This document shows positions 1 through 64,000 of a DNA stretch of 64,000 bases, piece by piece. How positions within the stretch are numbered: position 1 is the stretch's first letter; every line of letters starts with the position of its first letter. The translations under genes were made by a program, and so were the position numbers. The DNA lies in the IMG/VR virus record IMGVR_UViG_3300027833_001604, positions 32,001 to 96,000 of that record; one strand, given 5' to 3'. The DNA is from a virus. The notes under the pieces were generated by a model, which was not told the DNA's origin, searched no databases, and saw nothing but the letters and a program-made list of their open reading frames with translations.

Positions 1-19
1 ACAAGAAATAGGATATAAA

Positions 20-421
20 ATGAGCCTTAAAGTAAAAGCAATGCGTAATAAGATCTTAGCAGAAATGATTGATGATCCAGGTGATGAAATAACAACAGCC
101 GGTGGTATTATTCTTATATCAAAAGATGGAACTGAATCCGCAGTTAGACCACGTTGGTTTCAAGTATACAGTGTAGGCGATGACATTGATTGGTTAACAG
201 AAGGCGCATATGTGCTAGTTGATCATGGACGTTGGAGCAATGGCATGAAAGTAGACAACGACTTGAAAATCTATCTATTAGATAATAAAGATTGTTTAAT
301 GGTATCAGATGACAATCCAATGTTAAATGCTAATATCATGATTGGTAGTAAACCAGTCGCCAGGCGTCCATCCGATGATGCAAGTAGACATGGTGTAACA
401 ACAGGCTACGTCCCAAATTAA
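20..421 (+). CDS. groES: GroES-like co-chaperonin
   Basis: 'EITTAGGIIL' mobile loop and 'VYSVGD..EGAYVLV', typical of Cpn10; RBS AGGA. Confidence 0.8.
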   Translation: MSLKVKAMRNKILAEMIDDPGDEITTAGGIILISKDGTESAVRPRWFQVYSVGDDIDWLTEGAYVLVDHGRWSNGMKVDNDLKIYLLDNKDCLMVSDDNPMLNANIMIGSKPVARRPSDDASRHGVTTGYVPN

Positions 422-443
422 ATCTAAAAGGAAATTAATAATA

Positions 444-1082
444 ATGAAAAAATTAACAGGCGTTATTCCTGAACCTAAAGAAGTGCCTACACCACCTCCT
501 GCTCCACCAATGCCTACTCCACCAATTCCGCCTAAACAACCAGGCGACTATTTGCGTGAGAATGGTATCTTGCATATGGACAAAGAGTTTAATCAAGAGA
601 ATTGTATGCCGTTGGTTAAGATGATTATGGAATATAATCTTATGCCTGACCTTAAAGCACCTGAAGTTATTCACCTATATATTAATTCACCAGGTGGGTA
701 TGTTGACAGTTGTATGCACTTAATTGATATTATTAAACAGTCACGCATTCCAGTTTATACATACGGAATGGGCTCAATTGCATCGTGTGGCGTTATGCTT
801 ATGATGGCAGGCGTTAAAGGACATAGATACCTCACACAAAATACGGCAGTTATGAGTCACGAATTTAGTGGCGGAACAAAAGGCCAATATCATGATATGG
901 TAGAAAGCCGTAAGCACATGGACTGGACAAATCAAAAATTAATGGAACACTACGTTAAATGCACAGGCAAAAAAGAACCTTACATTCGTAAGCATTTGCT
1001 TGCACCTAAAACTGATCATTGGTTAACACCCGAAGAAGCAGTTAAACATGGCATTGCAGATTTAGTTATAGAGTCTTACTAA
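444..1082 (+). CDS. clpP: ClpP-family protease with Pro-rich N-terminus
   Basis: 'LYINSPGG', catalytic Ser in 'IASCG', His in 'MSHE', 'DHWLTPEEAVKHGIAD'. Confidence 0.92.
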   Translation: MKKLTGVIPEPKEVPTPPPAPPMPTPPIPPKQPGDYLRENGILHMDKEFNQENCMPLVKMIMEYNLMPDLKAPEVIHLYINSPGGYVDSCMHLIDIIKQSRIPVYTYGMGSIASCGVMLMMAGVKGHRYLTQNTAVMSHEFSGGTKGQYHDMVESRKHMDWTNQKLMEHYVKCTGKKEPYIRKHLLAPKTDHWLTPEEAVKHGIADLVIESY

Positions 1083-1083
1083 A

Positions 1084-2460
1084 ATGGGTCAACTGAGAAA
1101 TCCTAATCTCGAAACTATGAAGCGAGAACTTGATGAAATGGGATTTAACTCAGAGACATTTTGCACGGCTCCATATCTTAACATTGACTTAGATCAAGAC
1201 GGAGCAATATATACCTGTTATCGTGGTAAAACTAATGTAGGTGACTGGAAAAAAGAAAGCCTGAAAGATAGTTTTAATGGACCACAGATGCAAAAGATTC
1301 GTAAAGATCTTTACGAAGGTAGACAAAACAAAAACTGTCGTAGTTGTTGGGCCGCAGAGAAAAAAGGTAGTAACAGTCCTAGAGTGCATTTTTATTATGA
1401 TTTTATGGATCAATATTATGAAGATAATCCAGAAGGCGCCCAAGAATATTTAGATAAAATTAAAGCAGACTATATAAAAGGCAAGATAGCAGACATAAAG
1501 CGTGGCGAACTAAGACCAAGTAGTTTATGTAATCTACGTTGTATGCATTGTGGTCCACATAGTAGCACTAAGTGGGTAGAAACACTAACCAAAGGTGACA
1601 ATGCAAAAGTTTATATGGAAAACGAAGGCTTAATGGAAAACGGCAATGGTATTATTAATCATAACATTATTGACACAGGCCTAACAACATACTATAAAAA
1701 TACATTAACAAGTGACACAGATTACGAAGAAGATCTATTAGAAGTTTTAGATTCACTTGAGCATATAAGTTTTACAGGTGGCGAGCCGTTGCTTACACCA
1801 GAACACCCACGTTACTTACAACATTTTATCGACAGTGGAAATGCTAAAAATATGTATTTGGAATACAATACAAATCTAAATATCAAAAACATTGAAAAGT
1901 TCTTTCCATTATGGGAGAATTTTAAGCACTTACATATTAGAGCAAGTATTGATGCTAGTTTTGACACTTACGAATACTTTAGAACATACGGTAAAATTGA
2001 TCTACTTAAAGATTGTCTACAAAAAATACAAAAATTCCGTTTAGAAAAAATGGGTGGCAAAAGACGTATGAAAATCAATGCTACTGTAACACACAATTTG
2101 TTTAGTGCGTTACGTTGGAAAGATCTCACAAGAGATTGGACTACACATGGCGTAGCATTTCACGTAAGTCTAATTATTGACCATCCTATAAGTGTTATAT
2201 ACATGCCAAAAGAATTGCGTGAAAAAGCAGTTGCGGAGATGCAGTGGTGTTATGACAATATAGAGCAATTCACAGACGACGAAGATTATATAGATATATA
2301 CAGACATCACACAGAACAGTGTATCAAATACACAGCAGAACAAAATCACGAAAGTGATAAGTTCCCTGAACAAACTATAAAGTATATTGAGTTCTGTGAC
2401 AAAACAAGTGGTAAAAGCTACAAAGATTATTTTCCAGAATTAATAAAATATTTAGAATAA
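1084..2460 (+). CDS. N-terminal Twitch-domain radical SAM protein
   Basis: N-terminal 'FCTAPY..G..YTC..CRSCW', then CNLRCMHC..SS, 'FTGGEP', 'YNTN'. Confidence 0.9.
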   Translation: MGQLRNPNLETMKRELDEMGFNSETFCTAPYLNIDLDQDGAIYTCYRGKTNVGDWKKESLKDSFNGPQMQKIRKDLYEGRQNKNCRSCWAAEKKGSNSPRVHFYYDFMDQYYEDNPEGAQEYLDKIKADYIKGKIADIKRGELRPSSLCNLRCMHCGPHSSTKWVETLTKGDNAKVYMENEGLMENGNGIINHNIIDTGLTTYYKNTLTSDTDYEEDLLEVLDSLEHISFTGGEPLLTPEHPRYLQHFIDSGNAKNMYLEYNTNLNIKNIEKFFPLWENFKHLHIRASIDASFDTYEYFRTYGKIDLLKDCLQKIQKFRLEKMGGKRRMKINATVTHNLFSALRWKDLTRDWTTHGVAFHVSLIIDHPISVIYMPKELREKAVAEMQWCYDNIEQFTDDEDYIDIYRHHTEQCIKYTAEQNHESDKFPEQTIKYIEFCDKTSGKSYKDYFPELIKYLE

Positions 2461-2471
2461 CGGAGTTACAA

Positions 2472-2963
2472 TTGAAATCAATCAAAGATACCTATGCAGA
2501 TTTTTTCAAATGGGTTAAGGGCACAGAGCTTGTAGAACTAGAAAATATTAATGTAGAAGAAGATCCAGTAAGACCAGAACTAAGTTTAGAATGGCGTAAG
2601 GCTAATGGTCGTAAGATTTACGGACTAAAATATCAAGACACAATAGAAGGTATCGTGTGCGTAGCATTTACCAATGACATACCTACTACTGTTAAAGAAC
2701 TAGAACTTATGAGTGAGAATGCTAGTTTAAAAAATGATTTCAATACCGCAGTTGCATATACTGTATGGTCACGTAAGCGTGGCGCAGGTAAAGAGATAAT
2801 ACATAAACTATTAACCCATGTTAAAACAAACGAAGAGATTAAGACAGTAGTTACTCTATCGCCATTAACACCAATGGCAACACACTTTCATATTAAGAAC
2901 GGTGCTAAACTAAAGAAAATTAGTGCTGAAACACAAAACTTTGAATACAAGATTAATACTTGA
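2472..2963 (+). CDS. GNAT-like hypothetical protein
   Basis: 'AVAYTVWS..RGAGKEII..VVTLSP' resembles a GNAT/malonyl-CoA decarboxylase-like fold; TTG start. Confidence 0.45.
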   Translation: MKSIKDTYADFFKWVKGTELVELENINVEEDPVRPELSLEWRKANGRKIYGLKYQDTIEGIVCVAFTNDIPTTVKELELMSENASLKNDFNTAVAYTVWSRKRGAGKEIIHKLLTHVKTNEEIKTVVTLSPLTPMATHFHIKNGAKLKKISAETQNFEYKINT

Positions 2964-2987
2964 CAAATGAGTAATATCGTATATAAT
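2960..2987 (+). promoter_or_regulatory. sigma70-type promoter
   Basis: TTGACA-N16-TATAAT upstream of the clamp loader. Confidence 0.65.
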
Positions 2988-3019
2988 AGTAGAATAAAGA
3001 AAGAAACACGGAGAATAAC

Positions 3020-3943
3020 TTGAAAGACTTATGGGTAGAAAAGTATCGTCCAACTAATGTTGGCGAATATGTATTTAAAGATGATTCACAGCGTAAGCAA
3101 GTGCAAAACTGGATTGACGACAAAGGTATTCCACACTTGTTATTCAGCGGTAGCCCAGGCACTGGCAAAACTACACTAGCAAAAGTTTTGATTGCAGAAC
3201 TAAGTGTAGAAAAAGCAGACGTGCTTTATATTAATGCTAGTAGAGATAATGGCGTTGAAATGATTCGTAAGCGTATTAGTGCATTTAGTGAAACTATGCC
3301 TTGGGGTGATTTTAAAGTTATCTTGCTAGACGAAGCAGACCATATTAGTCCTGAAGGACAAGCAGCATTACGTGGGGTTATGGAACAGTATCATGCAAGT
3401 GTGCGTTTTATTTTAACGTGTAACTATCCTAACATGATTATTCCTGCACTACACAGCAGATGTCAAGGCTTCCACATTGAAGAACTTGACCATACCGATT
3501 TCACAGTGCGTGTAGGAGAGATCCTGGCACAAAACGCAGTTCAATTTGATATTGAGACCTTAGACGCAATGGTCCGTGCAAATTATCCTGACTTACGTAA
3601 AACTATTAACACAGTGCAAATGACCATTGTGGATAATATACTTGCTATGCCCGATGACGGTGGCAGCACAAGCGAGTGGCGATTAGCAATGGTAGAGCTA
3701 TTTCGCAGTGGTAAGATACAGGATGCACGTAAACTCATAATCAAATCTGCACGTGCTGATGAGTATAATGATATATTTACTTGGCTTTACAAGAACTTAG
3801 ATCTTTATACAAAGAATGACTTTCAATATGATAGTTGCGTATTAGCAATTAGAGAAGGCATGATTAAGCACACTCAAGTAGCAGATCCTGAGATTAATCT
3901 TAGTGCTACAATGATTGAGTTGGCAAGAACTCTAAATGAGTAG
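3020..3943 (+). CDS. Clamp loader AAA+ subunit (RFC small-subunit type)
   Basis: 'WVEKYRP', Walker A GSPGTGKT, 'INAS', Walker B 'LLDEAD', 'SRC' motif. Confidence 0.93.
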   Translation: MKDLWVEKYRPTNVGEYVFKDDSQRKQVQNWIDDKGIPHLLFSGSPGTGKTTLAKVLIAELSVEKADVLYINASRDNGVEMIRKRISAFSETMPWGDFKVILLDEADHISPEGQAALRGVMEQYHASVRFILTCNYPNMIIPALHSRCQGFHIEELDHTDFTVRVGEILAQNAVQFDIETLDAMVRANYPDLRKTINTVQMTIVDNILAMPDDGGSTSEWRLAMVELFRSGKIQDARKLIIKSARADEYNDIFTWLYKNLDLYTKNDFQYDSCVLAIREGMIKHTQVADPEINLSATMIELARTLNE

Positions 3944-4994
3944 GTTAGAAAACCTATTACTTCCAGTTACATTTAACAATTGGAATACTTACTCGTATAG
4001 TCCAAGGGTTAATACACTAATGAGTCTTAGTTTTAGTATGGGTGCAATGCCCAAGCCATTAGCATATGTTTCAACTTCACCTGATTACTTTTTTGATGAC
4101 AACGGCAACGTAGTTAATTTGCTTGATCAGTGTAAAGCAATAGACGGCAGTGAAACACTAGAACAAGACATAATAGATATGCTGCAAGATGTAAAAGATA
4201 TTGAGAATGAGCCTATACTAGATTCAAACTTTAAATTTACATTGCCGTATGCATTTCAATATGCCCAAGCAAAAGATATTACATGTAAAAAATTCCATAC
4301 ACACTACGCAGATAGTTTATGGATGGGATTACTTGAGTATAAGACCAACGAACGATTTGATCCTGATGTCGTAAACTTTACATATAAAAGTAACTTAGCA
4401 GACATTGACTTAATGTTGAATTCATATCTTAATGAACACATTAATCTAGCAGGTGCTGACAATTATCTGTTGGCTATTATAGATGAAATAGCATTACGTA
4501 GAAATGAAGAAGTTAACGTGGGTGATGCATGTGATTACTTCTTAAACAAGCCTTTTAGAATGTTATTATTAGCTGTTGACAATGGCCTAAACCATATTAT
4601 GGAAAACGGTTATGAAGTATACAGAGATCAATTAATTGCTGGTTACCAAATTACACGACCAAAGCGTGAAGAAGTTCCGTTTGTTTATTCAACAAGATTG
4701 TTTGACCATAACTATATTGAAAAGTCATCAATTTCATATGAAGTAACGTGTGAACGAGTTGATATACAACCTAATTATAATCTGTTTGAAGAATGGCATT
4801 ACTATAATTTTAAGGGCTGTAACACCCATGAAGATAATCTAGTAAATACTATTGTTAGGATATCCACAGGATATGATTTCACTCTTGCTAACTGGAACTA
4901 TTTCCAACAAGCAGTATTTGAAGTAGGATGTAAGCAATATACAGATGAAGCCAGCAATAGCATTTTTAAGACATGGATCGACAGTCGAAGGTAG
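3936..4994 (+). CDS. hypothetical protein
   Basis: 352-aa ORF overlapping the clamp-loader stop; no recognisable motif. Confidence 0.7.
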   Translation: MSRLENLLLPVTFNNWNTYSYSPRVNTLMSLSFSMGAMPKPLAYVSTSPDYFFDDNGNVVNLLDQCKAIDGSETLEQDIIDMLQDVKDIENEPILDSNFKFTLPYAFQYAQAKDITCKKFHTHYADSLWMGLLEYKTNERFDPDVVNFTYKSNLADIDLMLNSYLNEHINLAGADNYLLAIIDEIALRRNEEVNVGDACDYFLNKPFRMLLLAVDNGLNHIMENGYEVYRDQLIAGYQITRPKREEVPFVYSTRLFDHNYIEKSSISYEVTCERVDIQPNYNLFEEWHYYNFKGCNTHEDNLVNTIVRISTGYDFTLANWNYFQQAVFEVGCKQYTDEASNSIFKTWIDSRR

Positions 4995-5187
4995 AGAAGT
5001 ATTCCTAGTAACAATGCTAGGCAAAGCCTTTATAGACTTAGATTTAGACACCGCAGTAATCGTTCCACGTGGTAATATTACTACAACAAGCGAACAATAT
5101 CTATTAGAAAAAACAACCCAATTAGTTTCCGCTTACATTTTTCTAGATGAAAAAGAAGCCATGCTGTTTAGGATTAAGTATACATAA
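4945..5187 (+). CDS. small hypothetical protein (start uncertain)
   Basis: C-terminal 'FLDEKEAMLFRIKY' resembles the C-terminus of 45624..45953. Confidence 0.5.
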   Translation: MKPAIAFLRHGSTVEGREVFLVTMLGKAFIDLDLDTAVIVPRGNITTTSEQYLLEKTTQLVSAYIFLDEKEAMLFRIKYT

Positions 5188-5205
5188 TAGTAGAGCACAA
5201 AACGG

Positions 5206-5213
5206 CATAAATA
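5206..5213 (+). promoter_or_regulatory. putative T4-like late promoter
   Basis: CATAAATA in the intergenic gap before the MotA-like module. Confidence 0.4.
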
Positions 5214-5346
5214 AGTATAGCAATGAAAAGTAAAGAATGAATATTACACACTGCAATAGAGTATAATATACCGCATTGAAGTAGACAACAGCAAACTACA
5301 ACATGGTCGAGACTTTTCCTAAGATATAATATAAGGATGGATTACG

Positions 5347-5790
5347 ATGAATACTCGGTTTATGATATGGTGGCTGGCCACCGTTATACAGATTATTGGT
5401 GTAGGTCTTGCTATTAACTTTGGAGCAATTTCTTTTTTACTAGAAGCAGATCAAACATATTTAAGCTTCGTAACAACTGGACTATGGATTATTGGCTCAA
5501 TAACAATTGGCTATCTTGCATGGAAAAAAGAAACAGATTATGACACACCTTGGTTTATTGCGGAAAGCTGCATAAGCGTAGGTATGATTGGAACACTAAT
5601 TGGCTTTATGCTAATGTTGGGTTCCAGCTTAGGCGATGTAGACCCAAGCAATATGCAATCAATGAAGCAAGTAATTAGTGACATGGCAAGTGGTATGAGT
5701 ACCGCACTTGTTACAACATTATCAGGATTAGTATTCAGCTTATTCCTGAAGATACAAATTACAATTCAAGAACATAAAATGGTAGAGTAA
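5347..5790 (+). CDS. MotA/TolQ/ExbB proton-channel family protein
   Basis: 'GMIGTLIGFM..' and 'GMSTALVTTLSGL' transmembrane signatures. Confidence 0.85.
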   Translation: MNTRFMIWWLATVIQIIGVGLAINFGAISFLLEADQTYLSFVTTGLWIIGSITIGYLAWKKETDYDTPWFIAESCISVGMIGTLIGFMLMLGSSLGDVDPSNMQSMKQVISDMASGMSTALVTTLSGLVFSLFLKIQITIQEHKMVE

Positions 5791-5793
5791 CAC

Positions 5794-6432
5794 ATGGCAC
5801 GTAGACGCAGCGGGAATCAGCTCGCATTCAACGATATGCTATTTAATATATTACTAGGATTTGTTGTCCTATTTGTTATTGCATTTTTGTTGATCAACCC
5901 TATAACTAAAAAACAAGATGTGCCGTCAAAGGCAGAAGCTATGATCATAATGGAATGGGCTGATAACAGCTACACCGATATGGATTTATGGATTCAACGT
6001 GACGACAATAGCCCTGTGGGATTCAACAATAAATCAGGACAAGGCATGAACTTAGAACGTGATGACCTAGGCTCTACAAATGATAGATTTTATGTAGATG
6101 GGCAAGTGTCAATTGTTAAAACAAACAGAGAAGTTGTTAATGTTAGAGGTATTGTTCCTGGTAATTATTATCCAAATGTGCATACTTATAATTGGAGTGA
6201 TACAGAACCTTTAGAAATTACAATAACAGTAGTAGACATTAATCCAGTATATAGAGAAATATATTCTATAAAAGTAATAGTAAGTAAAAGAGGTGATGTT
6301 GTAAGACTACCTGGATTTGTAATAGATGCTGAAGGTCGTATAGGCAATGTGTTTAATCACACAAAAACCGTAGTTCCAAACCGAGGTAGAGTCGGCGATA
6401 CACAAGGCACCAACTTTCAAAGTAATGAGTAA
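5794..6432 (+). CDS. Single-TM MotB/ExbD-like partner with periplasmic YfaP-like domain
   Basis: Asp at start of TM ('AFNDMLFNILLGF'); 'DMDLWI..LERDDLG..REVV..PGNYYPNVHTY'. Confidence 0.6.
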   Translation: MARRRSGNQLAFNDMLFNILLGFVVLFVIAFLLINPITKKQDVPSKAEAMIIMEWADNSYTDMDLWIQRDDNSPVGFNNKSGQGMNLERDDLGSTNDRFYVDGQVSIVKTNREVVNVRGIVPGNYYPNVHTYNWSDTEPLEITITVVDINPVYREIYSIKVIVSKRGDVVRLPGFVIDAEGRIGNVFNHTKTVVPNRGRVGDTQGTNFQSNE

Positions 6433-7687
6433 TATGCAATACATTGTTAATAACATAAAAAATGCAAATTCCAGAATAATAAATGATATAAAAATCCTAG
6501 AGTTTGAAAACTTCTTCCCTCCAGAACATTTAGAAAAAATGATGTGGGCTACACAGCAGGTTCACTTAATAGACAGTTCTGAGCCTGTTAGTGGATTAAA
6601 GCCAAGTGCGTTTTGCATTAGTGCATTAACCAAAGACCATTTTTTTAGAGATATTAATGCAGAGTTCAAAACAACAGAATTTAAAACAGAATTATTAAAT
6701 AGATTTGGACTGAATAATGTAGATTATTTAATGCAATATTTAGACATTGATATAAGCATACACACAGATCAAGGACATCAATTTGATGATGCACACTCCG
6801 ATCAAAAGAATAACTTATTCTCATTAACCTTACAAATATACCTGCCCGAAACAGATGAAAATGCTGAATACGGAACTATATTTTTTGACAACAAAGGCAA
6901 TGAATTACATACAGTAGAGTTTAGAAAAAATACAGGTTATTGTTTCTTATCACACAACAACAGTTGGCATGCCGGAAAGCCAGGTATAAAGCGTAATAGC
7001 TTCTTTATAAGAATGGACATTAAACCACACTATGAATTTACTTCTAGTGTATTCAATTATGATTCTAATATAGATACATGCTATCTTATATGGGACAAGT
7101 ATATGGAAGTTCCACGTCATTACACAGACTATTTGCTACAAGTATCTATGCTAAATGCACAAGAGCTTGGTATTGAAAACGTTGTAGTTTCACAAGATCC
7201 GTGGAAAAACAAGTGTGCATTGTTACACAAACTAAAAGAACTTGGCTTTAAAAAGGCGTTTATAGTGCTAGGTGGGGTGCATTGGAATACAAAACAAGCA
7301 GGCACATATGCACAAGAATTAGACTTAACTGTTACTGTATGTGGCAGATCTAACTCAGATAGTCCTACGCATTTACTAAGACAGTATGCAGTAATAGATA
7401 TAAATAAAGTTATAGAATTCGAAACAACTCTTCCAGCATATTTTCCAAATACAGAACGTTACTTTGGTGAATGTGTTGATAAAAATGATTTCATCGAAAT
7501 AGATGATGATTTAGCAGACATACAACAGTTCTATCACATGGACGAAGATATAGATGAATGTGATACATTTACAGCATGGGTTAGATGGTCTGATACATAC
7601 GAACACGACGATATTAAATATCTCGAAGCATATAAAGAAAACAATAGGCATTTGACAGGACTAACAAAGTCAATGCACAAAGGATAA
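6425..7687 (+). CDS. 2OG-Fe(II) oxygenase-like domain fused to unknown C-terminal domain
   Basis: 'AHSD..LQIYL..SWHAG..RNS' gives HxD...H...RxS; paralog of 36311..37327. Confidence 0.65.
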   Translation: MSNMQYIVNNIKNANSRIINDIKILEFENFFPPEHLEKMMWATQQVHLIDSSEPVSGLKPSAFCISALTKDHFFRDINAEFKTTEFKTELLNRFGLNNVDYLMQYLDIDISIHTDQGHQFDDAHSDQKNNLFSLTLQIYLPETDENAEYGTIFFDNKGNELHTVEFRKNTGYCFLSHNNSWHAGKPGIKRNSFFIRMDIKPHYEFTSSVFNYDSNIDTCYLIWDKYMEVPRHYTDYLLQVSMLNAQELGIENVVVSQDPWKNKCALLHKLKELGFKKAFIVLGGVHWNTKQAGTYAQELDLTVTVCGRSNSDSPTHLLRQYAVIDINKVIEFETTLPAYFPNTERYFGECVDKNDFIEIDDDLADIQQFYHMDEDIDECDTFTAWVRWSDTYEHDDIKYLEAYKENNRHLTGLTKSMHKG

Positions 7688-7690
7688 ATT

Positions 7691-8341
7691 ATGGTTTACT
7701 TAGCTACAGCATTAATTTTTATAACAAGTGTAATTACACTTTACGCTCTTATTTTAAATAGAAAAAACCCACTCATATTAATGGTGCTAATTCCTGCACT
7801 ATTAACATCTGGTATATATACAGGCTACTCAATATATGCATTACAAGGAACACCTATTTCAACAGGTTTACCAACTAATACACAAGTTGAAATTGTATGG
7901 ATGGAACCTGCTAAGCCAGTTATACGTTTATTACTAAGAATAGAAGGAGATGAAGCTCCTACATATTATAGTATAGATTATACAGAAAAGAATATGGAAG
8001 AATTAAACAAAGCAATTGCACAAGCAGCCGCTCAAGGCAAAGAAGGTGTAGATGGCGAATTTAAACCAAACAATGGTGGTGAAGAAACTGGTGGTGAATT
8101 CTTCTTTGTGCAAAAACCTAAATCATTAGGACCTGTAAAAAAACAACAAGATAAAACACCAGGTTTCTACAGTGAACCAAGACGACCAAATGGTCCTGGC
8201 AGTGATGCAGAAGATAGTGCTGATGCTGACCGTAACGGAATAGGCACTGGATTTGCTAATCCTATCTTTGATAGCTATAAAGGACTTATACTTGAAGAAG
8301 ATCTACACGCATGCGATACACACTTTGGATGCGGTCCATAG
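7691..8341 (+). CDS. membrane protein (2 N-terminal TM helices)
   Basis: hydrophobic N-terminus; probable third member of the MotA-like module. Confidence 0.65.
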   Translation: MVYLATALIFITSVITLYALILNRKNPLILMVLIPALLTSGIYTGYSIYALQGTPISTGLPTNTQVEIVWMEPAKPVIRLLLRIEGDEAPTYYSIDYTEKNMEELNKAIAQAAAQGKEGVDGEFKPNNGGEETGGEFFFVQKPKSLGPVKKQQDKTPGFYSEPRRPNGPGSDAEDSADADRNGIGTGFANPIFDSYKGLILEEDLHACDTHFGCGP

Positions 8342-8359
8342 TATTACCCCAAAAAGTCA

Positions 8360-8387
8360 TTGACAACACTAATATGTGTGTTACAAT
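8360..8387 (+). promoter_or_regulatory. sigma70-type promoter
   Basis: TTGACA-N16-TACAAT before deoD. Confidence 0.6.
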
Positions 8388-8413
8388 AAAGAAGTAACAC
8401 TAGAGGATAAATT

Positions 8414-9091
8414 GTGACCCCACATATAGAAGCTAAAAAAGGAGATTATGCTCCTACTGTATTAATGCCTGGCGACCCTTTGCGAGCTAAATGGATTGCT
8501 GAAACATTTTTAGAAGATTGTAAACAAGTTAATGGTATAAGAAATTGCTTAGGCTATACTGGTTACTATAATGGAACTAGAGTAAGTGTTCAAGCAAGTG
8601 GTATGGGACAAGCAAGTTTAGGAATTTATACACATGAGCTATATAATTTTTATGATGTAGAAACTATTATAAGAGTAGGTAGTTGCGGTGGAATGGCAGA
8701 ACATATTAATGTGGGTGATATAGTTGTTGCAATGACGGCTCACAATGAAAGCATTGTAAAGCCTTCAGCCTGGCCTTGTGCTAATATTGAATTGTTAAAT
8801 AAACTTGTTGACAACATACCAGAAGAAAAAGTTCACCATGTGGGACCAATCGTAAGCACAGATCAATTCTATAATGTAAACAAAGACTGGTGGAAACCTT
8901 TAGCTGCTAATGGTATTCTTGCAGTTGAAATGGAAGCTCACTTGTTATATAAGTTAGCTATAAGATTTAACAAAAAAGCACTTGCTGTTTGCACAGTTAG
9001 TGACTTATTAAATAGAAAAGAAAGTATGTCACCGGTTGAACGAGAAACTGGTTTTAGTGACATGATTAACATAGTATTGGACACTATATGA
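8414..9091 (+). CDS. deoD: Purine nucleoside phosphorylase DeoD-type
   Basis: 'MTPHI..VLMPGDPLRAKWIA', 'SGMG', 'IIRVGSCG', 'VEME'. Confidence 0.95.
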   Translation: MTPHIEAKKGDYAPTVLMPGDPLRAKWIAETFLEDCKQVNGIRNCLGYTGYYNGTRVSVQASGMGQASLGIYTHELYNFYDVETIIRVGSCGGMAEHINVGDIVVAMTAHNESIVKPSAWPCANIELLNKLVDNIPEEKVHHVGPIVSTDQFYNVNKDWWKPLAANGILAVEMEAHLLYKLAIRFNKKALAVCTVSDLLNRKESMSPVERETGFSDMINIVLDTI

Positions 9092-9363
9092 AAAACGTAA
9101 TTAAATTTTTTAAGAAAAGCTATGCAACTGACCGCACGGCTTTTTATGCAGAAATAGTAGAAACAACATTGCTAATAGTTGCAAGTGCAGTATTGAGTTT
9201 TACAATACTTGATCCTGCAACAAAGATATTTGTTCCACTGTATCTAATAGGCAGTATACTTGCTGTCTTTAGCACATACAGGCGAGGCAGTAGTGCTATT
9301 GTGCTATGTGCTTGGTTTACTGTTATGAACAGTTGGGCATTCTTGCAGTTGTTTGTGCTATGA
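9088..9363 (+). CDS. small membrane protein (3 TM)
   Basis: hydrophobic; ATGA overlaps on both sides. Confidence 0.75.
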   Translation: MKNVIKFFKKSYATDRTAFYAEIVETTLLIVASAVLSFTILDPATKIFVPLYLIGSILAVFSTYRRGSSAIVLCAWFTVMNSWAFLQLFVL

Positions 9364-9836
9364 TTAAAGCAATACTGGCATGTGATGATGCGTGGGGCAT
9401 AGGTAAAGACGGAACGCTACCTTGGCCGCACAATGCTGCAGATCAGAAATGGTTTGCACAAACAACAAAGGGTGGTGTTGTTGTAATGGGTAGCACAACA
9501 TGGAAAGATCCAGATATGCCAAAGCCACTGCCAGGACGATATAATGTTGTGGTATCACGTGGTGTAGCCGATGAGGCGCATTGTGTAGTTCCTATGAGTG
9601 AAGTTGAAAAACTATTAGTAGAAGATTTAGAACAGGAAGATGTTTGGATTATTGGCGGGGCTAAACTTGTAAAAGCATTGATGCCAATAATTGATCAATT
9701 GTGGTTAAGTAGAATAACAGGCGTATACGATTGTGATACACACTTACCAGAAGATAATATATTAAAAAACTACAAACTAGTTGATGTTGATACTAGTATC
9801 GATACGTTAAGTATTGAAACATGGAGTAAATTATGA
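9360..9836 (+). CDS. folA: Dihydrofolate reductase
   Basis: 'GIGKDGTLPW', 'VVMGSTTW', 'PLPGRYNVVVS', 'IIGGA'; start moved to the ATGA overlap at 9360. Confidence 0.95.
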   Translation: MIKAILACDDAWGIGKDGTLPWPHNAADQKWFAQTTKGGVVVMGSTTWKDPDMPKPLPGRYNVVVSRGVADEAHCVVPMSEVEKLLVEDLEQEDVWIIGGAKLVKALMPIIDQLWLSRITGVYDCDTHLPEDNILKNYKLVDVDTSIDTLSIETWSKL

Positions 9837-10714
9837 AAACATATTTAAATGCACTAGGGCATATCCTAGCAAATGGCAAAGAAAAAGGTGACAGAACAGG
9901 AACTGGCACCAAAGGCGTGTTTGGTTATCAAATGCACTTTGATTTAGAAAAAGGATTTCCTGCCGTAACAACCAAAACACTTGCATGGAAAAGTGTTGTA
10001 AGTGAACTGTTATGGTTATTAGAAGGTAGCACAGATGAACGTAGGCTTGCAGAATTACGCTACGGCTTACCACGTGAGGAGTTAGTAGACAAGACTACTA
10101 TTTGGACTGCTAATGCAGATGCACAGGGTGTAGCACTTGGTTATGAAAATACAGATACCGTCAAAGAACTAGGACCAGTATATGGTAAACAATGGCGTGG
10201 ACGCGATACTCGATTCCACATATCAACACACCAAGGCGTGGATCAAATAGCACAAATCATTGAACAAATTAAAACAGACCCAGACAGTAGACGCATTATA
10301 TTAAATGCATGGAACGTCGGCGAAATAGATAAAATGGCATTACCACCATGTCATGCACTTGCACAATTTTATGTAGTAGAAGGCAAACTAAGTTGTCAAC
10401 TGTATCAACGTAGTGCAGATATGTTCTTGGGTGTTCCATTTAATATTGCTAGCTATAGTCTACTTACTCATATGCTTGCACAAATTTGTAATTTAAAAGT
10501 AGGCGAGTTTGTATGGACAGGTGGCGACTGTCACATATATCAAAACCATATGCCACAGGTATTGCAACAGCTTTCACGTAAACCTGCTAAATCACCTGTA
10601 TTAGTTATGCCAGAATTTGCTTCACTTGAAGAAGTGTTAAATAGTAGTATAGAGGATTATGTATTAGAAAACTATGCACCTCTACCTACAATTAAGGCAG
10701 AAATGGCAGTATAA
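9833..10714 (+). CDS. thyA: Thymidylate synthase
   Basis: 'DRTGTGT', 'LPPCH', 'YQRSADMFLGVPFNIASY'. Confidence 0.97.
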   Translation: MKTYLNALGHILANGKEKGDRTGTGTKGVFGYQMHFDLEKGFPAVTTKTLAWKSVVSELLWLLEGSTDERRLAELRYGLPREELVDKTTIWTANADAQGVALGYENTDTVKELGPVYGKQWRGRDTRFHISTHQGVDQIAQIIEQIKTDPDSRRIILNAWNVGEIDKMALPPCHALAQFYVVEGKLSCQLYQRSADMFLGVPFNIASYSLLTHMLAQICNLKVGEFVWTGGDCHIYQNHMPQVLQQLSRKPAKSPVLVMPEFASLEEVLNSSIEDYVLENYAPLPTIKAEMAV

Positions 10715-10715
10715 T

Positions 10716-11246
10716 ATGGATAAAGAGATTAGAGACAAATACTTTGGTAATAATTGGAATCCCAATTATGATCATTACAAATACAGTGGATGGGCGTTAC
10801 TTGATAAAGTTGAACCCGAAGAAGAAGTATTGGATATTGGTTGCGGCTTTAATCTATTTAAAGATGCGTTTGGCGACAGACTACATGGCATAGATCCTGC
10901 AAATACAAAGGCCGATGAACTTGTTGGTATTATGGAGTTTGAAACAGATAAGCAATGGGACGTTGCATTTGCTTTAGGTAGTTTAAACTTTGGAACAGCA
11001 GAAGAGGTGGAGCCACAAGTAGAAAAAGCAATTAGTTTACTAAAACCAGGTGGACGTATTTACTGGAGGCAAAATCCAGGACTAGGTGACCATCCATGGA
11101 AAGGAATGGAAGAAATTGTTTTCTTCCCATGGAGCATGCAACTTAACTATGAATGGGCAGACAAATTTAAATGTGTAGTAGTTGAATGTAAATGGGATGC
11201 GGAAAGCGATCGAATTTATGCTGAATGGAAGAAATCAACTGTATGA
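10716..11246 (+). CDS. Class I SAM-dependent methyltransferase
   Basis: 'VLDIGCG', 'GIDP', 'LLKPGG'; start adjusted to ATG 10716. Confidence 0.85.
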   Translation: MDKEIRDKYFGNNWNPNYDHYKYSGWALLDKVEPEEEVLDIGCGFNLFKDAFGDRLHGIDPANTKADELVGIMEFETDKQWDVAFALGSLNFGTAEEVEPQVEKAISLLKPGGRIYWRQNPGLGDHPWKGMEEIVFFPWSMQLNYEWADKFKCVVVECKWDAESDRIYAEWKKSTV

Positions 11247-12235
11247 ATTGGTTAGATAAATTTAATAGTATTAAGGTTGAAATTACTTCGCATTGTAATG
11301 CAAAGTGTCCAGGTTGCACTCGCAACATAACTGGCGGTAAAAATGTTTCAGATTTAAAATTAGATCATATGCCATATGAACTATGGCATAGAGTTATGCA
11401 CGAAGATACCAAAGGCATGGAAATAGTAGAAGTATTGTTTGACGGCAATGTAGGTGATTTCTGTATGAATCCTAAAGCTATTGACTTTATTAAAACGGCC
11501 CATGAAGCACACCCTGATATGTTTATACAAATTAATACCAATGGTGGTGCTAGAACAGAAGAATGGTGGGCAGAGTTTGGCGAGGTTATTGCTGAAATTC
11601 CACATAGAGTAAACTTTGCAATTGATGGATTAGAAGATACACATCATATACACAGACGTTCAACAACATATGAGATAGTTGTGCGTAATATGAAAGCATT
11701 TGTTTCAAAGGGTGGAAATGCTAACTGGATATTTACATACTTTGACCATAACTTACATCAAGTAGACGAAGCAAGAAAACGTGCAATTGATTATGGTTGC
11801 TACTGGTTTCAAACTAGATGGAGTTGTATACCAGGCGAAGATTTGTATGTGAAAACTGACACAGAAGAATACGAAATTGGCACTGAGAACATATATGAAA
11901 TGGAAGAATACATGGATCATATAAGACCTCTAAAACATATGCAACCAGAGTTTGAAGAAGGTGAACATATGTGTCCAGCATATACACAAGGACAGATTAC
12001 TATTGACTTCAGAGGTATATTATGGCCATGCAGTTACATATATTCTACAGAAGTTAGAACACAAGAGTTTGCCAGTCCTTTTCGCATAGAAATGCAACAC
12101 CCCGGCGAAACAATAAGTTTACATAAACACGCATTACCAGATATACTTTCTAATACTTTCTTTAAGGACCAATTACCAGATGCAATAACTAATAAAAAGT
12201 TGAGCATTTGTAACATGTGGTGCTTTAACGACTAA
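11243..12235 (+). CDS. Radical SAM protein with C-terminal SPASM/Twitch domain
   Basis: CNAKCPGC, 'INTNGG', 'FAIDG', C-terminal 'C..IDFRG.LWPC..C..WC'. Confidence 0.9.
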   Translation: MNWLDKFNSIKVEITSHCNAKCPGCTRNITGGKNVSDLKLDHMPYELWHRVMHEDTKGMEIVEVLFDGNVGDFCMNPKAIDFIKTAHEAHPDMFIQINTNGGARTEEWWAEFGEVIAEIPHRVNFAIDGLEDTHHIHRRSTTYEIVVRNMKAFVSKGGNANWIFTYFDHNLHQVDEARKRAIDYGCYWFQTRWSCIPGEDLYVKTDTEEYEIGTENIYEMEEYMDHIRPLKHMQPEFEEGEHMCPAYTQGQITIDFRGILWPCSYIYSTEVRTQEFASPFRIEMQHPGETISLHKHALPDILSNTFFKDQLPDAITNKKLSICNMWCFND

Positions 12236-12250
12236 TCCTAAACAGTTATA

Positions 12251-12258
12251 GATAAATA
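12251..12258 (+). promoter_or_regulatory. putative late promoter
   Basis: GATAAATA upstream of the HtrA-like gene. Confidence 0.45.
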
Positions 12259-12286
12259 CTTATAACTAAAATAGGATGGAATACTA

Positions 12287-13564
12287 GTGAAAAGTTTGAA
12301 AAAAATCACGTTGCTTATGCTTGCAACGGTAATTCTTAGTGTCGTTATCAACTCACACTATAGAAGCATACAAGAAACATTACACGAAGGAATAAGTTGG
12401 GTTTGGAAACAAAACGAAACAGTTGGAGAAGCCCTATATGATACAAATGCATTTCTATTTAACGGCGATGCTTTTGATCATGAACGTAGAATAAAAGATT
12501 ACATCTATAGTTCATTTCCTAGCGTTGTAATGATAAATGTTTTTCCTAACGAACAATCCCAAAATAACCCATTAGTTCAACGCAAGGCTGGACGAGGCAC
12601 TGGATTTTTCGTGTCTGTAGATGATGAATCAGCAACTATAATGACTAACTATCATGTTATAGAAGGTTACATAGGTTCTGAAAATTTACTAGATCTTAAA
12701 ATCAATACTGCAATAGATATGTGGGTATACGAAGCCACAATCATTGGGTATGACATAGTGGCAGACATTGCCCTTATTAAAATACTTAAAAAAGATAACG
12801 AAAAATGGGAAGCACTAGAGTTTGCAGATCCAGAAGAAATCAGCGAAGGCGATCCTGTTGTAGTTATTGGTCATGGTATGAGCTTACCTTGGAACAGCAC
12901 ACAGGGTATTGTTACATATGACGGCAGATTTGGACAACGTCCTTATTCATTAATGCTACAAGTTGATGCAGTTATTAACCAAGGTAACAGTGGCGGACCT
13001 GTTATAGGCACTGACCGTAAAGTATATGGAGTTGCACAATCAATACTAAGCCCAGGTAGAGCAATACCAGGTTGGGATGGTGTAGGATTAGCAGTTGGCT
13101 CCAGACAAGCAAAACGTAGCATGGATTATATTCTATCTGATGCATACGCAGAAAAAGGTTATGTTCCATATTCAGACTTATTGTTTAATACAAAAAACTT
13201 TGAAATAAAAAGTGTTATCGACACTAAACGCGAAGATAGACACATGTCATACTTTAATATACTAGAACCTGATCTAGATGTAAAAGCACCAACTATGGAA
13301 GTTGAACCAGTAAAACTAAATGCAGGACAGATTGCCGGAATGCAAGAAGGTGATATCATACTAGAGTTAAACGGTAAAAGTGTTTATACAGCATTTAAAA
13401 TATTCATCGAAACTATGTATGCAATACCAGGCGACACAGCAACGATTAAAGTATTACGTGGCGAAGAAGAATTAGAGTTTACTTTAGTTTACCAAGAAAT
13501 AGACTTTCAAAAACTAAAAAAATCTATCGAAGACCGTAATAAGTTGCAAAGAGGCGGCAAATAA
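12287..13564 (+). CDS. HtrA/DegP-like trypsin serine protease with PDZ domain
   Basis: N-terminal TM, 'TNYHVI', 'DIAL', 'GNSGGP', PDZ 'AGMQEGDIILELNG'. Confidence 0.92.
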   Translation: MKSLKKITLLMLATVILSVVINSHYRSIQETLHEGISWVWKQNETVGEALYDTNAFLFNGDAFDHERRIKDYIYSSFPSVVMINVFPNEQSQNNPLVQRKAGRGTGFFVSVDDESATIMTNYHVIEGYIGSENLLDLKINTAIDMWVYEATIIGYDIVADIALIKILKKDNEKWEALEFADPEEISEGDPVVVIGHGMSLPWNSTQGIVTYDGRFGQRPYSLMLQVDAVINQGNSGGPVIGTDRKVYGVAQSILSPGRAIPGWDGVGLAVGSRQAKRSMDYILSDAYAEKGYVPYSDLLFNTKNFEIKSVIDTKREDRHMSYFNILEPDLDVKAPTMEVEPVKLNAGQIAGMQEGDIILELNGKSVYTAFKIFIETMYAIPGDTATIKVLRGEEELEFTLVYQEIDFQKLKKSIEDRNKLQRGGK

Positions 13565-13568
13565 TAGG

Positions 13569-13597
13569 TTGACATAACCAAGAGTTCTTGTTATAAT
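13569..13597 (+). promoter_or_regulatory. sigma70 promoter with spacer palindrome variant
   Basis: TTGACA-N17-TATAAT containing AAGAGTTCTT (13580-13589). Confidence 0.75.
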
Positions 13598-13631
13598 ATA
13601 GTTTATATACAATATAACTATGGAGAACAAG

Positions 13632-15023
13632 ATGAAATACCTATCGCTATTGCTAGTGTTCATGACATCAGCATGCGTTGTAGCTGAAACAACCCCTCAG
13701 TTACGACCAGCTTCTTTTCAAACTACACAAAATACACTGCCGCTGATGCAATCATCAGGTGCAATTGACCATTCTTATTACGCAAAATCAGATTTTGTAA
13801 ATTTAACAATTCCTGAAGACTTTCAATTTGTTAACACAGTAAAACTTAAATATTTACTATCAACTGGTAAATGGCGAGATTATGCATTATTCAGTCACCA
13901 AGTAAGAAAGTTTAAAACTAGTTACAACTGTAAGGCTAGATTAAAAGATTTTGGTATTACATCTCAGACTAAAATGGTTGAGACTAGAAAAGAAGATTAT
14001 GCAGATGCTGCCAAAGCCGGATTTCGAAAGATAATAATATGTGCTGAAGACGTGGGTGGATTGATTCATTTAGATTATCCATGGATAACCGAACAAATGG
14101 CAGAGATTATCTTATATCATGCAACAGAACGTAATGTTATTGAAGATGGCGTAACACATATGCCTAGTCAAGTGCAATATGCAAAGTATATGGTAATGGC
14201 ACAGGACGCTGAGTTCTACGCTTATTTCAAGGATTTGATGCCTTTAACCCCACCAGAACATGCGACTATTACTGCATACTTTGATGAAATATTCATGGGT
14301 AATATATTCCATCCACAACAACGCAGACAACAGTGTAATGTAAACTATCCAAGCCTAATTGCATCAACTGGTGAACATGGACAACACGGTTGCGGCACCA
14401 ATGGAACAGCCATGCTTCAGGCCTCATTAGCGTATGCATTGTCTACAAATAACAATAAACTATTTGAACGTGCAAAAGCAAACTTAACATATTGGTTAGG
14501 CACATTTGACAATGACGGAATACATGTATTACAAGCATCACGTGGAGCGGCATTAGGATATCATAAAGATATTAGTATTCGTTTAGGGTCTATAACTGAA
14601 GTTATGCAAACAATAGATTATGATTTCTTAGAACACACAATGCCACGTAGTGGAATTAAAGTTCATGAAGTATTAGATACACATTTCGAAATTCTAAACA
14701 ATCATAAACTAGTTGGAAAGTATGCAAAATATAATAATGGAGTATGGGATAAATGGTCGTCAATTTCAAACTTATCAACTGAAGCGGCAAACCGTAAAAT
14801 CAGTGGATTTGGTTGGTGGCATATTGCAAACGCTAATAGACGTTATGTAATAAACTACAGAAAACAACCCACTATGATGCGAGGTAAACTTATAGATTGG
14901 CAAGAATGGATTAAGAAAGATCTAAATACAGGACCACAAGATAGATGGGATGCAGCAGGTGAATTTTGGAAACATGCACTAATACCTGCTCAATATATGT
15001 ATGAAATTAACGAATCTAGGTAG
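13632..15023 (+). CDS. Exported lipoprotein, possible alginate-lyase-like (alpha/alpha) fold
   Basis: lipobox-like 'MTSAC'; 'DNDG...SRGAALGYH' resembles the alginate lyase family. Confidence 0.5.
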   Translation: MKYLSLLLVFMTSACVVAETTPQLRPASFQTTQNTLPLMQSSGAIDHSYYAKSDFVNLTIPEDFQFVNTVKLKYLLSTGKWRDYALFSHQVRKFKTSYNCKARLKDFGITSQTKMVETRKEDYADAAKAGFRKIIICAEDVGGLIHLDYPWITEQMAEIILYHATERNVIEDGVTHMPSQVQYAKYMVMAQDAEFYAYFKDLMPLTPPEHATITAYFDEIFMGNIFHPQQRRQQCNVNYPSLIASTGEHGQHGCGTNGTAMLQASLAYALSTNNNKLFERAKANLTYWLGTFDNDGIHVLQASRGAALGYHKDISIRLGSITEVMQTIDYDFLEHTMPRSGIKVHEVLDTHFEILNNHKLVGKYAKYNNGVWDKWSSISNLSTEAANRKISGFGWWHIANANRRYVINYRKQPTMMRGKLIDWQEWIKKDLNTGPQDRWDAAGEFWKHALIPAQYMYEINESR

Positions 15024-15034
15024 TTAACATACAC

Positions 15035-15081
15035 TATATAGTGCCATTAAACGCTAACTAATTGGTGATTGGCACTATATA
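15035..15081. repeat. 12-bp inverted repeat/hairpin
   Basis: TATATAGTGCCA (15035-46) and TGGCACTATATA (15070-81). Confidence 0.7.
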
Positions 15082-15092
15082 TTGTTAAAAGG

Positions 15093-15121
15093 TTGACAAT
15101 ATCAACTAAATATCTTATAAT
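15093..15121 (+). promoter_or_regulatory. sigma70 promoter
   Basis: TTGACA-N17-TATAAT. Confidence 0.8.
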
Positions 15122-15144
15122 AGTGTAGTAATAAAAAAATTAAG

Positions 15145-15212
15145 GTTAGTGAAAGGGATGGGATCAGTTGTGACCGCTGAAGCTCACACTAACATAACAA
15201 AATCGGTCACGA
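15145..15212 (+). ncRNA. candidate structured 5' leader (pseudoknot)
   Basis: GTTAGTG/CACTAAC stem, TCAG/CTGA inner stem, loop TTGTGACCG complementary to downstream CGGTCACGA. Confidence 0.55.
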
Positions 15213-15231
15213 AAACGTAGGAGAAATAACT

Positions 15232-15453
15232 ATGTTAGATAAAATCAAAGGTGTAGTAGCTGGCGGTGTTGATATTGGTGTAATGCTAATTGGACTTGCT
15301 ATCGTGCTACAAATAGTATTTGGTGGATCTGTGCCTTTCTTAGGTGGAGATGTTATCGGAACTGTTATTGGAATAGTTGGACAACTTGGTTCAGCTGGAC
15401 TAACTGGTCTTATTGCCGCAGCAGTTTTGTGGAAACTATTTGATCGTGACTAA
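15232..15453 (+). CDS. small Gly-rich membrane protein
   Basis: 73 aa, two hydrophobic helices, strong RBS AGGAGA. Confidence 0.85.
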   Translation: MLDKIKGVVAGGVDIGVMLIGLAIVLQIVFGGSVPFLGGDVIGTVIGIVGQLGSAGLTGLIAAAVLWKLFDRD

Positions 15454-15480
15454 GATATATTACTAGTAATATATTTACTT

Positions 15481-15512
15481 AAAACCCATGTATTTTTTAC
15501 ATGGGTTTTTTT
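15481..15512 (+). terminator. intrinsic terminator
   Basis: AAAACCCATGTA / TACATGGGTTTT stem followed by a T tract. Confidence 0.85.
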
Positions 15513-15593
15513 ATGACTAATGTAAATAAAGGTAGACCTTAGTATGTAATAAATGTTATAATAGCTACATACATTAAAACGAAGAGAAAGATT

Positions 15594-15845
15594 ATGATTA
15601 AATATAAAATTGCAGTATTAGAGCGTATGATCGAGCATTACACAAAGAACATTGAGATGTTTTCAACCCTTCCCCCAACTAATACAGTGCTTGACAGTAT
15701 GGCAGAAATGGTTGCTGCTCGCAGAGTAGTAGCAAGTTTTATTGAAAACGATGGTGTGCCTACAATTCCGCCAGGTTGGCACAATGGTAATGTTCACTTT
15801 GATGGTATGGTAAATGCCGCTGCAAGTGGAGTAGAAATATTTTAA
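15594..15845 (+). CDS. hypothetical protein
   Basis: 83-aa ORF with upstream TATAAT. Confidence 0.65.
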   Translation: MIKYKIAVLERMIEHYTKNIEMFSTLPPTNTVLDSMAEMVAARRVVASFIENDGVPTIPPGWHNGNVHFDGMVNAAASGVEIF

Positions 15846-15863
15846 AAAAGATGCATTATTCGG

Positions 15864-15892
15864 TTGACAACCAAGACATCTTACTGTATACT
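15864..15892 (+). promoter_or_regulatory. sigma70 promoter with AAGACATCTT palindrome
   Basis: TTGACA-N17-TATACT; palindrome at 15873-15882. Confidence 0.85.
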
Positions 15893-15926
15893 GTATGTAT
15901 AAGTTAATAAAAAGTAGGAGTAATAC

Positions 15927-16130
15927 ATGAATATAAAATTTAATGATGTAACAAACATAGAACTAGGTGGCGTTGATATGAACGACTATCCAGATTTTTG
16001 TGATGCATATGTAGAAAGTGCAGAAAAGTTAGATGGAACACCACTAACTGATGTTGAACTAGAAGCGTTTAGCGAACTAGACGAAACAGCATCTTATATT
16101 AATGAGAATGCATACGAAAGTTTATTTTAA
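15927..16130 (+). CDS. small acidic phage protein
   Basis: RBS AGGAG; 'VDMNDYPDFCDAYVESA'. Confidence 0.8.
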   Translation: MNIKFNDVTNIELGGVDMNDYPDFCDAYVESAEKLDGTPLTDVELEAFSELDETASYINENAYESLF

Positions 16131-16143
16131 AAAGGACTACATT

Positions 16144-16323
16144 ATGAAAACATTTACATTTGAAAATCATTTAGGTGAAACGTTTACTGCAAAAGCAGAA
16201 AAAGGTTTAGACGTAATGGAAGATGCAAACAAGGCTATATTGTGGCCTACTTGGAAAGACGGAATGTGGCAACAAGTAAGCGATACAAAATTTGTTTGGG
16301 TTTTAGGTAACTTTTTTAATTAA
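16144..16323 (+). CDS. small hypothetical protein
   Basis: RBS AAGGA before ATG 16144 (MKTFTFENH..). Confidence 0.7.
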   Translation: MKTFTFENHLGETFTAKAEKGLDVMEDANKAILWPTWKDGMWQQVSDTKFVWVLGNFFN

Positions 16324-16328
16324 AAAGG

Positions 16329-16357
16329 TTGACAAGTAAGACATCTTGCCGTATAAT
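16329..16357 (+). promoter_or_regulatory. sigma70 promoter with AAGACATCTT palindrome
   Basis: TTGACA-N17-TATAAT; 38-bp exact inverted copy at 47312-47349. Confidence 0.88.
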
Positions 16358-16397
16358 ATAAGTATAAACACTAAAAAATTAACTACTGGAGAATAAT

Positions 16398-16745
16398 ATG
16401 AATTTAGAATATGATGTAAATGAACTTAAAACAATTGTTGCTCAAGCTAAGAAGGCAGCATATGAGGCCGCTAGTGATTACTTTATGGAAAAACTAGATG
16501 GTAAAGACAATTATCCTTGTGGATTTGCATGGGTTAAGATTCATGGTATTAAAGGTAATACTAAATTAGGTCGTGCTATGAAACAAGCTGGTATTGAACA
16601 AGACTATACTAAAGCATTTCAAATTTACAACCCTTCAGGTGTTAACGTGCAAAACGTTGATGTTAAAGAAGTTGGCGCAATGGCGGCAGCTAATGTTTTT
16701 GAATCGTTTGGTTTCAAAGCATATGCAGGAAGTAGGTTAGACTAA
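16398..16745 (+). CDS. phage hypothetical protein
   Basis: RBS GGAGA; 'CGFAWV..AYAGSRLD'. Confidence 0.8.
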   Translation: MNLEYDVNELKTIVAQAKKAAYEAASDYFMEKLDGKDNYPCGFAWVKIHGIKGNTKLGRAMKQAGIEQDYTKAFQIYNPSGVNVQNVDVKEVGAMAAANVFESFGFKAYAGSRLD

Positions 16746-16912
16746 TGGTAGATGTTTTAAAAGATATCGAAGTGCTAGAATCTGCACTTATTAATATCCA
16801 AGAAGGTGCAAGCGATGAAGTATACGCTGCACTATGGAGCTTGGAAAAGCTCTTACTAGAAAAGAAAGACATGGTTGCTGCGTTTGAAGATGACATGGCA
16901 CCAAAGTTATAA
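16745..16912 (+). CDS. small acidic protein (not in ORF track)
   Basis: TAATG overlap; MVDVLKDIEVLESALINIQEGASDEVYAALWSLEKLLLEKKDMVAAFEDDMAPKL (55 aa). Confidence 0.7.
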   Translation: MVDVLKDIEVLESALINIQEGASDEVYAALWSLEKLLLEKKDMVAAFEDDMAPKL

Positions 16913-16915
16913 ATA
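16908..16915 (+). promoter_or_regulatory. putative late promoter
   Basis: TATAAATA upstream of the nuclease gene. Confidence 0.5.
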
Positions 16916-16937
16916 CTCTAACGGGAGGTTAGACTAC

Positions 16938-17405
16938 ATGAGAAATAATGAAAACGTTGGCAGAGGATTAATTGTTATAGCAATTTTACTTGTTGGCTTT
17001 ATAATTGCAAATCCAATATTTGCTAAAGACGTAGATATGGAAGTCTATGACTTTCCTATTACACGAATTATCGACGGCGACACAGTTGCCTTTGAAGCAG
17101 AATTTTTACCAGATCCACTTAAAAAAGAATTAAGCATTCGTGTATACGGTGTTGATACTCCAGAAAAAAGTTGGAGAGGTGAATGCGACAGTGAAAAAGA
17201 ACTAGGAGAAAAAGCTAGTAAGTTCACTAAAAAACTAATCGATGAAGCAGTTGACGTTCAGGTTGCAATTTACAAATGGGATAAGTTTGGCGGGCGTGTA
17301 TTGGGTGATATAATTATTGATGGGAAGAGTTTGAGATATGCTCTTATCGAAAAAGGTTATGCACGTGAATATTACGGTGATAAAAAGGAGAGCTGGTGTG
17401 AATAA
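16938..17405 (+). CDS. Thermonuclease (SNase) family with N-terminal membrane anchor/signal
   Basis: 'IIDGDT', 'IRVYGVDTPE', 'DKFGGRVLG', 'GYAREY'; RBS GGGAGG. Confidence 0.92.
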   Translation: MRNNENVGRGLIVIAILLVGFIIANPIFAKDVDMEVYDFPITRIIDGDTVAFEAEFLPDPLKKELSIRVYGVDTPEKSWRGECDSEKELGEKASKFTKKLIDEAVDVQVAIYKWDKFGGRVLGDIIIDGKSLRYALIEKGYAREYYGDKKESWCE

Positions 17406-17427
17406 CGCTAGTTAATGGTAGGCAGAG

Positions 17428-17451
17428 AAACGCCTTAACTGGCGTTTTTTT
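17428..17451 (+). terminator. intrinsic terminator at the convergence of + and - blocks
   Basis: AAACGCC-TTAACT-GGCGTTT followed by a T tract. Confidence 0.75.
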
Positions 17452-17455
17452 GTGA

Positions 17456-17812
17456 CTAATTATTGCTACAGTTGTTAACACATACCTTAGGCGGCATGTC
17501 ACTTTTCCAACCTTCGTAGTAAACATGAGTTTGAAATATTTCATGTGCAATGATTTCTTCAAGGCTATGATGTTCTAAATTATTCCAATTTGGATCATTT
17601 TCCATTAGTGTCATTATGCGTGTATCTTCTTTTAAGTCTTTGGTATCTTTTTCTACAAGTTGACCACTACCATCTTTTTTGTATACATTTCGCATATCCC
17701 ATGCATTACTAAAGAAGCAACAAGGCCACACTATGCCTTCGGGTGTTACTTCCCAACGTCTTACATCATTGTGATAATCAATTGCTTTACATTTAATATC
17801 ACACTTAGGCAT
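17456..17812 (-). CDS. stand-alone SPASM/Twitch Fe-S domain protein
   Basis: 'C..EVTPEGIVWPCC..NNLEHHSLEEII..C..NC' matches the C-termini of 11243..12235 and 33186..34250. Confidence 0.8.
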   Translation of the reverse strand: MPKCDIKCKAIDYHNDVRRWEVTPEGIVWPCCFFSNAWDMRNVYKKDGSGQLVEKDTKDLKEDTRIMTLMENDPNWNNLEHHSLEEIIAHEIFQTHVYYEGWKSDMPPKVCVNNCSNN

Positions 17813-18458
17813 AATTGTAACCTATATTAATCTCATTGTCGGCACATAGTTTATCACATGCTTGCATATTTGTATCTGTAATTAATCCATAAGAACGATC
17901 ATTGTAACGGAATATAATATTAACATTCATGTCATCTGCTAGTTGTTTAGCTAATGTAACCTGTTGCCAATTCCAATCAAATATTAGATATAACCAATTA
18001 GTATTGCCACCGTTACTAGAAAATGCTTTCATATTATCAATTGCTCGGTCAAAGTCAACGCCTTCTCTATACAACCAGTTAACATCATGTGTGGCGCCAT
18101 CTATTGCAAAGTCTATCTTTAATCTTTGCTTATACTTTTGTGCAATTGTTTCATACCAATCTGGTGTGCGTAGTCCACCGTTTGTTGATATACTAACCAT
18201 TGGAGCATAATCCAATGCAGTTTGTATAAAGGTATCAACTTGTGGATGCATCATAGGATCGCCAAACTCTCCACAAAATTCAATGTCGTCAAGTTCTACA
18301 GTTTTAAGATTTGATAGTCTGCGTTTAAATACTTCTAGGTCCATGTGCTTTAATTTGACCCATTCATTCTTTTCGCCAGTTTCTTCATTGGTTCTAGCAC
18401 AACTACGACATTTGGCTTGACAATAAGTTGTAAGTGCAAAGTCAAAAGAATGTTTCAT
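17805..18458 (-). CDS. Radical SAM core without SPASM domain
   Basis: CQAKCRSC, 'GEFGDPMMHP', 'STNGG', 'FAIDG'. Confidence 0.88.
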   Translation of the reverse strand: MKHSFDFALTTYCQAKCRSCARTNEETGEKNEWVKLKHMDLEVFKRRLSNLKTVELDDIEFCGEFGDPMMHPQVDTFIQTALDYAPMVSISTNGGLRTPDWYETIAQKYKQRLKIDFAIDGATHDVNWLYREGVDFDRAIDNMKAFSSNGGNTNWLYLIFDWNWQQVTLAKQLADDMNVNIIFRYNDRSYGLITDTNMQACDKLCADNEINIGYNYA

Positions 18459-19090
18459 CTCTCTCGTAACCGCTCTTGTATAAATCTAATGCTATCGTCT
18501 GTTACTTGTGCATTAACTACTAACCAAATGCTATCGTGTGATGTGCTGCAATTAAATAATGTGTGTTGCTTTGTTGTATTGACTACATAACACTCGCCAT
18601 AATCAAAGTGAAGTGTGTTATTTTCTAACATGAATCTACAATGAGGTGCGTTACAATTTTCTAATGCCCATATAAGTCTAAAACTAGTTTGCTCACCCCA
18701 TACATGATCTCTATGTGGTGGAAAGTATCCACCTGGTGGTAGTCTTAGGAAGTGTGATCTAACACTCCAGTCTAACATAGGTCCTACTACTCGTTGTAAC
18801 TCAGAGCTGGTATGATATAATTCTGTAGGAACATTAAAATCTTCTTCTTGGAAGTTTGTTCCATACTCTCTATTCCATTCACCTAAACTATCTAGTGCTG
18901 GTCCTGGGCCACACTTACCACTTTCATTAATAATACACAAGCCGTGACGTTTAATCCAATCTTTGCGTGGATTATACTTTGCCCACTTGTCATCATGCAC
19001 TGAGACTTCGCCAAGCAATTTGTCTATATCAAATTCGGCGCCAATCTGATAAAAGTCACCGAACTGCGTAATTTTTGAAATATCATTCAA
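18455..19090 (-). CDS. Asp/Asn beta-hydroxylase-like 2OG-Fe(II) oxygenase
   Basis: 'LPPGGYFPPHRD', 'NTTKQHTLFN'. Confidence 0.8.
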   Translation of the reverse strand: MNDISKITQFGDFYQIGAEFDIDKLLGEVSVHDDKWAKYNPRKDWIKRHGLCIINESGKCGPGPALDSLGEWNREYGTNFQEEDFNVPTELYHTSSELQRVVGPMLDWSVRSHFLRLPPGGYFPPHRDHVWGEQTSFRLIWALENCNAPHCRFMLENNTLHFDYGECYVVNTTKQHTLFNCSTSHDSIWLVVNAQVTDDSIRFIQERLRER

Positions 19091-19099
19091 TTTGATTTC

Positions 19100-19936
19100 C
19101 TACTCGTCGTGTGTGTTGACATAGTTCTGTTTGAACGATGTCTGCGGATTCTCTCCGCCATTTACACGGTTGTTTAGATGTTTTACATATTGGACCATGT
19201 TATGATCGGAAAATGAATCTAATTTACCTTTAAACAATCCTCTAATAATACCACGCCACACATCTTTGACTCGTTGCCATCCTGTTAAGTTTCTAAGGTT
19301 ACCATAGTGATTAAAGTATTGGCATTGTCCATGATGAACATAACCAAATATTATAAATGGAACTCTAGCTACTATGTCTGCGTTGTTAAGCCAACGATAA
19401 TGTGTAAAAGGAAAATTGTCAAGGTAAGTTCTCCAACCTACTCTTGGTGATCCAAATGTATGTAATTCTTTAGGATTATATAATGCACTGTCGCCTCTGC
19501 AACGACTTGCTACTATAGTTGACATAGCTGCACCAAGTGAATGTCCACATAACCAAATGTGACGTTTTGCTTGTTCTCTAACTAGGTCTTCTTTGATTAA
19601 ATCCCATAGTTTGTCTACTTCACCTTTAAACCCACCATGCACTCTGCCCACTGTTTCTGCAACAACTGGAAATGCTCTGGCGTCTGCTTTAATATCATTG
19701 TATTGTGTTGGCTGTGTGCCTCTGCATGCAATCACTAAATCATGTTTATTCATAAAGCGATATGCTTCTGCACCATCTATGTTATAAAACTCAACAGTAG
19801 TGAATCCTAATTTCCTTGCTAGTTTTTTAACCTCACTTGCTTCATAATAAGCAATTTGGGCCAGTTCTGCAAATAATAAGGCTCGTTCATTACCTGATAG
19901 TAATTCTATTTTAGTTTTTAGTTTTGTGCTAAACAT
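19100..19936 (-). CDS. Lipase class 3 (alpha/beta hydrolase)
   Basis: 'VIACRGT', 'VHGGF', GHSLG nucleophile, 'TFGSPRVG', 'NNADIVARVP'. Confidence 0.92.
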   Translation of the reverse strand: MFSTKLKTKIELLSGNERALLFAELAQIAYYEASEVKKLARKLGFTTVEFYNIDGAEAYRFMNKHDLVIACRGTQPTQYNDIKADARAFPVVAETVGRVHGGFKGEVDKLWDLIKEDLVREQAKRHIWLCGHSLGAAMSTIVASRCRGDSALYNPKELHTFGSPRVGWRTYLDNFPFTHYRWLNNADIVARVPFIIFGYVHHGQCQYFNHYGNLRNLTGWQRVKDVWRGIIRGLFKGKLDSFSDHNMVQYVKHLNNRVNGGENPQTSFKQNYVNTHDE

Positions 19937-19941
19937 AGTTG

Positions 19942-19949
19942 TATTTATA
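19942..19949 (-). promoter_or_regulatory. putative late promoter (probably leaderless transcript)
   Basis: TATAAATA on - strand, 5 nt before the lipase ATG. Confidence 0.5.
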
Positions 19950-21075
19950 CCTTACGTTTAGGTATCTTACTATCTGCACTTGAAACACATGCTTTTGTTG
20001 TGCATATTGTAGGTTTATCAAACAATTTAAACCCTGTTTCAATATTACCTAACGGTTGATCACCACAACTATAACTACGTTTTATACTTCCGTCTGGCTC
20101 ACGTATGATAATACCTTGGTATCCACTGTTACACATCCAGCCTTTGAAGTTATTAAACTCAAATGCATTAAAACGTTCCGCTTGGTCCATATACCATTTT
20201 TTGCCTTTAGAGTCTGTAAACTCTACTTGCATGTTCCACGGAACACTAGCATCGTTTCTACCAATAGTATACTCTGGCATTTCAAAACTTGGCTTAGGAC
20301 GTTCAACTACTCTTGCTTCTGCAGCTTTTTGTTCTGTATAACTACGCTGTGGCATTCCATTGTGTAATTTCTTTTTCATCTCAGGTGTATAACCATCTAC
20401 TACTCTACTTGCAGTTGGATCTGACTGAGGTTTTAGTGTAACGTTAATACCTTGTTTATGAAAGAACAATGCATTATCATAATATGTATCAAACAGCTCA
20501 GGCACCATAACCATGTTAATAGTTATTTGCACATCATGTTCTTGACAAAGTATTAGTTTATCTGCAAGGTCTTGCATCTTCTCTGGTGTGTCAACATGCT
20601 CGATATGTAAACTACATGTAATACTAGCTCTATGAAAATGCTTTACGTAATCAACATACGTTTCAAACCATTTCATTGGCCTACTACAATTGCTTGTCAT
20701 ATGCACACTTGTATAGTTTGTGTTATGCACATCATCTGCTAGATGTTTTAACATATCTAAGTAACCAGGATGGAATGTAGGCTCGCCTCCACTTAAACTA
20801 AAATGGAAACTATTGAATCCGTTTTGTCTTGCTTGGCGTTTTATCTCGTCTATTGTTTTTAAGTTAAGTTCAGTAGGACGATGGTCCTTGCGATCACTAC
20901 GAGCATAAGGCCAGCAATAAGAACATCTGTAGTTACAGAATCTTCCTAGTAACCAACTAACTGTAAATAAATCACGATACAATAAAGTCCGTTGACCAAC
21001 TTGAACTAAATCATCAAATGGTATTTTTGTAAAATCATAATTTGACCACTTTAAGTCGTCTGTATCATTGCTCAT
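19945..21075 (-). CDS. Radical SAM protein with C-terminal Twitch-like Cys cluster
   Basis: CNYRCSYC, 'SGGEPT', C-terminal 'C..G..PDG..SC..C..C'. Confidence 0.9.
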   Translation of the reverse strand: MSNDTDDLKWSNYDFTKIPFDDLVQVGQRTLLYRDLFTVSWLLGRFCNYRCSYCWPYARSDRKDHRPTELNLKTIDEIKRQARQNGFNSFHFSLSGGEPTFHPGYLDMLKHLADDVHNTNYTSVHMTSNCSRPMKWFETYVDYVKHFHRASITCSLHIEHVDTPEKMQDLADKLILCQEHDVQITINMVMVPELFDTYYDNALFFHKQGINVTLKPQSDPTASRVVDGYTPEMKKKLHNGMPQRSYTEQKAAEARVVERPKPSFEMPEYTIGRNDASVPWNMQVEFTDSKGKKWYMDQAERFNAFEFNNFKGWMCNSGYQGIIIREPDGSIKRSYSCGDQPLGNIETGFKLFDKPTICTTKACVSSADSKIPKRKV

Positions 21076-21637
21076 CTTTGTTTCCTATTTGTAATGGATC
21101 CACGCTTAGTTCATTAACTGATAAATGCTCTGGCATATTAATTACGTATTCAATTAAGTCTACGGCTTCGTCTAGTGTCATTGTTTTACGTCCTGGGTGC
21201 TTGTGTGCATTGTTCTCTAATGTGCCAAATGTAACATAACTTACCTTAGGACCACCTGACCAAATGCTTTTTAGACCCATTGCATTGCTTGTGCTACGTA
21301 GGGCCTTCTTTTCTTGTTGATAAAGCCAATCGCTACCCTTTGTAGCTCTGTCAGTTGTGGAGCCTAAATTAACTATATGTAGTCGTTTAAGGTGTCTTAA
21401 AGCGTCTTTATAGACTACATCTAGCACCAGTGTTTGATTGAAGCGCCATAATGCACTAGAGTTAATAAAAACGTCAAAGTTAAGAGCCTTTTCTGCAAGC
21501 TTCTCTCTATAGCCATTTTCAGTTAAATCGTAGCCCCATGTAGTTCTACCAACAAATACTGTATCAGGCCATCTTTTGGCAATAGCACTTGCTAAACCTT
21601 TTTCTGGATTACCTGTGCATAGTATTGTTTTAGACAT
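21065..21637 (-). CDS. Short-chain dehydrogenase/reductase
   Basis: 'ILCTGNPEKGLA', 'DVFINSS', 'VNLGS', YxxxK 'YQQEK'; start adjusted to MSKTIL. Confidence 0.8.
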   Translation of the reverse strand: MSKTILCTGNPEKGLASAIAKRWPDTVFVGRTTWGYDLTENGYREKLAEKALNFDVFINSSALWRFNQTLVLDVVYKDALRHLKRLHIVNLGSTTDRATKGSDWLYQQEKKALRSTSNAMGLKSIWSGGPKVSYVTFGTLENNAHKHPGRKTMTLDEAVDLIEYVINMPEHLSVNELSVDPLQIGNKDEQ

Positions 21638-22856
21638 CAATGTATCCTTCAAACTCAGGACATGCTTCAAGTAGTTTACCACGTTGCAGTTCATCCATTT
21701 TGAGATTGTAATCAACAAACTGTTGCCATAAATCTTCGTGCCAATCTTCAGCTGTCATATACTTTAGTGTGTCCATTACTTTAGGCCACTTTTGGTATGG
21801 TAGTAAATTTAATGCTGCTTTTTCTTTTAATGCCACAGGTAATACACGTATGTTCATACAATCTGGATGATTAAGAATATTAAGATACACTTGATCACCT
21901 TCCAATCCACGTGACTCTGCAAAGTCCAATAGTTCATGTAATGCACATATGTTAAGTGCTTGAACTGTGCAATGTATTTGAATATCTACATTATCAAACG
22001 TGCTTAATTCATCAAAGTTTTTCTCTACTTTTTCCCAACTACTTGGATAACGAATATATCTATCACGATGTCCAACTGCATCAATACTACAGTTAAGTTG
22101 CACACGTTTAAACTTACTCCAGTATTCAATCATCTTAGGTGGAATATTAGTTAGGTTAGTATTATATTTTAGTTTAATTCCACCTGCTAAATCATTTTCA
22201 ATACAATAGTCAAGTAATTTATATTGTGATGTAGCTAGTGTAGGCTCACCACCTGTTAAGTATATCTCTTGAACTGTATGTGCAATGTCTTGGAAGTTTA
22301 GCCCTGTCTTTTTAAAGTCTGGCCATTCAGTCATTACGTTCATAAACTTTAAAGTCTCACCTGTAAGTTCTACTGGTGGATCTAATTTCGCTGTTGGAAC
22401 TACTGCATTCCAATCTTTAACCCACATGCTACTTGCCCAAGGATTACACATTCTGCATTTTAAATTACATAGGTTGCCTAAACGTAAATCAACATAACGC
22501 ACATCCACTGGAATCTTAGTATCTACTTTAACATCATCTGTCCACCACTTTTCATTAAAGCCTGCACGTGGGCTACGAATGCCTGCGTCTTCTTCACGGA
22601 AACAACGAACACACATCTCTGGCTTTTCACCATTGAGAAACTCTTCTCTGATTTTTGTGTATGTAGGACTGTTCCATACTTCTTCTAAGTCATGTTTATA
22701 AATTTTAAACGGCTTGTCTGTTTCAGGGTTTACAATTTGATTTGTATTAGGATTACTGTTACAACACACCCTAAAGCTACCCGCAGCATTTGTTGCCACA
22801 TGCATAAACGGTAGCACACAAAATGTCTTACTTGGTAATGGTTTATCTGTTTTCAT
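21630..22856 (-). CDS. N-terminal Twitch-domain radical SAM protein
   Basis: 'FCVLPF..G.FRVCC..CVRCF', CNLKCRMC..SS, 'TGGEP', 'YNTN'. Confidence 0.92.
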   Translation of the reverse strand: MKTDKPLPSKTFCVLPFMHVATNAAGSFRVCCNSNPNTNQIVNPETDKPFKIYKHDLEEVWNSPTYTKIREEFLNGEKPEMCVRCFREEDAGIRSPRAGFNEKWWTDDVKVDTKIPVDVRYVDLRLGNLCNLKCRMCNPWASSMWVKDWNAVVPTAKLDPPVELTGETLKFMNVMTEWPDFKKTGLNFQDIAHTVQEIYLTGGEPTLATSQYKLLDYCIENDLAGGIKLKYNTNLTNIPPKMIEYWSKFKRVQLNCSIDAVGHRDRYIRYPSSWEKVEKNFDELSTFDNVDIQIHCTVQALNICALHELLDFAESRGLEGDQVYLNILNHPDCMNIRVLPVALKEKAALNLLPYQKWPKVMDTLKYMTAEDWHEDLWQQFVDYNLKMDELQRGKLLEACPEFEGYIDV

Positions 22857-22858
22857 TA

Positions 22859-22975
22859 TTATTCTCGTTTTGATAGTTTGGATTGTTTGTTTTTACCTGA
22901 CAGGTAACGGACCTCATCTGGCTCTCCAAACAGTTTTGTCCACCACTTTGTGATTAAGGCTTCCAGTTTTTTCAT
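22859..22975 (-). CDS. 38-aa peptide (not in ORF track)
   Basis: MKKLEALITKWWTKLFGEPDEVRYLSGKNKQSKLSKRE; GAGA upstream; stop 2 nt before the rSAM start. Confidence 0.6.
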   Translation of the reverse strand: MKKLEALITKWWTKLFGEPDEVRYLSGKNKQSKLSKRE

Positions 22976-23002
22976 ATGTTTCTCATAACGTTACTATTTA
23001 TT

Positions 23003-23974
23003 TTAAATAAAGTCTTGGTAGTTAGTACCATGTATCTCATCCATAATTTCGCTTTGTTCTATTAATATCTTTCTTAGTATTCCATCTTGCATTGCGTCAG
23101 GCGACATAAATGCTGGTTTTATTACAGGAGTTGATTGAAAGTAGTTTATTTTATTACTGTCACACCAATCTATTATTTCATCTAAGTTGTTTCTATTAAA
23201 CACCATAGGAAGTATAGTCACAGTCATATGTGTGTTCTTAGGTTTTTGCTTATTAAATATAACAGCATTTTCACTAGTTGTCAACCAGCTAGAACCAGGG
23301 CGTATGTATTCATAACGTTCACCTACTGCTTCTATGCTTATGTTTATTTCTACTCTTCTAAACTTCTCAAACAAATGATTCCATGCTGTCATGTCATAGC
23401 TTCCATTTGTTATTAAGTGTAATTCAATTGCAGATGCAACATCTTCGTCAATTAGACGTTGTATTATTTTCTTTACTTGTGGTATCATAAATGGTTCACC
23501 ACCTGTAAATTTTACAATCTTTGCATCTAACATAAGATGACTGAACTCTACTGCCTGCTTTGCCCAACGTGTATTAGGTTTATTATCATATTGCTTAGAC
23601 CAATTTTTATCTTGGTTATCTCTAACTATATTTGCCCATGTGCTACTGCTTGTCATATTACACATTCTACAAGCAAAATTACAAGTGTTGTTTATCTTTA
23701 AATCCCAATGCTTAATTCCTACTTCGTTTTCAAATTGCTTGTTATATGTTGTGCGTAAACTATCTCCTGTGAGTTCTTCACTTAGTTTACATTCAGCACA
23801 TTCATCTAGCCATTCAGTTTCACTACGCTTTCCCCATTCAGCATGACGTGTTTGCCAGTCGTCGGTCCAGAACAGGTTTTGTGTTCCTTGTTTTACTTCA
23901 AATGCACAACATGGCCTTACTGCTCCAGTAGGTCCTATTGTTACACCGTTTTTAAATATCGAACATCTTGGCAT
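23003..23974 (-). CDS. N-terminal Twitch-domain radical SAM protein
   Basis: 'C..G.VRPCC..CAEC', CNFACRMC..SS, 'FTGGEP'. Confidence 0.9.
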   Translation of the reverse strand: MPRCSIFKNGVTIGPTGAVRPCCAFEVKQGTQNLFWTDDWQTRHAEWGKRSETEWLDECAECKLSEELTGDSLRTTYNKQFENEVGIKHWDLKINNTCNFACRMCNMTSSSTWANIVRDNQDKNWSKQYDNKPNTRWAKQAVEFSHLMLDAKIVKFTGGEPFMIPQVKKIIQRLIDEDVASAIELHLITNGSYDMTAWNHLFEKFRRVEINISIEAVGERYEYIRPGSSWLTTSENAVIFNKQKPKNTHMTVTILPMVFNRNNLDEIIDWCDSNKINYFQSTPVIKPAFMSPDAMQDGILRKILIEQSEIMDEIHGTNYQDFI

Positions 23975-24707
23975 AATTTTTGTTTACTATTCTCTTAAAA
24001 TCGTCAGTTGGTCCACCATCGAATATCATATGTATACGTGGCTCTTCGCTACGATTCCATACTGCATGATAATGGCCAGTGTTAATCTTCATTGCCAGTC
24101 CAGGCTCAAATGGCATAGTGCCGTAATCTTGTATAACTAGTTTGCACCCATCTGGATTATTAATGGCTACATTAGTTGCACCTAGTCCTGTCATTCGTTC
24201 TCTGTCTTGATGTGGTCTAATCCAACCGCCTGGTAGTAGTGCCATAAATCTAACACGACTAAAGTTTTCGTATAGCATTTCATCTTGCATCCATTCTTTA
24301 GTAATTGGTGTAAATTTACTAATGTCTGTCCAGTCACTTAATTCATGTTCTGCTTCGTCTGGCATTCCGTAATCTTCTGGACAATTAGTATGCACACTAC
24401 TCATACCATGCACACATAAACTTAACCAGCCACCGCCGCTGTTTGCTCTGTGTAAACTAAAGCATTCAGTTTCTAGCAAGTGTATTGCTTCTGCATGTAT
24501 TTCTTTCCATGGCACATTAATATCTGGTAATGCTACCCATGGGACTCTTGTGTTATCACCAACGTCATTTAAATCTTCTGGTATAATTTGTTCTTTGTCA
24601 GCACTACCGGGCGAGCGTTGTGAATGTTTACGTTCGTTAGCGTAGAACCACTCCTTTGACTCTTCGTCAATTTCTTCCCAATATGCTAAACGTTTATAAT
24701 CTTTCAT
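23952..24707 (-). CDS. Asp/Asn beta-hydroxylase-like 2OG-Fe(II) oxygenase
   Basis: 'LLPGGWIRPHQD', 'NTGHYHAVWNRSEEPRIHM'. Confidence 0.85.
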   Translation of the reverse strand: MKDYKRLAYWEEIDEESKEWFYANERKHSQRSPGSADKEQIIPEDLNDVGDNTRVPWVALPDINVPWKEIHAEAIHLLETECFSLHRANSGGGWLSLCVHGMSSVHTNCPEDYGMPDEAEHELSDWTDISKFTPITKEWMQDEMLYENFSRVRFMALLPGGWIRPHQDRERMTGLGATNVAINNPDGCKLVIQDYGTMPFEPGLAMKINTGHYHAVWNRSEEPRIHMIFDGGPTDDFKRIVNKNYAKMFDI

Positions 24708-26185
24708 TATATTATTCCTGGTAACAATCTCATGTTTTGATACTCGTAGTATTCACCACCTGGTGTATCACCTGAGAAATATATAGTTTTGTTATTTTGC
24801 AATAACTCGTTGAATAGATCAACGAATGCCGCTTGTGCATTAAAGTTTGGTGAGTTAATATAATTGATTTCATATTGCCAGATATTACTTAGTTGTAACA
24901 ATGCTATACGATCTTTTCCAATTAGACTTGATAAACGTTTCCATTCTTTTACTATGTCAATTTTAATAAATTGATGATCCAGTGTTCTAATAAAATCCCA
25001 ATGCTCTAACCAATCTTCTTCGCTGTCATAACTTTCAATAAAGGCTAATGCATTTTCTTTGTCATACCAGATAAACTCATCACTTGGTAATCCCAAGTCA
25101 GTAATCACATGGAAGTTATCTTTATAGAACTTATCAAAGTCTAATCCATCCCAATGTTTTAATAGATGTTCTGTCCAGCCAATACCAAACGGACTAAAGT
25201 CTGTCCATAATATACGCTTGAGTGTATCACGTTGATGACTGATGTGCTTAAACTGATGTAACCCACTACACGGAACTACAAGTGTATCAATGCCCAGTGG
25301 GTCACCACCTGGAACATGTTCTGTATTAGTAACATACATAATATGTGTGTCCATTACTTTATATTGAAATAGTTCACGCTTGTCATCATTTACTAAATTA
25401 TATCCGTAACTACGACTTTCGTCAAGGCTAAGTCTTGTGTTAAAGTCATAATCAAAAAACCATTCTTTTGTAAATTCTAAATCATCTTCTACATAGCAAC
25501 ATATCTTATGATTACGTATATCGTAATCTAAGTTATGTATTGTTAAACCATTTAAAAATGCTAACGGAAATAACGTATTAAAAAAGTCATCATTAAAATC
25601 TTCTGGCTTATCAATTATTTCGCTGTCACCGTCAAACACTGCATCTTTGGCAGATACCCATGTAGGGGTGTAGTTATCATGCATATGTTCAGTTGATGAT
25701 CTATAGCTTGGATGTTGTTGTAACTGATCACCAATATTCTCTAAACTTTCAAACTGTGATAATAAAGGTTCAAATGCTTTAAGGTTAAGAACAATGCATT
25801 GCTCATGCCACTTAGGAGCCTGTCCTACATAGTCTATAATATGACCAGCTGCTAACCAATCAGTTTTGTTCCACTTGTTATCTATTGCATTTATTACTTC
25901 CTCGTCAAACTCTGTTTCGCCTGGCCAATTCCCATCAAACCAAATCACAGCATTTTGATATCCAAGAATACATAGATGTCTAATAGCATCTCCAAAAAAT
26001 CCTTCACGATATCTATCACAATGCAAGAAAGAATATTCTGTGCTGTTGTTAATATTGATTTGCATAAGTTTTTTTAGTTTGCCTGCATAAGCATCTTCTT
26101 CTTTTAAAGCAGGATGCAATACTTCATTGAAGAACACATGAACTATCTTATTATCTTTTAACTCTGGTTTTATTTTTAAATACAT
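24707..26185 (-). CDS. hypothetical protein, paralog of 26185..27636
   Basis: shared 'WFDG/WFEG', 'YxxNTE', 'HWxGxDF', 'SNI' blocks. Confidence 0.75.
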   Translation of the reverse strand: MYLKIKPELKDNKIVHVFFNEVLHPALKEEDAYAGKLKKLMQININNSTEYSFLHCDRYREGFFGDAIRHLCILGYQNAVIWFDGNWPGETEFDEEVINAIDNKWNKTDWLAAGHIIDYVGQAPKWHEQCIVLNLKAFEPLLSQFESLENIGDQLQQHPSYRSSTEHMHDNYTPTWVSAKDAVFDGDSEIIDKPEDFNDDFFNTLFPLAFLNGLTIHNLDYDIRNHKICCYVEDDLEFTKEWFFDYDFNTRLSLDESRSYGYNLVNDDKRELFQYKVMDTHIMYVTNTEHVPGGDPLGIDTLVVPCSGLHQFKHISHQRDTLKRILWTDFSPFGIGWTEHLLKHWDGLDFDKFYKDNFHVITDLGLPSDEFIWYDKENALAFIESYDSEEDWLEHWDFIRTLDHQFIKIDIVKEWKRLSSLIGKDRIALLQLSNIWQYEINYINSPNFNAQAAFVDLFNELLQNNKTIYFSGDTPGGEYYEYQNMRLLPGII

Positions 26186-27636
26186 TATTCGAATCCTATT
26201 CCTCTATTATCTGTTGCACTAAGAATTGCACTAGCAGGACACATTAAATCATTATCATTTATATCTGTTCCACTAAACCAACTATCTTCGTGTGTGTTAC
26301 ATACTCGTTCTATCATTTGTGTAAAACTTGTTTCAAGTGCAAACGGCTTTGCCATTAGTTTTGGTGTGATATAGCTATATATGTTACTACTCCAAAATAA
26401 TGTTTTGCTGTCATCCATTTGTTTAAACATATCATCGTGGTCGTATATTAGATCAATGTTAAAATATTGATGATTACACTGCTTTACTTTATTCCAAAAC
26501 TCTAACCACTTTACTGGGCCATCAAAGTAATCAATTACTCTCGACCAACGTTCGTGTGCCATTGCTACTAAACGGTCATTACAACCTGGGTGTGCGTGAA
26601 CCCACATGTCTACCCATTTTGGAAAGTCTTCTCCGTTCCAATGCTTTATTGTATCACGTTTAAACTGAACACTATCAGCGTCAAAGTCAAACCATACAAA
26701 ACGTGTATTCTCTGTCATTCCATACTTGTAAGCATAGTATAGAAGCTTAAAACCAGCCGTAGCGCCTACGTATTGCTCAAAGTTAGTATCTAGTGCTTGT
26801 TGTGAAATACTTGGGCTACTAGGCTCTGTATTAACGAAATAGATAGGGCTAGTTGGCCCATGTATTCTACTGATTAATCTATTGCCTTGATTAGATACAA
26901 CGCTATTATTGTATTCTTGTCCTGTAATACCCTTTTCAAATTCTGTTGTTCCCATGTGTGCTTTAGGCGTAAAAACATGTTCCATTAGGTTATCTGATAA
27001 TCCCCACACTGTAAGATTTTGAATGAAACTAAGTTGCATCCAATTGGAACCAAAGTTATGTTGATTTGAAAAATGCTCAGGACGAGGATCTGTAAACTTC
27101 CAATCAGGGTGAACATTAAGTCTGTAGTCACTGTCCTCGTAATTTAAACTTGTATCATAGTTTATACATTCTGGGTGATGTTCTGATTCCCAATATGGAC
27201 TTATGCTGTTATGTTTAATCCATTGTGGTATGTTTATTACTAGTAAAGTTCTTTCAAAGTAAGGATACTTGTCATTACCAGTTCGAAGTTGTCCACTAAT
27301 GATCCAATTTGGATCTTCTTTATTATTACGATCTATTTCATTTAGTAATGTTAAATTAAAATCCATTGTATCAGGCCATACACCTTCAAACCACAAACAT
27401 GCATATTTGTATCCTAATTTGTTCATAGCTGTTAGCCATGTTGCATCATATTGATTGTATACATTAACAATACCACCACGTAAATGATTGTTACATTCTA
27501 CATCTTGCAATACACTAAGTTTTTGTTTTAATATAGGTGTGTCATTGAGTTCTTTGTCAAGTGGCAAAAATGCATTAACGATAGGCCAGCTACCATCCAC
27601 ATGATTATATTCCCAACTTTGTTGACCTTGCTTCAT
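26185..27636 (-). CDS. hypothetical protein, paralog of 24707..26185
   Basis: same motif order; TAATG coupling. Confidence 0.75.
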   Translation of the reverse strand: MKQGQQSWEYNHVDGSWPIVNAFLPLDKELNDTPILKQKLSVLQDVECNNHLRGGIVNVYNQYDATWLTAMNKLGYKYACLWFEGVWPDTMDFNLTLLNEIDRNNKEDPNWIISGQLRTGNDKYPYFERTLLVINIPQWIKHNSISPYWESEHHPECINYDTSLNYEDSDYRLNVHPDWKFTDPRPEHFSNQHNFGSNWMQLSFIQNLTVWGLSDNLMEHVFTPKAHMGTTEFEKGITGQEYNNSVVSNQGNRLISRIHGPTSPIYFVNTEPSSPSISQQALDTNFEQYVGATAGFKLLYYAYKYGMTENTRFVWFDFDADSVQFKRDTIKHWNGEDFPKWVDMWVHAHPGCNDRLVAMAHERWSRVIDYFDGPVKWLEFWNKVKQCNHQYFNIDLIYDHDDMFKQMDDSKTLFWSSNIYSYITPKLMAKPFALETSFTQMIERVCNTHEDSWFSGTDINDNDLMCPASAILSATDNRGIGFE

Positions 27637-27767
27637 TTAGCTGCTTGCTCCAACAGTTGATTTAATTTAATTCGTAACTTGTCTAAATGCTTGTCGCTAA
27701 TTTTTTCAGCCTCGCATACACTTATACGTTCTTTTATGATTTCAATTTCTTTTAGAATATCTTTCAT
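27633..27767 (-). CDS. 44-aa coiled-coil peptide (not in ORF track)
   Basis: MKDILKEIEIIKERISVCEAEKISDKHLDKLRIKLNQLLEQAAK; RBS GGAGG; ATGA overlaps at both ends. Confidence 0.7.
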   Translation of the reverse strand: MKDILKEIEIIKERISVCEAEKISDKHLDKLRIKLNQLLEQAAK

Positions 27768-27943
27768 TCAATTTTCCTCCAATGATGTGTGTCTTGTTCA
27801 GTTGGCAGTTGGCCAATATATTCTTCACCTGTTTCCATATCTATTAGTTTCCATTTGCTTGGACATTTAGTCTTTACTTTTAATGTTATTGCTACATCAT
27901 AAGCAGGCACTTCTGCACCACTGACTCTTAACTTACGGTTCAT
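27764..27943 (-). CDS. 59-aa small protein (not in ORF track)
   Basis: MNRKLRVSGAEVPAYDVAITLKVKTKCPSKWKLIDMETGEEYIGQLPTEQDTHHWRKIE; ATGA overlaps. Confidence 0.75.
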   Translation of the reverse strand: MNRKLRVSGAEVPAYDVAITLKVKTKCPSKWKLIDMETGEEYIGQLPTEQDTHHWRKIE

Positions 27944-29175
27944 TTACTTTGTCTTTCGTTTTCCTGTGCTACAATGTCCATACCCTCAAGTGGCATATTC
28001 AAATAAGTCTTAACCATTTTCTTTAGGTTTATATCTTGTTTATAACGTTCTTCTATATCACGTGTATACTTTCGCATACGAGCATATATCATATAATCGC
28101 TTTGATTGTTTTCCATGTAGGTTGCAAACCTTTTCATCTCTGGATGTTCGTGTTGGTTAGCTCGTAACTTTCTAATAATAGCATCTCTGTAGTCGCCTTG
28201 CCAGATTGCTGGAGACAAATACTTAGGGGTATGTAGTATGTTGGCTGTAATAAACTTTAGGTCAACTGGGCTGTCTTTCCAAAACTGAAAGAACTCTGGC
28301 ATTTGATATATGTTGTGTGCTTGCACTGTAATACCAGCGGCAACATCAATTCCAGGTTCATTGTTTAGTGCCATCATGTTAGCGTAAACTGTATCCCAAT
28401 TGCCGTCTTGTCTAATGTAATTGTATACATCATCAATACCGTCCATACTTACTTTAATGTTTACGTGTTTAAATTCATTCCATATTTTAATTAAGTCATA
28501 CTTCTTAAACTTAATATAACTTAGATTAGTAGCATAACGTAATTTTATTTTCTTCTTAAGATCCTGTGGTATTCCAGCTAACAAGTCGTAGTGTTCTTTA
28601 TTAATGATAGGCTCACCGCCAGTAAACTGTAGTGTATGCACTGTGTCCCATAGTTCAGGCCATTCATTTAAACTAGCAAACAAATCAGTTGGACGCAACA
28701 AACGTGTTTCATATCCATCTTTAGTATACTTGCTAATGATGTCTAAGTCTGCTACACGCTTGTAAGAACTGTGTGTGCTACACATAATACACTTTAGGTT
28801 ACAGAAGTTACTTACTTTAAGTTCCACCCAGTAAGGCGGGTTGTTGACGCTGTAATCGTCATTTACGCTTATCTTATCTGCAAATGTATCCCAATTATCT
28901 TTTTCCCATTGTATGCGGTTGCTAACGATTCCACTGTCCTCGTTGTGCCAGCACACTTCACAGCGTTCTGGTCTTTCGTCATTTGCTAAGGCCCGTCTTA
29001 GCTCTTTATAGTTGTCGTTATTCCAGCTCTCAAGTGCTGACTCGCCTGGGTTATTCAATGGGACTTCTTGTGCTTCGCAACATGGAACCATGTCACCACC
29101 AGCACTGCCATAGATATGCATATACGGTAGCATGCAAAAACTTTTGCTATTTTTGAGTTTGTCTTTGTTAATCAT
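27940..29175 (-). CDS. N-terminal Twitch-domain radical SAM protein
   Basis: 'FCMLPY..VPCC..CEVCW', CNLKCIMC..SS, 'FTGGEP'. Confidence 0.92.
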   Translation of the reverse strand: MINKDKLKNSKSFCMLPYMHIYGSAGGDMVPCCEAQEVPLNNPGESALESWNNDNYKELRRALANDERPERCEVCWHNEDSGIVSNRIQWEKDNWDTFADKISVNDDYSVNNPPYWVELKVSNFCNLKCIMCSTHSSYKRVADLDIISKYTKDGYETRLLRPTDLFASLNEWPELWDTVHTLQFTGGEPIINKEHYDLLAGIPQDLKKKIKLRYATNLSYIKFKKYDLIKIWNEFKHVNIKVSMDGIDDVYNYIRQDGNWDTVYANMMALNNEPGIDVAAGITVQAHNIYQMPEFFQFWKDSPVDLKFITANILHTPKYLSPAIWQGDYRDAIIRKLRANQHEHPEMKRFATYMENNQSDYMIYARMRKYTRDIEERYKQDINLKKMVKTYLNMPLEGMDIVAQENERQSK

Positions 29176-30383
29176 TAGTAAGGTATATACTCTATTTTAT
29201 CTTTATACTCTGCTTCACACAAAGTTTTTAATCTGCGTATGCATGGCTCGTTAAAATCAAAGCCACGTATTTTCCAAATATGTTTTAGGTTAGCCAAATA
29301 AGCTGCACTGAAATCTTCAGCACCGTTTGGCTTACACATATCTTCTACTAGTTTTTTCATCTTGTTAACACGGTTAGGATTGATAACCGTTTCATTATAC
29401 TGATAACGAAATGCGTCTAGTAGTTTTTCTTTAAACCAATCAGGCCAGTGTGTAACACTAAGGTTGTTTGGTTCGTATACTGTTTGTAGTATAACATTAT
29501 TTACTTTCTTTACACTGCGGGCCCAAACAACAAAGTCAAACAAGTATAGTATATTCATAATACTAATTGTGCATGCTATATTAACTTTAACTTTGTCTGG
29601 ATACTCTTGCTTAAATGCCAGCCACTTGTCTAGTGTATCTTCTATCTTTTCCCACTTGCTAGGATAACGTATCATGTCATTAAGTTTACCATGTGCGTCA
29701 ATACTCATGCTAAGTGTAAGTTCTTTGAATTGAAACAATGCATCATATTCTGCTTTCTTTGGCCAAAATGTGCAATTGCTAAAAATTTCCATATGTATCT
29801 GTGGAGCCAATCCTGCGTCTGCAAGTCTTAAAACAAACTTCATAAACTGTGGATGCAAGAATGGTTCACCACCTGTAACTTTCATATGCTTTAGATGTTT
29901 TAATGCATCCAAGTCAATTGAATCAAAATCTACAACTTGATTCTTTTTTAGTTTAGTAATCAAGTCAATTGCTGCTTGTGAGTTTTTGTTAAACTTCAAG
30001 TAGTCGTCATCCCAATTGTGACTAAACTCTGGTCCACATGTTTGACATGTTAAGTTGCATAATCTACCCACTGTAATTTCTAAATACTCTAAACGCACCT
30101 CATCAGTAAAGTCTGTAAAGAACTCATCTGCTTCAGTTCTCATACTGCTACCTTTGGTTTCCTCATCAGCTTTACATTTGTAGCAACCAGGGTGCCATTC
30201 ATTACGCATCATAGTTTCACGTATGTCAGTGAACATCTCACCATACACGTTAACATGTTCCTTGTCGCTTTCTTCTAGAAACCTATCATGGAATCTACAA
30301 CAAGGTGTAGTTGGAACACCATGCATAATCATACCCGCTTTAAACGGATATGCACATGCGTTTTTAGGTAGTTGTTTAGACAT
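29175..30383 (-). CDS. N-terminal Twitch-domain radical SAM protein
   Basis: 'CAYPF..PCC..CYKC', CNLTCQTC, 'TGGEPF'. Confidence 0.9.
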   Translation of the reverse strand: MSKQLPKNACAYPFKAGMIMHGVPTTPCCRFHDRFLEESDKEHVNVYGEMFTDIRETMMRNEWHPGCYKCKADEETKGSSMRTEADEFFTDFTDEVRLEYLEITVGRLCNLTCQTCGPEFSHNWDDDYLKFNKNSQAAIDLITKLKKNQVVDFDSIDLDALKHLKHMKVTGGEPFLHPQFMKFVLRLADAGLAPQIHMEIFSNCTFWPKKAEYDALFQFKELTLSMSIDAHGKLNDMIRYPSKWEKIEDTLDKWLAFKQEYPDKVKVNIACTISIMNILYLFDFVVWARSVKKVNNVILQTVYEPNNLSVTHWPDWFKEKLLDAFRYQYNETVINPNRVNKMKKLVEDMCKPNGAEDFSAAYLANLKHIWKIRGFDFNEPCIRRLKTLCEAEYKDKIEYIPY

Positions 30384-31369
30384 TAAAGCCAGGTACCCTT
30401 TTGTTTGTAGTTTTTAAGTGCATGTCTAATGTTTACTCTATTATACACGCCATCTTTTTTAAATCGTTTCCATTGTTCCGCCTCTGGTGCTTGTGCAATG
30501 TGTATTGTATTAGTTGGCTCAAGTCCGTAGTGTTCACATAGTTCTACGTGTTCTTTCATATACTTCTTAGGCATAGTGTCAGGGCTAAAATTTCTCATAA
30601 GCTCGTTTGCAATGCATACGTTTAAGTGAATACCATGCTTCCATTCTGTTTGCACTGCTAATGCGCCTTCGTTTAGTTTACTGAATACGATACCTGCACG
30701 CCAGTTACCACAGCTAAGACCTTTTGTAGTGCTGAATGCAACCATCTTAATACACTTTCTATCAAGGTTAATTTCAATACCGTGACATGTTCCAAACCAA
30801 GCCATGTCTACAAATACAGGAATGTCGTTTGCATCACAGAAGTCTAACGACTCTTCCATCTTGCTATGCTTTGCACCAGTGCCACTAAATGGCAAACTAA
30901 TAAGCAATGCATCGCCTTTTTGCAATGGAGTGTCATCAATGTAACGATGGCTTAACCATTCTTCGCCTAGGATTGCGTCTCTATTGTATGGATACTCTCC
31001 ACGGAACATACGGAACTCACGTCCATTTTGTAAACACCAGTAGTGCCACCAATCCATTCCTTGTGTAGTTCCTAGGCTTACAAACCTATTTGGATAACTA
31101 CGTAAGCCTTCAATTTTATTTAACTTACTGCTTTCAATCCAATCTGGATACAATTCTAAATATGCATCACATTCGTCTTGCATACTAAAGATATCCATGT
31201 TGCCAAACACATGTTCAACTACATGATCATAAAACGGCATATTCCAAATACTGTTGCCGTTTGTTTCAAAAATTTCAGTTAGCTTTTTTGCTTCTTCTAC
31301 ATTAAGATGATCGAACGGACTATAGTGCGGTGTCATCTCGGTTCTGCTTGTTACTTTTTCATTCTTCAT
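30383..31369 (-). CDS. PLP-dependent fold-type I enzyme (aminotransferase-like)
   Basis: 'VFVDMAW' (DxA) and 'FSTTKGL..WRAG' (SxxK..RxG). Confidence 0.75.
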   Translation of the reverse strand: MKNEKVTSRTEMTPHYSPFDHLNVEEAKKLTEIFETNGNSIWNMPFYDHVVEHVFGNMDIFSMQDECDAYLELYPDWIESSKLNKIEGLRSYPNRFVSLGTTQGMDWWHYWCLQNGREFRMFRGEYPYNRDAILGEEWLSHRYIDDTPLQKGDALLISLPFSGTGAKHSKMEESLDFCDANDIPVFVDMAWFGTCHGIEINLDRKCIKMVAFSTTKGLSCGNWRAGIVFSKLNEGALAVQTEWKHGIHLNVCIANELMRNFSPDTMPKKYMKEHVELCEHYGLEPTNTIHIAQAPEAEQWKRFKKDGVYNRVNIRHALKNYKQKGTWL

Positions 31370-31946
31370 AATCTAAATCCCTTAATAAAACTTCTTTCCA
31401 ACGCTCACCGTCAAAGAATAATAATTTTGCACGAGTTGAATTGACTTCCATATAAGAAGCTAGTGTTCCTGCTCCTACGGAATGATCCATTTTATCAGCA
31501 TTGTATATGTTATGTAATCGCACCGGTGCATTAATATCTACCTGTTTTGCGGATGCATTAACAACTACTTTAACATCTCTGTCGTTAAGTGATTTTGGAG
31601 TTCCAACCACAAGTTGAGCTTCGTGATATTTACTTGTTCTATATACACCTCTAAAAGCTGCGGTTGTAACTGTAATACTTTTCTCATTGTCTACTTCAAG
31701 TGAGTTTGATATACCAAAGTATATTTGTTGTCCTACATTATCTTCAAAGTTTCCGTTAATTGCTGAATAGTCATGTAATATTCCTCTAAACAAATCTTCA
31801 TTGTTTTCACTTGGAATTTTATCCCATCGCATATTTGTTTGTAATGGGTAATCAAACGAGTTAAAATCGGTTTTATGGTTCTCAAACTTTTCTATATCAA
31901 CTGGCTTAATTTTTTTGTGTGTGTGACGTGCTGGTGTAAAATTCAT
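31359..31946 (-). CDS. hypothetical protein
   Basis: 195-aa ORF coupled on both sides. Confidence 0.7.
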   Translation of the reverse strand: MNFTPARHTHKKIKPVDIEKFENHKTDFNSFDYPLQTNMRWDKIPSENNEDLFRGILHDYSAINGNFEDNVGQQIYFGISNSLEVDNEKSITVTTAAFRGVYRTSKYHEAQLVVGTPKSLNDRDVKVVVNASAKQVDINAPVRLHNIYNADKMDHSVGAGTLASYMEVNSTRAKLLFFDGERWKEVLLRDLDYEE

Positions 31947-33196
31947 TTGTAATTCTTCATTTCTGGTATACTGTTAAATGTATCGGTGTTTCTAAGTCTG
32001 TCTAGATCCTTGGTATATTTTAAAAACCAATCCCAATACTTGCTTGCTTCGTCTTCATCTACTTCTCGCCCAAGTCCTGCACGTATATCGTCTATGCCTG
32101 TCTGGTATTCAAACATGTCAACTCTACTATTGCTGATAGGCCACATTTCCATACTTGGTATGTGTTCCATTTTCTCTAATGCTTTGTTTTTTAGTTCTCG
32201 TGGCATATGTGCTATATTTAAATATGCTGGTGTTACTACAACATTTGTCATACTTATACTAGCACGTTTTCTGTGATTTGTATAGAACCAATCCCATACT
32301 TTATCTAAATTAAATATGTTTGTAGTCATTACTGTTACTGCAAATGTAATTTCAATGTTATCTTCTGCATAAAACTTTGCTAAATTATCATTTAAGTCAT
32401 CCCAAGAATAATTATCACCACCACGTATAACACTGTATAAATCATCTGTTGCTTCAATACTAATTAACAGTTCGATGTGTTTAAACTCTTTGAATATTTC
32501 TTTAAACCTATCTTCAAATACTGTTCCGTTGGTGCTGATGTCTAGTGCAACATTTTTAGCAATGCCGTTGTCAACAAACCATTTTAGCACTTCGTAACAA
32601 CGCTCGTCATACAATGGCTCACCGCCACGTAGTGCAACCCACTGTAAATTCTTAAAGTATTCTGGGTTAGCAAACAAGTTATCCATAAAGCCTAGTTCTT
32701 TAACACCGTTGAATCCAATTGGTTGTTCTGTCCAATACTCTGGCATTTCTTTGTTTAGTGATTTGCCATCTTTAGTCCAACCTGTTGATACAAACGGTCC
32801 ACAATGAATACATGCTAGGTTACACTTGTTGCTAAGTGTAAAGTCTAAGTATCTAATATCTGGTGTGCTGTCTACATCTAGTGTTTCACTTTCCATACGT
32901 AAATCATAATCTAGTTTATCCCAGAAATACATACGTCTGCTACGTCCACTTTTTTCCTTCTTTGCACAGTTGGCACAACTAGGTGGAATTTGTCTATTGC
33001 GATGACTCTCACGTAATGCACGATAGTCTGGGCCTTCCCATATTTCTTTTAGGGTGTAGTCATTGATGTTACCTAACTTGTCTTTGTAGATAATATCAGG
33101 AACAACATTACCGCCCCACTTAATAGTCAATGCATGCCACGGTGCTATACACGTAGGCAAATTTTTCATATCTAAGAATTTATTTCTATACGCCAC
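31943..33196 (-). CDS. N-terminal Twitch-domain radical SAM protein (degenerate Twitch)
   Basis: 'CIAPW..VVPD..CANC' (PD replaces PCC), CNLACIHC, 'RGGEP', 'STNGT'. Confidence 0.9.
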   Translation of the reverse strand: MAYRNKFLDMKNLPTCIAPWHALTIKWGGNVVPDIIYKDKLGNINDYTLKEIWEGPDYRALRESHRNRQIPPSCANCAKKEKSGRSRRMYFWDKLDYDLRMESETLDVDSTPDIRYLDFTLSNKCNLACIHCGPFVSTGWTKDGKSLNKEMPEYWTEQPIGFNGVKELGFMDNLFANPEYFKNLQWVALRGGEPLYDERCYEVLKWFVDNGIAKNVALDISTNGTVFEDRFKEIFKEFKHIELLISIEATDDLYSVIRGGDNYSWDDLNDNLAKFYAEDNIEITFAVTVMTTNIFNLDKVWDWFYTNHRKRASISMTNVVVTPAYLNIAHMPRELKNKALEKMEHIPSMEMWPISNSRVDMFEYQTGIDDIRAGLGREVDEDEASKYWDWFLKYTKDLDRLRNTDTFNSIPEMKNYK

Positions 33197-34250
33197 ATTC
33201 TACTCCACATATATTTTGACATTGTTTCCAGCTACCACTATTTAATGCATCATTTAAATTTCCAGTAAACCAGTCATTTGATAATACCTGAGGTAGGCTA
33301 TATTTTTTAAGAGAATTTTCTACTCTTGCTTCAATAAAACTTGCATCAACAAGTTCTATAGGATTATGTGATGCAGTATCTACACCAAATAAACTTGTGT
33401 GGCAACAAGGCCATACAACACCCCATGGATCAATTTGCACTTCTCTATCATTATACCAAGGGCATACTGTTTTACCTTCAAGTTTTTGTTTAAATTCTAA
33501 TTGGTTCTGTGTATATTGATGGATGTTATAATCTCTATTATCACTCATGTTCCATTTGTTGTCAAAGTCTAGATTCTGTTCATCGTATTCATCTATGTCA
33601 TAACATGCATGTATTCTGTATGAATCTTTGCCTAAATCAACTAACAAGTTATCACCATGACTGTGTCTCATTTGAAAGCGAAGTGCATTAACTTCCCATG
33701 CAAGTTCTTCTACTTGTTTGACTTGATGCTTATTGTGTTCAAACAGTGTCATAGTAACACTGGCTCTTCCGCCTACACTTGTAAATGCTTTTATGTTTTC
33801 TACAATTTTATTAAAGTCTGTTTTTCTGCGATATATAGCATGTGTATCTTCCATTCCATCTACTGCAAATACAACCAAATGATTTGTAAATCTTTTACAT
33901 ATTGATCCCATGTCAGTCCAAAACTTTTTAGTTCTCATACTTCCATTTGTATGTAAGTATAAACAAGTTTCTGGGTGATATGTAGTCCATATGTCAAGCA
34001 TTTCTACTAATTTTGGATGCATCATTGGATCACCCCAATTACCATTTAATGTTAGTTTTCCGATAAACCATCCGTGTGTATCTTTACTAGCAAGACGTTC
34101 CCATACTTCCATGTCGAAGTGTTCAAGTATTAATTCATCCTTAACTTCATCACCGTCTTTGTTTCGCACACAAGCACCACATCTTGCATTACAAAAACTA
34201 GTAATGTCAATTTGTAAATTGGTTACTTCCTTGGCCCATCTGAATTTCAT
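33186..34250 (-). CDS. Radical SAM protein with C-terminal SPASM/Twitch domain
   Basis: CNARCGAC, 'GNWGDPMMHP', C-terminal 'CPW..IDPWGVVWPCC..CQNIC'. Confidence 0.9.
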   Translation of the reverse strand: MKFRWAKEVTNLQIDITSFCNARCGACVRNKDGDEVKDELILEHFDMEVWERLASKDTHGWFIGKLTLNGNWGDPMMHPKLVEMLDIWTTYHPETCLYLHTNGSMRTKKFWTDMGSICKRFTNHLVVFAVDGMEDTHAIYRRKTDFNKIVENIKAFTSVGGRASVTMTLFEHNKHQVKQVEELAWEVNALRFQMRHSHGDNLLVDLGKDSYRIHACYDIDEYDEQNLDFDNKWNMSDNRDYNIHQYTQNQLEFKQKLEGKTVCPWYNDREVQIDPWGVVWPCCHTSLFGVDTASHNPIELVDASFIEARVENSLKKYSLPQVLSNDWFTGNLNDALNSGSWKQCQNICGVECGV

Positions 34251-34253
34251 GTA

Positions 34254-35342
34254 TTAGATATACTTCTTATTTGTAATGTAATCGTGGCAGTCGCCTTCAC
34301 GCACCATATCACTTGTTAAACAATGGATTCCACCGTCCCAAAAGTATTGGTGTCTAAAACGCCATACAATAGGCTCAATACCATGTGCTTCCATTCTACG
34401 AAATGCATCATCATTTCTGCCTGTGCAAATAACTGTATTCTCATCTAGTGATAATACATTAACATCAAATACACTTTCGTCTGCATATCCAACCCAATGT
34501 CCTAACCATTTTTGAACATACTCTTTATAGTATCTACGCTTACGAGTATCTAAAAAGTCCTGTGGCATTTCGTGGTCGTCATCAACTTCAATAATGTCCC
34601 AATCTTTAAATTCTTCTGGAACCCACTTTTTGTTCCATGTCATTAATACACCTGGTCTAAGTAATGCAATTTTACCATCTGCATGCCCGCCTGTTTTAAT
34701 CTCAAGGAACTTGGTGTCTGGATAACGTTGTGTAATTTCACGTTTCATCCACTCTTTACCAAGCAGTGTGCCTTTACCTTTTTTGTTATCTTCTTCCCAT
34801 GCTTGTGAAAACAAAATGTGACGTCCACATTTTATCATGTTAGCCGCATGGTATAAAACTTTTTGTTCTTCTGAGTATGTATCATACCCAATTCCGCCAC
34901 GCACCATTGCACCCGGCATTGAAACCCAATCGGCTCCATTTTTAAACAACTCTACCATATGATCGTAATATGCTAGGTTCTCAAAGTATCTATTGTCGCC
35001 ACCTGTAAAACATTCAAATACTGAATTACCATATGGCATTAGTGTATCACGTGGCATTAGTGGGTGGTTGGGAAATCCACAACTCATCCAAGGTAATTGG
35101 ATTTGTTCTTCACCATTAATAGTGAAAATATTGTTAGGGCGTAATACTTCGATGCCCCTGTCTTCTAATAGTTTTGCAAGGACTTCAATGTCCTCTTGTG
35201 TTTCCGTAAAGATTTGACGCATAGTTTCACGTGTTTCAGGATCCTTGTGCCAATCAAATGTTTCTGGTGGGAATGGAGCGCCAAGTATAACCTTCTTCAA
35301 AGGTTGAAACTCAGTCCATGCATTAACTGCCGGTGTAGTCAT
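34254..35342 (-). CDS. Amidinotransferase (glycine/inosamine-phosphate amidinotransferase family)
   Basis: 'VNAWTEFQPLK', 'PRD', catalytic His 'HAD', C-terminal 'GGIHCLT' catalytic Cys. Confidence 0.88.
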   Translation of the reverse strand: MTTPAVNAWTEFQPLKKVILGAPFPPETFDWHKDPETRETMRQIFTETQEDIEVLAKLLEDRGIEVLRPNNIFTINGEEQIQLPWMSCGFPNHPLMPRDTLMPYGNSVFECFTGGDNRYFENLAYYDHMVELFKNGADWVSMPGAMVRGGIGYDTYSEEQKVLYHAANMIKCGRHILFSQAWEEDNKKGKGTLLGKEWMKREITQRYPDTKFLEIKTGGHADGKIALLRPGVLMTWNKKWVPEEFKDWDIIEVDDDHEMPQDFLDTRKRRYYKEYVQKWLGHWVGYADESVFDVNVLSLDENTVICTGRNDDAFRRMEAHGIEPIVWRFRHQYFWDGGIHCLTSDMVREGDCHDYITNKKYI

Positions 35343-35364
35343 AAAAAAGCCTCTTTCATTTTTG

Positions 35365-35380
35365 TATAAATATATTTATC
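35365..35380. promoter_or_regulatory. back-to-back late-promoter motifs
   Basis: TATAAATA on + (35365-72) and GATAAATA on - (35373-80) form the palindrome ATAAATATATTTAT. Confidence 0.5.
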
Positions 35381-35427
35381 CATATTAACATAGCTGTTAA
35401 TTGTAAGCACAATTTCGATTAATACAA

Positions 35428-35456
35428 TTGACATAATGCCAATTATAATATATACT
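35428..35456 (+). promoter_or_regulatory. sigma70 promoter
   Basis: TTGACA-N17-TATACT before the + strand island. Confidence 0.7.
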
Positions 35457-35481
35457 TGTTATAAACCAAAGGAGAATAACT

Positions 35482-36318
35482 ATGACACGAATTGCACTAG
35501 ACAAAGACCATGCAAGTGAAATCACTATACATGAATTTGACGCTGCTAATATACATAGTATAGCACACTCTGAAGAATTATACAAGTCTTTTGAGAGCGG
35601 TTGGCCGGTAGTAATTAAGAATTTAGTTATTCCAGGGGTAGACTATGATTATTATGATGGTCTCGATGATTGGGTTATTAAAGATAACAAATGGATTATG
35701 CCCTGGTATAACAGTCATATTAAAAAACGTGATCGATTACGTGATGAACGTAACTGGACAGAAGAACAAATAGACTTATTTCATAAGAAGCACAAACAGG
35801 CCAACAATGGATGGAACGAAGTGTTTGATCAATTGTTCCCACGTTATGATGCACCAGAGCGTATGCTTAGTCATAGATACAATATGCTAGTTGAAAACAA
35901 ATTACACATTGATGAACTAGATGAACAACACACTGGTAACGAACAACAAATTCGTATGTTTGTAAACTTAGACAAAAAGCGTCCACGTGTATTAACATTT
36001 GGTCCAGATTTAGAACAAATGTGGTATAAGTATAAAGACGAATTTAACTTAGAAGAATTAGACAAAACAAATATACATACGTTTATTAGTGAAATGCGTA
36101 ATCGTTGTGTATGGAATGATAAAAAATGGGATCAATTCCATCATCCATTACACTACATTACATTTGATCCTGGTGACGTTTGGTTCTTTAATGCACAATG
36201 GATTACACATCAAATTGTATTTGGTGCAAAGTTACAATGCTTCGAAGCAGACATTATGAATCATAGTTTATTAGAGCCAGAACTATGTATGGCAGAAAGG
36301 GTGAAGAACCTTGAGTGA
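35482..36318 (+). CDS. Kdo-hydroxylase (KdoO)-like 2OG-Fe(II) oxygenase
   Basis: 'LHIDE..IRMFVNLD..PRV..FDPGDVWFF..HQIVFG'. Confidence 0.6.
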   Translation: MTRIALDKDHASEITIHEFDAANIHSIAHSEELYKSFESGWPVVIKNLVIPGVDYDYYDGLDDWVIKDNKWIMPWYNSHIKKRDRLRDERNWTEEQIDLFHKKHKQANNGWNEVFDQLFPRYDAPERMLSHRYNMLVENKLHIDELDEQHTGNEQQIRMFVNLDKKRPRVLTFGPDLEQMWYKYKDEFNLEELDKTNIHTFISEMRNRCVWNDKKWDQFHHPLHYITFDPGDVWFFNAQWITHQIVFGAKLQCFEADIMNHSLLEPELCMAERVKNLE

Positions 36319-37327
36319 TATACAACACACAATAATCGAAAACTACTTGCCGAAACAATTATTCAACAAGTATTATAAAGAATATCCAGTAGATTGGATT
36401 AAAGAATATTGTAGTGACCCTACTGTAAGTGAACACGACAGTAGTTTATATGGAAACTATAGTGCTCCTACTGAATTATACGATCCAGATTTAATAGCAT
36501 GGGTTAAGCAACAACTACCAGCTATTAAATTAGATGCAGTTGGCCGTGAAGTAACACACGACCATTTTTATACTAATTTTCATTACGATGAACGGGGCAG
36601 TTGGTTAGAGGAACACAACGACTTAAAAGATATGCGTTGGTTAGTTACAAGCCAAATATACATGTGTAACAATCAAGGTGCAAGATTATTAGATAGGCAG
36701 TTAGAAGTTACAAAACAAATTCCATGCCATCCTAATTTATTTTATAGTATTGTTGCGGATCCTTGGAGCTGGCATGATGTGCCAGAAGTAAACAACCATA
36801 AAAGAAGTATACTATTTCGTGTAGGTAAACGTAGGCATAGCACTATTGCACACCCAGATGATGAGAATGATACTGCTTATATTATATACAACAACTTCCA
36901 AAAAGACAGACACTATGCAAAGTTAGGACCACGTATGGGCAATCTAACTGAAGCACATCTACATAGTTTAGGTGCTAAAAACATAATGCATACTGCATGG
37001 CGTAGTGAAGAAAGTCTACAAAGAAACATAAAGAAAGCCTTACAGCGTCATACACGGGTGGTTATTGTGCTGAGTGGATACTTAGTGCCTAGCTTAACGA
37101 TCACCGATAATACCGCACTACAGACGCTTACAGACGCTAATACGCCGGTGAATTTAGATGAAAATGTTGAGATTGCGGAGTATTTCCGTGTAACAGATGC
37201 TAACATAGACGACTATGCAGACTGCGTATTTTCCGATTTAAGCGGTGATCATGTGTTAGCTGAAGCTGAGCAAGTAATGTATACTTACTACAAAAATAAG
37301 CTACATTTGAACTACGTAGACTTGTAG
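36311..37327 (+). CDS. 2OG-Fe(II) oxygenase-like two-domain protein
   Basis: 'EHND..SQIY..SWHDV..RSI'; paralog of 6425..7687. Confidence 0.65.
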   Translation: MSDIQHTIIENYLPKQLFNKYYKEYPVDWIKEYCSDPTVSEHDSSLYGNYSAPTELYDPDLIAWVKQQLPAIKLDAVGREVTHDHFYTNFHYDERGSWLEEHNDLKDMRWLVTSQIYMCNNQGARLLDRQLEVTKQIPCHPNLFYSIVADPWSWHDVPEVNNHKRSILFRVGKRRHSTIAHPDDENDTAYIIYNNFQKDRHYAKLGPRMGNLTEAHLHSLGAKNIMHTAWRSEESLQRNIKKALQRHTRVVIVLSGYLVPSLTITDNTALQTLTDANTPVNLDENVEIAEYFRVTDANIDDYADCVFSDLSGDHVLAEAEQVMYTYYKNKLHLNYVDL

Positions 37328-38181
37328 ATACTAGTAATTGCAGGTGTTATTTCATTGGCTAGCAATTTGTTGCCTACGTGATTAAGATGCTGACATTCAC
37401 ACATGGCTCTGGGTGGCAAATTCTTTCTTTCAGTCCATATTAGACGACAGTCAAATATATCTAACCATTCACCATATATCTCTTGTATAAAATCTACATT
37501 ATCATACCAGTAGGTTTTATGTTTAAATTTGACTGTGCCATCAACTAGTAACCATGCAAACTTTATTTGTTTATTGTTTATATTTGTTACTATATTCTTA
37601 ATTGATTGTATTATTGTTGCATCATTGAAACTAGAACCAGGTGTAGCACATTCCTCTGCCCATCTATATTCTATTACTTCACGCGGCAGATGTGGTATTT
37701 CCCATTCATGCCGAAGGTTTTCAATTGGTTGCGGTCCAGCTATTCTAAACATTTTATCAAATGTTGATCGTCCTGCTGGAATGTCTGGATGTTTATGTGT
37801 TGGATCATACATGATTGATTGTGCAATTGACATATTACGCCATTCACTTTCGGGATCCATTAAATCATTAAAAGGATTGCCGTCAACATCTTTATTAAAA
37901 CGCACTTGGTGTCCACCAAATCTAGGTTCTAATACAACCATTTTACAATGCTCGGTGAATACGTTTAAACGTAACAGTTCGTTGATAACCTGTAGTAATC
38001 CTAAATTATCTATTCCAGGATATCCTAATGATAATACTTCTACTCCAAGTTTTTTTGCTACGAAATGACTGTATCTACTACTCTCTGGTAAACGTTTCTG
38101 ATCACATTGTCCAAATGTATGACTGGTTCCTATAAAGAGAATAAAATCTTTAGTTGGAACATTAATCTGCTTTTGTATCAT
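37312..38181 (-). CDS. SGNH/GDSL-like hydrolase or acyltransferase
   Basis: 'FIGTSHTFG', 'LGYPGIDN', C-terminal 'HLNHVGNKLLA'. Confidence 0.7.
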   Translation of the reverse strand: MIQKQINVPTKDFILFIGTSHTFGQCDQKRLPESSRYSHFVAKKLGVEVLSLGYPGIDNLGLLQVINELLRLNVFTEHCKMVVLEPRFGGHQVRFNKDVDGNPFNDLMDPESEWRNMSIAQSIMYDPTHKHPDIPAGRSTFDKMFRIAGPQPIENLRHEWEIPHLPREVIEYRWAEECATPGSSFNDATIIQSIKNIVTNINNKQIKFAWLLVDGTVKFKHKTYWYDNVDFIQEIYGEWLDIFDCRLIWTERKNLPPRAMCECQHLNHVGNKLLANEITPAITSIYKST

Positions 38182-39436
38182 TTTTTATTCTCTCAAACTC
38201 AGGAGCAACACTCATTACATCATGTCCACGAAAGATATCGTAGTTGTTTGTTATTTCAATATACTGTTTCATTATAGCTGGATTGTATACATGATCTGAA
38301 TCTTTACCAAAGTTTACCATTTCCATTAAAGGTTCTTCATAGTCTTCAAAATGTGGACTATTCTTAATCTCTTCCAAAAATTCTAACACTTGTGCTTCTT
38401 GTTCATCACGTAACCACTGTGGGCTATGTGCCATGCTATAGTATTGTGGTTCAACTAATTGGTTGGTGCTCATGCCAATTCCCTTGTCATTCATGCATTG
38501 GTATTCATGCATGTATCTCCAAAAGTCTACAATATGTAATGCATTGTGTATTTGGTTTACTGTTGTTACTCGAACTTTAATACGTTTACCAGCTTTAGTA
38601 TTACTAAACTTAACTAGCTTATCAAAGTTCTTCCAAACAGAAGCCCACTTGGAAGGCGGACGCAAATAATCATTCATGTCACCCATGCCTTCCAAGGAGC
38701 AGTTTACAATCACTTTTTCGAACTTCCCTAATTGTTCTAACCAACGATCTTGCATGTTAGTGATATTGGTATAGAAACTAAGTTCGATGTGATCAGCGTG
38801 TCCGGTTTCTACGGCCATATTTAAGAGTTTAAACATGTCGGGAGCCACAGTTGGCTCGCCACCGATTAGTTTTATTTTACGAGCTTTCCCTATCATTTCC
38901 TCAAAGCTCGCCCAGTCTATTCCAGGTTGAAGAAGAGCCTGCTTCTTGTCTGCAATGTTGGCATGCCAGTCGGGATGGTTCGCTCCGAGTCCGCTTTGCA
39001 CCATTGTCGCACGTTCCACACTCACTAAGTGAGATGCTTCTTTATTGCACATTTGGCACTGTAAGTTGCACAAATTGCCAAGCCTGAAATCAAATTGTAA
39101 AGGTTGTTCAACCTCCCAATCATTAACGGAAGCGTCAGCAACCACTTCGTCAATTACGTCTTCCCACACTTCGTTTTCCCATTGTCTGCTGCTGACAATG
39201 TTATTGCGTTCCAAATGTAAACATTCACTACATTCAGGTAACCATTCACCGTTGGTCATGCGTTTACGAACATCTTTAATGTAATCGTGATTCCATGTTC
39301 CATCGATGCCTAGTTCTTCTTGGTTAACTAGTTCTGTGGGTTCTTTGGCCATGCAACATAACCTATATCGTCCGCCATTATAAGTGCTATATTGGACAAA
39401 TGGTAATGCACAGAAGCCGTTTTCTTTATTTTCCAT
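38162..39436 (-). CDS. N-terminal Twitch-domain radical SAM protein
   Basis: 'FCALPF..RLCC..CSEC', CNLQCQMC, 'IGGEPT', 'YTN'. Confidence 0.92.
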   Translation of the reverse strand: MENKENGFCALPFVQYSTYNGGRYRLCCMAKEPTELVNQEELGIDGTWNHDYIKDVRKRMTNGEWLPECSECLHLERNNIVSSRQWENEVWEDVIDEVVADASVNDWEVEQPLQFDFRLGNLCNLQCQMCNKEASHLVSVERATMVQSGLGANHPDWHANIADKKQALLQPGIDWASFEEMIGKARKIKLIGGEPTVAPDMFKLLNMAVETGHADHIELSFYTNITNMQDRWLEQLGKFEKVIVNCSLEGMGDMNDYLRPPSKWASVWKNFDKLVKFSNTKAGKRIKVRVTTVNQIHNALHIVDFWRYMHEYQCMNDKGIGMSTNQLVEPQYYSMAHSPQWLRDEQEAQVLEFLEEIKNSPHFEDYEEPLMEMVNFGKDSDHVYNPAIMKQYIEITNNYDIFRGHDVMSVAPEFERIKNDTKAD

Positions 39437-39987
39437 TAACCTTCTTTAAGTAAATCTAATAATAGTTCAGCACCCGCGGCTTGATTTTCTGCCCAATGAT
39501 CGGCTGCATCTTCGTCTGCCATGTCGGTGACATACTTAATTATTGTTGTTGGACAATTAAACATTTTGCCTACTTTAGCAATAGCGTAACCTTCCATGTC
39601 AACTAAATGACTTTTTAGTTCAGGTGCTTTTGTTACAAAGTTATCACCTGAACTTAGAATACACTTGCTGTCTGGGTTTAATGTAATGTCGCCTGCTATT
39701 TCTGTAGTTTCAAATGGTGTCAACCCTAATGCTGTCATTGGTCTGCAATCCATATCACGTTGTCTTACTGCGCCAACTTCTAATAGTTTGCCTACAAGTG
39801 TATGTTCAAATGCACCAGCAGTTCCATAATTGATTATACGTTCGCAATCTTTTTGATTTGCAGCCAACGTTGCTGTTACGGTTGCGTTAATTTTTCCAAC
39901 ACCTGTATACCATACTTTAAATTTACTATTATCTAAATCTTCTATATTTGGTAATTCGCTTCTTAGTGCTACTAATATGTATATCAT
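39436..39987 (-). CDS. mtnN: 5'-methylthioadenosine/SAH nucleosidase
   Basis: 'TGVGKINA', 'INYGTAG', 'SGDNF', 'VDMEGYA', 'KYVTD.AD'. Confidence 0.85.
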   Translation of the reverse strand: MIYILVALRSELPNIEDLDNSKFKVWYTGVGKINATVTATLAANQKDCERIINYGTAGAFEHTLVGKLLEVGAVRQRDMDCRPMTALGLTPFETTEIAGDITLNPDSKCILSSGDNFVTKAPELKSHLVDMEGYAIAKVGKMFNCPTTIIKYVTDMADEDAADHWAENQAAGAELLLDLLKEG

Positions 39988-41417
39988 TTTTTATCCTCTG
40001 TTGGTTCATCCATTAAGTAAGCCATTTCAGGGAATGTCTTGCGGAAGTCTGTGCCACGCATCTCATCTAGCTTAGTTAAATATTCTCTAAATTCTGGTAG
40101 GCGTTGACTCCAGTCTTCGCTACGTGCAAAACTAATCATACCACGTAAACGCTTGATTCCGTAACTTGCATTTAGCCATTGTTCTTTAGTTACTTTACCT
40201 TTGTGCCAACTAGGAACACCTAGTTCCCAATTATCACTCCACCATTCAATAAATTCTTCATACTTGGCTTCTGTCTTGTCTAAGAACTCGTCTGGTAATA
40301 CTTTAACATTTAAGTGTCCTGGCCAGTATACAAAGTGATAGTTAATACCACCTGCACCAAATGGCCACATGTTTGTTTTCTTTAAATTACTAGTAAGTTT
40401 CCATTTAAGGAAGTCTGGAATATAATGAATGTTTAGTGCATTTACGGCACACGCAATTGTAATTTCTACGTTGTTAGATGTTTTAGTATCTAAGCGTTCA
40501 AACATTGCTAACTGATGTTCCCATTCACTTGGGTAACGAATATAATCATTCATCTCACCAATGCTGTCGATACTGTAATGGAAACGCACTTTCTTATAAT
40601 GTGACCATAACTCTAACAAACGATCAGGAAGTTCTACACCGTTGGAATTATAACGCACTTCCATTTGATCTGCATATCCCATTTCAATAACTTTTTCTAG
40701 GATCTCGTAATGTTCTTCAATAACTGTAGACTCACCACCTGCAAAGTATAGTTGACGCATGTATGGAATTTGTGCATAAAACTGATCCCAAAACTCTGGA
40801 TTGTTCTTGTGCCAATTATAACTTGCTCCAAACGTTTTGCCTTTTTCTTCCCAAACCATAGTCTGCTTTAGACTTTCGTTTGTAATTTGTGGATATAATT
40901 TATTCCAGTCTTTTACCCAACCTGAGGAGTCATGTGGACTACACATAACGCACCCCAACTGACATTTCGTCCCCATACGGATATCAATATACCTAAGTTT
41001 AGAGTCAGTGCTTCCATCTTCGTATGTTTCCTTTACTAGTTCATCTACATCAATACCATTGTTCATCCAGTATTGTGTTTCCCATTGACGTTTTGATCTG
41101 TGTCCAGCTGCTTCTTCTTTAAAGCATTTTAAACAACTTGCGGGCTTCTCACCATCAAGCATCATCTTACGAACACTTCGCATGTATGTGTTGTTCCATG
41201 CTGTTGACAAATCGGTTGTGTTTAGGTTAGCTGGCTTGCCGTCTTCTGTTTTAACAATGCCTACTCGTCCGCCATGCACTTTGTCATTTGTGGCTCCTAC
41301 ACTACTAGCATTTGCAGTGCAACATACTCGCATACTTCCGTCTGGTCGTGTGCTTAGGTGTATCCAAGGTAGTATGCAAAATGTATCTGATGGGGTTGGT
41401 AAATCGTGTTCTGCCAT
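39984..41417 (-). CDS. N-terminal Twitch-domain radical SAM protein
   Basis: 'FCILPW..DG.MRVCC..CLKCF', CQLGCVMC..SS, 'FAGGE', 'YNSNG'. Confidence 0.92.
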   Translation of the reverse strand: MAEHDLPTPSDTFCILPWIHLSTRPDGSMRVCCTANASSVGATNDKVHGGRVGIVKTEDGKPANLNTTDLSTAWNNTYMRSVRKMMLDGEKPASCLKCFKEEAAGHRSKRQWETQYWMNNGIDVDELVKETYEDGSTDSKLRYIDIRMGTKCQLGCVMCSPHDSSGWVKDWNKLYPQITNESLKQTMVWEEKGKTFGASYNWHKNNPEFWDQFYAQIPYMRQLYFAGGESTVIEEHYEILEKVIEMGYADQMEVRYNSNGVELPDRLLELWSHYKKVRFHYSIDSIGEMNDYIRYPSEWEHQLAMFERLDTKTSNNVEITIACAVNALNIHYIPDFLKWKLTSNLKKTNMWPFGAGGINYHFVYWPGHLNVKVLPDEFLDKTEAKYEEFIEWWSDNWELGVPSWHKGKVTKEQWLNASYGIKRLRGMISFARSEDWSQRLPEFREYLTKLDEMRGTDFRKTFPEMAYLMDEPTEDKK

Positions 41418-41426
41418 GTTGTTCCT

Positions 41427-42131
41427 TTAAATTTTATAAACTGCTTTATTGTTACCTGTATTTATTAACTCCCAGGTGTCCTCTGTTGCTGTTCCTGTTA
41501 TCTGTAAGCATGGTCTTTTGGTCCAACTACCGTTCCATGTAACGTGTGGTAGTGTGCTCCATTCCCATGCAAATATTGTTCCTGCTTTCCACTGTGTATA
41601 CACAAGGTTTCCAAACTGAAATATCTGTCCTGGTTCCCAATCTTCTAATGTAATTAAAAAACGTATCTTATCAGGATGTTGATACTTAAACTCTGGGTTA
41701 TCAATAACTCTATCCTTACGTGGATTGCCTGGTAAGTTATCAATGTGCCACATAAGTTGATCGTTTGGATATTGATCATTAAATTTACATGTTAGTTTCT
41801 CATCTGTATTGAAACACAACATGTCTGTAATCTTTGTAAACTGTGGAAACTCTCCTGGAAACTTATCGTAATTAACTTTACGAAACATAGTTGCTTCGGG
41901 CTTTCCATCTGGATTGTCTGCATCTTCTACTGTGTGATCTTCGCTTTTGACATTAGCCGCATGCTCATATCGTTGTTCGTTATAGTTTTGATTTGTAACA
42001 CCTTTGCTACGTGCATGTTCTACTTCTGCTTTCCAGTCACCCTGTAACACTCCTACAATCTTAACGTATTCACCTTCTTTGTCCTCTTTGAATTTATCAA
42101 AGTGCCAAGGTTGCTTAAAGGGTGAGGGCAT
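41427..42131 (-). CDS. 2OG-Fe(II)/cupin-type oxygenase
   Basis: 'WHID', 'RFLITLEDWEPGQ', 'PHVTWN..RPCLQITG'. Confidence 0.7.
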   Translation of the reverse strand: MPSPFKQPWHFDKFKEDKEGEYVKIVGVLQGDWKAEVEHARSKGVTNQNYNEQRYEHAANVKSEDHTVEDADNPDGKPEATMFRKVNYDKFPGEFPQFTKITDMLCFNTDEKLTCKFNDQYPNDQLMWHIDNLPGNPRKDRVIDNPEFKYQHPDKIRFLITLEDWEPGQIFQFGNLVYTQWKAGTIFAWEWSTLPHVTWNGSWTKRPCLQITGTATEDTWELINTGNNKAVYKI

Positions 42132-42791
42132 TTAGTTCTCCGGGATTTTACAAGTTGCGATGTAGACATCGTTCCAATTGTTGTCCATGTATTTAGCCTC
42201 TGATTTATCAAAGCCTTTTATATCTTTAAATGTAGTTTCTGGATTATACAGTTGCCATTGCATATCTTTACGCATTGCAAAGTCTGTTATCTTTGCATTT
42301 TCGTTCCAAATATGTTTACGCATGTTATTATAGTCTGTGTAGCCTGGACGATAGTCTGGATAATGTCCTTCACTAAAGTCCATTACTTCACTCCACCATG
42401 CAAAGCTCTTTTGATTTTCTCTATAACACAACACAATATAATCACCCGGAAAGTGATTATACAAATAGTCTAAGTTGAAGTGTCTTGCAAAGAAGTGACT
42501 TTTAATTACACGTGGGCCTTTACCAGAGAATACATTATCAATATCGTCTTGTAGTTTGTGAGGTTCAACAAAATTGAAGTCTACCCAGTCTTCGCCACAA
42601 CCCATACCAGGACCCCAATAGCTACCACGGTGGCCATTGTTTGTGTCTGTTGGGTTTCTGGGTCTATGGTATTGTGTTCTGTCAGGTGTCTCGTCTGTAG
42701 TGTCTGCTCCTACAACTTTACGAAGTTGAAGATCTATTCCACTCCATTTACTACCTGGAACTCCTGCAAACCATATATTTGTATTATTCAT
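42132..42791 (-). CDS. sulfotransferase/P-loop-like hypothetical protein
   Basis: N-terminal 'FAGVPGSKWS', 'VIKSH', 'IVLCYR', a layout typical of the sulfotransferase fold. Confidence 0.45.
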   Translation of the reverse strand: MNNTNIWFAGVPGSKWSGIDLQLRKVVGADTTDETPDRTQYHRPRNPTDTNNGHRGSYWGPGMGCGEDWVDFNFVEPHKLQDDIDNVFSGKGPRVIKSHFFARHFNLDYLYNHFPGDYIVLCYRENQKSFAWWSEVMDFSEGHYPDYRPGYTDYNNMRKHIWNENAKITDFAMRKDMQWQLYNPETTFKDIKGFDKSEAKYMDNNWNDVYIATCKIPEN

Positions 42792-42811
42792 TATGCACCT
42801 TCCAATCTAGG

Positions 42812-42834
42812 AAAAGAGGACCTAAGCCCTCTTT
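42812..42834 (-). terminator. possible terminator hairpin
   Basis: AAAGAGG-N8-CCTCTTTT on - strand. Confidence 0.5.
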
Positions 42835-42836
42835 GT

Positions 42837-43151
42837 CTATTTAAAATACTTTCCTAGAAATCCGCCTACGCCATTTAATACATCTGACTTAACTCGTTCA
42901 AAATCAATCTTAACTTGAATATCTTTAATGTCGTCTTGCATAATATGATTAACGACATCTTGTCCTGATTTTTCAATTCTTGCAAGATCTTCTTTTGTCA
43001 TAGTTAACTGTTTACCATCAACTAAATCAATGATGATTTCCAGTATGTATTCCGCTGGCACATGATCTAGTGAAACCTGATCGAATATTATGTCAAACGA
43101 TCTATCTTTACGCTCTATTGGCATCCCACTAATCCTCTTATAAAATGACAT
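42837..43151 (-). CDS. phage hypothetical protein
   Basis: 104-aa ORF in the co-oriented block. Confidence 0.7.
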   Translation of the reverse strand: MSFYKRISGMPIERKDRSFDIIFDQVSLDHVPAEYILEIIIDLVDGKQLTMTKEDLARIEKSGQDVVNHIMQDDIKDIQVKIDFERVKSDVLNGVGGFLGKYFK

Positions 43152-43179
43152 TACTTAGTGGTATTTACCACGTTTTGGT

Positions 43180-43782
43180 TTATTCAGCAGTTACTTTAGC
43201 TGGTCTTCCACGTTTTGGTTTTAGTGAAGGATCTAAATCATATGCTTGTGCTTTTAAAGTTTCTGCTTCAGCTAAAAACCCTTCAGCTTGTGCTAGCATA
43301 TTCTTTGCAAGATCTCCATCTGCCATAACAGGTGCATCTGCTTGAGCACCCATTGGTGGAACATCACCTAAGTCACGTGCTGCTGGTTGGATTTGTGTAT
43401 TATCAGGTGATACAACTGGCTTCCCATCAGTATCTTCTCTAATAATGTCATTCAGTTCTTTTAAGTTAACTGACACACTATTATTAGGAGTCATTGCTAC
43501 ATTCTCTGTTGGGTGCTTATTTAAACGCCCAGCGCCATGTAATGTTTGTAACATATTAGTTCCATCAGTAAAGACGGTTCTTTCAGCATACTCATAAAAG
43601 TTTGCACTTGATTGTGCTCCAGGTGCCTCAACTGCTTTCATTAGATCATCATGCATCCAATCTGGACATGCATCTGTATCTACTACTAAGCAATGTGATG
43701 GATCATCTGGTAGTTCACGGAAGACTACAATACACTTTTTCTGTGTATTAATAATCTGCCCTACGTGTTTTATATTTGCCAT
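43180..43782 (-). CDS. phage protein with C-terminal AT-hook-like motif
   Basis: ends 'KPKRGRPAK'. Confidence 0.8.
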   Translation of the reverse strand: MANIKHVGQIINTQKKCIVVFRELPDDPSHCLVVDTDACPDWMHDDLMKAVEAPGAQSSANFYEYAERTVFTDGTNMLQTLHGAGRLNKHPTENVAMTPNNSVSVNLKELNDIIREDTDGKPVVSPDNTQIQPAARDLGDVPPMGAQADAPVMADGDLAKNMLAQAEGFLAEAETLKAQAYDLDPSLKPKRGRPAKVTAE

Positions 43783-43785
43783 AAT

Positions 43786-44010
43786 TTACTTCTCCTCAGT
43801 TGTCTCTTCTACAACTTCTTCTGGTGTATTAGCCTTAACAAAGGCTACTAGTTTTTCAAAGCATGCGCCAACTTGGCTCGCTTCTGCGGCTTTGAATGCC
43901 CCTCGCTGTGTCGCAAGATCGATAATATTGCAGGCTACTACGATATCTGCAATTTGAATTTGTGCTGATACTACTGCATCTTCTACTTTTGGTGTTTCTT
44001 TTTTGCTCAT
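43786..44010 (-). CDS. small phage protein
   Basis: RBS GAGGAG; 'IIDLATQRGAFKA'. Confidence 0.8.
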   Translation of the reverse strand: MSKKETPKVEDAVVSAQIQIADIVVACNIIDLATQRGAFKAAEASQVGACFEKLVAFVKANTPEEVVEETTEEK

Positions 44011-44051
44011 TTGTTATTCTCCTCGAGTTAAAAATAATTATATACTATGTT

Positions 44052-44059
44052 TATTTATC
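44052..44059 (-). promoter_or_regulatory. putative late promoter
   Basis: GATAAATA on - strand upstream of 44010. Confidence 0.45.
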
Positions 44060-44356
44060 CTACGCTGATGCGAGTTTATTTAACATAAGTTTTTTCTCAA
44101 ATTTATCTAAGTCTTTTAATGACTCAAACCATATTTGAAATACCATATTGGACTTGTCGACGGGCCTAATATGGTAGAACGCCCTTACTTCTTCTGTTAA
44201 CCCGTCCCAATCAATCGATGTTTTGGGATCGTTAGCAACAAGTAATACCCTGTTACGCATCATGTTAACGATGATGTCAGTGTCTGATAAAAGTTGTAAA
44301 TCACTTTCACTTAGACTACCACTGTTCTTTATTAACTTTAAGTTACTACTGTTCAT
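44060..44356 (-). CDS. hypothetical protein
   Basis: start adjusted to MNSSNLK, overlapping the VWA gene stop. Confidence 0.65.
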   Translation of the reverse strand: MNSSNLKLIKNSGSLSESDLQLLSDTDIIVNMMRNRVLLVANDPKTSIDWDGLTEEVRAFYHIRPVDKSNMVFQIWFESLKDLDKFEKKLMLNKLASA

Positions 44357-45578
44357 AATGTATAGTAACTCCAAATGGTGCTTCAATCTTTCTTTGTTTA
44401 TCACCGTGAATAACATGTAGCACATCACAGTAATCTGGGTTACCCCAACTACCCCAAGGATAGCCGTCTGTAAACATTACCATTTGATCTGGTTCAATTC
44501 CTTCTTGTGCCATGTAGTTATACACAACTTCAAAGTCTGTTCCACCACCACCTGTGATTTCGTATTCGTTCATTGAACGCCCATCATCACTAGTAAAAGT
44601 GTCTGGAGCATATACATTTGTATCAAATTGTGCAATATGAATCTTGTAACTTTGATACTGGTCCATAATGCCTTGCACTTCACTTAAGAAATCACGTAGC
44701 ATATCTTTACTAATACTTCCACTTGTGTCTAAAAATACTGCAATATTTAGTTCTTCGTCTTTGTTCATACCTGGAAAAATAACTTCTCCTGAACGTTTGC
44801 TAGGACGCATAAATGTAAAGTCACTACGTAGACTACTTTCTAATTGTGTTCTAAGAACATCACGCCAATCCATACGAGGTGAAATAAGTTCACTAATCAT
44901 ACGCTTAACTGATTCAGGAACATCAGGTCCAGCACTTTGAGCCGCTTGTATTACAGCCTGTTTAATTTCGTCCTTGAGTGCTTTCTTTTCTTCTTCTGAC
45001 ATTTGAACTTTTTGATTACCACCTTGTCCACCTTGTCCATCAGCATCATCATTTGAATCGCCAACTTCTAAGTGAACATCCATGCCACCACTTTGTCCAG
45101 CACCATCTTCAATTAGTTTATCATAAATCTCATAAGAGTTTAGTCCACGGTATTTCCAGTCTAAACACATTTGTCCACCATCAAGTGATTCTTGCTTAAT
45201 TGGTTCACCAATATGATGTTCAACTAGTGTCATGTTAATGTTATAGTCAGCTGCTGCATTGTATACCATTTTGTCACGTTCTCCACGTGCTTCCATATGA
45301 TCATATACAACATGCAATACCTCATGTCCAACTAAAAAGTCAAGTTCTGGATCTGACAAACGATTAATAAAATCTATGTTATATAAAAACCTACGACCAT
45401 CAGTTGCGGCAGTAGGAATATAATCACTAGCATCTTCAATTCGTAAACGTGTTGCTAGTTGTCCAAAGAAAGGCTTAGTAAGTAATAGTCTAACACGTGA
45501 TTGTGTAATACGTTCTACTGCTGATTTTTGCATTTCTGTAATCTCCGTAGCTTGTGTTTTTTCAATTGTTTCTAACAT
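44346..45578 (-). CDS. Metallopeptidase-like (HExxH) plus VWA domain protein (DUF2201-like)
   Basis: 'PTAATDG', 'HEVLH', MIDAS 'DTSGS', 'GGGGTDF', 'FTDG'. Confidence 0.9.
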   Translation of the reverse strand: MLETIEKTQATEITEMQKSAVERITQSRVRLLLTKPFFGQLATRLRIEDASDYIPTAATDGRRFLYNIDFINRLSDPELDFLVGHEVLHVVYDHMEARGERDKMVYNAAADYNINMTLVEHHIGEPIKQESLDGGQMCLDWKYRGLNSYEIYDKLIEDGAGQSGGMDVHLEVGDSNDDADGQGGQGGNQKVQMSEEEKKALKDEIKQAVIQAAQSAGPDVPESVKRMISELISPRMDWRDVLRTQLESSLRSDFTFMRPSKRSGEVIFPGMNKDEELNIAVFLDTSGSISKDMLRDFLSEVQGIMDQYQSYKIHIAQFDTNVYAPDTFTSDDGRSMNEYEITGGGGTDFEVVYNYMAQEGIEPDQMVMFTDGYPWGSWGNPDYCDVLHVIHGDKQRKIEAPFGVTIHYEQ

Positions 45579-45587
45579 TATAGTAGT

Positions 45588-45616
45588 ATTATAGCATTTA
45601 TGGTTGTTATAGTCAA
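45588..45616 (-). promoter_or_regulatory. sigma70 promoter
   Basis: TTGACT-N17-TATAAT, 9 nt from the ATG (near-leaderless). Confidence 0.65.
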
Positions 45617-45623
45617 CCTTTAA

Positions 45624-45953
45624 TTAATGTGAAAGCCTAAAAAGCATAGCTTCTTCTGGGTTTTTAAAGTAAACTGCATGTGAATCATCTGGATTAGCAT
45701 ATTTTTTAATTATAAAATCTTGGTGATAACAGTTTGTTCTACACCATCTTGTGGCTTTATCTAACTGGCCTCTAATAGTAATTTCAGTTGCATTTTTGCG
45801 CCATTTTATTTTGTATTCGGATATATCTGCTGGAATGGCGTCTTTAAAATCTAATCCGTATAAACGAATGTTTGTCCTTTCTCGAGGTGAGTAAAGGGAG
45901 AGGTCAACTGTCTCTCCCTCCCTCAGCTTGGGCGTAATGTATGTATTACGCAT
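45624..45953 (-). CDS. hypothetical protein
   Basis: 'WC..YFKNPEEAMLFRL'; start uncertain. Confidence 0.6.
   Translation of the reverse strand: MRNTYITPKLREGETVDLSLYSPRERTNIRLYGLDFKDAIPADISEYKIKWRKNATEITIRGQLDKATRWCRTNCYHQDFIIKKYANPDDSHAVYFKNPEEAMLFRLSH
45893..45918 (-). terminator. possible terminator after moxR-like gene
   Basis: GGGAGAG-N9-CTCTCCC-TTT. Confidence 0.5.
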
Positions 45954-47055
45954 CAAGCACCAAACGTCCGTACCTTGAGAAATACTCCTCAAAACGTTCG
46001 ATTTTGTCTTGCTTAGGCACTAGTTTATATTGTTGCATTGCAACTCTACTAGCCATGATAACCATTTCAGTTTCAAAGTTATCCATCATAAACCCAAGCA
46101 TGTTACTAAAGCTCTTGTGATAGTTGTCCATCTTACCTGACTTCTCACCATTAATACTACGATCACGTAGTTCATAACACATTGAAGTAGCTAGTGCATA
46201 CTTGGCACTAATTTCTGTAGACTTCATTGTCTTAACTTTACCATCCAATACTTCAACTGGATCTGGTAAGTCACCTGCAATCTTACGGTGTGCCATAAAC
46301 TTAACAGCAACTCCTTCGCCAACACAACCTGCAACCAAATCTGTTTGCAAGCCTTCTGCAAGGTCATCTGCATCTTCAATTAGTTCTGAAGTAAATGTCC
46401 ATGCACGTGGTGTAGCAAATCCACGTGAACTTGACGCTGGATCAAAGTTGTAAAGATCGCCTTTAGCGAATGAAAGGTAACCAACAACATCTGCGTCTAC
46501 CTTATTCATTACAGCCCATGACAACCAATCTTGGAAATCAACACGTAGTTCAAAGTGAACAAAGCGATTCTCAAGTGGCTTAGGCATTCTGTAAGTAACA
46601 CCTTTGTCAGTTTCTCTATTACCTGCGGCAATCATTACTACATTGTCTGGTAGCTTGTATTGTCCAATGCGTCGATTAAGAATCAACTGATAACCTGCAG
46701 CTTGCACACTAGGGGCTGCTGAGTTCATCTCGTCTAGGAATACAATAACTGTATCGTATTGTGCGGCAAGTTCTTCACTTGGCAAGTCTGCTGGTGGTAG
46801 CCATTGCATAACACCTGTTTCCATATTTGGCACAGGATAACCACGCAAATCAGTTGGCTCAAACAATGCAAGACGCATGTCAATAACATGTGTTTTACCA
46901 AGTGCACCTGAGTCACCAATTTGTTTAACTAGTTCTGATTTTCCAATTCCTGGAGGACCCCATAAAAACACAGGACGCTTCTTTTTAAAAGCTCGTGTAA
47001 TAAGGGTAGTTGCTTCACTAATCTTAACGGTACGTGTTTCTGATATAGTTGACAT
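45946..47055 (-). CDS. MoxR-like AAA+ ATPase
   Basis: Walker A GPPGIGKS, 'FLDEMN', 'AAGN', 'NRF'. Confidence 0.92.
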   Translation of the reverse strand: MSTISETRTVKISEATTLITRAFKKKRPVFLWGPPGIGKSELVKQIGDSGALGKTHVIDMRLALFEPTDLRGYPVPNMETGVMQWLPPADLPSEELAAQYDTVIVFLDEMNSAAPSVQAAGYQLILNRRIGQYKLPDNVVMIAAGNRETDKGVTYRMPKPLENRFVHFELRVDFQDWLSWAVMNKVDADVVGYLSFAKGDLYNFDPASSSRGFATPRAWTFTSELIEDADDLAEGLQTDLVAGCVGEGVAVKFMAHRKIAGDLPDPVEVLDGKVKTMKSTEISAKYALATSMCYELRDRSINGEKSGKMDNYHKSFSNMLGFMMDNFETEMVIMASRVAMQQYKLVPKQDKIERFEEYFSRYGRLVLDA

Positions 47056-47089
47056 TTTTTACTTCCTTTATAGTTGACTTATGTTATAC

Positions 47090-47118
47090 ATGTTACAGTA
47101 AATATTTCTACTTGTCAA
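47090..47118 (-). promoter_or_regulatory. sigma70 promoter
   Basis: TTGACA-N17-TAACAT with extended -10 TG-like bases. Confidence 0.55.
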
Positions 47119-47122
47119 GTCT

Positions 47123-47281
47123 TTATTGACCCATTAAGTAAATTAAATTCCACCAAGTATACTGTTGGCTGTTTTCTACACCAAACATCCAAAGTGTATC
47201 AATCCATCCTAGAGCAAATAGTGTGATTAAAGTTCCACCAATTACGTCAGTTACTTTAAGGTCTTTAATTTCTTGTAACAT
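47123..47281 (-). CDS. 52-aa membrane peptide (not in ORF track)
   Basis: MLQEIKDLKVTDVIGGTLITLFALGWIDTLWMFGVENSQQYTWWNLIYLMGQ; RBS AAGGA; own promoter. Confidence 0.7.
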   Translation of the reverse strand: MLQEIKDLKVTDVIGGTLITLFALGWIDTLWMFGVENSQQYTWWNLIYLMGQ

Positions 47282-47312
47282 GCTTTATTCCTTTTGTTTA
47301 ACTTATACTACT

Positions 47313-47341
47313 ATTATACGGCAAGATGTCTTACTTGTCAA
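47313..47341 (-). promoter_or_regulatory. sigma70 promoter with AAGACATCTT palindrome
   Basis: identical to 16329-16357 in inverted orientation. Confidence 0.88.
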
Positions 47342-47355
47342 CCTTTTTAGTCAAG

Positions 47356-47379
47356 AAAAAACCCTTGTATTACAAGGGT
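47356..47379 (-). terminator. intrinsic terminator
   Basis: ACCCTTGTA/TACAAGGGT inverted repeat followed by TTTTT on - strand. Confidence 0.7.
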
Positions 47380-47410
47380 ATGTAATTTTATTTGAATTTA
47401 TTTTAGGGTA

Positions 47411-47728
47411 TTAAGTGTTAAATTTTGCAACTAACTTAGCTAAATCATCTGCTGTTGCCAATCTACTTGGTTTTGGAGCAGATGTATGCTGTTGTTGTTG
47501 ATTTTTCTTTAACTTAACTATAAAAGATCCTGTGTTCTGTCCATCTTGTTCAACTGCTACTGTCAATGGATTTCCGTTAACCCAGCCTTTGATTTCTTCT
47601 GACATTTTACCATGTCCTGTAATTACAATAATCTTTTTAAATCCTTTTGCGTATGATAACTCAACATTATCATTAAATTGTTTCCATGCATCGTGGACTT
47701 TATATCCGTGTAAGTCTAATTTTCTCAT
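47411..47728 (-). CDS. Smr/MutS2 C-terminal domain protein
   Basis: 'LDLHG', 'IVITGHG', 'NTGSFIV'. Confidence 0.85.
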   Translation of the reverse strand: MRKLDLHGYKVHDAWKQFNDNVELSYAKGFKKIIVITGHGKMSEEIKGWVNGNPLTVAVEQDGQNTGSFIVKLKKNQQQQHTSAPKPSRLATADDLAKLVAKFNT

Positions 47729-47949
47729 ATTTCTCTTTTGTTAAATTGTTTAAAAACTACACCGGTCTTTATTACAAATTCCATGCCGTGTGCGTTTCCA
47801 ACATATACTCCGGTTTTAGTTCTACTAAACCAAAGTGGAACTCCATTGAGTAATACTCTAATGGAGTCTTTGTTAATGCCAACGATTGTTCCGTCAGCAG
47901 TGCTTTCGTGATCTGTGCAATAAACTTCTACTACATCATCTAATTTCAT
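47725..47949 (-). CDS. small SH3-like hypothetical protein
   Basis: 74 aa, ATGA overlaps. Confidence 0.7.
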   Translation of the reverse strand: MKLDDVVEVYCTDHESTADGTIVGINKDSIRVLLNGVPLWFSRTKTGVYVGNAHGMEFVIKTGVVFKQFNKREI

Positions 47950-48608
47950 TTTGTTAACCAGTTAATATATACACTTTGATCTGGTCGTAGTGCATTTGCA
48001 CGTTCATTAGTTGGGAATATTTTTTGTTTATTAGTTCTTGGATCAAGGTATGTAGTTGCTTCATTGTCGCTATATCCAATACCTAATAATACTGTAGGCT
48101 CAGTTGGATCTTCAACTCCAGGATTCAATATTGCTGCAATTTTCCTTTTGCTGCCTTCTATTTCGTTCATACAACCACAGTAGCCTGTGCTGAGTCCACG
48201 TGATGCTGCACTCCATACCATAAAGCTACTTGCAATACCTATTTCTAAGTTAGACATTCTATGAAAAAAGCCTTGTGCATGTGCTCCTTCATATTGAGTG
48301 TATTCTTCATCTTCAACAGGCGGTCTAGGCGTAAACGCTAACAACCATGGAGCCAAAGTCTGTGGATTACCAAAGTCTGTAGCTACAGTTCTTTCACTGT
48401 CGCGGTGTGTGTTTTCAAATATTGCATGCCTTGCCTCTGGATCGCTCCAGTCTAATATTTTAATAGTGTATGGCATTGTTGATTGTTTACTTGGCGCATG
48501 TTTGTGCAAGTCATCTATCATAGATTGTATGGTTTCTTTTGTTACTTCTTTGTCGGCCCAAGCAAACGTTGTGCTTCGGTTTTCTAACATTTCATTCCAC
48601 TGTGTCAT
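47946..48608 (-). CDS. Nitroreductase-family flavoprotein
   Basis: 'RSTTFAW', 'APSKQ', 'EIGIAS', 'GLSTGYCGC', 'LGIGY'. Confidence 0.8.
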   Translation of the reverse strand: MTQWNEMLENRSTTFAWADKEVTKETIQSMIDDLHKHAPSKQSTMPYTIKILDWSDPEARHAIFENTHRDSERTVATDFGNPQTLAPWLLAFTPRPPVEDEEYTQYEGAHAQGFFHRMSNLEIGIASSFMVWSAASRGLSTGYCGCMNEIEGSKRKIAAILNPGVEDPTEPTVLLGIGYSDNEATTYLDPRTNKQKIFPTNERANALRPDQSVYINWLTK

Positions 48609-48682
48609 TGTAGTTCTCCTTATATCGAACCTTATATTACACTCTCTAAATAAGTGTGCAATATTGTTATATTCTATAGTAT

Positions 48683-49015
48683 TTAGCCTTTTCCTTTAAG
48701 CCAACCCTCGGTTCCTGCTAATCTTGCCATAAAGGCATCTTTTTCGCTGAACAATACCATATCCTTTTTGTCTATATAATAAGGATGCTTCATTTTGCTT
48801 TGTAAATCCATTAGGTTTCCTGCTAGTTTTCCAGGTGTTTCAACTGTCCAACTTCTGCATTTCTTTTTTAATAGGTTGACACCTTTTTTTGTTAACCTAA
48901 GAGAGCTCGGCGTTTGAAATAAAAGTCTAGCACTATTACCTACTATTGTTACGTTGGGTAATAACTTTGCTAATATTTCATTTTGTATCGATTTGATCTC
49001 TGGTAACTTTTTCAC
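48683..49015 (-). CDS. phage hypothetical protein
   Basis: 'SLRLTKKG..PYYI..FSEKDA'. Confidence 0.7.
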   Translation of the reverse strand: MKKLPEIKSIQNEILAKLLPNVTIVGNSARLLFQTPSSLRLTKKGVNLLKKKCRSWTVETPGKLAGNLMDLQSKMKHPYYIDKKDMVLFSEKDAFMARLAGTEGWLKGKG

Positions 49016-49280
49016 CTTCTAATAACCTTACTACAGTAAATGATTCCGTATTGAATTTCTTATTCAATCTATCTGCTAAATTAAAAGCATGGCCACTGTT
49101 ACTAAAGCTAACTTTTTTATACTTAGGTCCTGGATAGTTCACCAGTGTATTCATTGTTCTGAGGTTAATTGGTTTATTGTTATGGTAAACTGCATATATT
49201 GCCTGGGCGTCTAAGATTTGTTCTGTATTATAATTCTTATCAACTATTTCTAACATAATGTTTGGTTTAGGTCTTGCCAT
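48978..49280 (-). CDS. phage hypothetical protein
   Basis: RBS GGAGA; 'PGPKYKKVSFSNSGHAFNLA'. Confidence 0.8.
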   Translation of the reverse strand: MARPKPNIMLEIVDKNYNTEQILDAQAIYAVYHNNKPINLRTMNTLVNYPGPKYKKVSFSNSGHAFNLADRLNKKFNTESFTVVRLLEGEKVTRDQIDTK

Positions 49281-49303
49281 ATGATTTAATTCTCCGTTGT
49301 ATG

Positions 49304-49311
49304 TATTTATA
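49304..49311 (-). promoter_or_regulatory. putative late promoter
   Basis: TATAAATA on - strand. Confidence 0.5.
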
Positions 49312-49335
49312 CAATTAGGCGAATTAAGTGCTGTT

Positions 49336-49719
49336 TTATTGATTAATTAACCTAAAATTGACTCCTGAGTAAATGTTACAGGTTATATTGTTTTCCTGGT
49401 TAACAATAACAATACTGAACTCTCCTGTATCGTCATTTAATGCCAAAACTATCTCACTAAACACTTCTGTTCCCATTGCTGCCGTGCCTTGTGCAATAGG
49501 CAGTTGTCCACGTTGGTAAAGTATAGCTTGAACCATAGCAGTATCTGTGCATGGCACATCTCTATTAATTCTATAGATTTGAGGTAGAGTAGGTTCTTCT
49601 GGTAGAGTTTCAATTTGCTCTGCTGAAAGGGATAGTTCGTGTCCTGCTTTAGTATTTGATGCGAATACCATTAATGTGATAATCATTGCTATTGATACTA
49701 GTGTTCCTTTAATTGTCAT
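49336..49719 (-). CDS. exported hypothetical protein
   Basis: signal peptide ending 'TKA'; two Cys. Confidence 0.7.
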   Translation of the reverse strand: MTIKGTLVSIAMIITLMVFASNTKAGHELSLSAEQIETLPEEPTLPQIYRINRDVPCTDTAMVQAILYQRGQLPIAQGTAAMGTEVFSEIVLALNDDTGEFSIVIVNQENNITCNIYSGVNFRLINQ

Positions 49720-50161
49720 CTTTTTTTGCCTTTTTTAATTGTAAGTTCATATCCCATTCTGTAAAGTATGGGCCTTGATATTCATATTTGTCTACTGTCT
49801 CTAATTTAGGACAATATGCGTGTTGCCATCCCATGCCGTGATATCTTAGTATGTAGTAGCCTGCTGCATAAACAACTTTACCATTGTCTGTCTTACGAAA
49901 CAATGGTAGTGTTTCATGCTCAACTGGTATTACTACACTACTATTAGTAGGATATCCGTTAAGTGATTGGCTTTCAGCTTTACTTTCTATGTTACGTTCT
50001 GCGGTTTTAAATCCATCTAACGTATCAAGTGTGGTTGTGCTTTTGTCACGTTGATCAAAGAATTCATATAAGTTGCCGTGTTTTCGTATAGTTCCTATTT
50101 TATTAGAACTAGCCTCCACAATCCAGAACTTATCTTTAACTAACTCTTTGGTTGTAAACAT
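49709..50161 (-). CDS. phage hypothetical protein
   Basis: start adjusted to MFTTKELVKDKFWIV; 'YAAGYY..CPKL..YQGPY'. Confidence 0.75.
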   Translation of the reverse strand: MFTTKELVKDKFWIVEASSNKIGTIRKHGNLYEFFDQRDKSTTTLDTLDGFKTAERNIESKAESQSLNGYPTNSSVVIPVEHETLPLFRKTDNGKVVYAAGYYILRYHGMGWQHAYCPKLETVDKYEYQGPYFTEWDMNLQLKKAKKDDN

Positions 50162-50166
50162 TTTAT

Positions 50167-50505
50167 TTACAGACTCTTGTGTGTGTTGTCGCAAATTGGA
50201 TGTTCATTACTTTTCCCACACCAACATGCACTTCCTACTCGTTTAACTTCAGTGATATTTGCCATACGAAAACTTCTAAAGCCATTAGCTTTTGTATCCC
50301 ATACACTCATTACTTCTTCGTTAATCTTACGAATCTTTTCTTGTGTCATTGGTTCTTTTTTAGTAGCAGGTGGCAATACACTTATACTAAGTGTGCAATT
50401 CATAACACGCTGATCGCCATTAATTTTATTAAATGTAACTTCCATAATGTTATTTTTTAGTTTACGCTCTAACTCATCACGTTCAATAATTAACTCAGAT
50501 GACAT
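50167..50505 (-). CDS. WYL/SH3-like beta-barrel protein fused to a CDGSH-type 2Fe-2S motif
   Basis: 'VTFNKINGDQRVMNCTL..VWD..GFRSFR' plus 'CWCGKSNEHPICDNTH'. Confidence 0.75.
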   Translation of the reverse strand: MSSELIIERDELERKLKNNIMEVTFNKINGDQRVMNCTLSISVLPPATKKEPMTQEKIRKINEEVMSVWDTKANGFRSFRMANITEVKRVGSACWCGKSNEHPICDNTHKSL

Positions 50506-50677
50506 GTCCTGCCTCCCTAATTCTACGTTTCCATGCACCACCTTGTTTTTGCTCTTCGAGCTGTAGCCTAACCCATTGTAGTGTTGGCTCCTTGATGTGT
50601 GGTTCGATGGTAGGGTTAACTTCCATTGATTGGATTAGTTGTGAAATTTGTGTTTCTGTTAAACCATTTAATGTCAT
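50495..50677 (-). CDS. small hypothetical protein
   Basis: 60 aa; RBS GAGGA. Confidence 0.65.
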   Translation of the reverse strand: MTLNGLTETQISQLIQSMEVNPTIEPHIKEPTLQWVRLQLEEQKQGGAWKRRIREAGHVI

Positions 50678-50692
50678 ATTATTATCCTCTTG

Positions 50693-51235
50693 TTAAAGTA
50701 TGTGTGCATGTTCCAATGCTTCATAGCCAAACCATGCAGCAAAAATTAAGAAAGCATATCGTGTTATTGTAAATAGCTCTCTGGTGTGTTTATATTTTTC
50801 TAATACCTTGTATAATGACGCTACTACAATTACTGCAATACCGGCACCTGTCCAACTTACTTGCTCACTTGGTGAGAACATGAATGTAAATATTTCCATG
50901 CTTTCTCTAAAGAATATAAACCATACAGTAAACATTCCTGCCCAAAATGTAGCAGTATTATCTGCAATTGCTTGAACATGTCCTTTGATATGTGCTGGTA
51001 AATTATTACTTGTAAAAAACAAGTAAAGCATTAATCCACTTAATATGGCATACATTGCCACTTCGTAGTCTTCTAGGAATTCACCTAGTAGCATTCCACC
51101 TGCTAGTCCACTTACTAGACCAATTGCTCCTGCTGAAATCATTTTTTTATTTACTGATACTGTTGCTGTAATCATAAACAGTAAAAACATCATTTCGAGA
51201 GCTTCTCGCCCTACATATACAAAACTTGCTAACAT
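50693..51235 (-). CDS. FTR1-family iron permease (short form)
   Basis: two RExxE motifs ('REALE', 'RESME') in TM helices. Confidence 0.8.
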   Translation of the reverse strand: MLASFVYVGREALEMMFLLFMITATVSVNKKMISAGAIGLVSGLAGGMLLGEFLEDYEVAMYAILSGLMLYLFFTSNNLPAHIKGHVQAIADNTATFWAGMFTVWFIFFRESMEIFTFMFSPSEQVSWTGAGIAVIVVASLYKVLEKYKHTRELFTITRYAFLIFAAWFGYEALEHAHIL

Positions 51236-51238
51236 ATA

Positions 51239-52231
51239 TTATCCTCCATATGATTTGTTTAGATACTCTGCATGATCAGTTGCTCGTTCGCTTAGTCTCA
51301 CCATATCCCATTTACCACATAGTTTCATAAAGTGTATGCCTACTTGTGACTTGCTTTCCTTTTGCACTTGCTCAACAATAGCATTATCAAGCTCTGTTTT
51401 AATATAGTCAGGTTGTGCTGTAAGATCAATAATGTGCATGTTACGTTGATAGTCTTCCAACACACGATGCTCTTCACCATTATGATCAGTCCAACGCTGT
51501 AGCATAAAGTTATTCCAGTTATAGCCTTTGTTGTCTTTATCAGCAAATGCTTCTAACATACCTACTTTGTTCTTAGTGCCTTTCTTACGAGCACCTGGAC
51601 ATGCACTAAACACATTGTCACTAGTGTCGCCTCGTATACACTTCTCAAACAACAACCACTGTGGGTCGCCTAGTTGTTTAGGCTCTTTAGTTTTCTTGTC
51701 CATAACAACTTTGCCGTTATCATCAAAGATACCTTCAGTTGTAATAAGATTACCTGTAATGCCATTATATTGTGTTACGTTTTCATTAAGCAATTGATAA
51801 AAGTCACTGTCACTACTTACAATGCAATGCTTGTCATTAGGATGATTCTGTATCCAACGTGCAATAAAGTCATCTGCTTCGCACTGTTTGTTTTGCAACA
51901 CTGTGCAATTAGTTCGCTTCTCAAAGAATACCTTCAGTTCATCAAATGCTTCCCAAAACATACGATCTTCTTCTTGCTCATGAACAGTAAGTGCCGCACG
52001 TGCAGCCGCTCTATTCTTCTTGTAGGGTTCGTATGCGTCTTTACGCCAGCTACGACCTTCTAAGCATAGCACAATATGACTACCATTCTGGTTACGCCAT
52101 ACTTTATTAATGCTATTAAACATAATATGGAATGCCATACCTACTTTATCTTTTGGGTCTGCTCCACGCTGAACTACGTGCCTAGCACGAAAAAACATAT
52201 TCGCTGCGTCTACTAAAATATAACTCAACAT
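51239..52231 (-). CDS. rnh: T4-type RNase H / 5'-3' exonuclease (FEN1-like)
   Basis: 'ILVDAANMFFR', 'SWRK..YKKNR', 'EADD', 'SSDSDF', 'GDTSDNV'; start adjusted, RBS AAGGAG. Confidence 0.9.
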   Translation of the reverse strand: MLSYILVDAANMFFRARHVVQRGADPKDKVGMAFHIMFNSINKVWRNQNGSHIVLCLEGRSWRKDAYEPYKKNRAAARAALTVHEQEEDRMFWEAFDELKVFFEKRTNCTVLQNKQCEADDFIARWIQNHPNDKHCIVSSDSDFYQLLNENVTQYNGITGNLITTEGIFDDNGKVVMDKKTKEPKQLGDPQWLLFEKCIRGDTSDNVFSACPGARKKGTKNKVGMLEAFADKDNKGYNWNNFMLQRWTDHNGEEHRVLEDYQRNMHIIDLTAQPDYIKTELDNAIVEQVQKESKSQVGIHFMKLCGKWDMVRLSERATDHAEYLNKSYGG

Positions 52232-52238
52232 ATTCTCC

Positions 52239-52502
52239 TTAGATGTCTTCTGATATTTGTTTGCAAAGTGTTGTAAACCATAAGTCAACAATCTCTTCTT
52301 CGTTGTCGCCTGTATAGCCTGCTTCAAGTAGTTGCTTAACAAATAAGTTATTCCACTCAAGTTCAAAGTATCCATCACCTGGGTTCTCTTTATCAAACTT
52401 TACTTCTAATACTTTAACATACGGCTTGCCTTTAGCAGTAGCTTTATCTTTATCAGACATTGTTTCTGCTTTTTTAAACAAGTTCTTAATCTTATTAATC
52501 AT
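52239..52502 (-). CDS. phage hypothetical protein
   Basis: 'GYFELEWN..GYTG..EEIVDLWF'; RBS GGAGA. Confidence 0.75.
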   Translation of the reverse strand: MINKIKNLFKKAETMSDKDKATAKGKPYVKVLEVKFDKENPGDGYFELEWNNLFVKQLLEAGYTGDNEEEIVDLWFTTLCKQISEDI

Positions 52503-53149
52503 AATTTTCTCCAATTACTGTGTATATTATAAGACATCTTGAGTAGTTTGTCAAGTGATAGTTTTCTAAAGTTTAAGTCGTTACCTTTTCGATTATACCA
52601 CATGTCAAACGTATCTGTTTCCCAGAGTGCTTGTCTATTATTACTTTTCTTTGGGGCCATACTATACCATATATTCCAATAGTATTCTGCACGTTCTTTA
52701 TTACCCATGCGTTTATGATAAAAGAAATTCATCCTAGGGTGTGCTCGTTGTTTAGTAGTTTCCCAAGTTTCAGCATGTTTCTGCTTATCTAATTGTTTGT
52801 ATAGTTCAGGGTTATCTGTGCGTCCTGAATACTTTCCAGTCTTGTAATTAGGGTTAGCATTGCCACCAAGAGAACCTCCATGCTCGGGTCGTTGGTTAAA
52901 GTATTCACTATTATTCACAACATCAAACTTTTTACTATAGAATTTACACATATCTTTAAATCTTTTTTCATTATTAGATTCAAAAAGTATTTCAGTATCA
53001 TAATCGTATCCATGTAGATCTAAATGTTTTAACCAACCTACGCTTGATCCGTTATAAACATTTAAATCTCTAGTGGTTTGTCCTAAGTATTTCTTTCCAG
53101 TTTTTCTGTGTGTGAAATGATATAGTTTTACCAACCAATTTTCTCCCAA
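52499..53149 (-). CDS. free-standing GIY-YIG-like homing endonuclease (start uncertain)
   Basis: 'LYHFTH..TGKKYLGQT..YNGS..W..HL..HG..YFN'; overlaps the metK stop. Confidence 0.65.
   Translation of the reverse strand: MGENWLVKLYHFTHRKTGKKYLGQTTRDLNVYNGSSVGWLKHLDLHGYDYDTEILFESNNEKRFKDMCKFYSKKFDVVNNSEYFNQRPEHGGSLGGNANPNYKTGKYSGRTDNPELYKQLDKQKHAETWETTKQRAHPRMNFFYHKRMGNKERAEYYWNIWYSMAPKKSNNRQALWETDTFDMWYNRKGNDLNFRKLSLDKLLKMSYNIHSNWRKL
52526..52554 (-). promoter_or_regulatory. sigma70 promoter with palindrome abutting the -10 box
   Basis: TTGACA-N17-TATAAT; AAGACATCTT at 52531-52540. Confidence 0.75.
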
Positions 53150-54219
53150 GGAACGTCTTTATTACCAAAGTGTCCATATACACAATTTTCACTATAACCA
53201 TAGAAGTTATACATATCAAATCTATCAATAATAGCCTTTGGCGTTAAATCAATGTTTTCTTCAATAAACTTTTGAATAGTGCGATTGTGTCCGTTTGAAT
53301 CTATGTAAATACTTGTTGGTTCTTTTACACCAATAGCATACGACAATTGAATTTGACACCAATCAGCCATATTATCTGCTACAATATTCTTTGCTAACCA
53401 ACGTGCCATATAAGCTGCACTTCTATCTACTTTTGTGGGGTCTTTTCCACTAAATGCGCCGCCGCCGTGAGGAGCAAAGCCACCATAAGTGTCCACGATA
53501 ATCTTTCGCCCAGTAAGTCCGGTATCACCATCAGGTCCACCAATAACAAAGTTACCAGTAGGATTAATATGCCATACAGTATTTTCATCAATTAAATCTC
53601 CCATTACGCTATTGACTGCATCTTTTACTGGTGCTTTAAGACTATGCTGAAAGCCTTCTTTATGTTGTGTGCTTACAACGATTTGGTCTGCACGTTGAAC
53701 TCGTCCGCCAACGTATTGAATACTTACTTGAGATTTTGCATCTGGTAGTAAGAAGTCATAACCGTCATTGACTCGTAAATCTTTTAGCTTCTTTAGAATT
53801 TCATGTGAGTAATGAATTGGTGCTGGTAGCATTGCATCATTTTCATTAGTTGCATAGCCAAACATAATACCTTGGTCACCTGCACCAAAGTCATCTGTTC
53901 CCAATCCAATGTCACCTGATTGTGAATGAATCTCGTTATAGATGTTTAGTTTATCCCAATGGAATCCATCTTGTTCGTATCCAATTTCTTTAACTTTGTC
54001 AATTACGATTTGTTTTACTTCATCTTTGCTTACATTAAAGTTCTTTACTTCACCCGCCAACGTTACATGGTTAGTGGTTACAAGTGTTTCAATTGCGACA
54101 CGTGTAGTTTCATCACCGTTCTTTAGTCCGGCATCAACTAATGCGTCAGAGATTTGATCTGATACTTTATCAGGATGTCCATCACTTACACTTTCGCTTG
54201 TAAAAATATAATTATTCAT
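53128..54219 (-). CDS. metK: S-adenosylmethionine synthetase
   Basis: 'FTSESVSDGHPDK', 'GAGDQG', 'GGGAFSGKD'. Confidence 0.97.
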   Translation of the reverse strand: MNNYIFTSESVSDGHPDKVSDQISDALVDAGLKNGDETTRVAIETLVTTNHVTLAGEVKNFNVSKDEVKQIVIDKVKEIGYEQDGFHWDKLNIYNEIHSQSGDIGLGTDDFGAGDQGIMFGYATNENDAMLPAPIHYSHEILKKLKDLRVNDGYDFLLPDAKSQVSIQYVGGRVQRADQIVVSTQHKEGFQHSLKAPVKDAVNSVMGDLIDENTVWHINPTGNFVIGGPDGDTGLTGRKIIVDTYGGFAPHGGGAFSGKDPTKVDRSAAYMARWLAKNIVADNMADWCQIQLSYAIGVKEPTSIYIDSNGHNRTIQKFIEENIDLTPKAIIDRFDMYNFYGYSENCVYGHFGNKDVPWEKIGW

Positions 54220-54234
54220 AGTTTGTTTTTTCCT

Positions 54235-55347
54235 TTAGTTTTTAGTAAAGACATATATGCCTTCCCACTTTTCTCGACCTTCTTTTTTATCGTTGCCAAC
54301 ACCAGGTCTAGTGTTTAGCATCATTTTGATTGTTATATCGTGTTTAAAGCCCAACTTTTCAGCAAGCTCAATCCAACGATCCACAACAAAGAATTCCTGC
54401 TTACCATACGATTTGTAGTCTGCAATGTTTGTTGCAAAGATTCCATCACTGTTAAGTCCTTTGTGTATTTGTTGCATTGTTGGTGCGACATACCCATCAA
54501 ACCAATCATCCATTGTAGTGTGTTTAACCATACATTGTGTAGGCTCGTCACTATACTTTTCTAAATTAAAGTATGGTGGACTACTAAATGCTAAGTCAAT
54601 ATTCTCGCATTGATAATCTTCACTAGGACTGCAAATAAGTTCTGCATCGTTAGTCAGCAAACTATCCAAATACTTTAGATACTCAAATGTTTGTGTGTTA
54701 GGGTCTGTGCCTATGTATTTATAGTTCATATTACTACTGGTTATCCCAAGTAGCCTTCCACCGTAACCACAGCTATAATCGTAAATACGACCCCATAGCA
54801 CCGGGCATAAACGCTCCGCAATAGCTCTAGCATGTTGTGGCTTAAAGTTTTGCACGTTCTCGCCTGTAACAAGCTCTAAGCTTCTACGCATTGCTGTAGG
54901 GTATACTAACTTGTTTCCTTCTCTAAATTCAAAACAAATGCGTATAGCACGTTTGAGTTTAGCATCGTCACGAAACCTATCCATTAAACTGTTTGAGCCT
55001 CGTCCTTTTGGCTCCGCTGTCTGCATGTTTGTGAATACAAAACGATTAATTGTTTGTCCTTGATTGTTGCCAAGTCCCAATACGTTTTGTTCAACTTTGT
55101 TATATGATGTGCGTTTAAACTTCTTTAATGCTTCTTGTAGTCCTGCTTCTGTGTAGTATATAATAGGAACAATATCTCGCTTACGATAGATATCAAATAC
55201 TTTGTCTATTGTTCCAGGTCCATCAGCTTCGTATACCTCTGTGGTAAACGTATCTAATTCTTCGTATAGGTCTTCATAGCCAGTAAACTCATCTGCAAAG
55301 ATGTATTCTGGCTTAATGTTCCAAAACTTGTGTATACGATCGATCAA
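54235..55347 (-). CDS. Amino (N4-C/N6-A) DNA methyltransferase
   Basis: 'YDYSCGYGGRLLG' SAM-binding motif; catalytic 'SPPY'. Confidence 0.8.
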   Translation of the reverse strand: MIDRIHKFWNIKPEYIFADEFTGYEDLYEELDTFTTEVYEADGPGTIDKVFDIYRKRDIVPIIYYTEAGLQEALKKFKRTSYNKVEQNVLGLGNNQGQTINRFVFTNMQTAEPKGRGSNSLMDRFRDDAKLKRAIRICFEFREGNKLVYPTAMRRSLELVTGENVQNFKPQHARAIAERLCPVLWGRIYDYSCGYGGRLLGITSSNMNYKYIGTDPNTQTFEYLKYLDSLLTNDAELICSPSEDYQCENIDLAFSSPPYFNLEKYSDEPTQCMVKHTTMDDWFDGYVAPTMQQIHKGLNSDGIFATNIADYKSYGKQEFFVVDRWIELAEKLGFKHDITIKMMLNTRPGVGNDKKEGREKWEGIYVFTKN

Positions 55348-55349
55348 TA

Positions 55350-55664
55350 TTAAACTCCAAAGTAATAGTTTAATAATCCAGTAAAGATTAATGTAACTAG
55401 CACACCATTTAATAAGATGAGAGCTCTATCATGCCACATATACCCAACCCAGAACCAACCTATAGTTCCAAATAATCCAAACCATAAATCAATATGTGGC
55501 AGTGTTCCTGTAGCTCTAGCCGATGTTGCCACTAGTATCAGAACAACTGAAATCCATTTAACCCACCAAGATAATCCACCCTTGGGTGTTATCTTCTTAA
55601 AGACCCTGGTTGAATCCAATGCCTTAATTTTGTCATTTAATTTTAGTCGTTTATTTTCGCTCAT
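55350..55664 (-). CDS. small membrane protein (DUF6552-like)
   Basis: 3 TM; 'WVKW..W.DRALI.LN'. Confidence 0.7.
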   Translation of the reverse strand: MSENKRLKLNDKIKALDSTRVFKKITPKGGLSWWVKWISVVLILVATSARATGTLPHIDLWFGLFGTIGWFWVGYMWHDRALILLNGVLVTLIFTGLLNYYFGV

Positions 55665-55879
55665 TAGTGTAGTTGAGGTCCTGGGCCTTGGTCAACATTA
55701 ATATCATCTTTAGAATTAATAATGTGATTTGTTAAATTATCAAAATCTTGTGGGGTTAACATAATTTTATAAATCCTAAGAGCTTGTGCCATCATTACAC
55801 CAGCAGCCGCTAATGGATCCTCACCTAGTGTTATTGCTTCAATTTTTCTATATAGTATATCTAATTCGTTATTTTCCAT
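55664..55879 (-). CDS. small hypothetical protein
   Basis: 'DPLAAAGVMMAQALRIYK'. Confidence 0.7.
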   Translation of the reverse strand: MENNELDILYRKIEAITLGEDPLAAAGVMMAQALRIYKIMLTPQDFDNLTNHIINSKDDINVDQGPGPQLH

Positions 55880-55971
55880 TACCATCCTGCTCTTCTTATT
55901 TTGTCTTCGTTAATAGGCGACTTCATTGCCTTTTTGTGTTGTGCATTTTTATACTTAGGTTCCCCATGCAT
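55879..55971 (-). CDS. possible 30-aa peptide overlapping the queE 3' end
   Basis: MHGEPKYKNAQHKKAMKSPINEDKIRRAGW; fills the gap and is TAATG-coupled to the next gene. Confidence 0.4.
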   Translation of the reverse strand: MHGEPKYKNAQHKKAMKSPINEDKIRRAGW

Positions 55972-56851
55972 TTCCGAATAATGAGATGTGTAGTCTTGGG
56001 GTAAAACGCCATCCCCTTTCCATACAGATTTCTGCGACTTCTTGGACGTTAAGATTGTATTCTTCACTGCGACCACCCATCGGCATAAGATACACAGGAC
56101 ACTCCAAACCTTCTTTACGATATGCTGCAACAGCTCTATCAACATCAGCAATATCATCGCTATCAGCGACAACAAATTTAAGATAGATATCGCTGTCATC
56201 CACGAGACTGTAACAATAAGCGACATCAGGCTTGATAGCATCTTCCCAAGATTCTCCCGATACTGTGAGCTTGGGTGAACAACTCCATGTGACTTTAATT
56301 CTGTCACTGTCGTGGAGATAGTTGAATAAATCGTCATGTAAGTGTTGCGTAGTGTTTGTTTCAAATGTAACATTTTTTAAGTCCTTCATACGTGGATGTT
56401 CAAATAGTTCTACATAAAGTCGTTGCCACGCTAACAACGGCTCACCGCCTGTCATAATTAAATGAATGTCTTGTCCGTTATCGCAAGTCCACTTGCCTTC
56501 GGGTGTTAAACTTAACAAATGATTTACTACTTCGTCTACTTCTGCAAGTTTGTTAAAGTCTTTAAATTCAGGATAGATACTTGCATAAGTGTCGCAACCT
56601 GTGTGTATAATAGGTAAGTCTGTAAATTCAGTTACAGTATCTGTAATGCCACTATCAATTAATTCTTTAACTTCATCATTGTAACGATTACCTGCTTCAT
56701 GCTTCTCAGCTCTGCTTGGTTCGTTTCTTGGTAAACCAAAATTCATACAACGAAAGTTGCAACCAAATGTGCGTAAAAATACGCTAGGAACACCTACGTA
56801 TTGTCCTTCACCTTGCACACTATAAAATGCTTCTGAATATCTAAGTTTCAT
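55955..56851 (-). CDS. queE: 7-carboxy-7-deazaguanine synthase (radical SAM)
   Basis: 'YSEAFYSVQGEG..GVPSVFLRTFGCN.RC..CDT', 'TGGEPL', 'FETN', 'SPK', 'PRLH'. Confidence 0.9.
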   Translation of the reverse strand: MKLRYSEAFYSVQGEGQYVGVPSVFLRTFGCNFRCMNFGLPRNEPSRAEKHEAGNRYNDEVKELIDSGITDTVTEFTDLPIIHTGCDTYASIYPEFKDFNKLAEVDEVVNHLLSLTPEGKWTCDNGQDIHLIMTGGEPLLAWQRLYVELFEHPRMKDLKNVTFETNTTQHLHDDLFNYLHDSDRIKVTWSCSPKLTVSGESWEDAIKPDVAYCYSLVDDSDIYLKFVVADSDDIADVDRAVAAYRKEGLECPVYLMPMGGRSEEYNLNVQEVAEICMERGWRFTPRLHISLFGNAWGT

Positions 56852-57284
56852 TTATTAAGTTACTCCATTTCTTTAATTTGTTTCTTTTGACTAATGCACG
56901 TTTGTTTAGATCATCCATAGTAAACATACCATGTTCAATCATTAATTCTAACATACAAAATACATCGCCTGCTTCTTCGATTAACTTTGTGCGATTAGTT
57001 GTTGCATTATTTTTCTTACTAGTTGCTTCTTCAATTGTATTAAATTTTCTAACTGTTTTACTGCATAGTTGTGTTAGTTCACCACATTCTTCTGCTGTAA
57101 TAATCATTAGTTGTTGCAATGTATTAAGTGGATGCGTTTCACGTGCTTGAGCTTCTTCATGCTTCTGTGCTTTGTTATTAAATAAATCTATTGGATATTC
57201 TTCATTCATTCTGCGCCTCATATAATCATCATAGCTTTCACGTTGACCTTCGCCGTTTAACGGATTGCCTTTGCTATATTCCAT
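56841..57284 (-). CDS. MazG-like NTP pyrophosphohydrolase
   Basis: 'EECGEL..EEAGDV'. Confidence 0.8.
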   Translation of the reverse strand: MEYSKGNPLNGEGQRESYDDYMRRRMNEEYPIDLFNNKAQKHEEAQARETHPLNTLQQLMIITAEECGELTQLCSKTVRKFNTIEEATSKKNNATTNRTKLIEEAGDVFCMLELMIEHGMFTMDDLNKRALVKRNKLKKWSNLINET

Positions 57285-57505
57285 TAATGTATTGTCCTAT
57301 TATTAATTGGTGTTAAGTTGTCTGTTATCTGATCACCGTATATCATACCTAATATAACTAGTATTGTTTCTGGCACTTGATCGAAATCCTCTATTTCAAA
57401 CGGAGCAAATAACCCTTGAAACGATCCATCAGATTTAATCACTATTGCATACTCATCATCTTCGAGCCAATCATTAATCTTACCTTCTCGTTTCTCTTCT
57501 GCCAT
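57284..57505 (-). CDS. small hypothetical protein
   Basis: 73 aa, ends 'RTIH'. Confidence 0.7.
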   Translation of the reverse strand: MAEEKREGKINDWLEDDEYAIVIKSDGSFQGLFAPFEIEDFDQVPETILVILGMIYGDQITDNLTPINNRTIH

Positions 57506-57529
57506 ACTTTGCCTTTTTTATTATATACA

Positions 57530-57558
57530 ATTATATACGATTTTATATGATTAGTCAA
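57530..57558 (-). promoter_or_regulatory. sigma70 promoter
   Basis: TTGACT-N17-TATAAT. Confidence 0.7.
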
Positions 57559-57783
57559 CTATTCTTTTTTCTTTAGTTTAAATGTTGGCACACCTGCTAC
57601 AGTATCTTCTTCCCATAACAAAGTATCACCAAGATCCCAACCCATTTGATTTAACATATCAGTTGGCAATTGAATAACTAATTCTTCTGTCTTGCCATCT
57701 TTAATGACTTCTACAGTCCATGTTTGTTGTTTGTTCATTTCTTTTTCTTTCTTATCTCTAACTAGTTTATTCCACCATCCCAT
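57559..57783 (-). CDS. AbrB/MazE-like DNA-binding protein
   Basis: 'LVIQLPTDMLNQMGWDLGDTLLW'. Confidence 0.7.
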   Translation of the reverse strand: MGWWNKLVRDKKEKEMNKQQTWTVEVIKDGKTEELVIQLPTDMLNQMGWDLGDTLLWEEDTVAGVPTFKLKKKE

Positions 57784-57785
57784 AG

Positions 57786-58745
57786 TTAAATCTTCTGTGC
57801 AAATAAACTGCTTACACTTTCTTCATTGTTTACCCTTCTTAGAGCTTCTCCAAACATTTGTGATACGCTTACTACTCTTACTTTAGTAATTTTGTCTGGA
57901 CATTTATATTCAATACTGTCTGTGATTACTAGTTCTTTTAGCACACTTTTCTCAACCTTTTGACATGCTTGGCCAGTAAGAACTCCGTGTGTAATATATG
58001 CTCTAACACTTAATGCGCCGGCGTCCATAATAGCCTTTGCAGCATTACATAGTGTTCCACCACTGTCAATAATGTCATCAACTAGAATAGCGTGGGCGCC
58101 TTTTACTTCACCAATTAGATTCATTACTTCACTAACACCTGCTTTAGGTCTACGCTTGTCTACAATAGCAATATCGCCGCCAAACATATCAGCAAACTTT
58201 CTAGCTCTTACAGTTCCGCCTGCGTCTGGTGAAACAAATACTGTTTCTACTTCATGCACATCACTGTTTTCTTTGTAGAACTGCTTCTTAATATCTCTTG
58301 CAAATGCTATACGACTTGTTAAATCATCTACAGGAATATCAAAGAAGCCCTGTATTTGTCCTGCGTGTAGATCCATTGTAAGGATTCTATCAGCACCGGA
58401 TTCGGTTAGCAGGTTCGCAACAAGTTTAGCTGTAATAGGAGTACGACTAGCACTCTTACGATCCTGCCTTGCATAACCGAAATAAGGTATGACTGCGGTA
58501 ATACGTTTAGCACTGCTACGCTTGGCCGCATCAATCATAATCATTAATTCCATTAAATTATCGTTAACTGGTGTGCTTGTGCTTTGTATAATAAACACAT
58601 CCTCACCTCTAACATTTTCCATAAACTCTACACGACTTTCACCGTCAGCAAATGCTTTAATGTCTGCTGGCACTAATGCAGCAAAGCAATGTTCTGCAAT
58701 CTTTTGTGCTAAGTCAATATTACTGTTTCCTGCGATGATTTTCAT
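57786..58745 (-). CDS. prs: Ribose-phosphate pyrophosphokinase
   Basis: 'FADGE', '[10 protein letters not shown]', '[11 protein letters not shown]', 'VSPDAGG', '[10 protein letters not shown]'. Confidence 0.97.
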
Positions 58746-59023
58746 TTAGAGTCTCCTGGGTTGGGCATTGGATGCCATTGTGTGTTGTATTGCGTTGCAA
58801 CTTCATTTCTTGCATTGCTGGCTGCGACTGCTTTTGCTCTTAGTTTGTCTGCTTGATCTTTTTGCTTAGGACGTTCTAGTTTATTAATAAGTCCTAGTAT
58901 TGAAGTTGCAAACTCTTTGCGTCCTTCAAATATATCTTCAGTTCCATCTGTTAAGCTAGTTACTTTATCGTCAAGTTCTTCTTGGCAAACTTGACGTAAA
59001 ATATCTATTGTATGATCTGTCAT
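58742..59023 (-). CDS. hypothetical protein
   Basis: 93 aa, coupled on both sides. Confidence 0.7.
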
Positions 59024-59580
59024 TATTTACTCTCCCAATGTTCATGGCAACGTGGTTCATATGTCTCTGCGCCGCCTACGTTTACTCTGCCACCACTTTT
59101 TCTAAGTCGTTGCGTCTTACTGCATGGTTGTCCACATACATTACAAAATGCAGTAATCTTCATAATACTGTCTGCTAGTGCTAGCAAACGCCCTGTTGTA
59201 TCAAATGGTATTCCTCTGCTGTCTTGATCTAATCCTGCACATACAAAGTTACAACCATTTCGTAATCCTTCTTCAACAAACCACAATGCTTCTTTAGGAT
59301 CAAAGAACTGAATCTCATCAATGAATACTGTGTGAAAGTTATAAGGTTTAATTGTGTAATTGTCTTTTACTAATTCTAAATCAATAACACTAATAGCAGG
59401 GTGACTAAGTTTGTTGTGTGTAACAATCCTATTTGGGTCATATCTGTCGTCTACTAATGGTTTTAGGACTAATGCTTTATGTCCTGAATGCTCTAGAAAG
59501 AGCAGTCGTTTTAACAACTCACTGCTCTTTCCTGCAAACATTGGGCCTGCAATGACCTCTAGTTCACCTCTTTTATACAT
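59023..59580 (-). CDS. tdk: Thymidine kinase (type II)
   Basis: 'GPMFAGKSSELL', 'IDEIQF', 'AGLD', zinc-site 'C..C..YEPRC..H'. Confidence 0.95.
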   Translation of the reverse strand: MYKRGELEVIAGPMFAGKSSELLKRLLFLEHSGHKALVLKPLVDDRYDPNRIVTHNKLSHPAISVIDLELVKDNYTIKPYNFHTVFIDEIQFFDPKEALWFVEEGLRNGCNFVCAGLDQDSRGIPFDTTGRLLALADSIMKITAFCNVCGQPCSKTQRLRKSGGRVNVGGAETYEPRCHEHWESK

Positions 59581-59583
59581 TTA

Positions 59584-62394
59584 TTAAAAGCTCCATGTTA
59601 AGTTAATACCTGCTGTCGTAACTGTTTCGTTTGTGCCTGCATAGTTCAAACGTGCTTCTGCATGTGCTTTTACAAACATGTTGTCTGTTACTTGGAAGTT
59701 ACGGAACACACCTAAGTCTACTTCACGCTTTGTAGCACTTAAATCACTGCTACTAGTTAAGTAATCTAGCTCGCCTGTTGAACTAACTGTGCTTGCTGTA
59801 TTAAACGTTGCAGTGCCATTTGTAATTGCTACTGGCACACTTGCTACAAATCCAAAGTCGCCGTTGCTAACGTTACGTTTGATACCAAGTGTTGCACTAT
59901 TACTTAGCAAGTTACTTGCTGATGTCATCATGCTGTCGCCTACGTTTACTTTAGTAACACCAAACATTGCATTACCAAATAGTGTAACATCTTCTGTTAG
60001 TGCTTTATCTAAGTTGTAGCCTGCATAGAATGTTGTAGCACCGTTAACGTCCATTAATGGATTGTCTGCAACATTACCAAGGAAACTATTACCTTCTGTT
60101 ACTGCGCCAAACATAAATTGGTCTACTGTAGTTGCAATTGCTACACTATCTTCATTAATATTTAGTGCGCCAGCTTCCATTGGAATAACTGTGCCTGCAC
60201 CATATCCAAAGTAATAGTCTGGAGCAAATCCCATATTAGCTGCTTGTGTTGGATCTGCACTACGGGTATCTGCTACGCCAATCATGTCGTTACCATCTAC
60301 ATAAAAGTTACGATCATAATCATCAACTACCATTGTGCTACTAATACTACTAATATGCACACCGCCACTCAATGCAAACGCACCCGAGTCTAAACTACTA
60401 CGAGCACCATCGATACGTCCACTAGTTGGAATACCTACAACACCTTGTGGATTAGTTGCTTCATCTAAATCAAGCAAACCTTGTCCGTGTGTGTTTACAT
60501 CGTAGCCCCAAATATCTTTGTCGGCAGTGTTAAGCAATAGTTTAACAATGTTATCGCCTTTCATGTATGGCCACATTTGATGCACAATACCTACTGCGCC
60601 TGTTACTGCCGGAGCTGCCATTGACGTTCCGCCTAGTGTTCTGTATTCACTATCAACACTTGTAGATGCTACATTGTCACCTGGTGCTAGTATATAGAAA
60701 TCACTAATTCTAGCATCACTTACACACTCGCCGTCTGTGCCGTAACACATTGTTCCAGCTCGGTTACTTCTACGTGACATACTTCCTGATTTAAGATTCC
60801 ATGAACCAACTACAATTGCTTTACCACCTAGCAACAATTCTCCATCTTTGCTAGTTGCTACTGCATAATGAGCCGGGAAGGTTGGAACATCCAATCCTTG
60901 GTTACCTGCAGCAAATACAAGAACTGCTTCGTTGCCTGACATTGCATCTGTAAGTTGTGGCAACATATAATTGTCATCTACTGCTAATCCTGAATAGCCT
61001 TCAAGTGCATATGCTCCATCGTAACGTGAGTCTGTGCTATAAAATACACCATTGCCTGCACTTTGTATACTACGCTTGTATGTCAAGTCTACGTTATAGT
61101 TACCAGATACGTTTATTGCATCTGCACCATTGTTAACTGCCCATTCAATACCTCTACCTAATGCATTAAATTGATAGTATCCATTGTCCCATGCTGTTTT
61201 ACCAATAAGTAGTTTGGCATCTGGAGCAACACCAGTAGTTCCTACACCATCTAAACTAGCGGCCGCAATACCTGCCACGTGTGTTCCGTGTGAATACTTA
61301 TTTTTATCGTCTACTGTTTCGTTTGTGCCTTTGTCAATCAAACGTTGATCGGTGCACATATCTATAAAACATTTGCTGGCAATAATCTTATTAGCAAACT
61401 CTGGGTGATCTAAATCAATACCAGTATCAAGTATTGCTAACACACTGCCTTTACCTGTCCAACCTTTTGCCCAGGCTTCTGGTGCACCAATGGCTTCTAG
61501 GTTGTTTCCATATCGATACATTCCACTTTCGCGTGTAATATAATCTATACCAACATTAGAATTTACATTATGCACTGCATCAATATATGTTTGTGTAGCA
61601 CCTAACGACACATCTTCCATTGCTAAGTATTCTTCTACAGTTAATACACCTTCTGTTTTAATACCCATACCATCGCTTACAACGATCACTGGTTCGTCAA
61701 CTACGTCAACGACAACGACCTCCTCTACAACGACAACGGGTTCTTCTTCAACGACTTCAACAATTTCAACAGGGCGTTCAAGTTCATATGTTCTAACAAA
61801 CTTATGATCAGCTTCGGTTCGAACTACATCTTCTACAACTGTGCTAACTAGCTCAGTGCTGACTTCTGTAGTATTAGCACCATCACTCCAATGTTGTGTA
61901 GTGAATGTGCCTTTGTATGTTTTTGTTGTGACTGTTTTTGTGTATGTGATTGTAATATCTTCATGCACTGAAACTACATAATCTTCTGTAGTTTCTACTT
62001 CAGTAGATGATCGTGAAACAACTTCAGGTGTTTCAGTAACTACTTCGTGTTGATTGTATTTGTATGTTGTATTGATTACAGTTGCTTTTGCGTCAAGAGA
62101 TTCGCCGATTAAGTCTGCGAACTTTTTAATCTCATTCTCGTAAAAGGTTACTGTTTCAACTAGTGTTGCAGCCCAACTGTATTGGCTGTATTTTTCTGCT
62201 AGTGGCTTTAATGTTTTAAGCCCATTTGAGTATGATTTCATCATACTTTTTGCAAAAGTATTCCGAGACTCAATATTTGTTATGTTTGACACCATATCAT
62301 AGTAACTGAATGGTGCCGCATATGTTGGCAACGCAACAAACGACAATGATATTACTGCAATAACAGTAACTATCGCTTTTCTCACAGTATTCAT
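59584..62394 (-). CDS. Subtilisin-like S8 protease with signal peptide and C-terminal beta-barrel (autotransporter-like)
   Basis: D 'ILDTG', H 'HGTHVAG', N 'AAGN', S 'GTSMAAP'; 'GQGLLDL'; C-terminal 'LTWSF'. Confidence 0.9.
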   Translation of the reverse strand: MNTVRKAIVTVIAVISLSFVALPTYAAPFSYYDMVSNITNIESRNTFAKSMMKSYSNGLKTLKPLAEKYSQYSWAATLVETVTFYENEIKKFADLIGESLDAKATVINTTYKYNQHEVVTETPEVVSRSSTEVETTEDYVVSVHEDITITYTKTVTTKTYKGTFTTQHWSDGANTTEVSTELVSTVVEDVVRTEADHKFVRTYELERPVEIVEVVEEEPVVVVEEVVVVDVVDEPVIVVSDGMGIKTEGVLTVEEYLAMEDVSLGATQTYIDAVHNVNSNVGIDYITRESGMYRYGNNLEAIGAPEAWAKGWTGKGSVLAILDTGIDLDHPEFANKIIASKCFIDMCTDQRLIDKGTNETVDDKNKYSHGTHVAGIAAASLDGVGTTGVAPDAKLLIGKTAWDNGYYQFNALGRGIEWAVNNGADAINVSGNYNVDLTYKRSIQSAGNGVFYSTDSRYDGAYALEGYSGLAVDDNYMLPQLTDAMSGNEAVLVFAAGNQGLDVPTFPAHYAVATSKDGELLLGGKAIVVGSWNLKSGSMSRRSNRAGTMCYGTDGECVSDARISDFYILAPGDNVASTSVDSEYRTLGGTSMAAPAVTGAVGIVHQMWPYMKGDNIVKLLLNTADKDIWGYDVNTHGQGLLDLDEATNPQGVVGIPTSGRIDGARSSLDSGAFALSGGVHISSISSTMVVDDYDRNFYVDGNDMIGVADTRSADPTQAANMGFAPDYYFGYGAGTVIPMEAGALNINEDSVAIATTVDQFMFGAVTEGNSFLGNVADNPLMDVNGATTFYAGYNLDKALTEDVTLFGNAMFGVTKVNVGDSMMTSASNLLSNSATLGIKRNVSNGDFGFVASVPVAITNGTATFNTASTVSSTGELDYLTSSSDLSATKREVDLGVFRNFQVTDNMFVKAHAEARLNYAGTNETVTTAGINLTWSF

Positions 62395-62432
62395 AACTAC
62401 ACTCCTATTGTATTTTTATGATTTATACTTAT

Positions 62433-62461
62433 AGTATACAGTAAGACGTCTTGGCTGTCAA
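62433..62461 (-). promoter_or_regulatory. sigma70 promoter with perfect palindrome AAGACGTCTT
   Basis: TTGACA-N17-TATACT; palindrome at 62443-62452. Confidence 0.85.
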
Positions 62462-62469
62462 CCTTTTAT

Positions 62470-63033
62470 TTACATATTATCGTAAAAATCAAACTTTTCG
62501 CTAACAATACCAGTATCTTCTAGTTCATTTTCTAGTGTCTTACGACCATATTCTACACGATATAACAGTTTATCTCCATCAATTTCAACTAATGCTAGGT
62601 TTAGTAAGTGATGGCTAAAATCTTCTTCTTCTAAATATCCTGTGAAGAATGTGCCTTTGCACTCTCGAACACCTTTTAAGTAATGTCCTTTACCTAATGA
62701 ATTGCAATCCATTGTAAATCTTACTGATTCGTCAATTACACTAGATGAGTATACTGTATTATCATCTTCATCGAATACATGCACATGTATGTGACTTGGA
62801 CGTGGTCCAAACACTTCTATAAGCCTGTCTTTTCTATTCTTTGCCATACCTAGAAATAAAGGGTCTTCATAGTCTGTAATTGGATTACCATTTAAATCAG
62901 TTTCTGGATCTTCAAACAAATGACTACGTGTTGCTTCTGCATCTTGCTTGTTCCAAAATTCATATAGTTCTGGGGTGATGCGTCTGATATGTAGGTGGGC
63001 ACCATATCCATTTACTATTACTTTATACTTCAT
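62470..63033 (-). CDS. hypothetical protein, tandem paralog of 63030..63593
   Basis: shared 'SHLF..GNPITD..LFLG..KG.F..VEY.G..L.N'. Confidence 0.8.
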   Translation of the reverse strand: MKYKVIVNGYGAHLHIRRITPELYEFWNKQDAEATRSHLFEDPETDLNGNPITDYEDPLFLGMAKNRKDRLIEVFGPRPSHIHVHVFDEDDNTVYSSSVIDESVRFTMDCNSLGKGHYLKGVRECKGTFFTGYLEEEDFSHHLLNLALVEIDGDKLLYRVEYGRKTLENELEDTGIVSEKFDFYDNM

Positions 63034-63593
63034 ACGACCTCTCTAAATTCGCAACCTGACGCTTTCCCACGGGTATCTCCGCCGTCATTGTCAAGTTCGT
63101 TTCCGTTATATTCAACAGACACTATAATCACATCGCCGTCCATATTAACTGCATGATACTTTAATAGTTTAGGATCAAAGTTATCAGTTTCTATCTCAGC
63201 GGAATAAAAGTTTCCTTTTTCTAGTGTCCAGCCTTTAAAATAAAACCCAGGGTCCTGATCTTCTATGTGGAGTGTGTCCACTAATACATTGTCAGGGTCT
63301 TCAGTTTCGTATACTACTTTACCATCTTCGTCTGTTACTGTTACTTCTAGCATATCTAATTGAGCACCATTGCAATGTTCAATATCATCTAGTTCATACC
63401 ATGGACCCAAGAACAATTCATTCTCTGGATCAGTTATTGGATTGCCATCATCTTCTTCGTATGCATCCCAGAATAGATGACTGAGTGTTCCCTCATCATC
63501 TTCTTTATCTGCCCAATATTCATACTGTGACTTTGTTAGTGTTCCTATTACGGCTTCACCACCTTGTCCTACAATATTAAATTCATATACCAC
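63030..63593 (-). CDS. acidic hypothetical protein, tandem paralog
   Basis: 187 aa, D/E-rich. Confidence 0.8.
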   Translation of the reverse strand: MVYEFNIVGQGGEAVIGTLTKSQYEYWADKEDDEGTLSHLFWDAYEEDDGNPITDPENELFLGPWYELDDIEHCNGAQLDMLEVTVTDEDGKVVYETEDPDNVLVDTLHIEDQDPGFYFKGWTLEKGNFYSAEIETDNFDPKLLKYHAVNMDGDVIIVSVEYNGNELDNDGGDTRGKASGCEFREVV

Positions 63594-63900
63594 TTGGGTT
63601 CTCTCCTAGTTTCTTAAGAAACTTTTTCTGCTCAACTCTTTTTTCAATATCTAATTCTACATCGAAGTTTTTAGTTTTTACCATTTCTTTAATGATATCT
63701 GTTAGTGCTTCAATTTCATATGTTTGTTGGCGTATGGTAGCGGCGACTTTTAATCTATCGCCATTACCTTGTTCTATTGTGATTTCGTTGTGAATTTCCG
63801 AAGATGCGTATATAGTTGATGCACTAACATCAAATACATTGTCGTCGTCCCAAGTAGGGACCATAACATCATAGTTTATTCCAAAATCATCTGGATTCAT
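63583..63900 (-). CDS. hypothetical protein
   Basis: RBS AGGAGA; 105 aa. Confidence 0.7.
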   Translation of the reverse strand: MNPDDFGINYDVMVPTWDDDNVFDVSASTIYASSEIHNEITIEQGNGDRLKVAATIRQQTYEIEALTDIIKEMVKTKNFDVELDIEKRVEQKKFLKKLGENPSGI

Positions 63901-63910
63901 ACTGCTCTCC

Positions 63911-64000
63911 TTAGTCGTTAAAGTAAGTTTCTAACATTTCTAACCGATCATGTGCTGATGCCATTTTATCAAGTTCTATTTGAATAGTTTCCATAATATC
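63911..64000 (-). CDS. partial CDS (C-terminal end; starts beyond the window)
   Basis: ..DIMETIQIELDKMASAHDRLEMLETYFND*. Confidence 0.6.
   Translation of the reverse strand, partial: DIMETIQIELDKMASAHDRLEMLETYFND

What the first reader, a model, noticed from the sequence alone, without database searches (positions are those of the whole stretch)
17456..42791. Phage-encoded radical-SAM/Twitch tailoring mega-cluster
Seen: about 25 kb of tightly coupled genes. They encode 10 radical-SAM enzymes with CxxxCxxC plus Twitch/SPASM Cys clusters (two more lie at 1084 and 11243), five 2OG-Fe(II)-type oxygenases, an amidinotransferase, a PLP enzyme, an SDR, an SGNH protein, a sulfotransferase-like protein, a lipase and an MTA/SAH nucleosidase. 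No NRPS, PKS or transporter is present. Known: SPASM/Twitch rSAMs modify peptides and proteins (anSME, AlbA) or sugars (BtrN). Inference: this is a multi-step modification pathway in a virus, acting on virion proteins or glycans, DNA, or the host envelope. It is the best candidate for an undescribed system in this window.
Basis: partly seen in the sequence, partly recalled or inferred. Interest (0 to 1): 0.93.

Follow-up and report, generated by a model that had tools for sequence, protein, structure and literature searches.

The report
Phage radical-SAM sugar-tailoring gene island
A fragment of an uncultured T4-like giant phage devotes 25 kb to ten intact radical-SAM enzymes plus enzymes that add amino, guanidino, hydroxyl, sulfo and sugar groups; predatory Bdellovibrio-type bacteria carry the same gene set, and it most likely builds a heavily decorated sugar that nobody has identified.

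Summary
Window 17456-42791 is a gap-free block of 26 genes with no membrane protein. It has ten radical-SAM (rSAM) genes. Seven belong to NCBIfam NF033640 (N_Twi_rSAM), where the auxiliary twitch Cys domain precedes the core. The amidinotransferase is firm (profile E 1e-37 to SxtG, StrB1 and AGAT). The lipase, the nucleosidase family and two 2OG oxygenases are supported. The PLP, SDR, SGNH and sulfotransferase calls and three further oxygenases rest on motifs or weak hits.

New here:
- Two 'unknown' 490-aa paralogs fold as a GT-A glycosyltransferase domain plus a methyltransferase-like domain.
- One rSAM is a split gene, conserved as two ORFs.
- The nine N_Twi paralogs in the record are old subfamilies, some with closer relatives in Bdellovibrionota chromosomes than in the phage.

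The island is not virus-specific or unprecedented. Bdellovibrionota genomes hold 10-25 N_Twi copies next to the same accessory genes. Campylobacter phages CP220/CPt10 (Timms 2010) and cyanophage S-SCSM2R place rSAM plus amidinotransferase beside glycosyltransferases.

Best reading (about 0.5): cytoplasmic editing of a sugar-type molecule, hydroxyl to keto to amine to guanidine, with further radical steps. Product and acceptor are unknown. This scan had already found the same system on at least 14 other genomes.

The parts
17456..17812 (-). Twitch/SPASM Cys piece (118 aa), the second half of a split classic-order rSAM
   Evidence: Pfam SPASM E 4e-4. Kept as a separate 136-aa ORF after a 209-222-aa rSAM ORF in L005-L008, L028 and L031.
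17805..18458 (-). rSAM core (217 aa, CQAKCRSC), the first half of the split enzyme
   Evidence: PF04055 E 5e-10. 31-36% identical to 33186-34250 and 11225-12235.
18455..19090 (-). Asp/Arg-hydroxylase-type 2OG/Fe(II) oxygenase
   Evidence: PF05118 25.3 bits, cut-off 22.6. 30-33% identical homologs in L076 and L033.
19100..19936 (-). Class 3 lipase / alpha-beta hydrolase
   Evidence: PF01764 E 1.3e-17. No homolog in the fetched loci.
19945..21075 (-). rSAM of a third type (CNYRCSYC, four C-terminal Cys)
   Evidence: PF04055 E 8e-14. 79-81% identical in L033/L034 and 61-62% in the Bacteriovoracaceae loci L059/L109.
21065..21718 (-). Rossmann/SDR-like protein; the likely start is Met28, which would remove the 89-nt overlap
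   Evidence: TGNPEKGLA motif only. No Pfam hit. 37-46% identical homologs in L034, L050 and L045.
21630..22856 (-). N_Twi rSAM paralog
   Evidence: NF033640 374.7 bits. AF2 model pLDDT 87. Falls in a 100% supported clade with 5 Bdellovibrionota sequences.
23003..23974 (-). Short N_Twi rSAM paralog (323 aa)
   Evidence: NF033640 184.3 bits.
23952..24707 (-). Asp/Arg-hydroxylase-type 2OG/Fe(II) oxygenase
   Evidence: PF05118 E 1.1e-10. 33-42% identical in L035, L036, L041 and L077.
24707..26185 (-). Two-domain protein: an N-terminal GT-A glycosyltransferase fold and a C-terminal class I methyltransferase-like fold
   Evidence: AF2 pLDDT 90. VIA Z 10.0-10.7 to hyaluronan and chondroitin synthases, LARGE1 and PBCV-1 A64R over residues 9-280. 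Z 11.8 to 6ulo and about 9 to NNMT over residues 275-492. No Pfam hit.
26185..27636 (-). Diverged paralog of 24707-26185
   Evidence: BLASTP E 3e-17, 21% identity over 476 aa.
27940..29175 (-). N_Twi rSAM paralog
   Evidence: NF033640 313 bits. 35% identical to the gene after the PLP gene in L035/L036.
29175..30383 (-). N_Twi rSAM paralog
   Evidence: NF033640 235.7 bits. Falls in a 95% supported clade with 3 bacterial sequences.
30383..31369 (-). Short fold-type-I PLP enzyme, probably an aminotransferase
   Evidence: PF00155 19.5 bits, cut-off 19.7. Invariant K216 in FSLTKG and invariant D188. 44-45% identical in L035, L036 and L041.
31359..31946 (-). Cys-free 195-aa protein of unknown role
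   Evidence: No Pfam or PHROG hit. Weak Atlas lead to tail-fibre-type clusters.
31943..33196 (-). N_Twi rSAM paralog that lacks the CC ligand pair of the twitch domain
   Evidence: NF033640 261.4 bits. Cys map and alignment A1. The ortholog sits next to the amidinotransferase in L035/L036.
33186..34250 (-). Classic-order rSAM with a C-terminal Cys cluster
   Evidence: PF04055 E 2e-9. 33% identical to 11225-12235 over 349 aa.
34254..35342 (-). Arginine-dependent amidinotransferase
   Evidence: Profile A3 against PDB: SxtG 8e-38, StrB1 2e-37, AGAT 4e-34, HsvA 2e-34. The H340-C341 pair is invariant and aligns to SxtG's HC. 44-45% identical in L035, L036, L041 and L044.
35482..36318 (+). KdoO-like Fe(II) oxygenase candidate
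   Evidence: PF11004 E 0.0025, below the cut-off. Invariant H142-x-D144 and H243.
36311..37327 (+). Oxygenase-like protein (HxD...H motif only)
   Evidence: Invariant H102, D104 and H155 in A7. No Pfam or PDB sequence hit.
37312..38181 (-).
   Evidence: GTSHT motif only. No family hit, and no homolog in the fetched loci.
38162..39436 (-). N_Twi rSAM paralog, part of the core shared by related phages
   Evidence: NF033640 295.7 bits. Orthologs at 70% identity or more in most of the 32 related viral loci.
39436..39987 (-). Short MTA/SAH/5'-deoxyadenosine-type nucleosidase
   Evidence: PF01048 E 1.5e-13. NF004168 nucleosidase 108.7 bits, cut-off 129. Found between the two rSAM genes in nearly all related phage loci.
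39984..41417 (-). N_Twi rSAM paralog, the best conserved of the set
   Evidence: NF033640 419 bits. 70-93% identical in 32 viral loci. 61-66% identical in L033, L065, L048 and L067.
41427..42131 (-). 2OG/Fe(II) oxygenase-like protein
   Evidence: Invariant H129-x-D131, H196 and R206. 41% identical over 59 aa to an annotated 2OG-Fe(II) oxygenase of phage S-SCSM2R, E 5e-13.
42132..42791 (-). Sulfotransferase-like P-loop protein
   Evidence: Invariant GxPGSxWS loop. Atlas places it among viral 'sulfotransferase family' clusters at 0.94-0.98, one of them with PF13469/PF00685 members. No Pfam or PDB sequence hit.
1084..2460 (+). Eighth N_Twi rSAM paralog, outside the island
   Evidence: SPASM E 4e-8 at residues 27-89, before the rSAM core. 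NF033640 251 bits.
11225..12235 (+). Third classic-order rSAM, outside the island
   Evidence: PF04055 E 1e-10.
53128..54219 (-). MetK SAM synthetase; probably supplies cosubstrate to the rSAM enzymes
   Evidence: phrog_1569 E 5e-115. 46-49% identical to annotated metK genes.

Best explanation
The island encodes a soluble, cytoplasmic, multi-step pathway that edits a sugar-type substrate: a nucleotide-sugar, a cyclitol, or a sugar already in a glycan.

Inferred chemistry:
- Individual N-terminal-twitch rSAM subfamilies each abstract a specific C-H hydrogen. They carry out dehydrogenation, epimerisation, dehydration or C-C chemistry, with the twitch [4Fe-4S] cluster as electron sink or substrate anchor.
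- One conserved sub-module turns a hydroxyl into a guanidino group. An rSAM oxidises the alcohol to a ketone, the short PLP enzyme transaminates it, and the amidinotransferase moves an amidino group from arginine onto the new amine.
- The 2OG/Fe oxygenases add hydroxyls and the sulfotransferase-like protein adds sulfate.
- The two GT-A plus methyltransferase-like proteins attach and/or methylate the sugar.
- The embedded nucleosidase removes inhibitory 5'-deoxyadenosine, and the phage MetK resupplies SAM.

Shown: gene content, family memberships, folds, conservation and the shared cluster in Bdellovibrionota. Inferred: the substrate class, every reaction assignment and the final acceptor.
For: (1) The amidinotransferase is a true homolog of enzymes that act on small amines (SxtG, StrB1, AGAT, HsvA; E 1e-34 to 1e-38). 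The catalytic His-Cys is conserved.

(2) The gene order N_Twi rSAM - amidinotransferase / PLP enzyme - N_Twi rSAM is kept between the phage and Bdellovibrionia chromosomes at 35-45% identity.

(3) Glycosyltransferase context appears four times independently:
- GT-A fold in 24707-26185 (Z 10-10.7).
- Two GT-A-domain proteins and a PAP2 phosphatase directly after the rSAM-amidinotransferase module of CP220.
- Five annotated glycosyltransferases, a DegT-type PLP enzyme, one rSAM and 2OG oxygenases around the amidinotransferase of cyanophage S-SCSM2R.
- GT2 is the most recurrent family among 95 neighbours of N_Twi genes in 16 Bdellovibrionota loci (4 members), with carbamoyltransferase (2 members) and one phosphoglucomutase-type protein.

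(4) The nine paralogs do not form one clade (8 changes on the tree). Two sit in well-supported clades with bacterial sequences, as expected for step-specific enzymes rather than a recent expansion.

(5) All 26 proteins are soluble and no transporter is present.

(6) Purifying selection: dN/dS 0.05-0.23.

(7) Nucleosidase and MetK are present as support functions.

From general knowledge, not tested here: twitch rSAM BtrN oxidises an aminocyclitol alcohol before transamination in butirosin synthesis, and StrB1 amidinates inosamine phosphate in streptomycin synthesis.
Against: - No nucleotidyltransferase, sugar dehydratase, epimerase, inosose synthase or classic GT Pfam domain was found among the 26 proteins.
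- The GT-A call rests on a predicted structure with middling Z and no clear DxD motif.
- The structural neighbours of the N_Twi core do not discriminate between substrate classes: viperin 11.2, SkfB 11.2, BlsE 11.1, PFL-AE 10.8, anSME 10.6.
- GT2 enrichment among bacterial neighbours is modest (4 of 95) and was not compared with a genomic background.
- The PLP, sulfotransferase and three oxygenase assignments are weak.
- No product, substrate or acceptor has been observed for any member of NF033640.
Confidence: 0.5

Rival explanations
1. Remodelling of envelope lipid or lipopolysaccharide. The enzymes would act on lipid A-Kdo, other lipid-linked intermediates or membrane lipids of the infected host (or of the prey or the predator itself in Bdellovibrionota), for example to block superinfection or mark an occupied cell.
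For: - Two oxygenases belong to PF05118, which (from general knowledge) also holds the lipid A hydroxylase LpxO. One has a weak KdoO hit.
- A class 3 lipase lies in the block.
- CP220 has a membrane PAP2 phosphatase next to its module.
- Weak NCBIfam and structural similarity to the lipid-acting rSAMs Tes/GDGT-MAS and HpnH.
- Phage and predator both attack Gram-negative cells.
Against: - All island proteins are soluble, and no acyltransferase or lipid-carrier enzyme was found.
- The lipase has no homolog in related loci, so it is not core.
- The KdoO hit is below the cut-off.
- This partly overlaps the main reading, because LPS is a glycan.
Confidence: 0.15
2. Nucleotide or DNA hypermodification. 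The island would build a decorated base or sugar that ends up in phage DNA to evade host nucleases.
For: - Large phages often devote gene blocks to DNA modification.
- This phage has a QueE-like gene at 55955-56851. An earlier unverified note (e1-6040320) places a DpdA/7-deazaguanine operon with a glycosyltransferase just beyond the window.
- Nucleotide-acting viperin and MoaA are among the weak relatives of the rSAMs.
- From general knowledge, rSAM and PLP enzymes take part in thymidine hypermodification.
Against: - The same cluster sits in Bdellovibrionota chromosomes beside housekeeping genes.
- The island holds no transglycosylase, DNA-binding, kinase or base-hydroxymethylase gene.
- ThyA is canonical (360 bits, above the cut-off).
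- In the cultured phages CP220 and S-SCSM2R, the neighbours are glycosyltransferases of glycan type.
Confidence: 0.15
3. Post-translational modification of peptides or of virion proteins (RiPP-like), as in most characterised SPASM/twitch rSAM enzymes.
For: - SkfB, SuiB, anSME and CteB are among the nearest structures.
- PF05118 is named for protein Asp/Asn hydroxylases.
- Three small ORFs of 38-59 aa lie inside the block.
- 31359-31946 has a weak tail-fibre-like signal.
Against: - No PqqD/RRE domain, leader peptidase or exporter was found.
- The small ORFs have no homolog in any fetched locus.
- Bacterial arrays of 7-9 N_Twi genes are spaced by only 60-110 nt, leaving no room for precursors.
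- An arginine-dependent amidinotransferase, a PLP enzyme and GT-A domains are not RiPP components.
Confidence: 0.1
4. Generic metabolic boosting. The rSAM genes would be unrelated auxiliary metabolic genes that prop up host anaerobic or Fe-S metabolism, as Timms et al. suggested in 2010, and not one pathway.
For: - The suggestion is in PMC2853527.
- Fe-S and redox helpers are nearby: a CDGSH protein, a nitroreductase, a weak FTR1 hit and ClpP.
Against: - No rSAM reaches any cofactor or housekeeping equivalog cut-off.
- The genes are translationally coupled with tailoring enzymes.
- The gene set is co-inherited in phages and bacteria.
Confidence: 0.05

Closest known systems
NCBIfam NF033640, N_Twi_rSAM ('twitch domain-containing radical SAM protein')
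   Same: Seven island genes and two more in the record score 184-419 bits against a 170-bit cut-off over the full model. They share the N-terminal C-x17-CC...CxxC domain ahead of CxxxCxxC and GGE.
   Different: The family is only a curated sequence model; I found no paper on any member. Here nine old subfamilies occur together in a virus. One (31943-33196) lacks the CC pair and one (23003-23974) is truncated.
rSAM plus 'glycine amidinotransferase' module of Campylobacter phages CP220/CPt10 (Timms et al. 2010, PMC2853527)
   Same: A T4-like phage carries a swappable block of five rSAM genes with an amidinotransferase of unknown function. The amidinotransferase is homologous (27% identity, E 6e-26). 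Its rSAMs resemble the classic-order type found here.
   Different: A tblastn search of the phage collection with one N_Twi paralog gave no CP220 hit at E 1e-5. CP220 has explicit GT-A domain proteins and a PAP2 phosphatase. No PLP enzyme, nucleosidase or sulfotransferase-like homolog was seen there.
Glycosyltransferase-rich block of Synechococcus phage S-SCSM2R (PQ898602.1)
   Same: An amidinotransferase (25% identity, E 4e-18), one rSAM, a PLP enzyme and 2OG oxygenases lie together; one oxygenase is homologous to 41427-42131. The phage is a cultured marine T4-like phage.
   Different: It has a single rSAM and five annotated glycosyltransferases. The window has ten rSAMs and only two cryptic GT-A proteins.
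Aminocyclitol logic of butirosin and streptomycin biosynthesis (BtrN twitch rSAM dehydrogenase, aminotransferase, StrB1 amidinotransferase); from general knowledge
   Same: The same three enzyme classes could convert OH to C=O to NH2 to guanidine. StrB1 is a top structural-database relative of 34254-35342.
   Different: The twitch domain is N-terminal here. No inosose or 2-deoxy-inosose synthase, kinase or resistance gene is present. BtrN was not among the listed structural matches. Membership is not claimed.
Marine T4-like environmental viral genome with 12 rSAM genes (Nishimura et al. 2017, PMC5332604)
   Same: An uncultured marine T4-like phage with a dozen rSAM genes plus Fe-S-related helpers such as ClpP.
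   Different: That paper only counts the genes, in the context of Fe-S cluster supply. I did not compare the sequences.

Membership tests
Radical SAM superfamily (PF04055) | CxxxCxxC cluster motif, and an HMM match above the gathering score | tested here: met
   All ten island genes carry CxxxCxxC. All ten reach or exceed the 29.5-bit gathering score in hmmscan; the lowest is 29175-30383 at exactly 29.5 bits. GGE is invariant in the N_Twi set.
NF033640 N_Twi_rSAM | Full-length HMM score of at least 170 bits | tested here: met
   Seven island genes score 184.3-419.1 bits. Nine copies in the 109-kb record pass the cut-off. The other three island rSAMs score 32-50 bits and are not members.
NF033640 N_Twi_rSAM | Auxiliary twitch/SPASM Cys domain placed N-terminal to the rSAM core | tested here: met
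   Pfam SPASM matches fall at residues 13-98, before the Radical_SAM matches at 120-316, in five proteins. C14, C95 and C98 are invariant. The CC pair is present in six of eight.
Amidinotransferase family (AGAT / StrB1 / SxtG) | Homology over the whole fold, and the catalytic Cys-His pair | tested here: met
   Profile E 8e-38 to 4e-34 in two stretches covering positions 4-259 and 310-372. Invariant H340-C341 aligns to 'HC' of SxtG. The Pfam ADI hit alone is below the cut-off.
SPASM/twitch RiPP maturase systems | RRE (PqqD-like) domain and an adjacent, conserved precursor peptide | tested here: not met
   No PqqD/RRE match in any protein. The three small ORFs have no homolog in 112 fetched loci. 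Bacterial arrays have 60-110-nt spacers.
2-deoxystreptamine / streptidine aminoglycoside clusters | Carbocycle-forming synthase (DOI synthase or inositol-phosphate synthase) and sugar-nucleotide enzymes | tested here: not met
   No such Pfam domain among the 26 proteins, even at E up to 5 for the unknowns. The host could supply the carbocycle, so 'works like' is not excluded.
GT-A glycosyltransferases | GT-A Rossmann-like fold with a DxD metal site | tested here: inconclusive
   Fold match Z 10.0-10.7 with 155-188 aligned residues for residues 9-280 of 24707-26185. No Pfam GT hit. A nearly invariant E233-D234 is the only DxD-like candidate.
Phage DNA hypermodification systems | A base-exchange or base-activating enzyme (DpdA/TGT, dNMP hydroxymethylase, DNA kinase) within the cluster | tested here: not met
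   None in the island. ThyA at 9833-10714 is canonical. A deazaguanine operon elsewhere in the record was not examined.
MTA/SAH nucleosidase (MtnN/Pfs) | Equivalog HMM score above the cut-off | tested here: not met
   39436-39987 scores 108.7 against 129 (NF004168), 71.7 against 169 (NF004079) and 50.2 against 73.8 (TIGR01704). It passes only the superfamily model PF01048. It is a short (183 aa), diverged relative whose substrate is untested.

The most novel reading that the evidence does not exclude
The product is not a structural coat. It is a guanidinylated, hydroxylated, possibly sulfated aminoglycoside-like small molecule made in the infected or invaded cell. A giant phage lineage and predatory Bdellovibrionota would share it as a weapon to shut down or poison the host or prey, or to exclude competitors. 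It would be made by a previously unstudied class of N-terminal-twitch rSAM sugar-editing enzymes, each subfamily catalysing a different radical reaction.
Probability: 0.1. Interest if true: 0.9.

Novelty: new variant of a known kind. Interest (0 to 1): 0.66.

Why it matters
NF033640-type enzymes are a very large family with no bench data. A profile of the eight window paralogs finds 7,541 clusters (at 50% identity) with E up to 1e-30 among 1.84 billion representatives, including fused two- and three-domain forms.

Related phage fragments carry 8-21 rSAM genes each. That is a large investment of oxygen-sensitive, SAM-consuming enzymes, together with a phage-encoded SAM synthetase and nucleosidase.

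Identifying the product would have three consequences:
- It would assign chemistry to perhaps nine or more new rSAM reaction types.
- It would explain a puzzle noted in phage genomes since 2010.
- It would show what a giant phage lineage and bacterial predators of Gram-negative cells have in common.

Two cultured phages with related modules, CP220 and S-SCSM2R, make the question testable at the bench.

Tried and rejected
- Megablast of the island against 50,697 phage records found no match (one search failed on a length limit).
- Alignment A1 of the eight paralogs was too divergent to seed a genome scan. I used an ortholog alignment (A2) instead.
- Profile-to-PDB sequence searches gave nothing usable for 41427-42131, 42132-42791, 36311-37327 and 35482-36318, and only noise-level hits for the PLP enzyme.
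- The N_Twi profile against PDB sequences gave only SkfB at E 0.0086.
- Foldseek and VIA on the N_Twi model returned generic rSAM barrels with tied scores. They give no substrate inference. I could not inspect model coordinates to test whether the N-terminal twitch domain occupies the position of a C-terminal one.
- Literature searches for twitch+phage, jumbo phage+rSAM, Bdellovibrio+rSAM and AprD4 found nothing on the N_Twi family.
- No tRNA genes in the window, so no host hint.
So I have no precomputed neighbourhood annotation, no sample metadata and no expression evidence.
- The idea that the split rSAM is an assembly frameshift was rejected, because the two-ORF form recurs in relatives at 43-59% identity.
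- The idea that 8414-9091 is a second 5'-deoxyadenosine nucleosidase was rejected. It is a DeoD-type purine nucleoside phosphorylase above the cut-off.
- 'Mis-assembled cellular contig' was rejected: T4-type clamp loader, PHROG hallmark genes, and 32 syntenic IMG/VR contigs, one with Gp23.
- Complex prediction was not used, because the report claims no specific protein-protein contact.

Full report
WHAT IS THERE

The window is bases 32001-96000 of a single 109,013-bp IMG/VR virus record. The record has no terminal repeats, and CheckV puts it at about 30% complete, which implies a genome of roughly 350 kb. Flanking genes are phage-like:
- ClpP, a T4 gp44-type clamp loader, ThyA and DeoD on the left.
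- An HNH endonuclease, an ATPase, an exonuclease, MetK, a QueE-like gene, a PRPP synthetase and a 936-aa subtilisin-like protease on the right.

A 192-kb relative carries a T4-type Gp23 major capsid gene. Megablast against 50,697 phage records found nothing, so the lineage is uncultured.

THE ISLAND

Between 17456 and 42791 lie 26 ORFs with essentially no non-coding DNA. Most junctions overlap by 1-23 nt. The only real gap is a 139-nt divergent region at 35343-35481.

Ten genes are radical-SAM enzymes with CxxxCxxC, in three groups:
- Seven are paralogs 20-32% identical to each other. In these a SPASM/twitch-type Cys domain (C-x17-CC...CxxC) precedes the core. All seven exceed the cut-off of NCBIfam NF033640, N_Twi_rSAM. 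Two more copies lie elsewhere in the record.
- Two are classic-order enzymes with C-terminal Cys.
- One is a third type.

One classic-order enzyme is split into a 217-aa core ORF and a 118-aa Cys-domain ORF that overlap by 8 nt. The same two-ORF arrangement recurs in relatives that are only 43-59% identical, so it is a natural split and not an error.

ACCESSORY GENES

- Amidinotransferase (34254-35342): secure. A ten-sequence profile hits SxtG, StrB1, AGAT and HsvA at E 1e-34 to 1e-38, and the catalytic His-Cys is invariant.
- Lipase_3, two PF05118 oxygenases and a PNP_UDP_1-family nucleosidase pass Pfam cut-offs. The nucleosidase stays below every NCBIfam equivalog cut-off.
- The PLP enzyme is borderline but keeps a Lys in FSLTKG.
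- Three more proteins have conserved HxD...H triads. One of them is homologous to an annotated 2OG oxygenase of a cyanophage.
- The sulfotransferase-like call rests on a P-loop motif and a language-model lead.
- The SDR and SGNH calls rest on motifs only.
- The two largest unknowns, 24707-26185 and 26185-27636, are paralogs. A confident AF2 model (pLDDT 90) has an N-terminal GT-A glycosyltransferase fold (Z 10.0-10.7 to hyaluronan and chondroitin synthases, LARGE1 and chlorovirus A64R). Its C-terminal domain is class I methyltransferase-like (Z 11.8 and about 9).

No protein has a credible membrane segment, and no transporter, NRPS or PKS is present.

RELATIVES

Thirty-two IMG/VR contigs encode orthologs of 39984-41417 at 70-93% identity. 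Most share a core: that rSAM, the nucleosidase, rSAM 38162-39436, the sulfotransferase-like and oxygenase-like genes, the amidinotransferase and the KdoO-like gene. The rest is mosaic. Five of these records hold 8-21 rSAM genes each. Orthologs show dN/dS of 0.05-0.23.

Among one genome per prokaryotic species, the 80 best loci are overwhelmingly Bdellovibrionota. Four Bdellovibrionota genomes, some complete chromosomes, hold 10-25 N_Twi copies in tandem arrays. Of 121 sampled genomes of the phylum, 27 have at least one.

Several of these bacterial loci also carry homologs (30-45% identity) of the phage amidinotransferase, PLP enzyme, PF05118 oxygenases, KdoO-like gene, SDR-like gene and classic-order rSAMs. 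Local gene order is partly kept. One such cluster abuts a Ser/Thr kinase, rpoD and dnaG, so it is chromosomal.

On a tree of 92 N_Twi sequences the nine window paralogs are scattered (8 label changes). One sits in a 100%-supported clade with five bacterial sequences and another in a 95% clade with three (FastTree, with long branches, so only these two placements are quoted). The paralogs are therefore old, functionally distinct subfamilies that phages and bacteria share.

A few MAG contigs labelled Crocinitomicaceae, Gammaproteobacteria or Rickettsiales have 50-80% identity and GC near 35%. They are probably mis-binned phage DNA.

WHAT IT PROBABLY DOES

Five lines point to a sugar-type substrate:
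- An amidinotransferase of the kind that acts on small amines.
- A PLP enzyme next to it.
- Twitch rSAMs on both sides.
- Hydroxylases and a sulfotransferase-like protein.
- GT-A domains.

Context agrees in three other places:
- In CP220 the rSAM-amidinotransferase module is followed by two nucleotide-diphospho-sugar-transferase-domain proteins and a PAP2 phosphatase.
- In the cultured cyanophage S-SCSM2R the amidinotransferase lies among five annotated glycosyltransferases, a DegT-type PLP enzyme, one rSAM and 2OG oxygenases.
- Among 95 neighbours of N_Twi genes in Bdellovibrionota, GT2 is the most recurrent family, followed by carbamoyltransferase.

The simplest chemical reading of the conserved sub-module is alcohol to ketone (rSAM), ketone to amine (PLP enzyme), and amine to guanidine (amidinotransferase, with arginine as donor). 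This is the logic known from butirosin and streptomycin biosynthesis (general knowledge, not tested here). The remaining rSAM subfamilies would perform further radical edits.

The nucleosidase and MetK fit a support role, removing 5'-deoxyadenosine and regenerating SAM. A nitroreductase-like gene, a CDGSH Fe-S protein and a weak FTR1 hit nearby may also help.

I put this reading at about 0.5.

WHAT REMAINS OPEN

- The structural neighbours of the N_Twi core are tied across peptide-, nucleotide- and sugar-acting rSAMs, so the fold says nothing about substrate.
- No classic sugar-nucleotide enzyme lies in the island.
- The acceptor (virion protein, envelope glycan or lipid, DNA, or none) is unknown.
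- Rivals are envelope lipid/LPS remodelling (0.15), DNA hypermodification (0.15), peptide or protein modification (0.10) and unrelated metabolic boosters (0.05). Their evidence is listed in the Rival explanations section.

PRECEDENT AND NOVELTY

Timms et al. 2010 (PMC2853527) described an interchangeable module of five rSAM genes plus a putative glycine amidinotransferase in CP220/CPt10, with 11-12 rSAM genes per genome, and called it highly unusual. Nishimura et al. 2017 (PMC5332604) reported a marine T4-like genome with 12 rSAM genes. NCBI curates the N_Twi family. None of these assigns a function.

This scan had already reported the same system on at least 14 other genomes, with follow-ups reaching similar conclusions. 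I re-derived the main points independently on this window.

- The GT-A plus methyltransferase-like fold of the two large unknowns.
- The S-SCSM2R context.
- The conserved split rSAM.
- The tally of neighbouring families in Bdellovibrionota loci.
- The family size: 7,541 clusters (at 50% identity) with E up to 1e-30.

I class it as a new variant of a known kind. It is an rSAM-rich tailoring cluster whose enzyme superfamilies are known, but whose dominant enzyme family, product and biological role are uncharacterised.

Noticed in passing
window 17456-18458: A classic-order rSAM is encoded as two overlapping ORFs: a 217-aa core and a 118-aa Cys domain. Related phages that are only 43-59% identical keep the same split, so it appears to be a natural two-subunit rSAM/twitch enzyme.
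   Followed up: partly
window 31943-33196: This N_Twi paralog lacks the CC pair of the twitch domain and keeps only three of its usual Cys. That could leave an open iron site for substrate binding. Its bacterial ortholog sits next to the amidinotransferase.
   Followed up: partly
window 31359-31946: A Cys-free 195-aa protein sits between an rSAM and the PLP gene. It has a weak language-model resemblance (0.89-0.91, low shared-feature count) to phage tail-fibre-type clusters (Mtd_N, PTL_trimer, DUF2793). It could be a protein acceptor, but no HMM supports this.
   Followed up: partly
window 47946-54219: Possible supply chain for the rSAM enzymes: a nitroreductase-like gene (47946-48608), a WYL_2-CDGSH Fe-S fusion (50167-50541), a weak FTR1 iron-permease fragment (50693-51235) and MetK (53128-54219).
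   Followed up: partly
window 55955-56851: The QueE-like rSAM has no CxxxCxxC. Its NCBIfam QueE matches fall only at residues 1-36 and 131-264, which suggests an insertion of about 95 aa or an unusual cluster motif.
   Followed up: no
window 59584-62394: A 936-aa protein with a central subtilisin-like protease domain. Its nearest matches (25-28% identity) are proteases of large Bacillus phages.
   Followed up: no
proteins P0192-P0217, P0276, P0282: The representative library holds proteins of 770-1,413 aa with two or three full N_Twi matches, meaning naturally fused tandem N_Twi enzymes.
   Followed up: no
L033, L034 (G005), L052, L065: MAG contigs labelled Crocinitomicaceae, Gammaproteobacteria, Rickettsiales and Neisseriaceae carry phage-like N_Twi arrays. 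They have 50-81% identity to window proteins and GC of 0.34-0.35. They are probably phage contigs binned into bacterial MAGs.
   Followed up: partly
window 8414-9091 and 9833-10714: A DeoD-type purine nucleoside phosphorylase and a canonical ThyA, both above NCBIfam cut-offs. These are ordinary nucleotide-salvage genes and not part of the island.
   Followed up: yes

Follow-up and report, generated by a model that had tools for sequence, protein, structure and literature searches.

Amidinotransferases are unusual in phages, as the preliminary description had held: 6 of 50,697 cultured-phage records carry one. The closest precedent for the locus described here is the uncharacterised radical-SAM (rSAM) and amidinotransferase module of the Campylobacter phages CP220 and CPt10, large phages in which one amidinotransferase lies amid five rSAM genes, in CP220 next to nucleotide-diphospho-sugar-transferase-like genes. 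This module, with its 'glycine amidinotransferase', has been called interchangeable (Timms et al. 2010, PMC2853527). In the T4-like marine Synechococcus phage S-SCSM2R, a single block brings together an amidinotransferase with an rSAM, 2OG oxygenases and a PLP-family fragment; its authors interpreted this block as 'antibiotic synthesis genes' (PMC12801897). Both modules sit among glycosyltransferase (GT) genes. Among solved proteins, the polyamine amidinotransferase HsvA of Erwinia amylovora (PDB 5wpi) is the best relative and StrB1 of the streptidine pathway the second best. BtrN, another comparator from this chemistry, is a twitch rSAM 2-deoxy-scyllo-inosamine dehydrogenase.

The window, that is, the whole stretch of viral DNA that we analysed (64,000 nucleotides), holds an amidinotransferase gene within a conserved tailoring island of ~26 kb (17456-43782) of an abundant uncultured marine jumbo phage. 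The core of this island is a three-gene unit of a fold-type I PLP enzyme, a His-variant amidinotransferase and an N-twitch rSAM without the CC pair, set in a tightly packed block with about a dozen rSAM enzymes. The features are as follows.

17456-17812, minus strand: SPASM-like fragment, end of the distal run
17805-18458, minus strand: rSAM217, distal run
18455-19090, minus strand: second PF05118 oxygenase, distal run
19100-19936, minus strand: class-3 lipase, distal run
19945-21075, minus strand: rSAM376, distal run, 61% identical to Bdellovibrionota orthologues
21065-21637, minus strand: SDR-like protein, ~190 aa, truncated and divergent, motifs TGNPEKGLA, NSSA and YQQEK
21630-22856, minus strand: N_Twi_rSAM, 408 aa, NF033640 375 bits
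23003-23974, minus strand: N_Twi_rSAM, 323 aa, NF033640 184 bits
23952-24707, minus strand: Fe/2OG oxygenase of PF05118, the Asp/Arg/Pro-hydroxylase family (Pfam 1.1e-10)
24707-27636, minus strand: unk492 and unk483, tandem paralogs of ~490 aa (AF2 pLDDT 81.8)
27633-27943, minus strand: two small, translationally coupled ORFs of 59 aa and 44 aa
27940-29175, minus strand: NTwi411 (N_Twi_rSAM), NF033640 313 bits, full Cys set
29175-30383, minus strand: NTwi402 (N_Twi_rSAM), NF033640 236 bits, full Cys set
30383-31369, minus strand: PLP328, short fold-type I PLP enzyme of the class-I/II amino-acid aminotransferase/lyase type, Lys216 and Asp188
31359-31946, minus strand: 195-aa protein, lineage-specific accessory gene, no family match, in 2 related loci only
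31943-33196, minus strand: NTwi417 (N_Twi_rSAM), NF033640 261 bits, closest-linked partner of the amidinotransferase
33186-34250, minus strand: rSAM354, generic SPASM/MoaA-like, 354 aa (Pfam and NCBIfam)
34254-35342, minus strand: amidinotransferase, His165 variant, 362 aa
35482-37327, plus strand: divergent two-gene cassette of a weakly KdoO-like oxygenase (Pfam E 0.0025) and a 338-aa protein
37312-41417, minus strand: unk289, NTwi424, nucleosidase and NTwi477, upstream continuation of the island
39436-39987, minus strand: the nucleosidase of this upstream part, MTA/SAH/5'-dA-type
53128-54219, minus strand: SAM synthetase MetK (three MetK domains in Pfam, E down to 8.5e-58)

The amidinotransferase heads the minus-strand run, as had been described: upstream of it lie an AGAGG Shine-Dalgarno sequence and a divergent intergenic region of 139 bp, and below it ~20 genes, whose ends overlap or abut, follow without gaps down to 17456. 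The arrangement is conserved in 41 viral and 7 Bdellovibrionota loci, far beyond chance. Co-occurrence with the PLP gene in related genomes, set beforehand as a test, was found in 34 of the 41 loci with enough flank, at a distance of no more than 5 kb; in the clade where the two are not adjacent, the PLP gene sits elsewhere in the genome. In 37 of 41 loci, no more than 3 kb separate NTwi417 from the amidinotransferase, and in 18 the two are direct neighbours; in the present lineage, rSAM354 is inserted between them. Core genes are kept while accessory genes turn over, a pattern as in glycan and natural-product loci. Contigs from marine metatranscriptome libraries, in which DNA carry-over is possible, cover 27 of 30 sub-operon bins.

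By sequence comparison, the gene at 34254-35342 encodes a true amidinotransferase homologue. Pfam and NCBIfam profile searches gave no match for the protein, and phmmer against PDB returned amidinotransferases only (HsvA 1.5e-28, StrB1 1.7e-19, SxtG 1.2e-17, AGAT ~1e-13), which bears out the original call and puts the protein in the amidinotransferase branch and not with the arginine deiminases or DDAH, the assignment named in advance as speaking against it. The motifs P97-R98-D99, H220-A-D222 and G-G-I-H340-C341, reported as intact, are all present and invariant among relatives, and Cys341, His220, Asp222 and Asp99 are retained; overlooked was that the Asp of the catalytic triad (D254 in AGAT, D179 in StrB1) is replaced by His165. 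In a residue table of 115 homologues, His occupies this position in 46 of 46 sequences of the phage and Bdellovibrionota clade, so transferase chemistry is not assured. The enzymes of the two phage modules named above differ in this respect, since those of CP220 (27% identical to the window enzyme) and S-SCSM2R (25%) carry the canonical Asp, and the former falls in the canonical clade.

The likeness to HsvA, which aligns over residues 20-356 and belongs to the same pentein fold family, raises the question of a diffusible guanidino compound with which the infecting phage would manipulate the host or its competitors, for example an amidinated polyamine or a metabolite or toxin derived from arginine. 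With its variable tailoring genes, the island resembles a biosynthetic gene cluster in organisation; arginine-type PLP enzymes share the top place among the fold matches of PLP328, and the Cys, the His and two substrate-binding Asp are common to HsvA and the AmtA-type enzymes of Pseudomonas and Xenorhabdus. However, identity to these enzymes is at most 29%, the clades split with 99% support, the gene context is different, and the window enzyme has the triad His and a clade-specific insert (W283-G285-E289-F292-D293). Moreover, neither the phage nor the bacterial islands showed NRPS, PKS, ATP-grasp or exporter genes, and a polyamine offers little room for ten or more rSAM steps. We therefore regard a free small molecule as quite unlikely.

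The PLP enzyme noted in the run proved sound: D188-x-A190 and S213-x-x-K216 of PLP328 are invariant in 14 orthologues, and its AF2 model (pLDDT 83.9) has a fold-type I aminotransferase fold. The nearest structures are KAT, DapC, ACC synthase and the arginine-acting RohP/MppP/Plu4 (Foldseek E ~1e-9, VIA Z 19-20), and none of the DegT/StsC type is among the top 50 structural matches. As modelled, PLP328 is thus of the alpha-amino-acid type and not of the DegT/StsC type; PF01041 (DegT) is absent from the 109-kb contig.

This bears on the streptidine- or aminosugar-type route that had been proposed, in which oxidation by an SDR or a BtrN-like twitch rSAM, sugar-type amination and StrB1-like amidination would yield a decoration for virions or DNA. 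As in those systems, an amidinotransferase, an aminotransferase and an oxidising enzyme share one locus with rSAMs that carry an auxiliary Cys-rich domain, and the linkage of rSAM, PLP enzyme and amidinotransferase is conserved; the second rank of StrB1 among solved relatives and the GT-A-fold proteins of the island also point this way. An SDR-like gene exists as well, with SDR-like motifs and weak SDR matches in PDB (E 0.008-0.1), but a Pfam search gave no match, and it is an accessory gene: 3 of 41 related loci have it, and no bacterial locus does. Likewise, seven N_Twi_rSAM paralogs in the window, all with CX3CX2C, exceed the 170-bit cut-off of the NCBIfam model NF033640 for twitch domain-containing radical SAM proteins (184-419 bits), which upholds the twitch rSAMs of the run; their twitch/SPASM-like domain is N-terminal, unlike the architecture of BtrN, and the BtrN analogy fails on this point. 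The open literature that we searched held no characterised member of NF033640. In the NTwi417 orthogroup, the N-terminal cluster domain has lost its CC ligand pair in all of the ~40 orthologues, which lie next to the amidinotransferase. With no DHQ-synthase-like or inositol-phosphate synthase gene on the 109-kb contig as a cyclitol synthase, and with the phage and Bdellovibrionota clade apart from the sampled canonical-Asp amidinotransferases of Streptomyces and other bacteria (in a tree that does not include StrB1 itself), the streptidine-specific analogy is very unlikely to hold; the linkage and a plausible glycan connection are what stands of the proposed aminosugar or aminocyclitol logic.

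The connection of the amidinotransferase island to glycan chemistry is plausible from the GT-A folds of unk492 and unk483 and from the GT genes beside the CP220 and S-SCSM2R modules. In the models, each of the two paralogs combines an N-terminal GT-A/nucleotide-diphospho-sugar-transferase fold (residues 10-232; VIA Z ~10 to chondroitin synthase, LARGE1, LgtC and SpsA) with a C-terminal class-I methyltransferase fold (residues 245-483; Z 9-10 to EgtD and NNMT), and BFVD gives GT2/GT25 matches. A canonical DxD is not evident in the GT-A domain, where one acidic residue only (D84/E) is conserved. GT2 genes lie within 1-4 kb of 3 of ~10 satellite N_Twi_rSAM sites; none was found in the main bacterial islands or in a complete 328-kb relative, and neither nucleotidyltransferase or other nucleotide-sugar activation genes nor canonical GT2 genes on the 109-kb contig. 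The known phage modules are only partly alike: S-SCSM2R has many canonical GT genes, a single rSAM and an AHBA-synthase-like gene, whereas the rSAMs of CP220 show ~22-27% identity to rSAM354 and rSAM217 only, with no match to the N_Twi paralogs, and no PLP328 orthologue was seen there.

The block probably builds a guanidino-bearing decoration. Beyond the observed gene families, folds, catalytic residues, linkage and distribution, we infer an order of steps, a donor, a scaffold and a biological target, and propose, with a probability of roughly 45%, a multi-step tailoring pathway in which an amine made by an enzyme is finally amidinated, probably on a scaffold of glycan-like nature. An rSAM or Fe/2OG enzyme would oxidise a position of the scaffold, PLP328 would install or supply a primary amine, and Cys341 of the amidinotransferase would transfer the amidino group from L-arginine to this amine, which would thereby become a guanidino group. 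The six other N-twitch rSAMs, the three further rSAMs, the PF05118 and KdoO-like oxygenases and the two GT-A and methyltransferase proteins could act next, by C-H functionalisation, hydroxylation, methylation and transfer. MetK is likely to supply cofactor for the rSAM and methyltransferase steps, and the nucleosidase may clear by-products. The scaffold would most likely be glycan-like, possibly a sugar bearing an arm derived from an amino acid; an aminocyclitol is less likely. The homology of the amidinotransferase, the fold and invariant residues of PLP328, the linkage, the glycan hints and the cofactor-supply genes favour this pathway; the missing sugar-activation, GT2 and DegT genes, the amino-acid-like PLP328, the GT-A Z of only ~10 and the triad His speak against it.

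The same enzymes could instead act on amino acids, peptides or proteins. The amidinotransferase would then convert Lys- or Orn-type amines into homoarginine or arginine, either in a free amino acid or in a protein of the virion or the host, while oxygenases hydroxylate Asp-, Arg-, Pro- or Lys-type side chains, rSAMs epimerise or cross-link and the GT-A/methyltransferase proteins add sugars and methyl groups; the hydroxylation and glycosylation of collagen Lys would be a parallel. The amino-acid enzymes nearest to PLP328, the family of the PF05118 oxygenases, matches of unk492 to LH3/ColGalT1 and Mimivirus R699, and the frequent role of SPASM/twitch rSAMs in peptide maturation agree with this, and in S-SCSM2R a prolyl hydroxylase and ORF266, a second protein annotated as amidinotransferase, were detected in virions (PMC12801897). 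Nevertheless, the contig shows no PqqD/RRE domain and no obvious precursor peptide, its small ORFs being neither Cys/Gly-rich nor repeat-like, and the phage and bacterial islands have no conserved substrate-like gene in common. PLP enzymes, furthermore, seldom act on proteins, and overall we consider a protein-directed role unlikely.

Returning to the proposed tailoring pathway, its core is not confined to phages: a few Bdellovibrionota chromosomes hold the same island (the 7 loci above), where rpoD and dnaG flank the core, NTwi417 overlaps the amidinotransferase and the PLP gene is oriented divergently from the latter. A UDPGP-family nucleotidyltransferase lies at the edge of the bacterial island, which also carries separate-domain homologues of unk492 and unk483 and, like the phage loci, orthologues of the PF05118 oxygenase at 23952-24707. 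These chromosomal copies lack any DNA-modification context, which argues against hypermodification of DNA or nucleotides, where a base-appended amine would become a guanidino group for restriction evasion. Thymidine hypermodification pathways do employ PLP and rSAM enzymes, the phage encodes a ThyA-family enzyme and PNP besides the nucleosidase, and CP220-type phages with the analogous module encode a QueD-like protein nearby; general annotation recognised no DNA transferase, kinase or DpdA-like genes in the island, and we judge this possibility extremely improbable.

Some smaller elements of the island are also conserved. NTwi477 is the most conserved rSAM (58-93% identity), and both genes of the plus-strand cassette, which has a promoter-like site (TTGACA-17-TATACT), are kept beside the amidinotransferase, in 25 and 18 loci. 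A 38-aa ORF lies between the N_Twi_rSAM genes at 21630-22856 and 23003-23974, and the 59-aa ORF of the coupled pair is 75-88% conserved in four relatives.

The DNA covers bases 32001-96000 of a 109-kb IMG/VR viral contig with an estimated completeness of ~30% (CheckV). Among its products are a T4-type clamp loader, an exonuclease, an HNH endonuclease and a probable thymidylate synthase, and it is therefore considered a fragment of a jumbo phage with a genome of roughly 350 kb. Positions 21065-35342 form the proximal two thirds of a ~20-gene minus-strand run, which extends from 35342 down to 17456 and whose genes follow each other without gaps, their stops and starts overlapping or abutting. 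The first gene of this run encodes an amidinotransferase and is preceded by an AGAGG ribosome-binding site and a 139-bp divergent intergenic region. Our analysis confirmed what the preliminary description had observed, namely an amidinotransferase-headed minus-strand run with a PLP enzyme, an SDR-like gene and Twitch radical-SAM (rSAM) genes. The run is part of an island (17456-43782), which is interrupted by a plus-strand cassette and continues beyond it with the same kinds of genes to ~43.8 kb.

Features of the window discussed in the text
8414-9091, plus strand: PNP-family phosphorylase, by family membership
9833-10714, plus strand: ThyA-family enzyme (342 bits), which may be a thymidylate synthase proper or a dUMP hydroxymethylase
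19100-19936, minus strand: class-3 lipase (PF01764, 1.3e-17), inside the run
19945-21075, minus strand: rSAM376, rSAM gene
21065-21637, minus strand: SDR-like gene
24707-27636, minus strand: unk492 and unk483, tandem paralogs
30383-31369, minus strand: PLP328, PLP enzyme
31943-33196, minus strand: NTwi417, N_Twi_rSAM gene
33186-34250, minus strand: rSAM354, rSAM gene
34254-35342, minus strand: amidinotransferase, 362 aa
35482-37327, plus strand: two-gene cassette interrupting the island
39436-39987, minus strand: nucleosidase, in the upstream part of the island
53128-54219, minus strand: phage-encoded SAM synthetase MetK, full-length, with three domains

No promoter could be assigned to the minus-strand run, and sigma-70 promoter-like sites were not enriched (76 vs 83 in shuffles). 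Contigs from marine metatranscriptome libraries, mostly from relatives at 90-96%, covered 27 of 30 bins of the sub-operon that starts with the amidinotransferase gene, and library X20 contributed a few near-identical pieces within PLP328, rSAM354 and the uncharacterised gene unk338; as contigs from RNA libraries, in which DNA carry-over is possible, they are compatible with expression, short of proof. Marine metagenomes of at least 13 independent studies contained 64% or more of the words sampled from the 5-kb core, and the island had no megablast match in 50,697 phage records.

The amidinotransferase matched no Pfam or NCBIfam family. Its only matches among PDB sequences (E≤10) were HsvA (1.5e-28), StrB1 (1.7e-19), SxtG (1.2e-17) and AGAT (~1e-13), and full-length homology places it in the AGAT/StrB1/HsvA/SxtG/CyrA branch of the pentein superfamily. 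These matches speak for an amidinotransferase rather than an arginine deiminase or DDAH, neither of which was among them. Across 115 homologues taken from the fetched loci, the catalytic residues C341 (AGAT C407) and H220 (AGAT H303) are invariant, as is the guanidinium-binding Asp pair (AGAT D170 and D305), kept as D99 in PRD and D222 in HxD. The PRD, HAD and GGIHC motifs had been described as intact, which is true of the invariant PRD, H-x-D and GGIHC, but the Asp of the triad is replaced by His165. By counting along the StrB1 alignment, this His sits opposite the catalytic Asp179 of StrB1 (= AGAT Asp254); the accepted catalytic set is Asp254/His303/Cys407, conserved in CyrA, AoaA, Amt1 and StrB1 (PMC3684758). 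All 46 sequences of the phage and Bdellovibrionota clade have His at this position, whereas 68 of the 69 sequences outside the clade, including those of the phages CP220 and S-SCSM2R and of Pseudomonas, Xenorhabdus and Streptomyces, have Asp and the remaining one, a divergent second copy from a viral contig, carries Ser. A quick, unrooted maximum-likelihood tree separated the His clade from the canonical enzymes at 99% SH-aLRT and grouped the main phage set (97%) beside bacterial rows, which are unresolved next to the phage clade, so that it does not show which way the genes moved between phages and Bdellovibrionota. The clade shares a conserved insert (W283, G285, E289, F292, D293) that HsvA lacks; a search for fused, longer forms found none (weak evidence). 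The protein is an amidinotransferase by descent, yet one defining catalytic feature is missing, and its transfer activity, presumably arginine-dependent, is therefore inferred.

The gene is embedded in a conserved neighbourhood. Amidinotransferase genes were found in 41 related IMG/VR loci on contigs of up to 328 kb, and linkage was counted in a set of 41 loci, viral and bacterial, whose downstream flank measured 5 kb or more. An orthologue of NTwi417 lies within 3 kb of the amidinotransferase in 37 of these 41 loci, directly adjacent to it in 18, and every such orthologue, phage or bacterial, is missing the CC ligand pair. Co-occurrence with the PLP enzyme had been set beforehand as a test of the earlier interpretation and was indeed observed: a PLP328 orthologue lies within 5 kb in 34/41 loci, and the one clade in which it is not nearby, to which a complete genome of 328 kb bearing terminal repeats belongs, has it ~33 kb off in the same genome. 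The two genes therefore do occur together in related genomes. Other genes turn over fast between close relatives, and the lipase, unk289, unk195 (both uncharacterised), the SDR-like gene and a second PF05118 oxygenase are accessory.

PLP328 gave a marginal Aminotran_1_2 match as its sole Pfam hit, and a profile of 14 orthologues matched a class-I aminotransferase, again marginally, exactly over the D-x-A and S-x-x-K motifs, of which D188, A190, S213 and K216 are invariant (n=14). Its AF2 model (pLDDT 83.9) is a fold-type I enzyme with the Schiff-base Lys (K216) and the pyridine-nitrogen Asp (D188) in place. The structural neighbours are effectively tied (Foldseek E ~1e-9; VIA-align Z 18.7-20.1 over ~280 residues), and the top 50 from both methods are all class-I/II alpha-amino-acid enzymes, among them kynurenine/aromatic aminotransferases, succinyl-DAP aminotransferase, ACC synthase, C-S lyases and the arginine-acting PLP oxidases RohP, MppP and Plu4. 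DegT/StsC-type sugar or cyclitol aminotransferases were absent from these 50, and PF01041 (DegT/DnrJ/EryC1) had no match in PLP328 or anywhere else on the 109-kb contig. As judged from the model, PLP328 is a predicted fold-type I PLP enzyme of the amino-acid type and probably not of the DegT/StsC type.

Seven genes exceed the curated cut-off of 170 bits for NF033640 (N_Twi_rSAM), scoring 184-419 bits, and with three more in the island and two elsewhere the window holds twelve rSAM genes. CX3CX2C is kept in all seven, and the N-terminal C...CC...CxxC set in six, NTwi417 being the one without the CC pair. The SPASM/twitch match of these genes falls at residues ~14-98, ahead of the rSAM core. BtrN-type twitch rSAM dehydrogenases, in contrast, have a C-terminal twitch domain with an auxiliary 4Fe-4S cluster, after the core, and the likeness to BtrN proposed earlier was not borne out by the N-terminal auxiliary domain of the island enzymes. 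In the open literature, we found no description of an N-terminal twitch rSAM or of such arrays in jumbo phages or Bdellovibrionota. MetK and the nucleosidase appear to serve the cofactor needs of the twelve rSAM genes.

The tandem paralogs unk492 and unk483, of 490 aa each, had no relative among PDB sequences in a profile search. The AF2 model of unk492 (pLDDT 81.8) resolves as two domains. Residues 10-232 adopt a GT-A/nucleotide-diphospho-sugar-transferase fold (rmsd 3.3 over 163 aligned residues) and resemble chondroitin synthase, LARGE1, LgtC, SpsA and Mimivirus R699 at Z ~10; the GT-A fold is also common to sugar nucleotidyltransferases. A canonical DxD motif is not evident, and the end of the strand where it would be expected shows a single conserved acidic residue (D84 in unk492, Glu in unk483 and the bacterial homologue). 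For residues 245-483, the fold is that of a class-I methyltransferase, with EgtD and NNMT as matches at Z 9-10. Viral look-alikes are uncharacterised Caudovirales proteins, which match along the whole length, followed by GT2/GT25 enzymes.

A cellular counterpart exists in Bdellovibrionota. In a scan of one genome per species (185,579 species), homologues above 30% identity were confined to seven Bdellovibrionota MAGs, and the trait is rare within this group (1/401 sampled genomes, namely the source genome itself). In the bacterial loci, PLP328 (38-45% identity) is divergent from the amidinotransferase, whose 3' end is overlapped by NTwi417; 6-11 further rSAMs, PF05118 and KdoO-like oxygenases are also present, and the counterparts of rSAM376 and of the N_Twi_rSAM paralog NTwi477 reach ~60% identity. 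There, separate genes encode the two domains of unk492/483, and one of these domains is joined to a 2OG oxygenase. On a 917-kb contig, one bacterial island is bordered by rpoD/dnaG at one end and, at the other, by genes for a methyltransferase and a UDPGP-family nucleotidyltransferase, the latter unrelated to unk492/483. The corresponding 4.5-Mb genome has ~22 N_Twi_rSAM genes, including 14 within 30 kb, while 0/14 control genomes had one above the cut-off. At two bacterial loci (L047:13033-15069 and L049:13247-15457), the methyltransferase-fold domain known from the C-terminal half of unk492/483 forms one protein with a 2OG or PF05118 oxygenase, which suggests hydroxylation followed by O-methylation of one substrate.

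Cultured phages offer few precedents, with an amidinotransferase homologue in only 6 of 50,697 phage records. The enzyme of Campylobacter phage CP220 is 27% identical, has the canonical Asp and is encoded amid five rSAM and two sugar-transferase-like genes, a set described as an interchangeable module without assigned function (Timms et al. 2010, PMC2853527). In Synechococcus phage S-SCSM2R, the homologue stands amid glycosyltransferases, 2OG oxygenases, one rSAM and an AHBA-synthase-like fragment.

The preliminary description had read an aminosugar or aminocyclitol logic of the streptidine kind from these genes. Its general outline, in which an amine is made and then amidinated with radical-SAM help, fits the conserved three-gene core of PLP328, amidinotransferase and NTwi417, but the streptidine and aminosugar specifics do not hold: PLP328 is probably of another type, the SDR-like gene occurs in 3/41 related viral loci and in no bacterial locus, and PF07994 (inositol-phosphate synthase) and PF01761 (DHQ-synthase-like) are absent from the 109-kb contig, i.e. 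from ~30% of the genome. A glycan-like scaffold is favoured by the GT-A fold in unk492/483, a UDPGP gene bordering the bacterial island, the glycosyltransferase-rich surroundings of the CP220 and S-SCSM2R homologues and the location of three of ~10 satellite N_Twi_rSAM sites 1-4 kb from GT2 genes, against ~0.4 estimated by chance. It is disfavoured by the amino-acid type of the PLP enzyme and by the absence of GT2, DegT and nucleotidyltransferase genes from the contig and of GT2 from the complete relative and the main bacterial islands. A RiPP product became less plausible because no PqqD/RRE domain was found. Our best reading, to which we assign a probability of about 0.45, is a tailoring pathway, conserved and phage-centred, whose end result would be a guanidino group, probably on a glycan-like scaffold. 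It is a doubtful further proposal that the His-variant amidinotransferase and its obligate neighbour, the CC-less N-twitch rSAM, are the core of an undescribed system, in which at least ten further radical steps would build a new guanidino-bearing hypermodified decoration (glycan, protein or nucleic acid) in ocean giant phages that are among the most widespread, and that both the Cys-His-His catalytic set and the N-twitch rSAM chemistry are without characterised precedent.

New in this study are the clade-wide Asp-to-His synapomorphy with its phylogeny, the strict pairing of amidinotransferase and CC-less rSAM, the model-based placing of the PLP enzyme among amino-acid-type enzymes, and the predicted GT-A and methyltransferase folds of the tandem paralogs with their split bacterial homologues. 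Counting MetK and the flanking rSAMs, more than 30 kb are devoted to such chemistry in a phage that is nearly intact in marine metagenomes of at least 13 studies. Should the product be a surface glycan, protein or DNA decorated with guanidino groups, it would give phages a new means of recognising hosts, excluding superinfection or evading defences. A first function would then come to N_Twi_rSAM proteins, which have dozens of paralogs per genome, to the His-triad amidinotransferases and to a minimal class-I PLP enzyme. The Asp-to-His change poses a simple, testable question of catalysis. The rare Bdellovibrionota that share the island are a possible cellular system for genetics.

The SDR-like gene had no Pfam match (E≤0.01) and gave weak matches to PDB SDRs (E 0.008-0.1), confined to the C-terminal (YxxxK) half; its motifs are degenerate (TGNPEKGLA, NSSA and YQQEK versus the classical TGxxxGxG, NNAG and YxxxK), and the gene is accessory and outside the core logic. 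The class-3 lipase is a lineage-specific addition: in none of the 41 related viral loci does a counterpart lie 10 kb or less from the amidinotransferase. Gap ORFs of 59, 44, 38 and 31 aa were considered as RiPP precursors and do not resemble them. The 59-aa ORF (27764-27943, minus strand), which has no family assignment, is translationally coupled between NTwi411, a further N_Twi_rSAM paralog, and unk483, and is 75-88% identical in four related phages. The only canonical sugar-nucleotide-type gene on the contig encodes an NAD-dependent epimerase/dehydratase (PF01370, E 1.8e-52; L125, contig positions 98395-99114, minus strand), outside the window and ~31 kb from the island. At 17456-18458 (minus strand), an rSAM core of 217 aa shares 8 nt with a SPASM-like fragment of 118 aa; the two add up to about the length of rSAM354 and could be a frameshift-split gene or a genuine two-piece enzyme. 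The two rSAM genes off the island (1084-2460 and 11225-12235, plus strand) lie on the opposite strand amid replication and nucleotide-metabolism genes, the former bearing an N-terminal SPASM-like domain. Two viral contigs (L041 and L042) hold highly divergent second amidinotransferase copies at 27-28% identity, on long branches and with Asp or Ser at the triad position, and more than one amidinotransferase type seems to be present in some phages of this group.
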